Assembly (NCBI RefSeq): GCF_947568905.1 | Contig: NC_079168.1 | Location: 57,660,001-57,724,000 of the forward strand | Source of the DNA: Ostrea edulis | Taxonomy: Eukaryota | DNA: 64,000 bases | Direction of reading: 5' to 3' | In this document: positions 1 to 64,000 of the stretch, piece by piece | How positions within the stretch are numbered: position 1 is the first letter of the stretch | Layout of the letters: each line of letters opens with the position of its first letter | The notes under the pieces: model-generated | What the model saw: the letters and a program-made list of their open reading frames with translations, nothing else | The model's database searches: none | Told to the model about the DNA's origin: nothing | Translations under genes and position numbers: made by a program

Positions 1-898
1 GATTAAAGCCTCCCAATCCGATCCCAGGTCCCATATTGGCGCTAGATGCGGAAGCAGCGGCAGATGAACCACCGACACCATTATATACTGGTCCGGATGG
101 ATATTGGACGGCTGGCGCTTGGTAAGCAGCTGGTCCATTGAAAGATCCAACAATTTGGGGATAGGTGGCGACTGAATTTCCACCAATGAGTCCGGCATTT
201 AATCCATTATTGAGACCAATTACGCCATGTTGTCCACCAACTGCTTGGTTTGAGGCGGCGGCGGCAGCGGCGGCGGCAGCAGCGTTGAAACCACTTGCAG
301 CTGCTGAGGCAGCAGCTGAGTTTCCACCGATGAGTCCAGCATTAAATCCATTATTGAGGCCAATTACGCCATGTTGTCCACCTACTGCTTGGTTTGAGGC
401 GGCGGCGGCAGCAGCGTTGAAACCACTTGCAGCTGCTGAGGCAGCAGCTGAGTTTCCACCGATGAGTCCAGCATTAAATCCATTATTGAGGCCAATTACG
501 CCATGTTGTCCTCCAATTGCTTGGTTTGAGGCGGCGGCGGCAGCGGCGGCGGCAGCGTTGAAACCACTTGCAGCTGCTGAGGCAGCAGCTGAGTTACCAC
601 CGATGAGTCCGGCATTAAATCCTCGGTTTGAGGCGGCTGCGGCAGAGGCAGCAGCGTTGAAACCACTTGCAGCTGCTGAAGCGGCGGCTGCGTTTTCTCC
701 ATCTAATGGAAAAAACCTGGCTTCAAATCCATTGTCGTTGACACCACTGTGTATACCCCCAGCAACACCTTGTCCATTAAAGTGGATGTTGTGAGAACAT
801 CCGTACTGTCCACATCCTGGTTTAGGATAATTATCCCTTGGAACAGGGATTGCAAATGCAACGGCAATAAGACAGAGAACGGCAACAGCACGGATCAT
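1..898 (-). CDS. Silk-like poly-Ala/Gly/Asn secreted protein, copy A1 (Shelk2-like shell-matrix candidate); C-terminus runs off the window
   Basis: Manual translation from ATG at 898: MIRAVAVLCLIAVAFA signal peptide, GCGQYGC, then [15 protein letters not shown](A)nSNQ repeats. Frame is open to base 1 and nearly identical to 15741..17051. Confidence 0.9.
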   Translation of the reverse strand, partial: MIRAVAVLCLIAVAFAIPVPRDNYPKPGCGQYGCSHNIHFNGQGVAGGIHSGVNDNGFEARFFPLDGENAAAASAAASGFNAAASAAAASNRGFNAGLIGGNSAAASAAASGFNAAAAAAAAASNQAIGGQHGVIGLNNGFNAGLIGGNSAAASAAASGFNAAAAAASNQAVGGQHGVIGLNNGFNAGLIGGNSAAASAAASGFNAAAAAAAAAASNQAVGGQHGVIGLNNGLNAGLIGGNSVATYPQIVGSFNGPAAYQAPAVQYPSGPVYNGVGGSSAAASASSANMGPGIGLGGFN

Positions 899-1831
899 CT
901 ACAAAACAGACGAAAATCAACTTTATTTGCTTAAAAAAAGTAAGATTTCACAGTTTATATCTAAGGCACTCTGTACAGAATGAAAATAATATCAACAAAT
1001 TTGAGGGGGGGTCCTGTTAGAATTGATTTCAAAATTAAAGAAATTTACTATAATCCAGACCGTATTTGCTTTACGGACAGACACTGGGAAGATTTTTTTT
1101 ACTCCTGTATATTTATATCTGTTGTTTACTCAAATTGTTAAAATTATTGATTTCTGTGAAATTTCTGCCTGAAAGATGTATATAAAGGATGCTTTCCGTA
1201 GACATTAATGTTTAAATAATTACGCCATACTTTTAGGGATGGTTAGTATTTCGCGACGAATCATCTTGATTTTTTAAAAATATTGAAATCGATACTGGTC
1301 ATGTAGTGATATATGCATCTCCATTGATCATAAATTTGATCTCATTATGATAGATTGGTTACCTTAAGCTTGATTGGAATAATAATGAGGAGAGATGATT
1401 CGATTACACATTTCTTACTAACCAACATTGAAAGGAAGAAAGATCTGATAATTTTTAAATTAATAGAAACAGGCCTGGAGATTTTGAAATTGGGATAAAA
1501 GATAGGAAATTTAAATTTTGGCAATCTGTATCATACCAGGCTACTATTATATGAAGAGTAAAATATTACCGTTTAAAAAAAAGAATGTTCCTACGTTTCG
1601 AATTTTAGATCTTAGTGTATAAGTTCATTTTCATTTCATACAATTTTTTACCAACTGCGTGTAATATAATCTCCGATTTTTATATTTAGCATTATTACTT
1701 GCAAAATTGTTATTCATTTTACAGCAAGAAGTCTAAGATATTAAGAATTGAATTAAGAAGAAATACACTTTTTAGGTTTCATCGCACTTTTCTTGAGAAA
1801 TTCATAGTGTAAAGTTGGATTGGAGTCTCAC

Positions 1832-2031
1832 CTTGAAATCGTTGTGTCGGTACCTGAGCAGACCTAGACGTTAAGTGTTGATTAATTCTAAATCTTCAAT
1901 ATTTATACATTTAGCTCGGTAACGTAATCAGGAAGAATATCATTGCGGTTCGAACATTTCTGATTACTCAGTAAAATTTAATTCAGTATCATTGGGTCGT
2001 TTTAATTAGAAACAATGTGAATAGGTCATTA
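1832..2031 (-). promoter_or_regulatory. A1 promoter plus non-coding exon 1 (~1879-1832)
   Basis: Minus strand: TATAAATA at 1907-1900, TCAAC initiator-like site ~28 nt downstream, donor CAAG|GTGAGA at 1832/1831; intron 899-1831 ends TTTTGTAG|ATG. Conserved block at 1914-2031. Confidence 0.75.
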
Positions 2032-2276
2032 AGGTGTAAAGAATGAATGACGCAATGCTTTTTCCACGTTCGCTAGTAACGTCGTTATCGTACACATTTC
2101 TGTCAAATGATGGCTTTAAAGTACTTATTTTAGTTTTTCGTTGACACGGTTTCTCCCATTTTTCTTTGGATTGTATTCATCGTTTTTATAGATTTATTAT
2201 TAAAGATGAGAAGTATATTAAGGGGATGGGACACCAAGGAGTCAATTATCTTTCTATCTTTGAAGTTCTCCACAAA

Positions 2277-2352
2277 TGTATATTGTGTTATATTTAATTG
2301 TTAGTATACCAAGATGTATATTGTGTTATATTTAATTGTTAGTATACCAAGA
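2277..2352. repeat. 38-bp tandem duplication upstream of the A-type genes
   Basis: ATGTATATTGTGTTATATTTAATTGTTAGTATACCAAG x2; also present at ~18437-18512. Confidence 0.8.
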
Positions 2353-4420
2353 TGAGTCTATTCCATTATATCAATAACTTAAAAGATTTAATTGATATAG
2401 ATTAAGAATTGTGAATTATTCAACTTTTAAGAAAAAATAAGAATTTTAAATTAATTTATCAAAAAAGATAGGAATAAAAATCACCGATCATTTGCACCAC
2501 ATTCGTATCAAGTGTAAGGTACACATCGACACTAACTAAAATAAATATATTAACATCAGTTTACTGTGTATAATATAATTCACTAGATTATTATTAGTGG
2601 CTTAATAATTCAATGTATAATAAGTTGAATTTAACGTCAAGTATAATCCACGGCGGGTGTGACGGGTCTACATGGGAGGTGCTCCTGATCCCACCTCTGG
2701 TATGTCCAGGGTCCGTCTTTGCCCTCCTCTCTTAATTTTGAATCCTTTATAGGATTTATGACATTGATCAATTTCGTTTTCTTCACTTGTTCATTAAGTT
2801 AATAAGTGCAACCTATCTAAAATTTGAAACAGAAAACATTCTCTTGTTATCCATTGAATTCACAATAAATTCAATGACAAAAAAATTAATAAATAAAAAA
2901 TAAATGAGTAAATAAAATCTGGGAAAATATGGTTATTATAAAATCGATTTCAAAATATGAGTAAAGTTATCATCTATTTTACTATATATAAGGCTATATT
3001 TCATACATCAGTACAATTTCAGTAATTAATAGATATATTAATGATAGTCATCAAAATAGCAAATTAAATCAGTCAATGTGGGTTTTATCAAAGCAAAGTA
3101 TTGATATATAATTTTGGATTTTATTTGTAGGTCATCGACCGTAAGTGATATTAATATTAATTGAGAAATACACCTGTAAGCAATATATAAGTGTCAACAA
3201 ATTTAAATGGTGAGGATTGCCATTTCAAACTGTTATACGCTTCTTGTCCATTTGATTCAAAATATGACGAATTGACAACATTTTGAAGAATTATACAACT
3301 GAGAGTTTTATTGTTAAATTGATACATAATACATCAGAATGATCAGTGAAGGTCTTAATTTACTTGAATACAAACACTTAGAAGAGAGTTGAAAATATTT
3401 TCAATGGATGGCAATTAATGATAAAATCAAATAAAAATATCTCCTGCATTTTTCAGAAGCAAATCGAAAGCAAATTCACTTTCGAAGTGATGTTTTAATG
3501 ATGTATACAACAAAATACATGTAATTTGTTCGAGTAAAAATACTAATGTCAATGTTTAACACGCTTTATCACGGAAGTAAGAACTATGGTATGGTGACTG
3601 TCGTTGTGTTATTTCAAATTACACTTCAAACCTGACCATAATCGTAACCTTTAGAACATGACAACTTCAACTGTTTCGTCATGGCATCTTAATCGACACT
3701 TTATCCATCTGAGGAAACAGACGTGTATTGTTCGACATTAATATTCACAGAATAGCAAATTTCAGACCTCGTTACACTCGTTTTACGAAAGGAAAGATCA
3801 ACACCGATCCGTTGTTTGAATTCATTAAGCTTCACTTTCACAGAATAGCAGTTAAAATTTATCACTGTTGTTCCTTATCGCGTATAGCGTGATTTATGAA
3901 TAAAAGACGGAGAACCAGATACATATACATGAAGTAAACACAGCGCCCAGATGTTTGTTTACAAAGCGAAAATAAATATCGGTAAAATTGAGGAGTATTT
4001 AAATGCAAAATTTTATCAGGTCACTAATTCACTTAGTATATTATTTTTGGTCTACGTCCATCATAGTGCGTCGTCTTTCATTGGTTAATTTCTTCCTAAG
4101 AATAGTTTTAACTAGCATTCTAATTCTTATATAAATTCAGTATAAAGTATCTTAGGGACGGGGGGGGGGGGGGAATTGTCTGAATTCCTGCACCTCCGCG
4201 ATCTTAAAGGCGGTCCGGAGAAGTTTGATTCCTCTCAAAAAGGATGGGAACATGGATAACGTTGCTTTAAAAGATATTTCTTGGTTTTAATCTTGTTACT
4301 TTTGCTGTTTCGTCGCTGACAATTATCTAAAGAGGTTTGAAATACGAAAGCTCTTTGACTAGTGTCGGTGTTTCTCTCTTTTACATACATTGTACATACA
4401 TTATACGTGTACACGAATTG

Positions 4421-5800
4421 GACACGAATTGTGCTCCATTGTTAGCTGACCTGTTTTTATATTTTATGAAGCAGAGTTTATTCAAAAGCTTCTACATGAG
4501 AAGAAAAAATGTCTTACTGTTGCCTTTAACTCGACAACTAGATATATCGACGACGCTTTATTTCTTAACAATAATCATTTTCATATATATGTCGATTCGA
4601 TATACCCCTGTGAACTCAAAATAAAGTACACTTCAGAGCCCTCCACATCTGCTTCGTACTTCAATATTTTATTCGAAATGAATATCAACGGGAAACCAAC
4701 AACTCGACTTAATGAAAAATGGGATGACGAGTGTACCATGAACTGCCTAACAATTGGTATGAAACATGTTAGACTGCATTTGACCCAATCATATGTTGAT
4801 TGAGAAACTATATCGTTATAACGATCATATAATTTGCAAAATGCTGACTTTAAACGAGACTGTTGAAACCCCTGGACCATCGATTTGACTGTCACTAGGC
4901 TGCTTCGATATGAAACCTGACAATACGGAGAACAAGCTCTTGCGTATCGAATCAGTTGAGATTTATAAACACCATATGCAGGTGATAATGGAATATTGCT
5001 ACATAAATATGGGAAGTTGACGATGGAGAAGCTGAAATCACCCCGTTTGTCATAAAGTTGAGTTGTTAGTTAGCCGTTAATATCTGCTTTCAATAAAATA
5101 TCTGAAGCAGAAGTGGACGACTCTGGGTGTCTTTTATTTCGAGTTTACTGGGATATATCGAATCGACATGTGAATGAAAAATGTTGTTAACAGATAAATC
5201 GGCGTCAATATATTTATATGTCGAATTGAAGGCCACAGCAATAAAAAAAATTCACGTAGAAGTTTTTGAATAAATTCTGCCTCATAGGAATATAAAATCA
5301 GGTCAGCTAACAAAGGAGCGCAAATCGTGCCCATGGGAATTCCAACAGACCGTTGGAAGACCTGATCTCAAAATACTACAAAGATTTGTCAATGAGGAAC
5401 TCCAGCATATTTATTAAAAACTTCAGAGTACTTGTGCGTGGAATCAGAGTGGTGGTTAACCAAGTAATGTTTTTGATGACTGATCACTAGACAGGAATAT
5501 TTGCGTTTTCCGTTTTTGTTGAAGAAGCAAATTTCTATGATGTCAAAAAGTCTAGTCTTTAATTTATGGTGAGGAATGGTCGTGTAAAGTGTTGGAAAGT
5601 CATACGTTTTGATGTTGATTTGAGAAAAGTTTTGTGATTTCAATTTGATTAAAAGTTCTTTAGAATTTTTTAAAATCCACATTTGATTTACACCACTTCT
5701 GGCAGATGTAGTCGCAGAGTACGTTTGAAGTTTCTCCTTCACAGCTGTTAATGCATGTATTTTCGTGAGGATCAAAGATAGGTACTTGGTAGAACACTTA
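4421..5800. mobile_element. Decayed Penelope-like (Naiad-type) RT fragments, convergent: + 4421-4728, - 4745-5800
   Basis: Translations include NCAPLLADLFLY, RYIDD, KTYDFPTLYTTIPH and QGFQQSRLKSAF; many frameshifts; RT ends without a C-terminal GIY-YIG. Confidence 0.8.
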
Positions 5801-6108
5801 CAATGTTTTGGATACCTACTTCCGTTCCTGCCTGGGGTTAAACTCACGACCTACGGATCCATATTTCCTAGCAGCGTGTGAACAACGCACATATAGGGAA
5901 GTCTAAAAAACTGGTTTTTGTTGACGATGGAATTCTCCTCGGGCCTTTCTTCGCTACACGATCACTGGATACAGTTACTTGACCTAGATCTAAGAGCAGT
6001 ACAAGATACAAGGAGTTCCAGCAGTACAAAATACACACTGCATTTGAAATATTTTATAAAAGCTCAAAGATGGCAATCCAAAGTGTCGTATCTAATAGTA
6101 TGTAATAG

Positions 6109-6114
<6 letters not shown>

Positions 6115-6181
<67 letters not shown>
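6115..6181. repeat. (TA)n microsatellite
   Basis: Direct observation. Confidence 0.95.
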
Positions 6182-6184
<3 letters not shown>

Positions 6185-6407
6185 CACTGAAGAACCAACA
6201 ACATTCAGTATCCAAAACTGTCGGAAACATGTAATCCGCTGGAAAAGTGTTTAGCTAGTTTTGTAGTGTAGCTTTAGTGCTTATTGTTAATTATACATGT
6301 ATTTGTGTTTTCTCCATAATGTAATCCTTTCCCGTCCTGACGAAGGGACAGGTTGTCCCGAAAATTTGACAATTCCAGTTGTTCATGTCGTTGGTCATTC
6401 TAGTGCT

Positions 6408-6408
6408 T

Positions 6409-6482
<74 letters not shown>
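6408..6482. repeat. Compound (TA)n(TG)n microsatellite
   Basis: Direct observation. Confidence 0.95.
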
Positions 6483-6485
<3 letters not shown>

Positions 6486-6889
6486 AAGAGAAAGAGAGAA
6501 ACTGTCGAATAATGATACCCCATTTTCATTCGAAGAGCTGAATTGATAGGTTTATGTAAACAAAGAAGCGTTAATCAACTTTTCTTGAAACCTTTTGAAG
6601 ATTCTATGAATGTGGGCGTTGAAAAGGAAGCATTTCCGATCTTCATGTTAATTGCTGCTGCATAGGAATTTCATTAAGTTTTTCCATAAAGATATGCATT
6701 AGATATTAATGATATGTTGACATTAACAGCACAATACTGAAATCAAAGGTAACAGTATAGTTTTATGCATCGTTATCTAAATACATATACACAGTGTTCG
6801 TATTTGTTTTGTTTTCATTAATTTCTCAGGTAGAGTTGTGTTTATTTGTCAAACCGTTCTTTGCACACTGATTTTGACTAAGGATACCT

Positions 6890-7072
6890 CTATTTACCTG
6901 ATCAAGATATAGGGTTCACGGCGGGTGTGACCGATCGACAGGAGATGCTTACTCTTCATAGGCACCTGATCCCACCTCTGGTGTTTAGGGGTCCGTATTT
7001 GCCCAACTCTCTATTTTGTATTGCTTAGAAGAGTTATGACATTGATCATTGTTCGTCATCTTCACCTTGCAT
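6890..7072 (+). mobile_element. Naiad/Penelope-like 3' terminal repeat (~165-180 bp); representative of more than 15 copies in the window
   Basis: GGGTTCACGGCGGGTGTGACC...GATGCTTACTC...GGCACCTGATCCCACCTCTGG...TCTTCACC. Same sequence follows the RT C-terminus at 10420-10620 and 33890-34020; other copies near 2650, 8965, 13390, 14585, 18825, 23675, 28630, 30055, 35750, 39335(-), 45950(-), 52385. Confidence 0.75.
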
Positions 7073-10000
7073 TAAATTGTCTTGATACTTGCTGGTAATT
7101 CCGTACATATGAAGTGTACTTCTATATTGTATTTAGTAAAAACATATAAAATATATACATCTTAAAAAACCAACGAACATGTATTAGTGTGAAAGATAAA
7201 ATTTGTTTCTGACTGATAATCGTCACATCCCAAGTTAAAGTCAAATTTTTACAATTGGATTTAACTTTGATCGGGGAAATACTGTTTAACAATCACACTT
7301 TCGTGCACTATTCATTCTCCGCTCACCTCAGCCAATATCAATCATATTAGCAATTCCGATGTAACGTATTTATCTTATTCATATAAATTCTTTGACAATC
7401 ATGAATGAAACACCCCAAATTATTGTGAAATAATGATAACAGTAGTTTAAGTTTATACATGCATATGAACATGAAAGATATGATAAAAATGTTATACTCA
7501 ATCATTTAACTTTTATTGATTTAAGATACTTTTGATTGCAAAATTTAATAGTGTAACTATTACTACTGCATTTATTATTTAGAATATTGATCAGCACAGT
7601 TGTTTAATGTTGATGCTATACAGGTAATTTACCAGCTCCCTATTTCGGAGAATGATTTATAATTTAATATTATTATAGTGTAATATCCATAATGTGTCCA
7701 ATCATACTATCGTTCAACAGAATAGTTCTAATATCTATGGAAGACTTCTACTGTACCAAGGCTCTGTTAGAAGACAGAGACGAATAAAACACGGTGGAGG
7801 TAGTCATCTCTCTGAGGTTTTAAAAACAAGACAAATTCAATCACATTTGAAAGAATTTAAGACATGTTTACCACAAAGCTATTGTCAGAGGAAAGATTGA
7901 ATGAAGATGTAAAATTATGTAATTGTTTTTAAACATCCTTAAACAAGAACGAAGAATGACAGCCTTTGTGTTGATTTGAAATTACACTTTGTAGCTGGTC
8001 ATATTCCTAACCTGTAGGTGACCACGACAAGTGAAAGTGTGCGTCATGGCATCTTACCGTCTTGTTATCTGTTTGAGGATACAGCCATGAGCTGGCCTTC
8101 TTCAAAATCATTTTATTCAAACATTAGGAAATAGCACCTATTATGTTCCCCAAACTTATTATTCTTTTTCTCCCGTACTTTTAAATGTTATCATTTTATC
8201 ATGTAAATATATTGCGATACTTTTCATTTATACAAAAATTGTACAAGAAATAAAGAAGCACAATTCCTAGAAATACAGTCTCACAACGATAATGAACTTT
8301 CAAGTGAAATCCCTTTGAAAGCATTATAGAAATATGATGTGGTGAAAATGATAAGTCGGCATGTATTTTATATATGATGATTGAAATATACACGTGTTAC
8401 AATTAGCACGACTGATTTTCCATAAAATAAATGTACTGTTAAATCGTGAAATTTAACAAATAGGATTTTTATAATGAAAAGGGAAGATAACAAATAATAT
8501 TTCTTTCTATTCAAACATTACTTATTTATTTCATAACAATGCATATTTTACAATATTGATATGCATCGTTTTATTTCAGCATGGCGATGCATCTCTATCG
8601 TCTAATGTACACAATGTACATGCATACAGAAGGCGAATACTATTTTTGTAGATGAGAGAAAAGAGTGGTGTTTTCAATCTGGTTTCTAAGATATTCCAAG
8701 TTTACGTAACTTCAAACCCCTAACCTTATAGTATTGAAAGCAATTTTTACACTTAATAAATTTGATTAATATATTATGCTGTCTGTTATAATTCATATAT
8801 TGTGACCTGTATTTTGATTTGTGATTTAAAGATTGAATTTCGAATCTTGTATTTCGAATGTCAAATGAGCCTACTAAGTTTTCGTATAACCCCCTTTTCA
8901 AAATATCATTTAGCCTTTGATTGTTAAGTCGTTCTATACGCAGTGATTTTGACTACGTTTTACCTGATCAAGACCAAGGGCAGTACAAGATAATATTTGA
9001 TTCACAGAGGGTGTACCCAGGCAACAAGGAATGTTTATCCCTCCTAAGCATCTGATCCCACCTCTGGTGTGTCCAGGGATCCGTGTTTGTCCTATTCTCA
9101 ATTTTGTATTCTTTATAAAATATATTACTGTTCGTTATCTTTAACTCTTTTATACTAATAGCTGTACCTAATCCATGTGAAAATGTCTGTACCAAACTTG
9201 ATCATTTTCCCCTTCGTATGGAATGGTCGCCATCCTCTGATGGAATAAGATGCCATTGGAAATGATAATGTGCATGGTGAAATGAAAATGATCAATATAA
9301 CTGCTAGGCCTTAATGATAGCTCTGAAACATTTTCGGATGAGACAACTAATATCTTCATACATGTATAAATATCTTCATAATCTTTTACCAAAATTAAAC
9401 CTTGCAAAACGTTTGGGTTGTGGGGTAGAGTAACATGGCTACGTCAACAAACGAAATCATTTGAAGCTGTGAGTTTTCGGTTCGTATGGGGCTTTAATGA
9501 ATATTTGAAGGTATGTTTGGACACAAGTATAGTAGGAAAATATGTTAAGAATTTTTTTATATTAAATTTATCTGACAGCAACACAAGAATACAACGATAT
9601 CAGGCCTCAACCGTTCCCAGTTTTTTGTGCGCCGTAAATCCAAGGTTTTTATAGGGGGTGGATCTGTAGCTCTCTGTCCGTCACTTTTTTTTCCAGAGGG
9701 CTACAGTTCTGCAGCTAGAGTAAATTAAAAGTATCATAAAGTCTATTCAAACCAGTTGTGAGTTCATCAGATGTGGATTGAACAAATTTGTAAAGAATAC
9801 ATTCTCTCAGTAGCTATAGTAGATATGCTGATATTTTGCAATCCTAGTATTCATTTGGAAAGGAAACTAATGTTGATAAAAATATGCATCGTTGTAAGAT
9901 TTATTTATTGATGACCTCATTCATGAAGTTGGTTCTTCTTATACATATAGTGCTTATTCTGATAGTTATCCAAAGGTTAAAGCCAATTTTATAGATTTCA

Positions 10001-10157
10001 TTGGTATAATACATGCAATGAAACGATGGATAAAAATCATTGAGTTGAAAGGTAGCATGCCAAAATTTCCAAATCCCTTTCTTTACCAAACATCTTTTCC
10101 ACGGAAAAAAATGCAAGAAATCGAAGCTATTTTATGAAGTTTTCAACCATAATGAAA

Positions 10158-11185
10158 GCTTCTCTATCGTCAACTTTCCATATTTATGCAGCAATTTATA
10201 TTTCTCAATTGATTCGATACGCAAGAATTTGTTCTTCGTATGATCAGGTTTTAAATGGAAGCAGGCTACTGACAAACAAATTGATGTTATAAGGATATCA
10301 ACACTGACATTTAAAGTCAGCATTTCGCAAATTGTATGGTCAATATAACGATCTAGTATGCCAATACAACCTGTCATTGGATCAATTACTTTTTGACGTG
10401 TTTCTTACCATATGTTAGGCCGTTCTTGGCACACTGGTCCTGACTACGGATAACTCCGTTTACCTCATGAAAATATAAGGCTGATGATGGGCGAGGCTGT
10501 TTGACAGGGGATACTTACTTCTAAGCTCATGATCTAACCTCTGGTATATCCACGGTTTCGTGATTGCCCAACTCTCTAATTTGTATGCCTTATAGGAGTT
10601 ATGAGATTTGTTATCTTCACATGACCTCCGCCACTACTATCTTATGAAAGATGAAGATAACAAACAGTGACCTATCTCATTACTCCTATAAGTAATACAA
10701 AATAAAAAGTTGGGCAAACACCGACCCCTGGATATACACGAGGTGGGATCAGGTGCCTAGGAGTAAGCATCCCCTGGCAACCGGTTAGCGCTCTGTCTTG
10801 ATCAGGTAAACGAAGTAATAGTCAAAATCAGTGTTGCAAGAACGACCTAACAATCGATATAGAACACGTCAGACAGTATTTGACCCAATGATAGGTTGTA
10901 TTGGCAAACTAGATCATTATAACGAACATACAATTTGCGAAATGCTGACTTTAAATGTGACTGTTGAAACCTCTGTAACATCAATTTGTTTGTGAGCAGC
11001 CTGGATTGATTTAAAATTGATCATACGAAGAACAATCTTTTGCATATCGAATCAGTTGAGAGATATACACATAATTATGGGGTAATAATGGAATATTGCT
11101 ACATAGATATGGAAATTGACAATGGAGAAGCTGAAAGCATCCAGTTTGTGATGAAGTGGTTAATATCCATTTTCAATAAAATATA
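10158..11185. mobile_element. Tail-to-tail pair of Naiad RT C-terminus plus terminal repeat fragments (+ 10158-10620; - 10645-11185)
   Basis: SIVNFPYLCSN...SIRK on +, mirrored homologue on -; duplicated at ~24858-25910. Confidence 0.75.
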
Positions 11186-11448
11186 TATTGCTATTTATGA
11201 CGGTAGTTTTTTTTATGAGATATAAACGTAATAATTCGATAAAAGGATAATGTTTTCAATGGATATGTGTACATTTTTACAAAGCTTCTATTTCTCTTAT
11301 ATATCAGTCACCTTATAATCTTGTGAAATAAAAGAACTGGTGGAATATAATATTCCATCAATATATCTTATCTGATAAATCATGAGATTTAAAAGGATAT
11401 GCAGACACTTAGGATAATATATTGAACGTCATTTACACTGTAAAATAA

Positions 11449-11454
11449 TTTATT
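11449..11454 (-). terminator. Polyadenylation signal of B1
   Basis: AATAAA on the minus strand ~195 nt after the stop, in a context (TTTGAATAAATTATT) shared by all four complete copies. Confidence 0.6.
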
Positions 11455-11647
11455 CAAATAACAATAATAAATTTAACAAGAACAGTCTCAATCACCAATG
11501 CTGTTTGTGTGTGTCTATCACAGTCCGCTTTAATACTGCTTGTACATTAGTACACCTGAAAATGAAATTGAAGAATTACATTGATATCCAAAATGAGTAC
11601 CACAAATGTAATTTATTTCAAACGTAGTTGAAAATCAAAATAAAACA

Positions 11648-12718
11648 TTATTTATTAAGTTTTACCTTTCTGCCAGGGACAATGTTGGAGTTGATAATCC
11701 TTGGTGATCTCCCTTGCAAAATGCCACCGTCAATAAATCCTTGGGATCCAGATGCAGCAGCGGAAGCGGATGCAGCACCGTTTGAAGTAGCAACACTAGC
11801 GGAGGCAGCTGCAGATCCAGGGTTTTGTCCGATAAGAGGACCAACAGGGTATGGTACTCCTTGGAAAGGCTGCATTACAGGACCATTAAGGTGACCTGTG
11901 AGTTGGGATCCAATGAGGCCTCCCATTCCGATTCCTGATCTCAAGTTGGCGTTAGAGGCAGAAGCAGCAGCGAAGGCGGCACCGTGTTGGCTGGCAGAGG
12001 CAGTGCCGGAGGCAGCAGCAGCTCCGGGGTTTTGTCCGGTTAAGATTGGATTAAACATGAAATTGTCGATGCGATTTGTAAATTGAGGTGCAGTAAAACC
12101 TCCCATTCCGATTCTAGGTCCCATCTTGGCGCTAGATGCGGAGGCAGCAGCAGATGAACCACCGACAACATTAGATACTGGCCCAGATGGATAATGGACG
12201 GCTGGCGCTGGGTAAGCAGGTAGTCCATTGAGAGGTCCAATAATCTGTGAGTTTCCATCCATGGCTCTAGCATTAAATCCATTGTTGAGGCCAATTACAC
12301 CTTGATATCCATTAAATCCTCTGTTTGAGGCGGCTGCGGCAGAGGCAGCAGCGTTGAAACCACTTGCAGCTGCTGAAGCAGCAGCTGCGTTTCCACCGAT
12401 GAGTCCGGCATCAAATCCATTGTTGAAGCCAATTACACCTTGATGTCCATTAAATCCTCGGTTTGAGGCGGCTGCGGCAGAGGCAGCAGCGTTTAAACCA
12501 CTGGCAGCTGCGTTTCCTCCATCTAATGGAAAAAACCTGGCTTCAAATCCATTGTCGTTGACACCACTGTGTATACCCCCAGCAACACCTTGCCCATTAA
12601 AGTGGATTTTGTTAGAACATCCGTACTGTCCACATCCTGCTTGAGGATAATTATCCCTTGGAACAGGGATTGCAAATGCACCGGCAATAAGACAGAGAAC
12701 GGCAACAGCACGGATCAT
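11648..12718 (-). CDS. Silk-like poly-Ala secreted protein, copy B1 (356 aa)
   Basis: Intact ORF with hydrophobic 16-aa N-terminus, GxN(A)nS motifs and basic C-terminal tail GRKVKLNK; splice acceptor TTTTGTAG directly before the ATG. Confidence 0.92.
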   Translation of the reverse strand: MIRAVAVLCLIAGAFAIPVPRDNYPQAGCGQYGCSNKIHFNGQGVAGGIHSGVNDNGFEARFFPLDGGNAAASGLNAAASAAAASNRGFNGHQGVIGFNNGFDAGLIGGNAAAASAAASGFNAAASAAAASNRGFNGYQGVIGLNNGFNARAMDGNSQIIGPLNGLPAYPAPAVHYPSGPVSNVVGGSSAAASASSAKMGPRIGMGGFTAPQFTNRIDNFMFNPILTGQNPGAAAASGTASASQHGAAFAAASASNANLRSGIGMGGLIGSQLTGHLNGPVMQPFQGVPYPVGPLIGQNPGSAAASASVATSNGAASASAAASGSQGFIDGGILQGRSPRIINSNIVPGRKVKLNK

Positions 12719-13809
12719 CTACAAAACAGACGAAAATAAACTTCATTTGCTTCATGATTTGATTAAGTCAGATATAAGCGTTTCAGTTTATATTTAAACC
12801 ACCCTTTCCACAATGAGAATAATTTCAAGAAATGTTTAAAGTTTTTTCGTGATAGAATTGATTAAACGATATCAAAATTACTTGATTATAAACCATTTTG
12901 TGTTGGCTGTTACGGACAGTTTTTAATAAATATTAATGTTTGATTAATTACGCAATACTTTTAAGAATGGTTAGTATTTTAAAAAAAATTTGAGATGAAT
13001 CATTTCGATTTGTTGATATATGTATCTCCATTGATCATAAATTTGATCTCATTATGATGGATTGGCTACCTTAAGTTTGATTGGAATAATAATGAGGAGA
13101 GATAATCCGATTGCACATTTCTTACCAACCAACATAGAAAGGAAGGAAAATCTTATATTTTCTAAATTAATAGAAATAGGCCTGGATATTTTGAAATTAG
13201 AATAAAAGATAGGAAATTGGAACTTTGGCAGTCTGTATCATACCAGATTACTGTTAACGGAAAAAATATTCTTACGTTTCGAATTTTGGATCTTCAAATT
13301 GTAAATTGGAATTTATGACATATTGTCTTCAACTCAGGAGGGAATCTTTGTTAACGAAAACCCCTAAATATGATAGATATTTTCTAAGTCTGACCAAATG
13401 CATGATGCTTACTCCTCCTAGGCACCTGATCCCACTTCTGTATATCCAGGGGTGAACTCTCTATTTTGTATTGCTTATACCCAAATTATAGGAGTTATGA
13501 GGTTGATCACTGTTCGTTATCTTCACCTTTCATGTCATATTCATCTCTTCATAGCTTTATATCGCTGGTCATATAGGTTCATTTCATGTGATTTTTTTTA
13601 ATAAACTACCTGTATTATAGATGTATTCTCTGATTTTTATATTTAACATTATTACTTGCAAAATTGTTATTTATTTACAAGAAAACGATACAATGAGTCG
13701 AAGATATTAAATTAAATTAAGAAGAATATATTAAGAAGAAAATATTTCTTTTCATTTCATCGCATTTTTCTTCGGAAATTCATATTGTAAATTTTGATTG
13801 GAATCTCAC

Positions 13810-14009
13810 CTTGAAATCGTTGAGTCGGTACCTGAGGAGACTTAGACGATAAGTGTTGATTACTTCTAAATCTTCAATATTTATACATTTAGCTCGGTAA
13901 CGTAATCAGGAAGAATATCATTGCGGTTCGAACATTTCTGATTACTCAGTAAAATTTAATTCAGTATCATTGGGTCGTTTTAATTAGAAACAATGTGAAT
14001 AGGTCATTA
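13810..14009 (-). promoter_or_regulatory. B1 promoter plus non-coding exon 1 (~13857-13810)
   Basis: TATAAATA at 13885-13878, donor CAAG|GTGAGA, same conserved block at 13892-14009. Confidence 0.75.
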
Positions 14010-15544
14010 TTGTTTAGAGAATGAATGACGCGCACTTGTTACACGTTCACGAGTAACGTCGTTATCGTACACATTTCTGTCAGTTGATAGCTTTGAAGGA
14101 CTTATTTTAGTTTTTCGTTAACAGGAATCCCCTTGTTTTTCTTTGTTCTTTAATCATCGTTTTTGTAGATGAGAAGTATGTTAAGGAGATAGGACACCAA
14201 GGAATTTATAATTTGCAATTATCTTTCTATATTTGATTTTCCCCATAAATGTGAATTGTGTTAATTGTGAGTATACGAAGAAGAGCATATTCGATTACAT
14301 CGATCACTTAAAGAATTTAATTGATACAGATTAATTAAGATGTGTAAGTTATTCATCTTTTAAGAAGAAATAAGAATTTTAAATTATTTTATCAAAAAAG
14401 ATAGGAATAAAAATTACTGATCATTTGCACCACATTTGTATCAAGTGTAAGGTACACATCGACACTAACTAAAATAAATATATTAACATCAGTTTACTGT
14501 GTATAATATAATTCACTAGATTATTATTAGTGGCTTAATAATTCAATGTATAATAAGTTGAATTTAAGGTCAAGTATAATCCATAATCCACGGCGGGTGT
14601 GACGGGTCCACATGGGAGGTGCACTTGATCCAGGGTCCGTGTTTGCCCTATTCTTAATTTTGTATCTCTCGAAATAAACTGAAGTCAAAACAAAAGAAAA
14701 CTCAAACTTGAGTTTGAGATCTTTTCCAGAAATCTAAGCCAGGATACACGAATGGTCCAAAATACACTAAAATATTGCATAAATATGAATTGACAAGCTG
14801 TTATTAACAATATCATTTTTTTATTTTGTCATTATTATAAGTATGTTTAGGATCAGCAAATGTAAAACAAGGTCGATTCTCGTGGCAGTATTTTGTTTCT
14901 GATAGTATTTCAAACAAATAAATGAAAGTCATAAGTATCCTGATACACTTATGAAATAAAGTAGGAAAGTATTACTATGCCTATATAGGTATGTTTAATT
15001 AAAGTGCTCTAATTACACATAAATTTGTTTTGTTTAGAATTATTTTTCTTGATGTGTTAAAGTTCAATGAAAACAGAGGTAACGGCTAATTGATATTTTC
15101 CAATCTTGATTTACATTATGGTTTCCTGGATGAGAAACTAAACAAAATCCCATACATGTCAAATTCAACAAGTTCAGAATACAACGCACAGATGAATTCA
15201 CTATGTGATACATGAATCCACACTTCAGCCCCATATTGGTAATGAAATGAGGACCCGCGGAACCAATGTTACCTGCCGAGGTTCTTACAATGCTTCTATG
15301 AAACGTGTTTCTACTAAATATCAGTCAGCGTATTATTCCCATGAATTCTCATGAATTCTTTCAATATAATATTTGATGAGATATCACATTGCATGAATGT
15401 CTTAGTTAATAAACCATCCATATGTCATGGTTCTGATGAGAAATGGTTTACAGTCTCGGAACTAACCTTAAGATAAATTTGAAATGACATGCAGACATTT
15501 AGGATACTATACATGTACTGAACATCAGTTATACTGTACAATAA

Positions 15545-15550
15545 TTTATT
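15545..15550 (-). terminator. Polyadenylation signal of A2
   Basis: Same conserved AATAAA context. Confidence 0.6.
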
Positions 15551-15740
15551 CAAACAATAATAATAAATTCAACAAACACAGTCTCAATCACCAAAGTTGC
15601 TTGTGTATGTCTATCACAGTCCGTTGAAAGATTTCTCCTACTTTAGTAAACCTGAAAAGCAAAAGAACAATGTTATTGATATCAAAGTGAATATCATCAA
15701 CGTAATGTACTTCAAACGCAGTTGAAAAGATAACAAGCTA

Positions 15741-17051
15741 TCATTTATTAAGTCTCACCTTTCTGCCAGGTACAATGTTGGAGTTGATAATCCTTGGTGA
15801 TCTCCCATGCAAAATGCCACCGTCAATAAATCCTTGGGATCCAGATGCAGCAGCGGACGCGGAAGCGGCACCGTTTGAAGTAGCAACACCAGCAGCAGCA
15901 GCTGCAGCTCCGGGGTTTTGTCCGATAAGGGGACCGACAGGGTATGGTACACCTTGAAAAGGCTGAATTACAGGGCCATTAAAGTGACCTGTGAGTTGGG
16001 ATCCAATGAGACCTCCCATTCCGATTCCTGATCTCAAGTTGGCGTTAGAGGCAGCAGCAGCAGCGGAGGCGGCACCACGTTGGCTGGCAGAGGCAGCGGC
16101 GGAGGCAGCAGCAGCTCCGGGGTTTTGTCCGATTAAGATGGGATTAAAGCCTCCCAATCCGATCCCAGGTCCCATATTGGCACTAGATGCGGAAGCAGCA
16201 GCAGATGAACCACCGACACCATTATATACTGGTCCGGATGGATATTGGACGGCTGGCACTTGGTAAGCAGCTGGTCCATTGAAAGATCCAACAATTTGGG
16301 GATAGGTGGCGACTGAATTTCCACCAATGAGTCCGGCATTTAATCCATTATTGAGGCCCATTACGCCATGTTGTCCACCAACTGCTTGGTTTGAGGCGGC
16401 GGCGGCAGCGGCGGCGGCGGCAGCAGCGTTAAAACCACTTGCAGCTGCTGAGGCAGCAGCTGAGTTACCACCGATGAGTCCGGCATTAAATCCATTATTG
16501 AGGCCCATTACGCCATGTTGTCCAACAACTGCTTGGTTTGAGGCGGCTGCGGCAGCGGCGGCGGCAGCAGCGTTGAAACCACTTGCAGCTGCTGAGGCAG
16601 CAGCTGAGTTTCCACCGATGAGTCCGGCATTAAATCCATTATTGAGACCAATTACGCCATGATGTCCACCAATTGCTTGGTTTGAGGCGGCGGCGGCAGC
16701 GGCGGCAGCGTTGAAACCACTTGCAGCTGCTGAGGCAGCAGCTGAGTTACCACCGATGAGTCCGGCATTAAATCCTCGGTTTGAGGCGGCTGCGGCAGAG
16801 GCAGCAGCGTTGAAACCACTTGCAGCTGCTGAAGCGGCGGCTGAGTTTCCTCCATCTAATGGAAAAAACCTGGCTTCAAATCCATTGTCGTTGACACCAC
16901 TGTGTATACCCCCAGCAACACCTTGTCCATTAAAGTGGATGTTGTGAGAACATCCGTACTGTCCACATCCTGGTTTAGGATAATTATCCCTTGGAACAGG
17001 GATTGCAAATGCAACGGCAATAAGACAGAGAACGGCAACAGCACGGATCAT
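15741..17051 (-). CDS. Silk-like poly-Ala secreted protein, copy A2 (436 aa)
   Basis: Intact ORF with signal peptide, long repeat modules carrying 8/10/11-Ala runs and the conserved C-terminal domain. Confidence 0.92.
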   Translation of the reverse strand: MIRAVAVLCLIAVAFAIPVPRDNYPKPGCGQYGCSHNIHFNGQGVAGGIHSGVNDNGFEARFFPLDGGNSAAASAAASGFNAAASAAAASNRGFNAGLIGGNSAAASAAASGFNAAAAAAAASNQAIGGHHGVIGLNNGFNAGLIGGNSAAASAAASGFNAAAAAAAAAASNQAVVGQHGVMGLNNGFNAGLIGGNSAAASAAASGFNAAAAAAAAAAASNQAVGGQHGVMGLNNGLNAGLIGGNSVATYPQIVGSFNGPAAYQVPAVQYPSGPVYNGVGGSSAAASASSANMGPGIGLGGFNPILIGQNPGAAAASAAASASQRGAASAAAAASNANLRSGIGMGGLIGSQLTGHFNGPVIQPFQGVPYPVGPLIGQNPGAAAAAAGVATSNGAASASAAASGSQGFIDGGILHGRSPRIINSNIVPGRKVRLNK

Positions 17052-17991
17052 CTAGAAAACAGACGAAAATCAACTTCATTTGCTTAAAAAAAGTAAGATT
17101 TCACAGTTTATATCTAAGGCACTCTGTACAGAATGAAAATAATATCAACAAATTTCAGGGGGGGGGGGGTCCTGATAGAATTGATTTCAAAATTATAGAA
17201 ATTTATTATAATCCAGAGCGTGTTTGCTTTAAGGACAGACACTGGGAAGATTTTTTTTACTCCTGTATATTTATTTCTGTTGTTTACTCAAATTGTTAAA
17301 ATTATTTATTTCTTTGAAATTTCTGCCTGAAAGATGTATATAAAGAATGCTTTCCGTAGACATTAATGTTTAAATAATTACGCCATACTTTTAGGGATGG
17401 TTAGTATTTCGCGACGAATCATCTTGATGTTTTAAAAGTATTGAAATCGATACTGATCATGTAGTGATATATGCATCTCCATTGATCATAAATTTGATCT
17501 CATTATGATGGATTGGTTACCTTAAGCTTGATTGGAATAATAATGAGGAGAGATGATTCGATTACACATTTCTTACTAACCAACATTGAAAGGAAGAAAA
17601 ATCTGATAATTTTTAAATTAATAGAAACAGGCCTGGAGATTTTGAAATTGGGATAAAAGATAGGAAATTTAAATTTTGGCAATCTGTATCATACCAGGCT
17701 ACTATTTTATGAAGAGTAAAATATTACCGTTTAAAGAAAAAAGAATGTTCCTACGTTTCGAATTTTAGATCTTAGTGTATAAGTTCATTTTCATTTCATA
17801 CAATTTTTTACCAACTACGTGTAATATAATCTCCGATTTTTATATTTAGCATTATTACTTGCAAAATTGTTATTCATTTTACAGCAAGAAGTCTAAGATA
17901 TTAAGAATTGAATTAAGAAGAAATACACTTTTTAGGTTTCATCGCACTTTTCTTGAGAAATTCATAGTGTAAAGTTGGATTGGAGTCTCAC

Positions 17992-18191
17992 CTTGAAATC
18001 GTTGTGTCGGTACCTGAGCAGACCTAGACGTTAAGTGTTGATTAATTCTAAATCTTCAATATTTATACATTTAGCTCGGTAACGTAATCAGGAAGAATAT
18101 CATTGCGGTTCGAACATTTCTGATTACTCAGTAAAATTTAATTCAGTATCATTGGGTCGTTTTAATTAGAAACAATGTGAATAGGTCATTA
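17992..18191 (-). promoter_or_regulatory. A2 promoter plus non-coding exon 1 (~18039-17992)
   Basis: TATAAATA at 18067-18060, same donor, block at 18074-18191. Confidence 0.75.
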
Positions 18192-20605
18192 AGGTGTAAA
18201 GAATGAATGACGCAATGCTTTTTCCACGTTCGCTAGTAATGTCATTATCGTACACATTTCTGTCAATTGATGGCTTTAAAGTACTTATTTTAGTTTTTCG
18301 CTGACAGGGGTTCTCCCATTTTTCTTTGGATTTTATTCATCGTTTTTATAGATTTATTATTAAAGATGAGAAGTATATTAAGGGGATGGGACACCAAGGA
18401 GTCAATTATCTTCCTATCTTTGAAGTTCTCCACAAATGTATATTGTGTTATATTTAATTGTTAGTATACCAAGATGTATATTGTGTTATATTTAATTGTT
18501 AGTATACCAAGATGAGTCTATTCCATTATATCAATAACTTAAAAGATTTAATTGATATAGATTAAGAATTGTGAATTATTCAACTTTTAAGAAAAAATAA
18601 GAATTTTAAATTAATTTATCAAAAAAGATAGGAATAAAAATCACCGATCATTTGCACCACATTCGTATCAAGTGTAAGGTACACATCGACACTAACTAAA
18701 ATAAATATATTAACATCAGTTTACTGTGTATAATATAATTCACTAGATTATTATTAGTGGCTTAATAATTCAATGTATAATAAGTTGAATTTAACGTCAA
18801 GTATAATCCACGGCGGGTGTGACGGGTCTACATGGGAGGTGCTCCTGATCCCACCCCTGGTATGTCCAGGGTCCGTCTTTGCCCTCCTCTCTTAATTTTG
18901 AATCTTTTATAGGATTTATGACATTGATCAATTTCGTTTTCTTCACTTGTTCATTAAGTTAATAAGTGCAACTTATCTAAAATTTGAAACAGAAAATATT
19001 CTCTTGTTATCCATTGAATTCACAATAAATTCAATGACAAAAAAAATAATAAATAAAAAATAAATGAGTAAATAACATCTGGGAAAATATGGTTATTATA
19101 AAATCGATTTCAAAATATGAGTAAAGTTATCATCTATTTTACTATATATAAGGCTATATTTCATATATCAGTACAATTTCAGTAATTAATAGATATATTA
19201 ATGATAGTCATCAAAATAGCAAATTAAATCAGTCAATGTGGGTTTTATCAAAGCAAAGTATTGATATATAATTTTGGATTTTATTTGTAGGTCATCGACC
19301 GTAAGTGATATTAATATTAATTGAGAAATACACCTGTAAGCAATATTTAAGTGTCAACAAATTTAAATGGTGAGGATTGCCATTTCAAACTGTTATACGC
19401 TTCTTGTCCATTTGATTCAAAATATGACGAATTGACAACATTTTGAAGAATTATACAACTGAGAGTTTTATTGTTAAATTGATACATAATACATCAGAAT
19501 GATCAGTGAAGGTCTTAATTTACTTGAATACAAACACTTAGAAGAGAGTTGAAAATATTTTCAATGGATGGCAATTAATGATAAAATCAAATAAAAATAT
19601 CTCCTGCATTTTTCAGAAGCAAATCGAAAGCAAATTCACTTTCGAAGTGATGTATAAATGATGTATACAACAAAATACATGTAATTTGTTCGAGTAAAAA
19701 TACTAATGTCACTGTTTAACACGCTTTATCACGGAAGTAAGAACTATGGTATTGTGACTGTCGTTGTGTTATTTCAAATAACACTTCATACCTGACCATA
19801 ATCGTAACCTTTAGAACATGACAACTTCAACTGTTTCGTCATGGCATCTTAATCGACACTTTATCCATCTGAGGAAACAGACGTGTATTGTTCGACATTA
19901 ATATTCACAGAATAGCAAATTTCAGACCTCGTTACACTCGTTTTACGAAAGGAAAGATCAACACCGATCCGTTGTTTGAATTCATTTAGCTTCACTTTCA
20001 CAGAATAGCAGTTAAAATTTATCACTGTTGTCCCTTATCGCGTATAGCGTGATTTATGAATAAAAGACGGAGAACCAGATACATATACATGAAGTAAACA
20101 CAGCGCCCAGATGTTTGTTTACAAAGCGAAAATAAATATCGGTAAAATTGAGGAGTATCTACATGCAAAATTTTATCAGGTCACTAATTCACTTAGTATA
20201 TTGTTTTATCAGGTCACTAATTCACTTAGTATATTGTTTTTGGTCTACGTCCATCATAGTGCGTCGTCTTTTATTGGTTAATTTCTTCCTAAGAATAGTT
20301 ATAACTAGCATTCTAATTCTTATATAAATTCAGTATAAAGTATCTTAGGGACAAGGGGGGGGGGGGGGGGGGGGATTGTCTGAATTCCTGCACCTCCGCG
20401 ATCTTAAAGGCGGTCCGGAGAAGTTTGATTCCTCTCAAAAAGGATGGGAACATGGATGACGTTGCTTTAAAAGATATTTCTTGGTTTTAATCTTGTTACT
20501 TTTGCTGTTTCGTCGCTGACAATTATCTAAAGAGGTTTGAAATACGAAAGCTCTTTGACTAGTGTCGGTGTTTCTCTCTTTTACATACATTGTACATACA
20601 TTATT

Positions 20606-21990
20606 GGACACGAATTGTGCTCCGATGTTAGCTGACCTGTTTATATATTTTATGAAGCAGAGTTTATTCAAAAGCTTCTACATGAGAAGAAAAAATGTCT
20701 TACTGTTGCCTTTAACTCGACAACTAGATATATCGACGACGCTTTATTTCTTAACAATAATCATTTTCATTTATATGTCGATTCGATATACCCCTGTGAA
20801 CTCAAAATGAAGGACACTTCAGAGCCCTCCACATCTGCTTCGTACTTCAATATTTTATTCGAAATGAATATCAACGCGAAACCAACAACTCGACTTAATG
20901 AAAAACGGAATGACGAGTGTACCATGAACTGTCTAACAATTGGTATGAAACATGTTAGACTGCATTTGACCCAATCATATGTTGATTGTGAAACTATATC
21001 GTTATAACGATCATATAATTTGCAAAATGCTGACTTTAAACGAGACTGTTGAAACCCCTGGACCATCGATTTGACTGTCACTAGGCTGCTTCGATACAAA
21101 ACCTGACAATACGGAGAACAAGCTCTTGCGTATCGAATCAGTTGAGAGATAAAAACACCATATGGAGGTGATAATGGAATATTGCTACATAAATATGGGA
21201 AGTTGACGATGGAGAAGCTGAAATCATCCCGTTTGTCATAAAGTTGAGTTGTTAGTTAGCCGTTAATATCTGCTTTCAATAAAATATCTGAAGCAGAAGT
21301 GGACGACTCTGGGTGTCTTTTATTTCGAGTTTACTGGGATATATCGAATCGACATGTGAATGAAAAATGTTGTTAACAGATGAATCGGCGTTAATATATT
21401 TATATGTCAAATTGAAGGCCACAGCAATAAAAAAAATTCACGTAGAAGTTTTTGAAAAACTTCTGCTTCATAGGAATATAAAATCAGGTCAGCTAACAAA
21501 GGAGCACAAATCGTGCCCATGGGAATTCCAACAGACCGTTGGAAGACCTGATCTCAAAATACTACAAAGATTTGTCAATGAGGAACTCCAGCATATTTAT
21601 TAAAAACTTCAGAGTACTCGTACGTGGAATCAGAGTGGTGTTTACCCAAGTAAGTTTTTTGATGACTGATCACTAGATAGGAATATTTGCGTTTTCCATT
21701 TTTGTTGAAGAAGCAAATTTCTATGATGTCAAAAAGTCTAGTCTTTAATTTATGGTGAGGAATGGTCGTGTAAAGTGTTGGAAAGTCATACGTTTTGATG
21801 TTGTTGATTTGAGAAAAGTTTTGTGATTTCAATTTGATTAAAAGTTCTTTAGAATTTTTTAGAATCCACATTTGATTTACACCACTTCTGGCAGATGTAG
21901 TCGCAGAGTACGTTTGAAGTGTCTCCTTCACAGCTGTTAATGCATGTATTTTCGTGAGGATCAAAGATAGGTACTTGGTAGAACACTTAC
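20606..21990. mobile_element. Duplicate of the Naiad-type fragments in unit 2
   Basis: Near-identical to 4421-5800. Confidence 0.8.
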
Positions 21991-24900
21991 AATGTTTTGG
22001 ATACCTACTTCCGTTCCTGCCTGGGGTTAAACTCACGACCTACGGACCCATATTTCCTAGCAGCGTGTGTACAACGCACATATAGGGAAGTCTAAAAACT
22101 GGTTTTTGTTGACGATGGAATTCTCCTCAGGCCTTTCTTCGCTACACGATCACTGGATACAGTTACTTGACCTAGATCTAAGAGCAGTACAAGATACAAG
22201 GAGTTCCAGCAGTACAAAATACACGCTGCATTTGAAATATTTTATAAAAGCTCAAAGATGGCAATCCAAAGTGTCGTATCTAATAGTATGTAGTAGTATA
22301 TTATATATATAGATATATATAGATATATATATATATATACCAGCTCCCTATTTCGGAGAATGATTTATAATTTAATATTCTTATAGTGTAATATCCATAA
22401 TGTGTCCAATCATACTATCGTTCAACAGAATAGTTCTAATATCTATGGAAGACTTCTACTGTACCAAGGCTCTGCTAGGAGACAGAGGCGAATAAAACAC
22501 AGTGGGGGTAGTAATCTCTCTGCGGTTTTGAAAACAAGACAAACGCAATCACATTTGAAAGAATTTAAGACATGCTTACCACAAAGCTATTGTCAGAGGA
22601 AAGATTGAATGAAGGTGTAAAATTATGTAATTGTTTTTAAACATCCTTAAACAAGAACGAAGAATGACAGCCTTTGTGTTGATTTGAAATTACACTTTGT
22701 AGCTGGTCATATTCCTAACCTGTAGGTGACCACGACAAGTGAAAGTGTGCGTCATGGCATCTTACCGTCTTGTTATCTGTTTGAGGATACAGCCATGAGC
22801 TGGCCTTCTTCAAAATCATTTTATTCAAACATTAGGAAATAGCACATATTATGTTCCCCAAACTTATTATTCTTTTTCTCCCGTACTTTTAAATGTTATC
22901 ATTTTATCATGTAAATATATTGCGATACTTTTCATTTATACAAAAATTGTACAAGAAATAAAGAAGCACAATTCCTAGAAATCCAGTCTCACAACGATAA
23001 TGAACTTTCAAGTGAAATCCCTTTGAAAGCATTATAGATATATGATGTGGTGAAAATGATAAGTCGGCATGTATTTTGTATATGATGATTGAAATATACA
23101 CGTGTTACAATTAGCACGACTGATTTTCCATAAAATAAATGTACTGTCAAATCGTGAAATTTAACAAATAGGATTTTTATAATGAAAAGGGAAGATAACA
23201 AATAGTATTTCTTTCTATTCAAACATTACTTATTTATTTCATAACAATGCATATTTTACAATATTGATATGCATTGTTTTATTTCAGCATGGCGATGCAT
23301 CTCTATCGTCTAATGTACACAATGTGCATGCATACAGAAGGCGAATACTATTTTTGTAGATGAGAGAAAAGAGTGATGTTTTCAATCTGGTTTCTAAGAT
23401 ATTCCAAGTTTATGTAACTTCAAACCCCTAACCTTATAGTATTGAAGGCAATTTTTACATTTAGTAAATTTGATTAATATATTATGCTGTCTGTTATAAT
23501 TCATATATTGTGACCTGTATTTTGATTTGTGATTTAAAGATTGAATTTCGAATCTTGTATTTCGAATGTCAAATGAGCCTACTAGGTTTTCGTATAACCC
23601 CCTTTTCAAAATATCATTTAGCCTTTGATTGTTAAGTCGTTCTATACGCAGTGATTTTGACTACGTTTTACCTGATCAAGACCAAGGGCAGTACAAGATA
23701 ATATTTGATTCACAGAGGGTGTACCCAGGCAACAAGGAATGTTTATCCCTCCTAAGCATCTGATCCCACCTCTGGTGTGTCCAGGGATCCGTGTTTGTCC
23801 TATTCTCAATTTTGTATTCTTTATAAAATATATTACTGTTCGTTATCTTTAACTCTTTTATACTAATAGCTGTACCTAATCCATGTGAAAATGTCTGTAC
23901 CAAACTTGATCATTTTCCCCTTCGTATGGAATGGTCGCCATCCTCTGATGGAATAAGATGCCATTGGAAATGATAATGTGCATGGTGAAATGAAAATGAT
24001 CAATATAACTGCTAGGCCTTAATGATAGCTCTGAAACATTTTCGGATGAGACAACTAATATCTTCATACATGTATAAATATCTTCATAATCTTTTACCAA
24101 AATTAAACCTTGCAAAACGTTTGGGTTGTGGGGTAGAGTAACATGGCTACGTCAACAAACGAAATCATTTGAAGCTGTGAGTTTTCGGTTCGTATGGGGC
24201 TTTAATGAATATATTTAAAGGTATGTTTGGACACAAGTATAGTAGGAAAATATGTTAAGAATTTTTTTTATATTAAATTTATCTGACAGCAACACAAGAA
24301 TACAACGATATCAGGCCTCAACCGTGCGCAGCTTTTTGTGCGCAGTAAATCCAAGGTTTTTATAGGGGGTGGATCTGTAGCTCTCTGTCCGTCACTTTTT
24401 CTCAGAGAGCTACAGTTCTGCAGCTAGAGTAAATTAAAAGTATCATAAAGTCTATTCAAACCAGTTGTGAGTTCATCAGATGTGGATTGAACAAATTTGT
24501 AAAGAATACATTCTCTCAGTAGCTATAGTAGATATGCTGATATTTTGCAATCCTAGTATTCATTTGGAAAGGAAATTAATGTTGATAAAAATATGCATCG
24601 TTGTAAGATTTATTTATTGATGACCTCATTCATGAAGTTGGTTCTTCTTATACATATAGTGCTTATTCTGATAGTTATCCAAAGGTTAAAGCCAATTTTA
24701 TAGATTTCATTGGTATAATACATGCAATAAAAGGATGGATAAAAATTATTGAGTTGGAAGGTAGCATGCCAAAATTTCCGAATCCCTTTCTTTACCAAGC
24801 ATCTTTTCCACGGAAAAAAATGCAAGAAATCGAAGCTATTTTATGAAGTTTTCAACCATAATGAAAGCTTCTCTATCGTCAACTTTCCATATTTATGCAG

Positions 24901-26172
24901 CAATTTATATTTCTCAATTGATTCGATACGCAAGAATTTGTTCTTCGTATGATCAGGTTTTAAATGGAAGCAGGCTACTGACAAACAAATTGATGTTATA
25001 AGGATATCAACACTGACGTTTAACGTCAGCATTTCGCAAATTGTATGGTCAATATAACGATCTAGTATGCCAATACAACCTGTCATTGGATCAATTACTT
25101 TTTGACGTGTGTCTTACCATATGTTAGGCCATTCTTGACACACTGCTTCTGACTACGGATAACTCCGTTTACCTCATGAAAATATAAGGCTGATGATGGG
25201 TGAGGCTGGTTGACAGGGGATACTTACTCCTAAGCTCATGATCTAACCCCTGGTATATCCAGGGTTTCGTGATTGCCCAACTCTCTAATTTGTATGCCTT
25301 ATGGGAGTTATGAGATTCGTTATCTTCACCTGACCTCCGCCACTACTATCTTATGAAAGATGAAGATAACAAACAGTGACCTATCTCATTACTCCTATAA
25401 GTAATACAAAATAAAAAGTTGGGCAAACACCGACCCCTGGATATACACGAGGTGGGATCAGGTGCCTAGGAGTAAGCATCCCCTGGCAACCGGTTAGCGC
25501 TCTGTCTTGATCAGGTAAACGAAGTAATAGTCAAAATCAGTGTTGCAAGAACGACCTAACAATCGATATAGAACACGTCAGACAGTATTTGACCCAATGA
25601 TAGGTTGTATTGGCAAACTAGATCATTATAACGAACATACAATTTGCGAAATGCTGACTTTAAATGTGACTGTTGAAACCTCTGTAACATCAATTTGTTT
25701 GTGAGCAGCCTGGATTGATTTAAAATTGATCATACGAAGAACAATCTTTTGCATATCGAATCAGTTGAGAGATATACACATAATTATGGGGTAATAATGG
25801 AATATTGCTACATAGATATGGAAATTGACAATGGAGAAGATGAAAGCATCCATTTGTGATGAAGTGGAGATTTAAATTTGCCGTTAATATCCATTTTCAA
25901 TAAAATATATATTGCTATTTATGACGGTAGTTTTTTTCCTGAGATATAAACGTAATAATTCGATAAAAGGATAACGTTTTCAATGGATATGTGTACGTTT
26001 TTACAATGCTTGCATTTCTCTTATATAGCAGTCACCTTATTATCTTGTGAAATAAAAGAACTGTTGGGATATAATATTCCATCAATATATCTTATCTGAT
26101 AAATCATGAGATTTAAAAGGATATACAGACACTTAGGATAATATATTGAACGTCATTTACACTGTACAATAA

Positions 26173-26178
26173 TTTATT
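26173..26178 (-). terminator. Polyadenylation signal of B2
   Basis: Same conserved AATAAA context. Confidence 0.6.
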
Positions 26179-26371
26179 CAAAGAACAATAATATATTTAA
26201 CAAAAACAGTCTCAATCACAAATGTTGTTTGTGTGTGTCTATCACAGTCCGCTTTAATACTGCTTGTACATTAGTACACCTGAAAATGAAATTGAAGAAT
26301 TACATTGATATCCAAAATGAGTACCACAAATGTAATTTATTTCAAACGTAGTTGAAAATTAAAATAAAACA

Positions 26372-27457
26372 TTATTTATTAAGTTTTACCTTTCTGCCAG
26401 GGACAATGTTGGAGTTGATAATCCTTGGTGATCTCCCTTGCAAAATGCCACCGTCAATAAATCCTTGGGATCCAGATGCAGCAGCGGAAGCGGATGCGGC
26501 ACCGTTGGAAGTAGCAAAACCAGCGGCGGCAGCTGCAGCTCCGGGGTTTTGTCCGATAAGAGGACCAACAGGGTATGGTACACCTTGGAAAGGCTGAATT
26601 ACAGGACCATTACGGTGACCTGTGAGTTGGGATCCAATGAGACCTCCCATTCCGATTCCTGATCTCAAGTTGGCGCTAGAGGCAGCAGCAGCAGCGAAGG
26701 CGGCACCGCGTTGGCTGGCAGAGGCAGCGGCGGAGGCAGCAGAAGCTCCGGGGTTTTGTCCGGTTAAGATTGGATTAAACATGAAATTGTCGATGCGATT
26801 TGTAAATTGAGGTGCAGTAAAACCTCCCATTCCGATTCTAGGTCCCATCTTCGCGCTAGATGCGGAGGCAGCAGCGGATGAACCACCGACAACATTAGAT
26901 ACTGGCCCAGATGGATAATAGACGGCTGGCGCTGGGTAAGCAGGTAGTCCATTGAGAGGTCCAATAATCTGTGAGTTTCCATCCATGGTTCTAGCATTAA
27001 ATCCATTGTTGAGGCCAATTACACCTTGATGTCCATTAAATCCTCTGTTTGAGGCGGCTGCGGCAGAGGCAGCAGCGTTTAAACCGCTTGCAGCTGCTGA
27101 AGCAGCAGCTGAGTTTCCACCGATGAGTCCGGCATCAAATCCATTGTTGAAGCCAATTACACCTTGATGTTCATTAAATCCTCGGTTTGAGGCGGCTGCG
27201 GCAGAGGCAGCAGCGTTGAAACCACTTGCAGCTGCTGAGGCGGCGGCTGCGTTTCCTCCATCTAATGGAAAAAACCTGGCTTCAAATCCATTGTCGTTGA
27301 CACCACTGTGTATACCCCCAGCAACACCTTGCCCATTAAAGTGGATGTTGTGAGAACATCCGTACTGTCCACATCCTGGTTTAGGATAATTATCCTTTGG
27401 AACAGGGATTGCAAATGCACCGACAATAAGACAGAGAAGGGCAACAGCACGGATCAT
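26372..27457 (-). CDS. Silk-like poly-Ala secreted protein, copy B2 (361 aa)
   Basis: Intact ORF, close paralogue of 11648..12718. Confidence 0.92.
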   Translation of the reverse strand: MIRAVALLCLIVGAFAIPVPKDNYPKPGCGQYGCSHNIHFNGQGVAGGIHSGVNDNGFEARFFPLDGGNAAAASAAASGFNAAASAAAASNRGFNEHQGVIGFNNGFDAGLIGGNSAAASAAASGLNAAASAAAASNRGFNGHQGVIGLNNGFNARTMDGNSQIIGPLNGLPAYPAPAVYYPSGPVSNVVGGSSAAASASSAKMGPRIGMGGFTAPQFTNRIDNFMFNPILTGQNPGASAASAAASASQRGAAFAAAAASSANLRSGIGMGGLIGSQLTGHRNGPVIQPFQGVPYPVGPLIGQNPGAAAAAAGFATSNGAASASAAASGSQGFIDGGILQGRSPRIINSNIVPGRKVKLNK

Positions 27458-28067
27458 CTAGAAAACAGACGAAAATAAACTTTATTTACTTCATGATTTG
27501 ATTAAGCTTATACATAAAAGTCAGATATAAGCGTCAGTATAAGCATGTCAGTTTATATTTAAACCACCCTTTCCACAATGAGAATAATTTCAAGAAATGT
27601 TTAAAGTTTTTTCGTGATAGAATTGATTAAACGATATCAAAATTACTTGATTATAAACCAGTTTGTGTTGGCTGTTACGGGCAGGTTTTTTTCGTACACC
27701 TGTATATTTTTTTTTCTTTTGCTTTCACAGATTGTTAAATTTATTGATTTCTGTGTAAAATGATGGTCTAATGCACATTTTCCTGAAGATTTCCCCCCAA
27801 AATGTGTAGAAAGCATGCTTTTAATAGATATTAATGTTTGAATAATTACGCAATACTTTTAAAGATGGTTAGTATTTTAAAAAATTTTGAGATGAATCAT
27901 TTCGATTTGTTGATATATGTATCTCCATTGATCATAAATTTGATCTCATTGTGATGGATTGGCTACCTTAAGCTTGATTGGAATAATAATGAGGAGAGAT
28001 AATCCGATTGCACATTTCTTACCAACCAACATAGAAAGGAAGGAAAATCTTATATTTTCTAAATTAA

Positions 28068-28387
28068 GGTAGTACTCTACCTCGTCATAATGGCTGACTT
28101 GCTTAAAAAACATGGATGAAAAAAATCGATATCAGCAATATTTGACTTTTCCTTTTTCATTTAAATACATATCCGAGTAGCTCAGTAGGTTAGAATACCG
28201 ACTGCTGAAATGTAGGTCGCAGATTCGAGTCCAGCGGGGATTTTAAATTTTTTTTCAGATTACCTTCTACTAAAACTGTATTTTTTGACAAAATAAAGTA
28301 AATTTGAAAATTTTTAACATCAAAATATTGCTGTACATATCCTCCACTTTTTATCTACATCAAATTTCTCTGGTGTAGCATACCTCC
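28068..28387. mobile_element. 320-bp non-autonomous DNA transposon with TTAA TSD (Kolobok-like) in the B2 intron
   Basis: TTAA at 28064-67 and 28388-91; imperfect TIRs beginning GG; B1 has the empty site (AAATTAATAGAAA at ~13164). Confidence 0.8.
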
Positions 28388-28990
28388 TTAATAGAAACAG
28401 GCCTGGATATTTTGAAATTGGAATAAAAGATAGGAAATTGGAACTTTGGCAGTCTGTATCATACCAGATTACTGTTAACGGAAAAAATATTCTTATGTTT
28501 CGAATTTTGGATCTTCAAATTGTAAATTGGAATTTATGACATATTGTCTTCAACTCAGGGGGGGGGGGATCTTTGTTAACGGAAACCCCTAAATATGATA
28601 GATATTTTCTAAGTCTGACCAAATGCATGATGCTTACTCCTCCTAGGCACCTGATCCCACTTCTGTATATCCAGGGGTGAACTCTCTATTTTGTATTGCT
28701 TATACCCAAATTATAGGAGTTATGAGGTTGATCACTGTTCGTTATCTTCACCTTTCATGTCGTATTCATCTCTTCATAGCTTTATATCGCTGGTCATAAA
28801 CTACCTGTATTATACATGTATTCTCTGATTTTTATATTTAACATTATTACTTGCAAAATTGTTATTTATTTACAAGAAAACGATACAATGAGTCGAAGAT
28901 ATTAAATTAAATTAAGAAGAAAATATTTCTTTTCATTTCATCGCATTTTTCTTCGGAAATTCATATTGTAAATTTTGATTGGAATCTCAC

Positions 28991-29190
28991 CTTGAAATCG
29001 TTGTGTCGGTACCTGAGCAGATTTAGACGATAAGTGTTGATTAATTCTAAATCTTCAATATTTATACATCGGACTCGGTAACGTAATCAGGAAGAATATT
29101 ATTGCGGTTCGAACATTTCTGATTACTCAGTAAAATTTAATTCAGTATCATTGGGTCGTTTTAATTAGAAATCATGTGAATAGGTCATTA
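28991..29190 (-). promoter_or_regulatory. B2 promoter plus non-coding exon 1 (~29038-28991)
   Basis: TATAAATA at 29066-29059, same donor, block at 29073-29190 with a few substitutions. Confidence 0.75.
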
Positions 29191-29748
29191 TTGTGTAGAG
29201 AATGAATGACGCGCACTTGTTACACGTTCACTAGTAACGTGGTTATCGTACACATTTCTGTCAGTTGATAGCTTTAAAGCACTTATTTTAGTTTTTCGTT
29301 AACAGGAATCCCCTTGTTTTTCTTTGTTCTTTAATCATCGTTTTTGTAGATGAGAAGTATGTTAAGGAGATCGGACACCAAGGAGTTTATAATTTGCATG
29401 GTCAATTATCTTTCTATATTTGATTTTCCCCATAAATGTGAATTGTGTAAATTGTGAGTATACGAAGAAGAGTATATTCGATAACATCGATCACTTAAAG
29501 AATTTAATTGATACAGATTAATTAAGATGTATAAGTTATTCATCTTTTAAGAAGAAATAAGAATTTTAAATTAATTGATCAAAAAAGATAGGAATAAAAA
29601 TTACTGATCATTTGCACCACATTCGTATCAAGTGTAAGGTACACATTGACACTAACTAAAATAAATATATTAACATCAGTTTACTGTGTATAATATAATT
29701 CACTAGATTATTATTAGTGGCTTAATAATTCAATGTATAATATGTTGA

Positions 29749-30011
29749 TTGATTGTATATTGTTTAACGTCATTCTCGAGAATATTTCACTCATATGGAG
29801 ACGTCACCACTTCCGGTGAAGGGCTGCAAAATTTAGGCCTATGCTCGGCGCTTAGGGTCATTGAGCAGGGAGGTATCTTTATCGTGCCACACCTGCTGTG
29901 ACACGGGACCTCGGTTTTTGTGGTCTCACCCGAAGGGCCGCCCCATTTAGTCGCCTCTTACCACAAGCAAGGGGGAATGAGGACCTATTCTAACCCGGAT
30001 CCCCACGGGAC
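29749..30011 (-). mobile_element. Bivalve SINE-like element (Meta/Deu-core-like, no tRNA head)
   Basis: 13-bp TSD TATAATATGTTGA (29736-48, 30012-24), (TCAA)n tail, TAAGAGGCGACTAAA and AAACCGAGGTCCC...AAAGAT motifs; empty site in B1 at ~14550. Confidence 0.75.
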
Positions 30012-31660
30012 TATAATATGTTGAATTTAGCGTCACGTATAATCCGTAATTCACGGTAGATGTGACAGGTCAACTGAGGAGGCATACTCCTCATATGCAC
30101 CTAATCCCACCTCTGGTATGTCCAGGGGTCGATGTTTACCCTTCTCTTAATTTAAAAAAAAAAATCATTTATAGGATGTATTAGATTGACCACTTTCGTC
30201 ATCTTCATTTGTTCATTGAGTTGATAAGTGCAATATTTCACTTAAGATTTTGAAAGCATGCGCTTGCTATTAATTGATTTTTACAAAATATTCAATGACA
30301 AAAAAGAACTAGGGAAATATGGAACAATAAAAATTGATTTCATGATATAAGTAATGATGCAATTGATTTTACCATATTAATGGAATAAAGGCTATTTCTA
30401 TACGTCAGTACAATGATGGTCATTTAGAATTATCAAATGAAATAAGTCCCAGTTTTTTTACTTTATGTAATCAACAATATTCTTTATGTCATCGACCGAA
30501 AGTGAAATTAATATTAATTAAAAAAAAAAAAATACACCGGTAAGCATTGTTTAGGTGTCATAAATTTAAATGTTGATGATTGACACTTCAAACTGTTATA
30601 CGCTTCTTGTCCATTTAACCCAAAATATGACGAATTGATAAAATTTTGAAAATATTATACAACTAAGAGTTTTATTGTTAAATGATACTTAATATATTAT
30701 AATATATTGCTGCTGTATAGGAATTTCATTCATTGTTTTTCATAAAAATATTCATAAGCTATTAATGATATGTTGACATTAACAGCGCGATACATAAATC
30801 AAGCGTAATAGTATAATTTTACACACCGTTATCTAAATATATATAGGCCTACGCAGGGTTGTTCTTTGTTTGTTTTTTATCAATTTTTCTGGAATAGTTT
30901 GATTCTTTTGATTTTTATTAAAACGTCCTGATTAATATTTACTAGTAATTCTGCAAACACACAATGAACATCAATAATGTATTTTGTAAAAAAGAAAAAA
31001 CAAAAACAAAAAAAAAAACACACACACCAAAAAACATAAATATTACATGTAAAAAAAAAAACAACGATCAAGGAATGATAGTATTTAACATAGAATTTGT
31101 TTCTGACTGATAACTGTCACATTCCAAGGTCAAGTCAAATTTCCACGTTTGCATTTAACAAAGACATGTTTTCTGTGCTATTCATAATAAGTTAAAGAAT
31201 ACAGCAAGTAATACACGTTGTAGGTAGTCATCTCTCTGCGGTTTTGAAAACAAGACAAACGCAATCACATTTGAAAGAATTTAAGACATGTTTACCACAA
31301 AGCTATTGTCAGAGGAAAGAATGAATGAAGGTGTAAAATTATGTAATTGTTTTTAAACATCCTTAAACAAGAACGAAGAATGACAGCCTTTGTGTTGATT
31401 TGAAATTACACTTTGTAGCTGGTCATATTCCTAACCTGTAGGTGACCACGACAAGTGAAAGTGTGCGTCATGGCATCTTACCGTCTTGTTATCTGTTTGA
31501 GGATACAGCCATGAGCTGGCCTTCTTCAAAATCATTTTATTCAAACATTAGGAAATAGCATATATTTTAATTTCGTTGGTCTTTATCATGTCAATGTATC
31601 GTGATACTTTTCATTCTTACAAAAAAAAACATGTACAGGAAATAAACATGCTACAATATA

Positions 31661-32830
31661 TGAGGGCTGCTCGATATGTAATGTGTATTGTACGATATCT
31701 CAAAAACATTCGACTCAAATAGTGAAATGAACATTACATTCCTTAAAAGTATTCTCTGTGGTTTGAAATACATAATTTCAATCTCTGAATTCATTTATGA
31801 AATGCATCACGGTACGCTGATTTAGGTAGACCTCTGACTGATGGCTGAGCCAAGGGCTTGTCGGGACTTGTAACGACGACCAGATAAGAACTTTTTAAGT
31901 TTTGGAAAAGGAAAAAGTCGCATGGGGCTAGATTTGGAGAGTATGGTGGGTGTGACAAGACGGTAAACTTCTCCGACTTCAAAAATTGCTTCACAAGCTC
32001 AGATGTATGTGATGGAGCATTATCATAAAGTAGACGAGCATGCCTAAATCCTGACACAGGGCGTCGTTTATGATAATATTTCTTGAGCTTTTTTAGTATA
32101 ACATCTCGGTAATATCGACCTGTAACACTTTTGCCCTTTGGCCCCGGAATTTGTACGGCTGTACCATCACATGAGAAGAATATGCAATAAAGAACCTTCT
32201 TTATGCTGATGGTTCTTTTGGCAATTACAGGCCTTCTACCGTGTTTAGTTAATCATATTTTGTTTCCAATTTTTGTTATTGGTTCGAAATAGTGAACCCA
32301 TGTTTCGTCACCAGTAACAATGTTTGCAAATTGTCTTTGATTGAATTTGGGAAACAATTTGAACAATTGCTTAGCGGTTTGTACTCGTACCCGTTTTTGG
32401 TCATCTGTCAATATATGCGGTATCCATCTGGCAGGAATATTTAGTACTTTCAAAATAATCTTCAAAATGAAATGCACCGCGATAGCGATATGCCAACAGC
32501 TTTGGCATATCACGAATAGTATATCTGCCATCACTTTCAATTATTTCTCTGACTTTTGAGACATTTGCCTTGTCTATTACAGTCACAGGTCGGTCAGATT
32601 TTGCTGCATCTTTGACGGACTCTGTGCCAGTCAGAAATTTCTTTCTCCACCTACGAACTGTCTCATAAGATACCTTATCAGACCCATAAACTCCCCCAAT
32701 TCAGTAAAAATTAGCATTACCGAATGACCGAGTTTTGTGCGAACTTTTATATAAGCTCTAATTTCTTCAATATTCTCATCCCGTTTCCCAACCATTTTTA
32801 CAATAGTGGTCAGCGACTGGCTCTATTGAA
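31661..32830 (-). mobile_element. Mariner (DD34D-type) transposon remnant; transposase pseudogene ~32795-31734
   Basis: ARWIPHILT, IVTGDETWV, LLYDNAPSH and HPPYSPNLAPCDFFLF motifs with frameshifts and stops; TA-TGAGGG TIR-like end at ~31659. Confidence 0.88.
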
Positions 32831-33454
32831 ATGGCTATAAGATCAAAAGTATGTGGAGCTGAAGGCTTGTGTTTATACCGTTGGAAAGGTATTGAATAGA
32901 ACTATTCAAGAGTATCATCATCCACGAAATTGTGCAAAGAGTTATCACCTTCGTATAAGCACAATTCCTAGAAATATAATCCCACGATGACAGTGAAATT
33001 TTAAGGTCAAATCCTAAATTGAAGGCATAAGGTGAATTGTGAAAATAGTAGGTCGGCATATATATTTTGCATGTGTCATAATGTTCTCCCTTAGAAACTA
33101 CATAATTCATTTTGTAAATTTTACTAATGACCCACTAATCAATGATCACCCCTCTGTATGTACCTGCTGTTGCAGCGATATGATTCATCCCATGCTAAAG
33201 ATATGATGCCGTTGCCGATGCAAATCAAGTGAAAATGTCAGAACTGAGAGATTAAGAATTCATTGATGTGTGGACTCAGCATTCATGTGTTTTATCCAAC
33301 ATGTTTCAAGAGTAAATATGTTAATGAAATTATCATTGGAAGTATCTATTGTGCAGGTGAAAGAAAGCATGACACGTGAAGGTCCTTGATTGAAATTATT
33401 GTAAAAACTATAAATTGGTAAAATAACCGATCGTTCTTCGTAGTCTTCTTCCAA

Positions 33455-34020
33455 CGATTCATCGGAATTCCCATGGGCACAAATTGTGCTCCGTTATTAG
33501 CTTACCTGGTTTTTTGTATTCTTATGAGGCAGAATTTATTCAAAAGCTTCAACAGAAGAAAACATCTTTTGTTGTGGCTTCCAACTTGACATTTAGATAT
33601 ATCTACGACACTTCGTCTACTAACAATACTCATTTTCACTCATGTCGATTCGATATATCCAAGTGAACTCGAAATAAACGACGCTAAAGTCCTGCAAATC
33701 TTTTGTTGTGGCTTCCAACTTGACATTTAGATATATCTACGACACTTCGTCTACTAACAATACTCATTTTCACTCATGTCGATTCGATATATCCAAGTGA
33801 ACTCGAAATAAACGACGCTAAAGTCTTGCAAATCTACTTCATATTAGGATATTTCATTGAACATACATGTCGACGGCAAACTAACACAGAGGGCTCATGG
33901 CGGGTGTGACCGCTCAATAAAGGGAGACTTGCTGTTCCTAGGCACCTGATACCACCTGATATGTCCAGGAGAGGGTAAGTGCTTGCCTTTTTCTTACTTT
34001 TGTAATTTATTGGATTTAAG
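33455..34020 (+). mobile_element. Naiad RT fragment plus terminal repeat, with an internal 134-bp tandem duplication (33563-33833)
   Basis: GIPMGTNCAP, YSYEAEFIQKL; repeated segment offset by 134 bp. Confidence 0.75.
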
Positions 34021-34477
34021 ATCAAACTCCCCGTCGAGGCCTCATTACATCACCTATGAATACACCTCTCCTATGTGACGCAGTACAATATACAGATTTG
34101 TATATTGTGAGTCCGCGATTATCACGCGGGCAAATAACACTAAAGAAGTAGTTCGTAGTTAAAAGTTTGAAGATATTGACATTAAGAGCATTAATATGAA
34201 AGTATGGATTTTATTTTAAACATAAAATGATCAAAAGACCAATATAAGGTAGGGAGACTCTGTTCAAATTATTGTGTAAAGTAATGAACTTGATGTTTAC
34301 GTTCTTGTTTTGAAAGTTGTTTACGTTTGACGTTATGTTTTTCGTCATTCTACAGTGACGTCACACAGTATATGTTGCCTAAGAAATCGCTATCCCATAA
34401 TGCCTAACTGGAAGAGTTTGGTTTATAAGCAAACGAACTCTGGCGGAAATTTGGATTTAAGATTACTGTACGTTATA

Positions 34478-34752
34478 TTGTGTCAATGACTGCTTGTGTT
34501 TCCAAATTAGATCATTATAGTGACCATATAATTTGCAAAATGCTGACTTTAAACGAGACTATTGAAACCCCTGTAACATCAACTTATTTGATAGTAGACT
34601 ACCTCGATTTAAAAATTGATCATACGCTGAACATGCTCTTGCATATCGAATCAGTTGAGAGACATAAACATTATATGAAGGTTTTTGATGAAATATTGCT
34701 ACACGAATATGGGAAGTTGACGATGGAGAAGCTGAAGTCGTCTCGTTTGTCA
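34478..34752 (-). mobile_element. Naiad RT C-terminal fragment
   Basis: ORF 34559..34789 contains YVSQLIRYARACSAYDQFLNRGSLLSNKLMLQGFQ. Confidence 0.8.
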
Positions 34753-37024
34753 TAAAATTGTGTATATTCTTATTATCTAACAGTATCACAAATTACAAAA
34801 TCGGAGAAAAAATGGGAAGCTGTACGCATGCTTATTTTGAAATGAGGCAAATGAACTTGAATTTACTCAACCTTTTTGCACGTGAAATTTAACATTTAGA
34901 TGATTAAAATAAACACCTGTAACAATTAACACAACTGAATTTCCATATAATAAATGTACTATCGTATCGTAAAATTTAACAAATTTAATTTTCATAATGA
35001 AAAGTGAAGGTAATGAACAATACTCCTTTTTCTTTAAGGCCACACCAATTTGTAAAATAGTTCTTCGGATTTTCAAACAAAAAAAAGTGAGGCGAGAGGG
35101 CGAAATTATTTTACAAATATTATTTTTAAGTTTGGAGATAAAAATTATGAGGCGAGCGAATACAAGAAATATAAATATTTTTAATTGAATTAAGTGTGAT
35201 TTTAAAAAGCGAGCGCCTAAAAATAAAGATCTAAAATCATCAGATATCATTTGTTTACCACATAAACTTAATATTTTTCAACTTTGTTGATATAGTTGAC
35301 AATAAATGAGAAGTATTTCAGGTTTCAAAGACTTATTTTCTTTATACCTAACACATGTACTTTGCAACATTAACTGATATTAAACATTATTCATATATTT
35401 CATAACAATAAATATTTTACAATATTAATATGCATTGTTTGATTTCCACATGACACTGCATCTCTATCGTCTATTGTACAAGCATACACAAGGCGAATGC
35501 TTTTTGTAGATGAGAGAAAAAAGTGGTGTGTCTGTCATATTCCAAGTTTATGTAACTTCAAACAGCTGACCTTATGGTAAGGAAGGAATTACTTAGTAAA
35601 TCTAATTATACTATATTGTCTCTTATAATTCACATATTGTGACCTGTATTTTCGAATGTCAAATAAGCTTACTAAGATTTTGTTCAACCGCTTTTTCAAA
35701 ATGTGACAAACCTTTAATTTTTAATTGTTAGGATTTTAAGAACGTTTTACCTGATCAAGACCTAGGACAATACAAGCTATGATGAGATTCACAGCGGGTG
35801 TCGCCAGTCAACAGGGGGTGTTTCTTCCTCCTGAGCATCCAATCCCACCTCTGGTATGTCCAGCAATCCGTGTTTGTCCTGCTCTCAATTTTGAATTCTT
35901 TATGAAATATATCACTGTTCGTTATCTTTAACTTTTTATACTAATGGCCGTCCTTAATCCACGTGAAAATGTCTGTACCAAACTTGATCATTTTCCCCTT
36001 TGTATGGAATGGTCCCCATCATCAGGTGAAAATACATGTCATTGTAAAGAATTATGTGGATGGTGAAATGAAAATAAGAAATTTAAGTTCCCGGACTTTA
36101 TGGCAGCTCTGAAACATTCTGTATGAGACAACGAATATCTTCATATAAAGGTCTTCATAATGTGTTAACAAAATTAGACCTTGCAAAACTTTTGGGTTGT
36201 GAGACATGATATATTAAAATATCATGAAGTCTATCAAAGCCAATTGTGGGTTCATATTTTTAAGTTGTGGATTGAACTAATTTATATAGAATAATTCTCT
36301 AAGGTAATAAAGTTATAATAGATATGCCTATATTTTTCAATCTCTGAATTCATATTGGAGGGAAACTATTCTTGATAAAAGTATGCATGGTTTAGAATTT
36401 ATTTTTTCATGACCTCATTAATGAGAATGGTTCTTGTTATACATATGTTGCTATTTCTGATAGTTGTCCAAAGGTTAAGGTCAATTTCATATATTTCATT
36501 GGCATAACACATGCAATAAAAGAATGGATGAAAATGATTGAGTTTAAAAGTAGCATCACAAAATTTAAAAATCCCTTTCTTTTTCCACGCACTTTAAAAA
36601 ATGCAAGAAACCCAATAAATTTTAAAGAAATTCTCAACCATAATGAAGTGACAGTTTAAAATGACAAAGGACCTCGCTACCTCCGACACTACTATCTTAT
36701 ATGGTATAAATACTTTATGAGGGTAGATTTTTCTGTGGTATGTACACGCAAGAATTCGATCAAAGGAGAATGTTTTCGATGGATATTTGAATTCTTACAA
36801 TGCTTGTATTTTTCTTAAGTCATCTTACTGTTATCATGGACTCTCGTGTAATAGTTCAATAAATGAACTGACACGATATAATAATGTACATGTATCAATG
36901 TGTCTTTAAAGAAGATAAATATGAGAGATTGATCTGATAAAAACATAATTTATAGTATCAGGACTAATTTTAAAACATTTAGAATAATATACATATATCG
37001 AACTCCAGTAATACTGTACAATAA

Positions 37025-37030
37025 TTTATT
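37025..37030 (-). terminator. Polyadenylation signal of C
   Basis: Same conserved AATAAA context. Confidence 0.6.
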
Positions 37031-37222
37031 CAAAGAACAATAATAAATTTAACAAAAACAGTCTCAATCACCAAAGTTGTTTGTATGTGTCTATCACAGT
37101 CCGCTTTAATACTGCTTGTACATTAGTACACCTGAAAATCAAATTGAAGAATTACATTGATATCCAGAGTGAATAACACAAATGTAATTTATTTCAAAGA
37201 TACTTGTAAAGATAACAAAGGG

Positions 37223-38383
37223 TTATTTATGAAGTCTTACCTTTCTGCCAGGGACAATGTTGGAGTTGATAATCCTTGGTGATCTCCCTTGCAAAATGCC
37301 ACCGTCAATAAATCCTTGGGATCCAGATGCAGCAGCGGACGCGGATGCGGCACCGTTGGAAGTAGCAAAACCAGCGGCGGCAGCTGCAGCTCCGGGGTTT
37401 TGTCCGATAAGGGGACCAACAGGGTATGGTACACCTTGGAAAGGCTGAATTACAGGACCATTAAGGTGACCTGTGAGTTGGGATCCAATGAGACCTCCCA
37501 TTCCGATTCCTGATCTCAAGTTGGCGCTAGAGGCAGCAGCAGCAGCGGAGGCGGCACCGCGTTGGCTGGCAGAGGCAGCGGCGGAGGCAGCAGCAGCTCC
37601 GGGGTTTTGTCCAGTTAAGATGGGATTAAACATGAAATTGTTGATGCGATTTGTAAATTGAGGTGCAGTAAAACCTCCCATTCCGATTCTAGGTCCCATA
37701 TTGGCGCTAGATGCGGAAGCAGCAGCAGATGAATCGCCGACACCATTGAATACTGGTCCGGATGGATAATGCACGCCTGGCGCTTGGTAAGCAGGTAGTA
37801 TATTAAAAGGTCCAACATTCTGTGGAGAGGTGGCGACTGAGTTTCCACTCATGACTCCAGCATTAAATTCATTGTTGAGGCCAATTACACCTTGATGTCC
37901 ATTAAATCCTCTGTTTGAGGCGGCTGCGGCAGAGGCAGCAGCGTTGAAACCACTTGCAGCTGCTGAGGCAGCAGCTGCGTTTCCCCCAATGAGTCCGGCA
38001 TCAAATCCATTGTTGAGGCCAATTACTCCTTGATGTCCATTAAATCCTCTGTTTGAGGCGGCTGCGGCAGAGGCAGCAGCGTTGAAACCACTTGCAGCTG
38101 CTGAGGCAGCAGCTGAGTTTCCACCGATGAGTCCGGCATTAAATCCATTGTTGAGGTCAATGACACCTTGATGACCACTAAATCCTTGATTTGAGGCGGC
38201 TGCCGCAGAGGCAGCAGCGTTTAAACCACTTGCAGCTGCTGAGGTGGCGGCTGAATGCCCATTAAAGTGGATGTTGTGAGAACATCCGTACTGTCCACAT
38301 CCTGGTTTAGGATAATTATTCCTTGGAACAGGGATTGCAAATGCACCGGCAATAAGACAGAGAAGGGCAATAGCACGGATCAT
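37223..38383 (-). CDS. Silk-like poly-Ala secreted protein, copy C (386 aa)
   Basis: Intact ORF with the same termini; lacks the QGVAGGIHSGVNDNGFEARFFPLDGG segment of the other copies. Confidence 0.92.
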
Positions 38384-38949
38384 CTACAAAACAGAAAAAA
38401 AAAATCAAATTTATTTACTTCATGATTTGGTTAAACTGTTTCGTCTGTGTTTAATTCTAACGATGTTCTTTTATATCCAAGCTATACAATCCATAACGAA
38501 AATAATTTCAAGAAATTGTACTGCTTTTTCCCTTGTAGAGTTGAATGAATGATATCAGAATTGCAGAGACTTAATTGTAAATCAGTCTGTGTTGGCTGTT
38601 GGGGACATTGTGAATTTCTTCCAAAGATATATTTTTTCTCTTCTTTTCAAAAATTGTTAAAATTCATGATTCCCGTATAAAGTATAAGAAACCATGGTTA
38701 AATGAAACTTCTCTCCTAGAATCCTCCCGTGGGATTTGAAGAAATCATGCCATTAACTGATTACACGACACTTTTAGACGTGCCATGCATTTTCTGAGTT
38801 TTGTAAAATTTAGCATTTATACTTGCATAGTTATGGTGTATTCTACAGCAAAACGATATATTGAGTCCGTGATGTTAAAATAGATTGAGAACAAAAACTC
38901 TTTTTATTTCATCAAATTTTTCTTAGTGCAAATTTATTTAAGTTCTCAC

Positions 38950-39150
38950 CTTGAAATCGTTGTGTCGAGTACCTGAGGAGACCTAGACGTTAAATGTTGA
39001 TTAAATCTAAATCTGCAATATTTATACATTGAGCTCGGTAACGTAATCAGGAAGAATATCATTGCGGTTCGAACATTTCTGATTACTCAGTAAAATTTAA
39101 TTCAGTATCATTGGGTCGTTTTAATTAGAAACAATGTGAATAGGTCATTA
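38950..39150 (-). promoter_or_regulatory. C promoter plus non-coding exon 1 (~38998-38950)
   Basis: TATAAATA at 39026-39019, donor CAAG|GTGAGA, block at 39033-39150 identical to A1 although the intron is strongly diverged. Confidence 0.75.
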
Positions 39151-40344
39151 TTGTGTAGAGAATGAATGACGCAATGCTTTTTGCACGTTCACTTTTAACG
39201 TCTTTGCAGTACATATTTTTGTAAGACAATACCTTTGAAGGATTTATCTTAAATTTTACCGTTGACAGGATTCCCCTCGGGTTTTTTAAAAATTAAAATA
39301 TTGTTTTTGTATATCAAATATGAAGAGTATGGAGAGGTGAAGATAACGAACATTGATCAATATCATAACGTCTATATAAGAATACAAAATCAAGAGTAGG
39401 ACAAACACGGACCCCTGGACATACCAGAGGTGGGGTCAAGTGCCTAGGAAGAGTAAGCATCCCCTTTCGACTGAGTCACCAAGGAGTTTATGATGTGCAT
39501 GGTTAATCATATTTTTACCACAAATACGAGTATACAAGATGCTTTTAGTCCATTATATCGATAGCTTAAAGACTTTTGAATTCATTTAGACTATTCCAGG
39601 TATGTGAATTATATCTACTAAAAAATTTAAGAATTGAAATAATTTTATTAAAAAGATATGAGTAAAAATTACCTGACATTTGCACCATATTCGTATCATA
39701 TGTTAGGCAGACATGTACATTGAAATAAAAGAAATCCTTTAATTTTATTTTTGTAATTATCTTGATATTGATTAATTGTACAGTACAATATAGTACAATA
39801 TAGTATATTAAACTATATTGTGTTTAATTGTGTTTAATTCACAAGGTTTTTATAAGTGGTTTGATGATACAATGGATATTTTGTTAATTAAGCCTTATAT
39901 ATAATTCATCTTCAGTTGATGAGTGCAATGAATCACTTATTTGAAAAGCATTATTTTGATATTGATTAATTTCACAGTACAATAATTAAAAGAATTTGAA
40001 AGAAGGAAAAATCGATTGATTTTACCATATCAACGCAATAGAGGCTATTGTTTATATGAGTACAAAAGTAGTCACTTAAAATAGCAAATAAAATTCGTCA
40101 GCGTGGGTTTTATTAAAGGAAAGTATTGATATGCAATTTTGGACTTTGGTCATATAACATTATTCTGTAGATAAAAATCCCTCCCTGCTCAAAGGACGCA
40201 AGAACCGAGCATAGGTCTTGCAGCCCTTCATCGTTCAGTTTTTGTGCGCTTCTACGAGAGTGAGATATTCAGTGGATGGAAATTATAAATAGATCTACAG
40301 TTATCAGGAGCAAATCGAACGTAAATTTCACTTTCAAAGTTTAA

Positions 40345-40904
40345 GGTAGTCCCACCCTCATGTGACTTATCAATGTCAATGGTTGAAAGTGGAAAAACTG
40401 TATCAATTTCCACTTTTAAAATATAGTTAAATTTAATTGATAACCAAAGAAAATATATATGTAGCCACCTTTTTTAAGATGTCAGACATACAAAAACAGA
40501 AGTGTCGGTCAGCTTAAGAAAATCACACATTTTTGCGAAAAAGAATAATAAAAATATATCAAAACTTGTTAAATTGACAAATATTGAATGTCAACAATTT
40601 AGAAAAATGCTAATTCATAAATATGTATCAATTAATTGTGGATATTAGGAAAATCATTGTTTAAAAGACATGCAGTAGAGGAGATATCAGCATAGGAGTT
40701 AATGCCCTTGACAACATATTTATCATTATAAATAGATGATTACCTATGATAAATACTTAAACGTTTTCACAATCAATGGTTTACCAGATTTTTTATTTCA
40801 TCCACTGAATAAAATTCCTTTGAAATATATATTTCTATAATATGAAAGTTTGATTTAATAGTATTTTTGCAAAACTCTACGACACCACATGAGGATCGAC
40901 TACG
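40345..40904. mobile_element. 560-bp TTAA-flanked non-autonomous DNA transposon (Kolobok-like)
   Basis: TTAA at 40341-44 and 40905-08; ends GGTAGTCCCACCCTCATG / CATGAGGATCGACTACG are imperfect inverted repeats; flanks rejoin to match the A upstream region at ~3480-3530. Confidence 0.7.
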
Positions 40905-41949
40905 TTAAATTATCTATCCAACAAAATAGATGTAATTTGTCGAGTAGATACTATGTGAACGTGAATACTAATGGCATGGCTTAATACGCTTTATCACGGA
41001 AGTGAGAACTATGGTATTGTTGATGTCGTTTTGAAATTACACTTCAAACCTGGCTATTATTGTAACCTTTAGAACATGACAACTTCTACTGTTCGTCATG
41101 GCATCTTAATCGTCACGTTATCTGTATGAGGAAACAGACATGTATTGTTTGAAATTAATATTCACAAAATAGTAGATTTCAGATCTAACAATAATCGTTC
41201 TAAGTGATCAAGACTGGTTCCGTGTTTGAAATCATTTAGCTTTGCACATCATAGAATAACAAAATTTAACCAAATTTTATTACGAACCATAGACATCAAT
41301 CTGACTCAGGGAGAGCGAAGTGAACAGAGCGCCAACATATCTGTTCACAAAAAATGAAAGAGAAGTCTTTAAGCAAAATTTTATTTATGTTCCTAAGTTA
41401 ACATGATCTTGTCAAGTAAGGTTTTGCTCGTTACTTGATAAAGGTAGTAAAATCAGGACATTGACGTGAATTGAAAAACTGTCATTTATTTTAAGAATGA
41501 CGAAGCTATATAAATCAGAATAACAAAGAAAATATGTATCACATATATATAGTTATGCAACCAGACCCTTAAACACATGATGAAGTATTCAAATAGAGCT
41601 GCCTGTAATCAAATAAGGTGTGTTTTACAAATAAATCGGTCTCATAAAATTAATTCATAGTAAACGAAATGTACAATATTTTCACTACCAGTAAATAATA
41701 CCCAACAGCACGCTGTGAATGGTCAAGCATGGAATGCGCTAAGTACAGGTTCTTAAAACAAATCATTTAGGAATAAAAATAATTTTTCCTCATTTCACTT
41801 AAGTATACGACATAAAGTAAGTTGGGACAGTTTACGTATTATAAGAATAAAATTTGGGCGTATTTGCAAGGTTTTTAACTGAGCAAGATAGTTCGCCTGT
41901 TGTCCTAATATTCAGAGTAGTTCTGATCCAGTTAGTCAGATGTGAACTG

Positions 41950-42800
41950 TTGAATGAGCAAAGAAATGACCCATTTAGCAATGGACGAATGTTCCACCTG
42001 TAGGAATTTAGCCGGTTAATTACCGGCTAAAAAAACAGACAGATCCAGTTTCACCACTCGTAACAGAGCGTGAAAGGCAAGGGAGAAAAGCAGCGTTAAA
42101 TGATATGGCCCCGAAGGAATTAGTACATGCTAACGGCAACTTCCAATTGAATATGATTTGATTTAGCAAACTGAGAGTGCGGGGTATTCGGGCGTCCTTG
42201 GTACGAGGCCCTCGTATTATGTCCCCGTCTCATACCCTCTAAAAGATTGCAACAACAAAATGCTTTGTTGGATCAATTTCCCCAAATACGTTACATTAAA
42301 AGCTAATTGTCTTTGTATAGCATTTGCCGTTGCTTGCTTGTAACCCAAAATGGACAAGTACTTTGTACTTAGTACAATAAACAACAGTATATGATCATAA
42401 AGTGGAGGCCAAGTCTAGTCCCAGTGTTGTCCCTTACTAAAATTTCCAAAAGCTTGCGACCCCATTGAATAGGCTTGATTGGTGTTCTGCCCGTGGGTTG
42501 ATCTACAAATGTATTTCATCTGCAAGAAAACACCGAGGAATGATGTGGGAATGGGTTATGGAACCTGTTCTGTTGCTGGAGCTAACTTTCTGAAACCGTG
42601 TCACTGTCAGTTATTACATTATGTTCACCCGAAATGTGATGTGCTTTTTATAAAAACTGAATGTTGTTGAGCAAGGACACAAGCATGATAATCAACTGTG
42701 GTTCTAGTTCGGTAAAAATGCCAAACCTAGCCTCCCTTCCGCCATCAGTACAGTTGATCTATTATGACGACTTCTAATAACATTACGCCACAGACCTCGC
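41950..42800 (-). pseudogene. Heavily decayed DIRS/Ngaro RNase H end plus tyrosine recombinase start
   Basis: Manual minus-strand translation across frames gives KAHHISGEHNVITDS, KLAPATEQVP*PIP, NTNQAYSMG, DPTKHFVVA, LEGMRR, DARIP, FSLAFHALLRV, in the expected order. Confidence 0.6.
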
Positions 42801-44382
42801 GATTCTTGGAACAATCCGCCTACCGAGCATTTTAATTGGTTAAAATATTAATGAGGAAGTAGTTCCAGGGAGTAGCACTGATTTTGCAGGGAGTAGTCCT
42901 CAGATAGGGGAATGTTGCAATTTCAGGGAAACAGACAGTTTTATTGTATTACTTTTATATAGAGAAAAATCAGTATAGAGGTATAATAAAATATTTAGAG
43001 ATTGCTTAATTATTGTAGCAATGTAAATGAAGAAATGTTAATAGTTTATTCCAAGTATTTTACTATACATACGTGTCAAGGGAAATTACGTTTATGCTCT
43101 ACAGGTTAATTACTCCTGCATAACAAATTCATTATTTCATCATCAATTTTGATTCAATGCTAAACATGTGCTGACGCTTGCAACATTAATCAGTTTACGT
43201 GATACTACTTTAAAAAGATAAAACTTCCCCCACTCCACTTAGCGGGAAATAAATTCAAAATCAATGGACAACAATTTTTATTATCAATGTGATTGCGGTC
43301 AAATGTACTTCCATCCCCAATGTAATATTACGCTAAATGGAAATCTGCCATAATCAAGTATCTCCACGATATACGTTTCACAAACCGAATATTTCGTTTT
43401 AGAAAATTCTTAGTTACGGTGCTGTATTTGTTTCCGAGCAAGTAACAACCGCAGCAGCATTTGGATGAAACAGACTTCAGCTTTAATATTTGTTTTAGAG
43501 ACACATATCAAATAAGCATGAACACAAAAGGTGCACCGAATTCCTGGACGTCACAACTTACGGTTTATCAGGGTACTTCATAGCGAGGCGTTACAAACGT
43601 ACTAAACGACTTCCAGGGCACCCCATGGCGAGTCATTACACATATCGTCTCCGAATAATTCCTTAGCGAGACAAGTACGGCTCCCTGTTATACCGAACAG
43701 GTACGTCTACTATACCGAATAAATTCCTCACCTAAGCAATATCTACCAGAGAAAGAGTTACACACAGCTTCTCTTTACCTCTCTTATCGTCAAGGAAATA
43801 GTGTTGGAGTGCAGCGTAATACGCCCTCTGGAAAGAGATCATCGCAAAAGTTGCAGCGAGCTTGCATTGGCTCTTGGAATGTGCATAGCTACTTTATCCG
43901 CTATACTGAGCTTGCGCTTGTCAGACACATCCGCCACACAAAGATGAATAAACATCGAAAGCCCCAAATTTACAGATTATTAATATGTTGGACCGAGAGA
44001 AGCATGAAATGGTCATTGGTGAGTCCCAAGTGACAATCCTATTCAGTGAAATGCGATAAATAGAAATAGAAATATTCTCTCACTGTTACTTATATCATTT
44101 TTAAAATCTCTTTTGCGTTAAACGGTAAGTAACACCCAAATATTAGCCTAAAGATTTTTGTGGTGGCCTTCAATGGTCCACTGAGTCTTGATGGGATGCT
44201 ATAGTTTGCGATGTTACAGTTTGATATTGCTTGCTTATATGTTGCGCTACATTTGCAAATGGATAATCAAAATGCATTTTATATCTTGCAACACGAATGT
44301 AGGTTTTGATCCGCCTATTCATTTAACGCGGGAAATAACATGTTTTACGGTTTGACCGTTGAGACGAGCGAAGATTGATTGA

Positions 44383-44573
44383 TTGAGACCAAAAAAAACT
44401 GAGGTCCTGTGTCACAGCAGGCGTGGTACGATAAAGATTCCTCCCTGCTCAAAGCCCGTAAGCGCCGAGCATAAACCTAAATTTTGCAGCCCTGCACAGG
44501 CAATGGTGGCGTCTCCATGTGAGTGAAAAATTCTCGAGAGGACGTTAAACAATATACAATCAATATAATTTAT
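44383..44573 (+). mobile_element. 5'-truncated copy of the Meta/Deu-like SINE
   Basis: Matches the 3' two-thirds of 46508-46773. Confidence 0.75.
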
Positions 44574-45951
44574 ATAACGATTTGCTAAAATCTGTTTCAA
44601 TAATGATTATACTAACTGAATGTTTGATTTACAAATTGCATGTCGGAGTCATGTATTTTTGGTAATTAGAGCTCGAATGACTGTTAAAGCTAACTAATGA
44701 ATCGATTCCTGGGATCTTTCTGTGTGGGTTCGTCGAATTAAAACGGAGACAGACCTAGACAAGGATACCGAAAGTTGATCCATACGACTCACAGAATTTA
44801 CAATGACAGTATATGGAGATTATCTTTATTTTTGCCGATTTTTCCTTTCACATACATGTACGTGTTACCTTTCGAGTTTTGCTACGCGGACAGGCCGACT
44901 TTCCAAGCTTCGCTCGGTATTATCATGGTGATGTGCCGCTGCTGTTAAATTATGGCAATGGTGCTATCGCTATATCTCTAACTGCCGAGTTCCAAGTCCG
45001 AGATCTATCCCTAATATATGATGAAAATACTAAACATACATCGAAGCCCTAAAGTAGGAAATGAAATTGACAAGTTATTATTGCCATGGTAATTATTCAA
45101 GTGCAAGGCACGTATCCAGAAAGAAAATAAAGTACATGTATACGCGAAGTACGGCAGGGGATTTGAGGGTCGCCTTGGGGCCTCTTTGGGGTCTAGGGCA
45201 AAGCCCTAATGAAGGCCCAGCGGGAGAATCTGCAACTTGAAGTTCCTGGGTTTTGCCAATGAAATCACGTATTTGTCGTGCTTAAAAGCAGTGTTTCTTA
45301 TCAATTTCAAAAACAAAAAAGAATTCACACTATTTTTTTTCTAAAGTGTTTTATGCTGCCACTTCACCGTGTGTACATGGATTGACTTGCATTTGTTTTT
45401 ACAAATTGATTGTGTTGTCTACATTTTTGGGGGTTGTTTTCAACTGTTATAAACATGTATAGTATGTTACTGATGATAAGGAATATCCTAAATCGGCCTA
45501 CAATTGTACGTATATGATGTACGTTCAAGTGACATTCGACATGCTGTTTGAAATTCAAAAAGGCCTTTTTTGATTGAATGGTCATTATGATGAAACATAA
45601 CCCCACCCACAGCAACGCAAAACTATTTAAATGAAATATCAGATTTAAAATATCTTCTTTTTTTTCATCTTCAATTCTCGTGTGAAAATACTGTAATGAA
45701 AATATCTACCTCCAATTGCGATGCTTGTACAAATCGCCAGCGATGAATTATTACATCCTTATAAATTTAGGTTAAAAAGACAAAACTACACTGTAAAAGT
45801 CTTCATTTATACAAAAAAGTAAACAATCACCGAGAAATAGAAATCACTTGCACCGCACAAGGATTCACTGAGCAACGTACTGGGGAAGCGTCGACCGAGA
45901 AAACCGCCATCTTGGTTATATGTCTAACCGGAGCATGTACTTTATTAATAA

Positions 45952-47480
45952 AAGGTGAAGATAACGAACAGTGATCAATTTCATAACTCCTATAAGCAAT
46001 ACAAATTAGATAGTAAGGCAAACACGGACCCCTGGAAACACCAGAGGTGGTCAAATTCAATATGCAAAGAACGGCTTAACAATCGGTATGAAACACGTCA
46101 GACAACATTTGACCCAATGATAGGTTGTATTGGCAAACTAGATCATAACGACCATAAAATTTGCGAAATGCTGACTTCAATCGAGACTGTTGAAACCCCT
46201 GTACCATCAACTTGTTTGTCAGTAGCTTGCATCGATTTAAAAACTGACTATACGCAGAACAATCTCTTGCGTATCAAATCAGTTGAGAGATATAAACACC
46301 ATAGGCAGGTGATAATGGAATATTGCTACATAAATATGGGAAGTTGGCGATGGAGAAGCTGAAATCATCCCGTTTGTCATACAGTTGAGTTGTCAGTTTG
46401 CCGTTAATTTTTTTTTTTTTTTTTTTTATTGTTTTTATCATTTTCAACAAATACATATACACCTTTTACTCACACAGTTTGCCGTTAATGTCTACATTCA
46501 ATAAAATCCCGTGGGGATCCGGGTTAGAATAGGTCTTCAGTACCCCCTTGCTTGTCGTAAGAGGCGACTAAATGGGGCGGTCCTTCGGATGAGACCGCAA
46601 AAACCGAAGTCCCGTGTCACAGCAGGTGTGGCGCGATGAAGATCCCTCCCTGCTCAATGGCCATAAGCGCCGAGAATAGGCCTAAATTTTGCGACCCTTC
46701 ACCGGCAATGGTGACCTCTCCATATGAGTGAAATATTCTCGAGAGGAATGTTAAACAATAATTAATCAATCAATCAATAAAATATCTAAGTATGAAGCAG
46801 AAGTGGACAACTCTGTGGTGTCTTTTATTCCGAGCTCACAGGGATATATCGAATCGACATATGAATTAAAGTTATTATTGTTAATAGGCAAAACGTCGTC
46901 GATTTTAAATGTCGAATTGAATGTCACAGCAAGAGATTTTTTCTTCTCGCGTTGAAGTTTTTGAATAAATTCTGCTTCATATGAATATAGAAACAGGTCA
47001 GCTAACAAAAGAACACAATTCGTGCGCATGGGAATTCCAACAGATTGTTGGAAAACTTGATCACCAAAGACCATGAAGATATTGTCAATGAGGAACTCTA
47101 GCATATTTTTTAATTCAACTTCAGAGTACTTTTGCGTGGAATCAGAGTAGTGTTTAACAAAGTAAGTTTTTGGATGACTGATCACTAGATATGAATATTT
47201 CCTTTTTCCATTTTTGTTGAAGAAGCAACTGTCTATGATGTCAAAAAGTCTAGTCTTTAATTTATCCTGAGGATTGGATTGGTCGTGTATAGTGTTGGAA
47301 AGTCATAGGTTTTGATGTTATTGATTTGGGAAAAGTTTTGCGATTTCAAGTTTATTACAAGTTCTTTAGATTTTTTTTACAATCTACATTTGATTAACAC
47401 CACTTCTGGCATATGTAGTCGCACAGTGCGGTTGAAGTTTCTCCTTCACAGCTCTTGTTTTCGTGAGGAGCAAAGATAGG
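45952..47480 (-). mobile_element. Naiad-type Penelope-like RT fragment with terminal repeat, interrupted by a SINE
   Basis: ORF 46766..47185 GIPMRTNCVLLLADLFLYSYEAEF...IDD; ORF 46274..46462 QLYDKRDDFSFSIANFPYLCSNIPLSPAYGVYISQLI. Confidence 0.85.
46508..46773 (+). mobile_element. Meta/Deu-like SINE inserted in the Naiad RT
   Basis: 10-bp TSD TCAATAAAAT (46498-507, 46774-83), (AATC)n tail. Confidence 0.8.
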
Positions 47481-48649
47481 GGCCTGTTAGAACATTTACT
47501 GTATCCAGCAATGTATCTTTGTAAGGGTTTTTTTCTGATCCAGTATTGTAGTGTTCCAGGAAATGATAAACATCGGATTTAACCAATAACTCGGGCAGCG
47601 TGATCCAACACACATTAAATCATTCAAACATTTATCAAATCTCAACTTCCGGATAAATACAAAGGAGATAATCAATATAGCAATAATCATGAGTTATCTT
47701 TCTTAGAATATAATGAAATCATAATTAATCATACACTACAGGTATCTACACAATTTCTTTTTCTTATGATTTGTTGAAGGTCCTGTTATCAAAAATAAAA
47801 TTTTCACTGATAATGAGTTTTACCAATACGTAAATGAACATTTTTGGATAATCTTTAATGTATCTTTACAAAACTTAAGTTAAAACAAGTGTCGATACCT
47901 GATCAAAAAAAGGTTGGGGTGGGGTTGGGGTTATGGTTAATAAGGGCTATGGTTTACATCCTCATATAGTTCAGATACAGGCTAGTTTATCTGAAATTTT
48001 ATAACACCCTTCTGAATATATCAATTACCAGGGTCTTGAATGTACGGTTTCCATTTGATATGGTATTTGGAGCAGTTGTGTTGAAGGAGTGATGGGGATT
48101 TGGCTTCAAGTGGGACCAGGCCATAGTTAAGGCAAATATCAACAATTTGAGTGTGAAATTGGTAAAAGTGTGGCGGCTAATTAATATAAGACAATGGGGA
48201 GGGACTCTGATTTATTTATCAAATAATTATTTATCATAAAAATGAGACCACTGTGTATTCACGCACCACAATTTGTGATGTCTCATCTAGATATATGCAG
48301 TTTAGGTAAAAATACATATTTCAATAAAATATAATACCGTAGCTAAACGTTATAAAGTATAATTAGTTTGTTGACTTTGAAAAAAAAACTTTCCTCGAAC
48401 CTTTGATAGGGTTCATATTCCCGTAAGCTATTTCCGTTTTAAAAAAAAAGTGATAAAGCTAAAAAGTTAAGAAAATAATAGTCATCTGAGTGTTTATCAC
48501 ACAGCAAAATTCTACTGAAAAACATTGACCATGATTGACGCTCGGAATACAACTTCCTGTTTTATGATAAAGTAGGAATTTTCAAGAACGGTTTATGTAA
48601 ATTTTCTCATGTAAAGTATGATTTGGAAAGAGAAAAAAACATATGTGAA

Positions 48650-48829
48650 ACGTTTGGTTTTGTCTGATCAGTCTAGTCACATTGTTATGTTTGGTTTTGT
48701 CTGATCAGTCTAGTCACACTATTACGTTTGGGGTTTTTTCCTGATCAGTCTAGTCAAACTGTTACGTTTGGTTTTGTCTAGTCAGTCTGTTACGTTTGGT
48801 TTTGAGTGATCAGTCTAGTCATACTGTTT
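48650..48829. repeat. ~37-bp minisatellite, ~5 copies
   Basis: ACGTTTGGTTTTGTCTGATCAGTCTAGTCACATTGTT units. Confidence 0.85.
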
Positions 48830-49573
48830 TCGGCAGTCATGCATTGTGACGAGGGAAGGAAGATTCCAATAAGACTTATCCAAAATTTATTTCCAACTTA
48901 CGTCGCAATGCATGACGTGCTGAAGACTTCGAGAACGGAGTCCAGCTAGACTAATCACCATACAGTACCCTATGGTCTTATTCAAGACTGACACGCGGCA
49001 TCCGACATCATAACGGATAAATATTGTGGGCATTAACAAAACATTGAACAACACACATTGAAATAACAAAACCTTTTACTGGACTTAATGAGAACAATAA
49101 GACAATATCAAGGCATGAGAATTAGTTTTTGTGTCAAATGTAATAAACCTTTTTTATCTAGATATTGTAATTCAGCAACTTTCGACTGTTTGATCAAGCA
49201 TAAGCAAACAAACTGCAGTTGATAATAGATTGATGTAGCAGAAGTCCAATAGCTATAAGAATTGCTATCGATTACAGACTACTTGAGCTCAAGCCGAGTA
49301 GTCAGTCTTCTGTTCGCGATGATATGCACGAATGATGATTACACTGAATACATTTTTAAGAAATTCTAATTTCCTCCAAATAGTTTTATCATTTTTGTCT
49401 CCACCATTAGATCCTATCGTTAATGTGATCCACCATGCTGTCCTATTATTGTTGTACGTCACACCCCACACCACTGTGTTCCCATACGATTTTTTTGTTC
49501 GTAGCTCATGAAGCTTTGTACCTCTTATCGTGGCTTAAAACCAAGGCCTGTTTATAGAAGTAAACATGATGAA

Positions 49574-49756
49574 ACTACTCTACATAACGGTACTCCACAT
49601 GATGACATTACTCCACATGATGACACTACTCCACATGATGACATTACTCCACATGATGACACTACTCCACATGATGACACTACTCCACATGATGACATAT
49701 CGGTACTCCACATGACATTACTGTACATGATAACGCTATTCCACATGATAACAATT
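49574..49756. repeat. 18-bp minisatellite
   Basis: TACTCCACATGATGACA(C/T) x~6 plus degenerate flanking units. Confidence 0.9.
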
Positions 49757-49879
49757 ATTTTAACAAGTGAAAGCAAATTTGTTGGTACTAGAAAAATAAC
49801 TAAAATATTCTTGCAGTCTTTGGACCTCTTGTTTAAGGGGGATGATTTGTTCAAAACTTTCATAGTTTTGCTTATTTTG

Positions 49880-50330
49880 TAATTTTATTCCTATTAAGAA
49901 TTTCTCCTTTATGGGTAGACGTCACTATCCCACAAATTGACATTATGTATGCCGCTCAAGGTCTTAGCAATGAGATTCTTTATCATGCTAACGCCTACAG
50001 TGACTCGGGACCTCAGTTTTTAAGTTCTTCCGGAGAAGGGGGGCCTCCGTGGCCGAATGCTTAGAGCCTCTCACGCCTGGTCGGCGCGGGTTCGAATCCC
50101 GCTCGCGCCGGTAAATGCGAAAATTTCCCTGTTTACTTGCGGAAGGTCGGTGGTCTCTTCCCAGGTATATTGTATCTGGGTTCCCTCTTCCACCAATAAA
50201 AGATAACTGAAATATTGTTGAGTGTGGCAGAAAACAGCAAAAAAAATTATCCGGAAGATTGATCGCGTGACTTTTGCCTTAAATGACGGGCGCTTGTCGA
50301 AGAAACAACTACTACATGTACCTAAATTAA
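49880..50330 (-). mobile_element. Old SINE of the 57232 family, split by a second SINE
   Basis: Flanking halves match the reverse complement of 57340-57540 (CTTTATC...GGGACCTC.GTTTTTAAG / GCGCTTG.CGAAG). Confidence 0.55.
50040..50250 (+). mobile_element. tRNA-headed SINE (V-core-like)
   Basis: A box TGGCCGAATG, B box GGTTCGAATCCC, GGTCGGTGGT...TTCCACCAATAAAA...GATAACTGAAATATTGTTGA body, A-rich tail. Confidence 0.7.
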
Positions 50331-51187
50331 AAGTTTTATGCGGCCGCTAAGATCGAGAATCGAATTTAGGAAGCGAGTTTTTTGTTGGTTGAATCCCGTG
50401 GTGACATGTTGTTGCCTTGTTGTTTTGAGAATATTTTGAAAAATCTGGAGGTCAAAATATATTTTTATGTGAGAATGTGCACTCTACTGCAGCCATTGCC
50501 TATTAAACATTGCGTGGGAATTAATTCATATAATTTTGACAAAATACAGCATTTGTAGGAGAATTTTGGACATCTGGTTGGGCTCGGGGTCATTCGGTGT
50601 CGCACATGGGACACTGTCGCTTTCCCTTGAACTCGCATTGCAAGCGGGCGATTTTTTTTATATATAGGAGTACATATCTGTGCTTATAGTATTCGTCTAG
50701 TTTTGGCATTGTCTTGTTTATTCGTGAATGTAAATGTTTATAAGTGGTTTTTGGTGTGGTTCACTTCAATAAGAGATTGGCATCGCAGATAAGATTGTTT
50801 TGCCCACCTGCGCTGGGGATCATAGCGACGGCTTGGTGGTCAGAAGTGGGAGCCATTTTGAATTGTAGGATTCGAGAATTCAATTAGAATCGGTTGTGTT
50901 TTTATTTTGTTATCAATGTGATCTTCAGATTGTATCTATTACAAGTGTTGACTCTACCGTGGGTGGTGTGTGTGTAAGTTAGTAGCATTTACACTCTACT
51001 CCGTTTCTACAGGGTGTACAACCCCAGGCTAGTAGGAGTTCCTCCGGAGATCTATCACAAGTATGCCCCTCCCGCTGTCACGATGTTTACTGGTGCTAGC
51101 CAGTCATCTGGTTTTCCGACCACACGTGAGGTTTCTGTGGGACATGCGTACATACATGTAAATACAGAAGGCTGTATTAGTGGAAGG

Positions 51188-51648
51188 ATATTCAAGAGTA
51201 ACATCATTGGAGTCCTCCTATATGGTGCCGAGTCGTGGAAGGTGACCAAAGGTATTGTCCACAGACTGGATGTCTTCCAGACCAAATGCCTACGACGGAT
51301 TCTGAAGGTCTTCTGGCCCAACACCATCAGCAACAAAGATCTATATCAGAGAACGTCAACATCACCAATATCTGAGATGATCAAGATGAGACGATGGAAA
51401 TGGATCGGACATGTCCACAGGATGGGAGCAACATCAATCCCAAAGATCGCCATGAGATGGACACCAGCAGGAAAAAGAAATAGAGGGAGACCAAAGGAAA
51501 TATGGCGGCGATCAGTAGAAAAAGAGATGAAGGAGTGTGGATGGACTTGGGGCCGGATTCAGAACATGGCAGCAGACAGACAGAGATGGCGATCCTCAGT
51601 GAAGGCCTTATGTGCTTCCTAGCACGAAGAGGATTAAGTAAGTAAGTA
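51188..51648 (+). mobile_element. 5'-truncated RTE-clade LINE 3' end
   Basis: VLLYGAESW...CLRRIL...RRWKWIGHV.R...GKRNRGRPK..WRR..E C-terminus, (TAAG)n tail, imperfect TSD GTATTAGTGGAAGG / GTATTGGTGGAAAGG. Confidence 0.88.
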
Positions 51649-52287
51649 TTGGTGGAAAGGTTGATAGCGGACTTAGTAGTGTAAGGCTTCTAAAAGGTTT
51701 GTTGTATGTGAGGGAGTGTGCCCGTCTACAGGGGTATGTACAGGGTTAATTGATGTTTCAAAAGTAGCTGGGTAAGATGACCTTATCTACCGGTAGATGT
51801 ATGGCGGCCACTGTGCCTACTCGGGAGCTAGTTCTTGTCGTTAAGCCCTAGGTGTGATGTTGGGTCACTAAGGACTAGAAAGTCTGGTGCAAATGTTTCT
51901 GATTTTTAGGGGTTGTATCATTGCTCCAGTGAATACAGTGTTGTATGTGTGAGAATTCCCAATGCTACCTCTCAGAGTGTATATTTCTCGAGAAATAGTC
52001 TTCTGATGTGGGACAAGGATCAGGGTAATGGCGTATTGTTGGACCCGGGGGGCTCCGGTGTCGCAGGAATTATGTTTGGGAAGTAATTGGGGCAAATGTT
52101 CCTTAAATCCAGAAGCCTGTCAATAAAAGTTCTAAAAGTTGGCTTTCAGATTAAGATTTCCAAGACCAACGGAAAGGGATGTCATGACTCAAGAGCATGA
52201 GAATGCTGTACGGCGTTTTTGACAAGTTCAGTAATTAACAATATCATGAAGTGGAGATGCCATAGAAGTAGAGTAGTAGTGTGTCGT

Positions 52288-52781
52288 TGGATGGTTGATT
52301 GTATATCTTTAACGTTCCACTCAAGAATTTTTCACGCATATGGAGACCTCACTATTGTGGATGAAGGGCTGGAAAATTTAGACCGGTCGACAGGGGATGC
52401 TTACTCCTCCTGGGCACCTGATCCTACCTCTGGTGTGACCAGGGGTCCGTGTTTGCCCAACATTCTATTTTGTATTGCTTGTAGGAGTTCAATCTAATGA
52501 AAATTAGATGTTAGATCCGCTCACATACTCGCTACTGAGCGGATCTAACATCTAATTTTAATTAGATTGGTAGGAGTTATGAGATTGATCACTGTTCATT
52601 ATCTTCACCTTTCATTCTCGGTGCTTATAGTCTTTGAGCAGGGAGGAATATTTATCGTGCCACACCTGTTGTGACACGGGACCTCGGTTTTGCGGTCTCA
52701 TCCGAAAGACCGCACCATTTGGCCGCCTCCTTCGATAAGCAAGGGTTGCTGAGATCCTATTATAACCCGGATCCCCACGGG
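52288..52781 (-). mobile_element. Meta/Deu-like SINE split by a Naiad terminal repeat (52385-52614)
   Basis: 3' part 52288-52384 and 5' part 52615-52781 rejoin into the consensus seen at 29749-30011. Confidence 0.75.
52490..52569. mobile_element. 80-bp hairpin MITE with 9-bp TSD (Mutator-like)
   Basis: 34-bp TIRs with 1 mismatch, 12-nt loop; TSD GTAGGAGTT at 52481-89 and 52570-78. Confidence 0.88.
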
Positions 52782-52995
52782 TCATGTGTGTCATTGGTAG
52801 ACAGTGGGGTTTTGTGGTAGACAGGTGTCGTTGTTCAGTGGACTAGGAATTATTTAGGGGTCAGGGAAATGGGTTGGTACAAAGTGGGGTGCTGCGAAGC
52901 GCAGATGAGAAGTTATGTGGTTGGCCGGAGGGCACTGGGACAGATGTTAGTCACCAGAATAGGGTGGTTGGCTGGAGGACACCGGAGAGTGTCTC

Positions 52996-53680
52996 CAATC
53001 TAATTAAAATCAGACTTCTAATTAAAATCGGACTTAGTTCCGCGCCCTACACTCTATGTAAGAAGATCTTACATAATCCGACTAAGGGTCATGTTCAGGT
53101 GAACTTTATGTTAGCCAATCAGTGCGTCGCCTATAAAATCGGCGGTGTTCACAATTAAAGGAAAATGTCTGCGATTACATTACATTTGGTTTGAAAGAAA
53201 ACGCATCGCAGCTAGATGTGACGTTACAATGCACTTGTTACGTCGACTGGCGTTATATTCCTCGCGATAGTTAAGTAAATCAACTTGAAAACTATTCAAA
53301 TTGTACATATCCCTATTCATAAATAAATCAAAATTCACAATTGATTTAATTTGGGTGTATTTTATATCGCATTTTTTGTTGTTTGGATGAACAGAATAGA
53401 ATAGGCATTATTGCAAAAGTTTAAAATTCTTTATGTGAGAATATACAATTTTATAGTGTGGAAAAAACTTTGCGGAAGAGAGATTACTGCAACTTGTTTA
53501 CGAATTGCCGGGAACCGCCTAAATAGCCATCATTGTCTGTATGACGCAATCTGACTGGCTGAAAGTTCTCATGAATATTCCAAGCGAAAGGGTCATGCGG
53601 ACGTGACTCCCTATGAGGTTATGTCAGATCCTATTGTAGCGATTGTGAGCGTATCTTGGGATCTGATTTTAATTAGATTG
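52996..53680. mobile_element. 685-bp element sharing termini with the 80-bp MITE
   Basis: TIR CAATCTAATTAAAATCAGA at both ends; flanks AGAGTGTCTC / GGATTGTCTC (8 of 10 match). Confidence 0.7.
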
Positions 53681-56600
53681 GGATTGTCTCTTGTCATTGT
53701 AATGTGACTTTTCAGGGTAACTCTGGGAATGCTCTTGCTTCTATGTCTTGACATAGCTGCTGAGGTATACTGTGCAATGGATGCTGATTCTTGCACAAAT
53801 TTGGAGTCTGGAGGATGTGATATTTTAAATATGGAAAGGTCTTACATGTATATAGGCATTGTGCCTGGTGCCTATTTATGTATGTATTTTCTACATATAC
53901 ATGAATAAGATACTGTTGAAATCGATATTGATATGGTGGGTGTTCGTGGTTGCGAGCGGTTTATGCCAGGTGATGGTTGCTTGATCAATGGTGTCGAGAC
54001 AGGTGGATTAGAATCAAGGTGTCTGGTTGGGTCACGGTCTGGAGCTCTGTCTGGTGTGGTTTGGATGATTTGACCAGTAGAGCAGAACAGCGGAATATAG
54101 AGGTTACACGGACTACAGTCTTGCATTTTGTGGATGCAGAATGAGTCTTCGAGTGACGTGTTGGTGAGTCTGTGTTCCAGGTGGAGACCTATGCATACGT
54201 TGAGGCTGGTGATGAAGTCTATGTGGGCATTGTCCAAGTGAGATTAAAAGTGCGCATACTGCAATGGTAGTTGTGGAGACTGTTAGGATACAGTCTTACC
54301 AATGCAGATGCACCATCCAAGATTAAAGAGACAGTGGTCTGTCAGGTTCTCAGTGAATCTGTCACCAAGTCACCTGACAAATGTACCACTGTAAGTTGGT
54401 CAGGTGGTGTGCGAGGTTTCATATGACCCTGCGTATGCGGCGATTGTCTCTGTGCCCGGCTCGGTCGGGGTCGCTGATGGTTGTTGGGGTCGGTGTTCCC
54501 TATCAGACTGAAATGCTTCCACCTGAAACACCTCTAGGTAGTGGGCGGGATGGGTTTCGCGAGGTCTCATTGGTCTTGGTGTCATGACTGTGCGGCCCAG
54601 GTGACAATGAACCAGGGTAAACCCTGGTCTAGTCATCGGTAGGTAGCACAAATGAAAATGAGCGAGATGTACCATGAGAATATAAACTCTTTTTATACTC
54701 ACAAGGTCACGAAAGGAGGATGGTTAGGCCTGCTCTATCCTGGTTGTCAGGTGGGGGGTTTCCGTGTGGTATCCCGTCGCTGGAAGCTAGGGTGTCTTCA
54801 CGTGTAATGTGCCTCTCCAATTTCTCTATCCAAGATTATCCCTGTCCTGTGTCGTTCCGTGTTACTTTAAACTGGTTGGGACTTTCCTGTACGTAGATTT
54901 CCTGTGAAGTGCTATGAAACTGTGACAGTCTGTGTTGTGAAGACGCTTTGAACTGTTTGATTTATGATTTTAAGAAGTTTTTAAGTTGTAAAACGAAGGA
55001 GATAATTTTATTGAGATTAATAAGAATTGTAGTATATATAAAGTGTATTTGGATGTATCTATTGTAAACCATAGTGTTGTGGATTGAAGGTATCGGAATT
55101 GGTCATTCCTCCTCAAAGCATGTTAAGTGTAGTGAAATTTGGGGTTTATTGTTGGATTTATGGTCGATTTGAGGGCCTACGGTTTTGCAGGCGCTCTTTT
55201 TCTCCACGAACTGCTTTGTTTTATTATTTATTTATCTTTTTATTTTTTTACGGTTCTTGGTGTGTGTTTTCTGGAGCGCACAACTGTGATTATACATGTA
55301 GTATTCGTCTATTTTTGGAAGTTGTTTAGTTTATTAGTGTTTTCCTGGTGTGGTTCATTCCAATAAGAAAGCATTTTAAATTGCTGTTCTTGAACAGAAG
55401 ATAATCAAAATATTATTTCAAATATATACGTTGGCATTATTGGATACTCGTGGTTAATTACACTTCATTCCTCTCTACATCACCCAGTGATCAATTCATA
55501 CGTTCTTCGTTCCCACATGAATAATTAATGTGGCAATATTTTTAGACCACTCAGGAAAAACCAAACGCGATTCTGTTAAATCAACAAATGCCTTTCTTCG
55601 AACTTTTGTTACACAATATTGCTGTGATAATTAGGTAGCCTGGTCACTTGGAAGGCCTCGGGAACTAATTACGAGTCTAAAGTATTATTACCTTAGAAAA
55701 CAAAAGAGTTCCATTCCAGTAACGATTAATTCGATTGGACAGTAAATCTAATCATTAACCATAGGTATGAATGGACTCATGGGTTTAAGGGAGAGGAACA
55801 AAGTGTAATCAACTGTTGGTATTCAATAATATCCTAAGTGGCCTCGCGCATGCCATGTAGGTTAGCGTTTGAGCGATTTTGAAGACATTATACATGACGT
55901 TTCTTACAATCTTTACATATTGTTTTGACAAGTCGGAACAATCTAGAAGATTTTTAAAGAATTCACACTATATATTCTTTGTAAATACTTCTATGGTGGA
56001 TTTACCTTGACACCGAAATGAAGGACATGATTTAAACAAAGTCGAATGTGGATTATATGATGAGTTTTTCATGTTATTATTATTACAAACAGTGGCCTTG
56101 TGTCTCCTTTTACAAAGATTTTCCTTTTATATATTCCTATGTAAAACAAACCTTCTGAAAGTATTGCATCAATAAAACATATCCCCTACCGAAGTCTCCA
56201 ATAAATGACGGATGTAATATTCCAGATATTTACATTTGATGTTGTTTCACCTTGAACTGTGATCTAAAACATTGGTACCAAGTCGCATGTTTACCAGTAT
56301 TGAATTAGTTTGATGTTTCGTTGTTCATACAATTGACGCATGTAGTTTTTATCAAGGATGAAATAGTCTTAAGAACTCTTTGATTTTTCAATTCAATTCA
56401 TAAACATGTCGCATATATTTTAAATGTCTAAACTAAGCAGAATCTAAACCAAGAAATTCGATACATCGTGGGATGAACCGTTTTTTTTTAGTTAGATGCA
56501 CAATGCAGTTAAAAAACATCAAACCTTGGTGACACTGATATAACATTCATATCTCCATTTTAAAAACATATAAAGGACTTCTGAACCCTGTTCGTAATAT

Positions 56601-57231
56601 TGCTTATAATCAACTGTTCGAAGGCCGATTTCGAATACCCACAATGTCTGTCGGATTACAGGAATGTGGTAAATTGTGCACTGCTGACTAATCAGACTTC
56701 GCTCATTGATTACAGAAAATATACTCGTGTGATTAACAGATTTGATACATATTTTTATTGATATGTTCCTTTTGCGATTGATGAGCTTGAAATGTAAAAT
56801 TAATGAAGTGATTTTTTACACAATCAGCAACCGCGTTTCATCAATTGCCTCTATTCAGACGCCCTTCTTTTACAGCCTTTCCATTGCAACATGATCCAGA
56901 TTCCGATGAAATAGAAAAATAATTTTTTAACACCCGACTATCAAACGTTACGAAATTCGAAATTGATCTGTAGTTTGCTACTCTGAAACTGAACTGCAAG
57001 TTTCAAATGAATCCTCTCAAGAATAAGGGGAAAGTCTGAAAAACCAATGGGACAGACTAAGAGATAGATAGAGAAGAAAGCTATAGTCCCTTTGGATTTA
57101 CAAACCGGCAGGGGAATAATAAACAACTCACATTCACTGTGATCCACCTTGGAACCTGAAGTAAGTGTTTGAACAACCTAAATCTACTGAATTTAATTCT
57201 TTAAGGACAATATTACCGTCAAGTTTACAAT

Positions 57232-57578
57232 TCTGCTTGGCTCAGTGGTTGAGCGTCTGTTTCATAACTGAGAGGTCGTGAGTTCAAACCCCCTCGTGCC
57301 ATGGCCGCGTAAAACCTCAGACTTTTATATACATGTAGGTAGTGATTGCTCCTTCGCCAAACGCTCGGCATTCAAGAGCGAGAATAGCGTCTTTCGGATA
57401 TGACCTTAAAACGGATGTTGTGTGTAGCGACAGACGGTGGCATGTTGAAAATCCCAACTGCTACATCCCTGAGCGAAAGGCATAAGTCTAAATTTGTGAT
57501 ACTTCATGTAGGCTGATGATGTTTCACTATGAGTGAAAAATTCTCGACGGGATGTAAATATACATATAAACAACCAAC
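57232..57578 (+). mobile_element. tRNA-headed SINE
   Basis: A box TGGCTCAGTGG, B box GAGTTCAAACCC; 3' end ATGAGTGAAAAATTCTCGA shared with the headless family; (CAAC)n-like tail. Confidence 0.72.
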
Positions 57579-58283
57579 TATATATTCTTGGACATAATAT
57601 GTGAAGATTCTTTTCCTTTATATTCTTGAGCATAATTTGTTGCGAATTAGGCCCAGATATCTTTTGAACCCCTATTGTGGTCTTATCTTAGACATGGGAT
57701 TATGATTGATATCTACACAACATGATGATACTTGGAAGAAAAAAAACACTTCTTTAAAAAATACTTTCCAAATAAAAATTGCTTTCTTATGGAACCAGCT
57801 TGAATCTACATGCGGATTGGCACAGTTTGGTAAAATTCTTTCTATTCTAAAAAGTAGCATTTCCATTCTGACCTTGGAGACAAACATAATGAGGAGCAGT
57901 TGTAGACGATTTGTCATTGTACATTTTCTTCCCCTTAATTATCTTCCCTTGCAAAGAAAAATACTCCTTCTTTCAAGAAATCTGAATACTCTCTATGCCT
58001 GTACCAAGGTTAGTTGAGATTGATCACTTACTAAGTAGTTCTTGATAAGATGTGAAAGTGAACAGATAAATCACTGATAGACAACAGTCAACCGACAAAC
58101 ATCGATAAGAAATGCTTACTTGAAATCTCATGCAGTCAAGGTTACTTAATAAATCATGATGAGGATCTATTTGAATGTGATGTAAAATTCGTACTTTCGG
58201 TTTGATAGAAAACAGACAGTGGGCTTCATGTAGAGTACACGGTTGTTACAGGTATGACATATACATCATTAAAGATACGATAT

Positions 58284-59726
58284 TTAAGCATCAGAAAATG
58301 CTGGACTAAATCCAATAAAAATGAAGATCCCAATCAAGACTATTGACAGCGTCTTCAGGGAGACAAAGATGGAAATACCAGACACCGCCACAAGATAATG
58401 AAAAAACCACTGCAACCACAAAAAGATCATGACGACTAAGAAAGATTTAATCGACTTCATTTTTGGATAGGACATTGCGTCGTCTGCCCCATATGTTTGA
58501 AAAAATGCCCAAAAGAAGGAACCGAAATCAAGAAAGAGAAAAAGAGTGAGGGGTATGCCCAGCGTGTAAACACTCATCTCGGATGTTAAAATTTCACAAG
58601 TGGAGGTTGAGTATCCTAACAAGGAATCTTCCGCGTCCATGTTTGGAGCTGTATTGCAGACAATACAAATACAGCAAAGTATCAAATTAATGGGGAAGTA
58701 CGTAGCAAAACGAATTGGCTTCAATTCATCTTCAACACCAGATCTGATTTGTATGAAGATAGAACGTGCGAGATCGATAGAAACAACACTGGACCAACCA
58801 GCAACGAAAACGAAAAGGAAATGTATGACCATTCCAAAGACCCCGCAAGCCACCTCACCAAGAAAAACTAGTCGTATTAAAATTTGAATAAAATTCATAG
58901 TGAAATAGGTCAAAGATTGGGCCATTTCAGAAAGAACGATGGACGTCCAGTCCTCCGTCAGGAACGCAGTAGAAATTATGTGTAGCAGGCACAATATCAA
59001 GGAAATAAGAAGGCAGACTATGAAAACGTATTCGTCTTTTGTATCTGTGGTTACGCCGATATATGTGCTCCTGATTGCTTCTAGGTACTGTGCGACACAC
59101 ACTCCAAAATAGTACCTGTCATCCGACACCCTAACGAACGAGTGGCTTACACAAGCATCATACTCTTTGAAGCAGAATAACAGATCTTTGTGAATCAGGT
59201 ACATTCTCGAACTTTCAATGAGCACTCTCGGACATGTCTGCCATGAAGTCAGAGCAAAACTGAGAGCAGAGTACTTCGAACACGCTGCACAGTCGTCACT
59301 TGGGAGATGCATCCTCGAAATAGAGTTATCAAATTGTTCGTTGTTGATCAATATTGTGAAGTTGGGATGGTGTCCAGTATAGGCTTTAAACATGCTACCG
59401 AGGAGAGATTCATTTTTTCTATATAACCGTTCCATCATAAGAGGAACTTGATGTGAATACAAAACTTTGTACCATATTGCGAAAGGAAAACAGTGTGTCC
59501 AAACATCATTCAGTACCGGTAATATGATATCATCGTCATAGCATACATGGCAGATATGTCTGTCATCAACATCTACAAATTGATGCGATTGAAAATTTAT
59601 TGTAGTTTTTCGGCACAGAATGCCGTTGAATATGTATGTGGCATGGTTGACTTCGTTTACCACTGGTTGACACTTTGGTCCAACACGCAGAAAACCACGT
59701 TCACACTCGATCTTCAGACAAATCCT
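58284..59726 (-). CDS. Class-B/adhesion/Methuselah-like 7TM receptor, large terminal coding exon
   Basis: Cys-rich ectodomain, then about seven hydrophobic segments with C..FG...HFLF....W (TM3), GY....C (ECL2) and a Pro-containing TM5. Strong acceptor CCTTTTTTTTTTCAG at 59727 inside the 507-aa ORF. Confidence 0.75.
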   Translation of the reverse strand, partial: RICLKIECERGFLRVGPKCQPVVNEVNHATYIFNGILCRKTTINFQSHQFVDVDDRHICHVCYDDDIILPVLNDVWTHCFPFAIWYKVLYSHQVPLMMERLYRKNESLLGSMFKAYTGHHPNFTILINNEQFDNSISRMHLPSDDCAACSKYSALSFALTSWQTCPRVLIESSRMYLIHKDLLFCFKEYDACVSHSFVRVSDDRYYFGVCVAQYLEAIRSTYIGVTTDTKDEYVFIVCLLISLILCLLHIISTAFLTEDWTSIVLSEMAQSLTYFTMNFIQILIRLVFLGEVACGVFGMVIHFLFVFVAGWSSVVSIDLARSIFIQIRSGVEDELKPIRFATYFPINLILCCICIVCNTAPNMDAEDSLLGYSTSTCEILTSEMSVYTLGIPLTLFLFLDFGSFFWAFFQTYGADDAMSYPKMKSIKSFLVVMIFLWLQWFFHYLVAVSGISIFVSLKTLSIVLIGIFIFIGFSPAFSDA

Positions 59727-60197
59727 CTGAAAAAAAAAAGGTGAAGTATAATATGTTGATTGCAAAGTCGACACCGGGTAATAAAATTGATAGGGAAATG
59801 ACTCCATTGCCTGTGTTCAAGATATATGACCGTTTATAACAAGAGTACCGCAAACGATACAACAGTCCAGTCAATATACAAATTGCTACAGAAATATATC
59901 TATATCTATATTAGCATCTATATAATTATAATATAGATGCCTTTATCTTATGAGGAAATGTTTGTATTTTGGCTCGGGTTTGGCCTACCCGATCGAGTTC
60001 GGTATACCCATCCTTTTTTACATGCTCTTCAAACAGAAAGGTAGCATACAATTTTTAAGAGCAATTCTCTGTAACGACCAAAAAAATTCTGAAGGGGTCC
60101 GGCACACATGGTCTCAGATATTGATAAAACTTACAGGTTAAAGAAAGTACCCCACAAAATGACAGAAATCAAACATATTTTATTATTGTGATGCATG

Positions 60198-60935
60198 GTT
60201 GCCATGGAAACCATGGTAGTGGATTTTGACCATTGGGGTACAAAAATTCATAGCTATAATTGTAAAAACTTACATTTTTACAAGCCCAATAACTAAATTA
60301 GCAGCAACTCTTCTCTATCTTTGAAACCAGTATAGGTAAATTAACATATCAATAGCTGAAAATGCACATAAGTGTGAGTTTTATCATTAACAACGAATTA
60401 GCTAACGTTGTCATGGAAACACAGCTGAACAGCTCATTGTCAAGTGCACAAAAAAATATGAAAATTGCTATGTTCACCACCTATTCACAGGAAAAGCCAG
60501 CACCGTACAGCAATATGAATATTATAGTTGCATAGAACTAACCTCAGTATTACATATTATGGAATAAAATCAGTGGGCAAATCATATACGAAAATTCTAT
60601 AAATATACAAAAAATGTATAAAATTCAAATTTCCTTTTTTATTAAAGTTTGAATACATTTTTATTATGCACATAATCACAACACTATCTTATCAAAATGA
60701 TTGATTACTAATTTTTCAACAGTAAAATTGACATAAAGAGATCAAAATATAACTGATAAAATGGTTGCTATGGCAACAAAACTCTTGAAAAAACAATATA
60801 ATTATGTCTAATATTGAATTGATAAACCAGGCAGTTTCAACACTTAGAATATTCAAATTTAACTTCAAAATAAAATTCAATTCATATTTGAAGGTATCAA
60901 CATATCAATTGAAAAAAAATAGTTGCCATAGCAAC
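60198..60935. promoter_or_regulatory. Cluster of four RFX X-box-like palindromes
   Basis: GTTGCCATGGAAAC 60198, GTTGTCATGGAAAC 60407, GTTGCTATGGCAAC 60764, GTTGCCATAGCAAC 60922. Confidence 0.5.
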
Positions 60936-61711
60936 CCTTTCAACAAAATCAGTTTTAAAGGTGCATTCTTTTAACTATTAGATTTAACACGGAGTACAGG
61001 AAACATAAAGATAGTGGTGCATATTTGCTGTTTTCTTTTAGCATTGAATATTATACTTCAATTTTATAGCTTTACATCCACCTTTTATCAAAGTAAATAT
61101 TGACCTAAAATTATCATACAACTTTACAAATTAAGAACTTAATCCGAATTTCTTCTGTCAAATATATAACAGCCTTGTAGCAATTTTCAACTGACTACAA
61201 ACTTCCCATGCCATCTTAAATGATAGCAGTTTTTCACCATATTTCATTATCTCTATTTTTTTCAAAATTTAAATTAAGTAACAAAAAACAAACAAACAAC
61301 AACAACAAACAAACAAACAAACAAAAAAGCCAACCCCCCCCCCCAAAAAAAAACAAAGACCAAAATAAATTACAAATGCATTCAAGAATCAAGTCTGAAT
61401 TTCCTCTGCGAAACTAACATTTTTTAAAAAGATAATCGTTACTTTCTTATTACTGATTGCATCTTGATCAAAGGGAACATATGTTTTCATAAGAAATAAA
61501 ATTAGTTTTTTAAAGGTCGTCATTGCCAAAGGTCAAGGCTACAGTAGGCACATGTATTAAATTTATTTTAAATATTGCTGAATGGAATATTTTAGACATA
61601 TTTGTATTGTTTGTTTACATCGATGATTCACGTATTTAGTATTTAGTGGTCGATATTTGTCAGATTGAAATAGATTAAAAATTCGAATAAACGCGGCTCG
61701 TATACTTGCAT

Positions 61712-61750
<39 letters not shown>

Positions 61751-61805
61751 AGGGTAATTTTTTAAAGAATAATTTTTGCTATTGTTGTTTTGTTTGGTTA
61801 TCACA

Positions 61806-64000
61806 ATGCCACGAGTGAAATCTAAGAAAGCCAAGGACGCATTGCGAGCAACAGGTGCAATAAATTCAGCAGGGCGAGCAACAAATCGGAGGTCAAAAAG
61901 GTCGGAAGAGTTTGACGCAGACCTAGAACTCGGGAATATCGAGAAGGATGGTGTCCAACCCCCAACATCTACAGCTGCATGTGTTCAACCTTCAACCACC
62001 ACACCTGCATGTAGCTCTGATATTGGGAATACCAATAGTGATTTGGAAGGTACACCTCAAATGCTACCAAGTATAACACAACAGTTGGCAGTAAATGTGT
62101 CACAAAATATTAAATCAAAAATTTTAAGTTCAGCTTATGTAGACCTTGCATTGCTACTTCACAATACTAATGCATTTCCCTCAGAAAAATCTATCTACAT
62201 AAATGAAAACGGGGAACTGGTCCCAAGGGAAACTACAAAACCATCTGTCAAAATCAATAGCATTGAAAAATGGACAGATGCTTTTATTATATATAGCAGC
62301 ATCTACTCTGCAGTTCACCTTGATTCTGTGCAGGGATTATTCAAATATATGCACGATGTTAGGTTGGGAGCATCCAGAGTTGGGGGTCTGGGTTTCAAAA
62401 ACTATGACGAGCAATTCCGTCTTCGTCGTAGCCTTAATCCAACAATTCCATGGGGAAATGTAGATAATTAATTGTGGCTTATTTACATGTGCCCAACAAA
62501 TGCACTTCAAACCCCATCCACAGTCCCCTCTATGTCAACATACACATGTTTTGATTTCAATTATAAGGGGGTTTGTGTTCGTCCAATATGTTCCTACAAT
62601 CATGTGTGCATCAACTGTCGAGGTAACCATCCAGTATCGCAGTGCCCTCGGGCATTTTCATACCTTCAAGCTCAAAATCAATCGGGGAATTATGGGTATA
62701 ATAATGCTCAGGTAAATGCTATACGACCTACCCCCCCCCCCCCCCCCCCACATCAGTTGCTCCCATTTGTTTTCGTCCCCGAGCACCACAGACATCAAAC
62801 CTCCCAAGGCATCACTTGCCCAACACTAAATATCATTACGCGTATTCCAATAAACCTGTGGGATTTGGGAAAAACACCAATTAAAGTTGACAGGTTAATT
62901 TGCAGTCTTGAAGCATACCCAAATAAAACTGAAGCACTTGAATTAAAACAGGGATTTACTGAGGGATTTAGATTACATTACAATGGACCAAGAATTAATT
63001 CCATTTCAAAAAATTTAATATCAGCCACTGACCATCGTGAGGAATTGCTAGATAAAGTTTGGAAAGAGGTAGAGTTGGGTAGAATTATGGGCCCTTTTCT
63101 TGATATTCCTTTAGCTCCATATTTCACCTGTAGGAGTAGTACCAAAATCTGATGGGGAGTGGCGTATGATTATGCACCTTTCATATCCAAACTTCAAAAG
63201 TATAGATCACTTTATAGACCCAGCTATATGTTCTGTCCATTACTCATCATTTGACAATGTGGTTGAAATGATAGGTAATCTCGGAAAAGGGCCTTGCTTG
63301 GTAATGTAGATATCAAAAGTGCTTTCAGATTAATTCCTGTGAACCCAAGTGACTTTGATTTATTGGGATTTTCAATTGATTCTGTATTTTACATAGATAA
63401 GTGTTTACCTATGGGGTGCTCGATAAGTTGCAAGATTTGGGAGACTTTTGCTACATTTCTGCATTGGTTAGATTCATTGGATCACTATCTGGATGACTTT
63501 ATTTTTGCTGGAAGGTTAGGATCAAACAATTGTCAAAAACTCATGTCAAGAGTTTATAAATTTGTGTACTGAGCTTGAGGAGAGGAGAAAACCATTGGTC
63601 CTATTTCTGTACTTACTTTTCTTGGATTAGAAATTGATACAATTAATATGCTCATAAAAATCCCTCAGTCAAAACTGGAAATTCTGGAACAAATTATACA
63701 AGATTTTTTGGCAAGGAAATCGGTTTTATTGAAGGAACTAGAATCATTAGTAGGAATGTTGAATTTCTTTGGAAAAGCAATAAGGTCAAGCAGGGCATTC
63801 AATCGCAGATTTTATGATGCCATGAGTTGTGCTTCAGAAGCCCACCATCATATAAGATTATCGACTGAGTTGAAGGAGGATTTATACATGTGGTCTAGGT
63901 TTCTAGAACAGTTCAATGGGATTTCATATTTTCCAGCTAAAGAGTGGATAAGTTCTGATGTTCTAAAATTATACACAGATAATGCAGGAAGTGCAGAGCT
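61806..64000 (+). mobile_element. DIRS/Ngaro tyrosine-recombinase retrotransposon (gag-like ORF plus RT/RNase H), disrupted; continues beyond the window
   Basis: WTDAFIIY...YDEQFR..., zinc knuckle CFDFN...C...HVC..C.G.H...C; overlapping pol frame GF..GFRL.Y, KEV.LGRIMGPF, DIKSAFRLIPV, LPMGCS.SC, HYLDDF, LYTDNAGS; premature TAA at 62469 and frameshifts. Confidence 0.88.

What the first reader, a model, noticed from the sequence alone, without database searches (positions are those of the whole stretch)
1..38383. Five-gene tandem array of secreted silk-like poly-alanine proteins in three structural classes
Seen: five minus-strand ORFs with no frame disruption, sharing a 16-aa signal peptide, a Cys pair (GCGQYGC), ~38-41-aa modules GGN(S/A)[11 protein letters not shown](A)nSN..G..GV.G.NNGF.AGLI, and (in the four complete copies) a basic tail GRKV(K/R)L(N/H)K. 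They fall into types A, B and C with different module counts and spacers. Established: oyster Shelk2 is a multicopy, mantle-expressed silk-like shell protein with GXN(A)nS motifs, and poly-Ala runs form beta-sheet crystallites in spidroins. Inference: this is a Shelk2-related or separate family tuned for a graded series of crystallite and linker lengths, possibly forming a composite shell or ligament scaffold.
Basis: partly seen in the sequence, partly recalled or inferred. Interest (0 to 1): 0.8.

Follow-up and report, generated by a model that had tools for sequence, protein, structure and literature searches.

The report
Oyster silk-like secreted protein gene array
This stretch of the European flat oyster genome holds a real tandem family of six genes for secreted, alanine-rich, silk-like proteins of an oyster-only family. 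The family is already known from Pacific and eastern oysters as "spidroin-1-like" and probably includes Shelk2, so this is a good new member of a known kind rather than a new kind of thing.

Summary
The window is Ostrea edulis chromosome DNA (G000:C5:57660001-57724000). It carries five minus-strand paralogues, and a sixth lies 10 kb outside the window.

**What the proteins share**
- A 16-residue signal peptide.
- A YPK..GCGQYGC N-terminus.
- A conserved C-terminal part.

- The "basic tail GRKV(K/R)L(N/H)K" is intron read-through. All copies splice right after GRK, across a 107-110 nt intron, to a micro-exon encoding V-Y-stop.
- The genes are not intronless. A non-coding 5' exon with a TATA box lies 0.6-1.5 kb upstream.
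- Genes g1+g2 and g3+g4 are a 16-kb two-gene unit duplicated at 97% identity.

**Family placement**
- The non-repetitive N-terminus alone matches only oyster proteins: C. virginica "spidroin-1-like" at E about 1e-13, plus Saccostrea. An exhaustive profile search of 1.84 billion representatives found nothing named outside Ostreidae.
- There is no Pfam, PDB or spidroin domain, and no transmembrane segment. AlphaFold2 sees only disorder.

**Function**
- The most likely role is a mantle-secreted, insoluble silk-like framework protein of the shell. This rests on homology and is not shown here.
- I could obtain no RNA or proteomic evidence for O. edulis, and I could not retrieve the deposited Shelk2 sequence.

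Interest is moderate to low.

The parts
1..898 (-). g1, main coding exon (exon 2), cut by the window start. The complete gene is at G000:C5:57659597-57660898. Its spliced product is 430 aa, long class: one truncated R-type module plus three Q-type modules with (A)6-10.
1832..2031 (-). g1 promoter block and non-coding exon 1. TATAAATA lies at 1907-1900; exon 1 ends at 1832 and is followed by GTGAGA. Intron 1 is 899-1831.
   Evidence: the transcription start site is inferred, not shown
11547..11555 (-). g2 exon 3, a micro-exon reading GTG TAC TAA (V, Y, stop). AATAAA lies at 11454. Intron 2 is 11556-11665 (110 nt).
   Evidence: the product equals NCBI model P0002 (XP_056020910.1)
11666..12718 (-). 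g2 exon 2, running from the ATG to the GRK codon. The spliced product is 353 aa, short class: two R-type modules plus the FTAPQFTNR insert.
13810..13885 (-). g2 TATA box (13885-13878) and 5'UTR exon 1 (ends at 13810). Intron 1 is 12719-13809.
15643..15651 (-). g3 exon 3 (GTT TAC TAA). Intron 2 is 15652-15758 (107 nt). AATAAA lies at 15550.
15759..17051 (-). g3 exon 2. The spliced product is 433 aa, long class, with poly-Ala runs up to 11. It is 98% identical to g1.
17992..18067 (-). g3 TATA box (18067-18060) and 5'UTR exon 1 (ends at 17992). Intron 1 is 17052-17991.
26271..26279 (-). g4 exon 3 (GTG TAC TAA). Intron 2 is 26280-26389 (110 nt). AATAAA lies at 26178.
   Evidence: the product equals NCBI model P0061 (XP_056020912.1)
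26390..27457 (-). g4 exon 2. The spliced product is 358 aa, short class, and is the duplicate of g2.
28991..29066 (-). g4 TATA box (29066-29059) and 5'UTR exon 1 (ends at 28991). Intron 1 is 27458-28990 and carries extra inserted DNA.
37123..37131 (-). g5 exon 3 (GTG TAC TAA). Intron 2 is 37132-37240 (109 nt, GTAAGA...TTTTCAG). AATAAA lies at 37030.
37241..38383 (-). g5 exon 2. The spliced product is 383 aa, intermediate class: three R-type modules, the first of which replaces the QGVAGGIHSGVNDNGFEARFFPLD segment.
   Evidence: (P0001 = XP_056020913.1)
38950..39026 (-). g5 TATA box (39026-39019) and 5'UTR exon 1 (ends at 38950). Intron 1 is 38384-38949.
1..29750 (.). Tandem duplication of a roughly 16-kb two-gene unit. 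Window -1483..14660 (g1+g2) matches 14661..29750 (g3+g4) at 93.7-97.0% identity in three collinear blocks. There are no N in the region.

Best explanation
This is a tandem array of six paralogous genes in Ostrea edulis. Five lie in the window.

**The genes**
- Each gene has three exons: a short non-coding exon behind a TATA box, one large exon encoding all but two residues, and a micro-exon encoding Val-Tyr-stop.
- The family is restricted to true oysters (Ostreidae). RefSeq calls its Crassostrea members 'spidroin-1-like' or 'antifreeze protein Maxi-like', and it very probably includes Shelk2 of the Pacific oyster.

**The proteins**
- The products are secreted, intrinsically disordered, slightly basic proteins. 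The secreted part is 19-27% Ala, 16-18% Gly, 9-10% Asn and 9-11% Ser.
- The N-terminal part is built from 44-48-residue modules. Ala/Ser blocks (AAASAAAS followed by AAASAAAAS or pure A6-11) alternate with Gly/Asn/hydrophobic linkers ([17 protein letters not shown]).
- A Tyr/Pro-rich spacer follows, then a conserved C-terminal half holding further short Ala/Ser blocks.

**Likely mechanism (inferred from the family and from silk-like shell proteins in general; not shown here)**
- The proteins are secreted by mantle epithelium into the shell-forming space.
- There they assemble into an insoluble framework. The Ala blocks pack into beta-sheet-like crystallites, and the Gly/Asn linkers stay amorphous and give toughness.
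- The C-x4-C pair and the Tyr residues offer cross-linking sites.
- Unequal crossing-over among modules, gene duplication and a recent 16-kb segmental duplication produced paralogues with two to six modules and different Ala-run lengths.
For: **Anatomy and conservation**
- ORFs, signal peptide and modules.
- Splice sites conserved in all six copies.
- NCBI models end in GRKVY.
- Most pairwise dN/dS values are 0.4-0.7, with mixed GCT/GCC/GCA Ala codons.

**Homology that does not rest on low complexity**
- Residues 1-70 alone hit only oyster proteins among 5.8 billion: C. virginica spidroin-1-like P0012 at 3.6e-13 and Saccostrea P0003 at 3e-12.
- A profile of N-termini found 10 representatives in 1.84 billion. 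All named ones are Ostreidae.
- The C-terminal 84 residues are 51% identical to C. virginica P0007.
- The full length is 37% identical to Saccostrea P0003, E 1e-41.

**Shared gene structure**
- In S. echinata the intron after GRK (96 nt) and the T-Y-stop micro-exon are conserved. Tandem neighbours occur in both S. echinata and C. gigas.
- The O. edulis promoter block is 73-76% conserved upstream of both Saccostrea genes.
- More distant O. edulis paralogues at 4.0 and 8.2 Mb have the same RK|intron|V-Y-stop structure.

**Secreted and unfolded**
- The only hydrophobic segment is the leader. The maximum 19-residue Kyte-Doolittle hydropathy elsewhere is 1.05-1.18.
- AlphaFold2 mean pLDDT is 41, with only the leader helical. 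The ESM Atlas model has pLDDT 0.35.
- There are no Pfam, NCBIfam or PDB matches.

**Function by homology**
- Crassostrea spidroin-1-like genes are treated as mantle biomineralisation genes (PMC13465682 citing Zeng & Guo 2022; PMC12040131).
- Shelk2 is listed as a poly-Ala silk-like shell protein (PMC6542584). Its paper's title places it in the mantle edge before shell regeneration (reference).
Against: - There is no expression evidence for O. edulis. No run on record as RNA holds the stretch, and the four runs laid are genomic contigs that cover introns and spacers unspliced.
- There is no proteomic evidence. The 259-protein C. gigas shell proteome is reported to lack silk-like proteins (PMC5379566).
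- Shelk2 and spidroin-like hits in shell proteomics elsewhere rested only on low-complexity peptides (PMC6542584).
- C. virginica spidroin-1-like transcripts were also reported as differentially expressed in gill and gonad samples.
- Beta-sheet formation by such short, Ser-interrupted Ala blocks is assumed, not predicted. AlphaFold2 gives coil.
- Identity of any relative with the deposited Shelk2 sequence was not tested.
Confidence: 0.6

Rival explanations
1. The gene family is the same, but the products build a non-calcified extracellular material rather than the matrix of the calcified layers. Candidates are periostracum, hinge ligament, or the cement or adhesive of the attached valve.
For: - The composition is neutral to basic and hydrophobic, with very few Asp/Glu (5-9 per protein). 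That is unlike acidic mineral-binding proteins.
- Tyr-Pro motifs could be tanned by tyrosinase.
- Silk-like proteins were reported missing from the C. gigas shell proteome (PMC5379566).
- In C. gigas a spidroin-like glycine-rich gene rises at metamorphosis together with tyrosinases (bioRxiv 10.1101/2020.03.25.004614). It is not known whether that gene belongs to this family.
Against: - There are no tissue data.
- Insoluble framework proteins of calcified layers, such as MSI60-type proteins, are also non-acidic (general knowledge).
- The long K/R-free stretches, up to 229-233 residues in g1/g3, could by themselves explain poor detection in tryptic shell proteomics.
Confidence: 0.2
2. These are secreted low-complexity proteins unrelated to hard parts. 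They might be a mucus or gel component, or a precursor processed at the conserved G-R-K site (dibasic cleavage with possible C-terminal amidation) into something else.
For: - The motif (G)(R/K)K followed by one or two residues ending in Tyr is the most conserved feature of the whole superfamily, and it sits exactly at an exon boundary.
- C. virginica relatives were seen in gill and gonad differential-expression lists.
Against: - There is only one such site per 350-430-residue protein.
- The bulk of the sequence is modular Ala/Gly/Asn, as in structural silk-like proteins.
- The gill and gonad samples may include adhering mantle tissue.
- No antimicrobial or peptide-hormone family was matched.
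Confidence: 0.1
3. Part of the array is an assembly artefact. The g1+g2 and g3+g4 units would be the two haplotypes of one 16-kb locus laid in tandem, so the true array would have four genes.
For: - The two units are 97% identical and collinear, with indels. That is within the range of allelic divergence in highly heterozygous oysters.
- Haplotypic duplications are a known assembly error (PMC10548655 abstract).
Against: - The 94-kb region is gap-free (no N).
- The units differ by a roughly 1.5-kb indel and by poly-Ala lengths.
- RefSeq annotates g2 and g4 as separate genes.
- Tandem copies are also seen in Saccostrea and C. gigas.
Confidence: 0.1

Closest known systems
Crassostrea 'spidroin-1-like' / 'antifreeze protein Maxi-like' tandem genes (C. 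virginica XP_022334984, XP_022333633; C. gigas XP_034323079-82, XP_065944505), probably including Shelk2 (Takahashi et al. 2012, Gene 499:130)
   Same: - Homologous signal peptide, YPK motif and (in C. virginica) GCGQYGC.
- GGNSAAA(A)SAAASG(L/F)N first module.
- GQN(S/P)G...SGS(N/Q)GF(I/N)(D/G)GG...VPG(R/K)K.Y C-terminus.
- Intron directly before the ATG.
- Tandem multicopy arrangement.
   Different: - The Ostrea copies are longer (353-433 aa against 274-340 aa).
- They repeat a 44-48-aa module two to six times.
- They use Ser-interrupted or A6-11 blocks after GFN, rather than the GQNA9/GRNA9 blocks of Crassostrea.
- They have a Tyr/Pro spacer and the FTAPQFTNR insert.
- The C. gigas genes lack intron 2 (GKKY is contiguous).
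- Identity of these genes with the deposited Shelk2 was not verified.
Saccostrea echinata / S. cucullata orthologues (LOC133183294, LOC133183295, 'elastin-like', 'fibroin heavy chain-like')
   Same: - 35-40% identity end to end, E 1e-41 to 5e-49.
- Same three-exon structure with the intron after GRK and a two-codon last exon.
- Tandem pair.
- Promoter block 73-76% conserved.
   Different: - Saccostrea proteins have one module only and Ser/Thr-richer blocks in place of poly-Ala.
- Module amplification and long pure Ala runs are features of the Ostrea array.
O. edulis paralogue subfamily on the same chromosome (about 4.02-4.07 Mb and 8.17 Mb; C. gigas A0A8W8HMH4, A0A8W8HMZ2)
   Same: - Signal peptide, YPK and GCG(Q/P)(W/Y)GC.
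- GSA(n)/GNA(n)/GQNA(n) Ala blocks.
- Identical exon logic: acceptor just before the ATG, GTAAG donor right after RK, a 112-167 nt intron, and a V-Y-stop micro-exon.
   Different: - Shorter (about 200-250 aa spliced).
- Central Tyr/Pro/Gln-rich YPGQYY repeats.
- No GVIGLNNGF linkers.
- The promoter block is not shared.
Spider spidroins (MaSp1/2)
   Same: Alternation of poly-Ala blocks and Gly-rich linkers; secreted; mixed Ala codons; modular repeat evolution.
   Different: - No Spidroin N- or C-terminal domains (Pfam scan negative) and no PDB sequence match.
- The proteins are ten times smaller.
- The linkers are Asn-rich rather than GGX/GPGXX.
- The resemblance is convergent composition, not homology.
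Pinctada MSI60 and other bivalve silk-like framework proteins (silkmapin, Hic74)
   Same: A functional analogy: Ala- and Gly-rich, insoluble, non-acidic framework proteins of shell (PMC6542584; PMC4944945).
   Different: None appeared in any sequence search seeded with the whole protein or with the N-terminus, so there is no detectable homology.

Membership tests
Ostreidae silk-like 'spidroin-1-like'/Shelk2-type family | Significant similarity of the non-repetitive N-terminus (signal peptide, YPK, CGQYGC, NGFE..GFDGGN) | tested here: met
   Word search on residues 1-70 alone hit C. virginica P0012 at 3.6e-13 and Saccostrea P0003 at 3e-12. See also alignment A1 and the exhaustive profile search.
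Ostreidae silk-like 'spidroin-1-like'/Shelk2-type family | Conserved C-terminus ...GQN.G(A)n...SGS.GF..GG....I.....VPG(R/K)K(V/T)Y | tested here: met
   51% identity over the last 84 residues with C. virginica P0007. K381 and Y383 are invariant in alignment A2.
Ostreidae silk-like 'spidroin-1-like'/Shelk2-type family | Gene structure: intron immediately before the ATG, and a terminal intron after the dibasic pair with a two-codon last exon | tested here: met
   Met in all six Ostrea copies, in S. echinata and in subfamily b. C. gigas keeps the first intron but lacks the second.
Ostreidae silk-like 'spidroin-1-like'/Shelk2-type family | Poly-Ala motifs GXNA(n)(S) and GSA(n)(S), as I recall from the Shelk2 paper's abstract (from memory; the paper is not held) | tested here: inconclusive
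   The Ostrea proteins have GGN(S/A)AAAS, GFNA(n)S and GSSAAAS, so X is G or F rather than Q or R. The Crassostrea relatives have GQNA9, GRNA9 and GSA(n).
Ostreidae silk-like 'spidroin-1-like'/Shelk2-type family | Direct sequence match to the deposited Shelk2 protein | not testable with these tools
   No entry carrying that name appeared, and none in the supplements of PMC6542584.
Ostreidae silk-like 'spidroin-1-like'/Shelk2-type family | Mantle-edge expression and induction before shell regeneration | not testable with these tools
   No RNA run was found, and the runs laid are genomic DNA.
Spider spidroins | Folded spidroin N-terminal and C-terminal domains flanking the repeats | tested here: not met
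   The Pfam scan found no family at E <= 1, there was no PDB sequence match, and AlphaFold2 finds no folded domain.
'Transmembrane protein DDB_G0289901-like' (the RefSeq name of these genes) | A membrane-spanning segment in the mature protein | tested here: not met
   The maximum 19-residue Kyte-Doolittle hydropathy outside the leader is 1.05-1.18, below the usual 1.6 threshold. The name reflects composition only.
Pinctada MSI60-type framework proteins | Detectable sequence homology | tested here: not met
   No MSI60-type protein was among the hits.

The most novel reading that the evidence does not exclude
The array and its sister subfamily form an oyster-specific silk gene superfamily. Its markers are the YPK-CGQYGC N-terminus, a promoter block conserved between Ostrea and Saccostrea, and a V-Y micro-exon after a dibasic pair.

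On this reading, paralogues with two to six modules and 4-11-residue Ala runs are deployed in different shell fabrics: foliated, chalky, prismatic or ligament. They would have escaped shell proteomics because most of their length lacks tryptic sites. That would overturn the statement that oyster shells lack a silk-like framework and so restore the chitin-silk model for oysters.
Probability: 0.2. Interest if true: 0.55.

Novelty: new member of a known kind. Interest (0 to 1): 0.33.

Why it matters
Whether oysters use a silk-like framework in their shells is disputed. The C. gigas shell proteome was read as lacking such proteins, yet Shelk2-type genes are mantle-expressed.

This work gives a fully resolved six-gene array in the commercially and ecologically important flat oyster. 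It supplies correct exon models, paralogue-specific peptides and a conserved promoter block. Those are concrete reagents for testing which shell layer, if any, each paralogue builds.

It is also a clean example of how module amplification and segmental duplication diversify low-complexity structural genes.

Finally, it corrects misleading RefSeq names ("transmembrane protein DDB_G0289901-like") and a plausible but wrong C-terminal "basic tail".

Tried and rejected
**Expression evidence**
- The look-up of sequencing runs returned no run on record as RNA.
- The four best holders, laid on window 36800-40000, are contigs that cover intron 2 and the spacers unspliced, so they are genomic DNA. Nothing can be said about expression.

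**Shelk2 sequence and paper**
- The name was not found in any protein search, in supplements or in the paper library.
- A word-start search for 'shelk' only returned surnames.

**Accession and name searches in papers**
- Searches by accession number and by 'DDB_G0289901' found nothing.
- Zeng & Guo 2022 is not held.

**Family and structure scans**
- Pfam, NCBIfam and PDB gave no matches.
- ESM Atlas neighbours ('fibroin heavy chain-like', 'loricrin-like') score 0.84, below the level that means anything.
- AlphaFold2 with a 15-sequence alignment gave only disorder, so no fold search was run.

**Readings rejected**
- Spidroin membership and a transmembrane reading were both rejected (see the membership tests).
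- P0044, an 807-aa protein with CDAYGC repeats, matched profile positions 28-57 only. I set it aside as unrelated.
- The plus-strand ORF at 165-794 is the antisense frame of the GCN-rich exon, not a gene.
- ARAGORN found no tRNA in the tRNA-like insertion in g4 intron 1.

- Searches used exon-2 references and the NCBI models P0001/P0002/P0061 by id.
- The joined (spliced) products of g0, g1 and g3 were built only inside scripts, for alignment and composition.
- The step of looking up the joined models was left out.

Full report
**Where we are.** The window is G000:C5:57660001-57724000 of an 895-Mb assembly. Exact protein matches identify it as Ostrea edulis, on a 94.3-Mb chromosome record.

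**The observation**

They share:
- the leader MIRA(V/I)A(V/L)LCLI..AFA, followed by IPVP;
- YP(K/Q)(P/A)GCGQYGC;
- a set of Ala/Ser-Gly/Asn modules;
- a Tyr/Pro spacer;
- a near-identical C-terminal 130 residues.

A six-frame search of the whole genome shows that the copy cut by the window start is complete (a 433-codon ORF). It also shows a sixth copy, g0, 10 kb further upstream at 57649212-57650510. No other close copies exist in the genome.

Tandem Repeats Finder gives module periods of 132-144 nt, with 2.1-3.2 copies and 89-92% matches. Modules are therefore 44-48 aa, not 38-41.

There are two module subtypes:
- R-type: [21 protein letters not shown].
- Q-type: A6-11 SNQA(I/V)GGQHGV(I/M)G.

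They are distributed as follows:

| Genes | Modules |
|---|---|
| g2, g4 | 2 R-type |
| g5 | 3 R-type |
| g1, g3 | 1 truncated R-type + 3 Q-type |
| g0 | 1 R-type + 5 Q-type, no Tyr/Pro spacer |

**Gene models**

In every copy the codons for GRK are followed by GT(A/G)A(A/G)A. After 107-110 nt comes a pyrimidine tract, then CAG and GT(G/T) TAC TAA. The products therefore end in VPGRKVY. That is exactly how the NCBI models XP_056020910, XP_056020912 and XP_056020913 end.

Upstream, an alignment of the six 5' flanks shows a highly conserved block. It contains TATAAATA, then about 55 nt ending CGATTTCAAG|GTGAGA. A variable intron of 0.57-1.5 kb follows, and the acceptor TCTGTTTT(G/C)TAG abuts the ATG. 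The "118-bp promoter block" noted earlier on this window (s1-311923) is thus the core promoter plus a non-coding first exon. The transcription start is inferred.

**Evolution of the array**

Self-comparison shows that window -1483..14660 (g1+g2) and 14661..29750 (g3+g4) are collinear at 93.7-97.0% identity, without gaps. This is a recent segmental duplication of a two-gene unit, or less likely two haplotypes laid in tandem.

Pairwise dS is 0.03-0.05 within the duplicated pairs and 0.11-0.25 otherwise. Most dN/dS values are 0.4-0.7, with extremes of 0.23 (g1/g3) and 0.99 (g2/g4). Ala codons are a GCT/GCC/GCA mix with almost no GCG.

All six frames and all splice sites are intact, so these are functional genes under moderate constraint.

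**Relatives**

A whole-protein word search finds Saccostrea proteins at E 5e-49 to 6e-44, then Crassostrea "spidroin-1-like", "antifreeze protein Maxi-like" and "glycine-rich protein 1-like".

Poly-Ala can inflate such scores, so I searched residues 1-70 alone:
- Only seven proteins matched among 5.8 billion, and the five that carry a source name are oysters (the other two are unnamed ENA proteins). They include C. virginica spidroin-1-like at 3.6e-13 and S. echinata at 3e-12.
- A profile of 18 N-termini (A1), run exhaustively against 1.84 billion representatives, gave 10 hits. All named ones are Ostrea, Saccostrea or Crassostrea/Magallana. One unrelated protein matched a short Cys motif.

Further evidence of common descent:
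- The C-terminus is 51% identical to the C. virginica protein.
- In S. echinata two genes sit in tandem. Each has the intron after GRK (96 nt) and a T-Y-stop micro-exon, and each is preceded by a 90-120 nt stretch 73-76% identical to the Ostrea promoter block.
- In C. gigas two genes sit in tandem. The intron before the ATG is kept, but GKKY is contiguous.

More distant O. edulis paralogues lie at about 4.02-4.07 and 8.17 Mb on the same chromosome. They begin MLRF..., carry GGCGQWGC, GSA(n)/GNA(n)/GQNA(n) blocks and YPGQYY repeats, and have the same RK|intron|V-Y-stop logic. They have C. gigas counterparts.

Together these define an oyster-restricted superfamily with two subfamilies. The array belongs to subfamily a.

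**Is it Shelk2?**

The Crassostrea members carry GQNA9, GRNA9 and GSA(n) blocks. That fits what I remember of the Shelk2 abstract: two poly-Ala motifs, multiple copies, mantle-edge expression, induction in regeneration.

That memory is a lead, not a test. The paper is not held, and no database entry under that name turned up.

I therefore file the array in the oyster spidroin-1-like family with confidence, and in "the Shelk2 family" only as probable.

**What the proteins are like**

- The secreted part is 19-27% Ala, 16-18% Gly, 9-10% Asn and 9-11% Ser.
- K+R (10-16) exceeds D+E (5-9). There are 6-9 His, 5-8 Tyr, exactly two Cys and no Trp.
- There is no hydrophobic segment beyond the leader, so the RefSeq label "transmembrane protein DDB_G0289901-like" is an artefact of composition.
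- Pfam, NCBIfam and PDB give nothing.
- AlphaFold2 with the family alignment gives mean pLDDT 41, with only the leader helical. The ESM Atlas model has pLDDT 0.35.
- These are intrinsically disordered, modular, non-acidic secreted proteins. That is the profile of insoluble silk-like framework proteins, not of acidic nucleators.

**Function**

The most likely role is a mantle-secreted framework protein of the shell. Ala blocks would act as packing units, Gly/Asn linkers as the amorphous phase, and Cys and Tyr as possible cross-links. Each step is inference from the family and from silk-like proteins in general (PMC4944945; PMC6542584; PMC13465682).

Points against, or at least unresolved:
- No RNA run could be found, and the runs I laid are genomic.
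- The large C. gigas shell proteome is said to lack silk-like proteins (PMC5379566).
- C. virginica relatives also appear in gill and gonad lists.

K/R-free stretches reach 229-233 residues in g1/g3. This offers a possible reason for under-detection by tryptic proteomics. However, shared peptides such as [10 protein letters not shown] should still be visible, so the argument is weak.

Periostracum, ligament or cement are live alternatives.

**Verdict**

The array is real and well resolved, with six genes rather than five and corrected exon structure and C-terminus. It is an Ostrea expansion of a known oyster silk-like family.

The "graded crystallite series" idea fits the different Ala-run lengths but is untested.

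- Novelty: new member of a known kind.
- Interest: moderate to low.

- Only 3,201 letters were given to read laying.
- No N was filled.
- The joined g0/g1/g3 products were used only inside scripts and were not searched.

Noticed in passing
G000:C5:57649212-57650510 (L005:1212-2510, minus strand), outside the window: A sixth member of the array (g0) with an intact promoter block and intact splice sites. Its spliced product is 429 aa, with six modules and no Tyr/Pro spacer, which makes it a fourth structural class.
   Followed up: yes
window 1832-2031, 13810-13990, 17992-18170, 28991-29070, 38950-39130; L010:9270-9358 and L010:17936-18054: The promoter block upstream of the TATA box is near-invariant among the Ostrea paralogues. 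It is 73-76% conserved upstream of both tandem Saccostrea echinata orthologues, with a weak 29-nt hit in C. gigas (L011:9317-9345). It is a candidate shared cis-regulatory module.
   Followed up: partly
G000:C5 about 4.02-4.07 Mb and 8.17 Mb (L002:4993-5760, L003:2113-2856 and 8143-9081, L004:4970-5662, L007:4915-5745; all minus strand): A sister subfamily of secreted Ala-block proteins with YPGQYY repeats. It shares the signal peptide, the YPK/GCGQWGC motif and the RK|intron|V-Y-stop micro-exon, but not the promoter block.
   Followed up: partly
window 39261-39474: Word depth of 1e4-1e6 in all four DNA runs, against about 10-100 in the flanks, with many rearranged joints. This is a very abundant dispersed or satellite-like repeat, about 250-450 nt upstream of the g5 TATA box.
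   Followed up: no
window 27458-28990 (g4 intron 1) and 12719-13809 (g2 intron 1): Insertions are shared by g2 and g4, and an extra one of several hundred nt is unique to g4. The g4-only insertion includes a tRNA-like stretch that is probably SINE-derived, although ARAGORN calls no tRNA.
   Followed up: partly
L011:10001-10927 (C. gigas) versus window genes: The C. gigas relatives encode ...VPGKKY-stop contiguously, so the terminal intron was lost (or never gained) in that lineage. C. virginica and Saccostrea keep it.
   Followed up: partly
window 165-794 (+): A 209-codon antisense ORF across the g1 repeat region. It is a mechanical by-product of GCN-rich coding sequence, not a gene.
   Followed up: yes
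window 5090-5801, 21276-21990, 46766-47532: Three copies (83-89% identity) of a retroelement fragment with a reverse-transcriptase-like ORF. Two of them are part of the duplicated 16-kb unit.
   Followed up: no
window 61776-63572 (+) and 51014-51622 (+): Retroelement remnants. One ORF has a sub-threshold Pfam RVT_1 match (63294-63572). The 50-56 kb region shows strong positive GC skew.
   Followed up: no
window 58284-59807 (-): A 507-codon ORF with several hydrophobic segments in its C-terminal half and no Pfam match. It may be an exon of a multi-pass membrane protein gene next to the array.
   Followed up: no
window 33564-33835 and 49508-49882: A 134-nt unit repeated twice at 99% identity in the g4-g5 spacer, and a short coding-looking minisatellite with (T/I)TPHDD repeats.
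   Followed up: no
C-termini of all family members (for example window 37241-37252 plus 37123-37131): The motif Gly-(Arg/Lys)-Lys followed by one or two residues ending in Tyr is conserved across both subfamilies and three genera, and it is split by an intron. It resembles a dibasic processing and amidation site. Its meaning is unknown.
   Followed up: no
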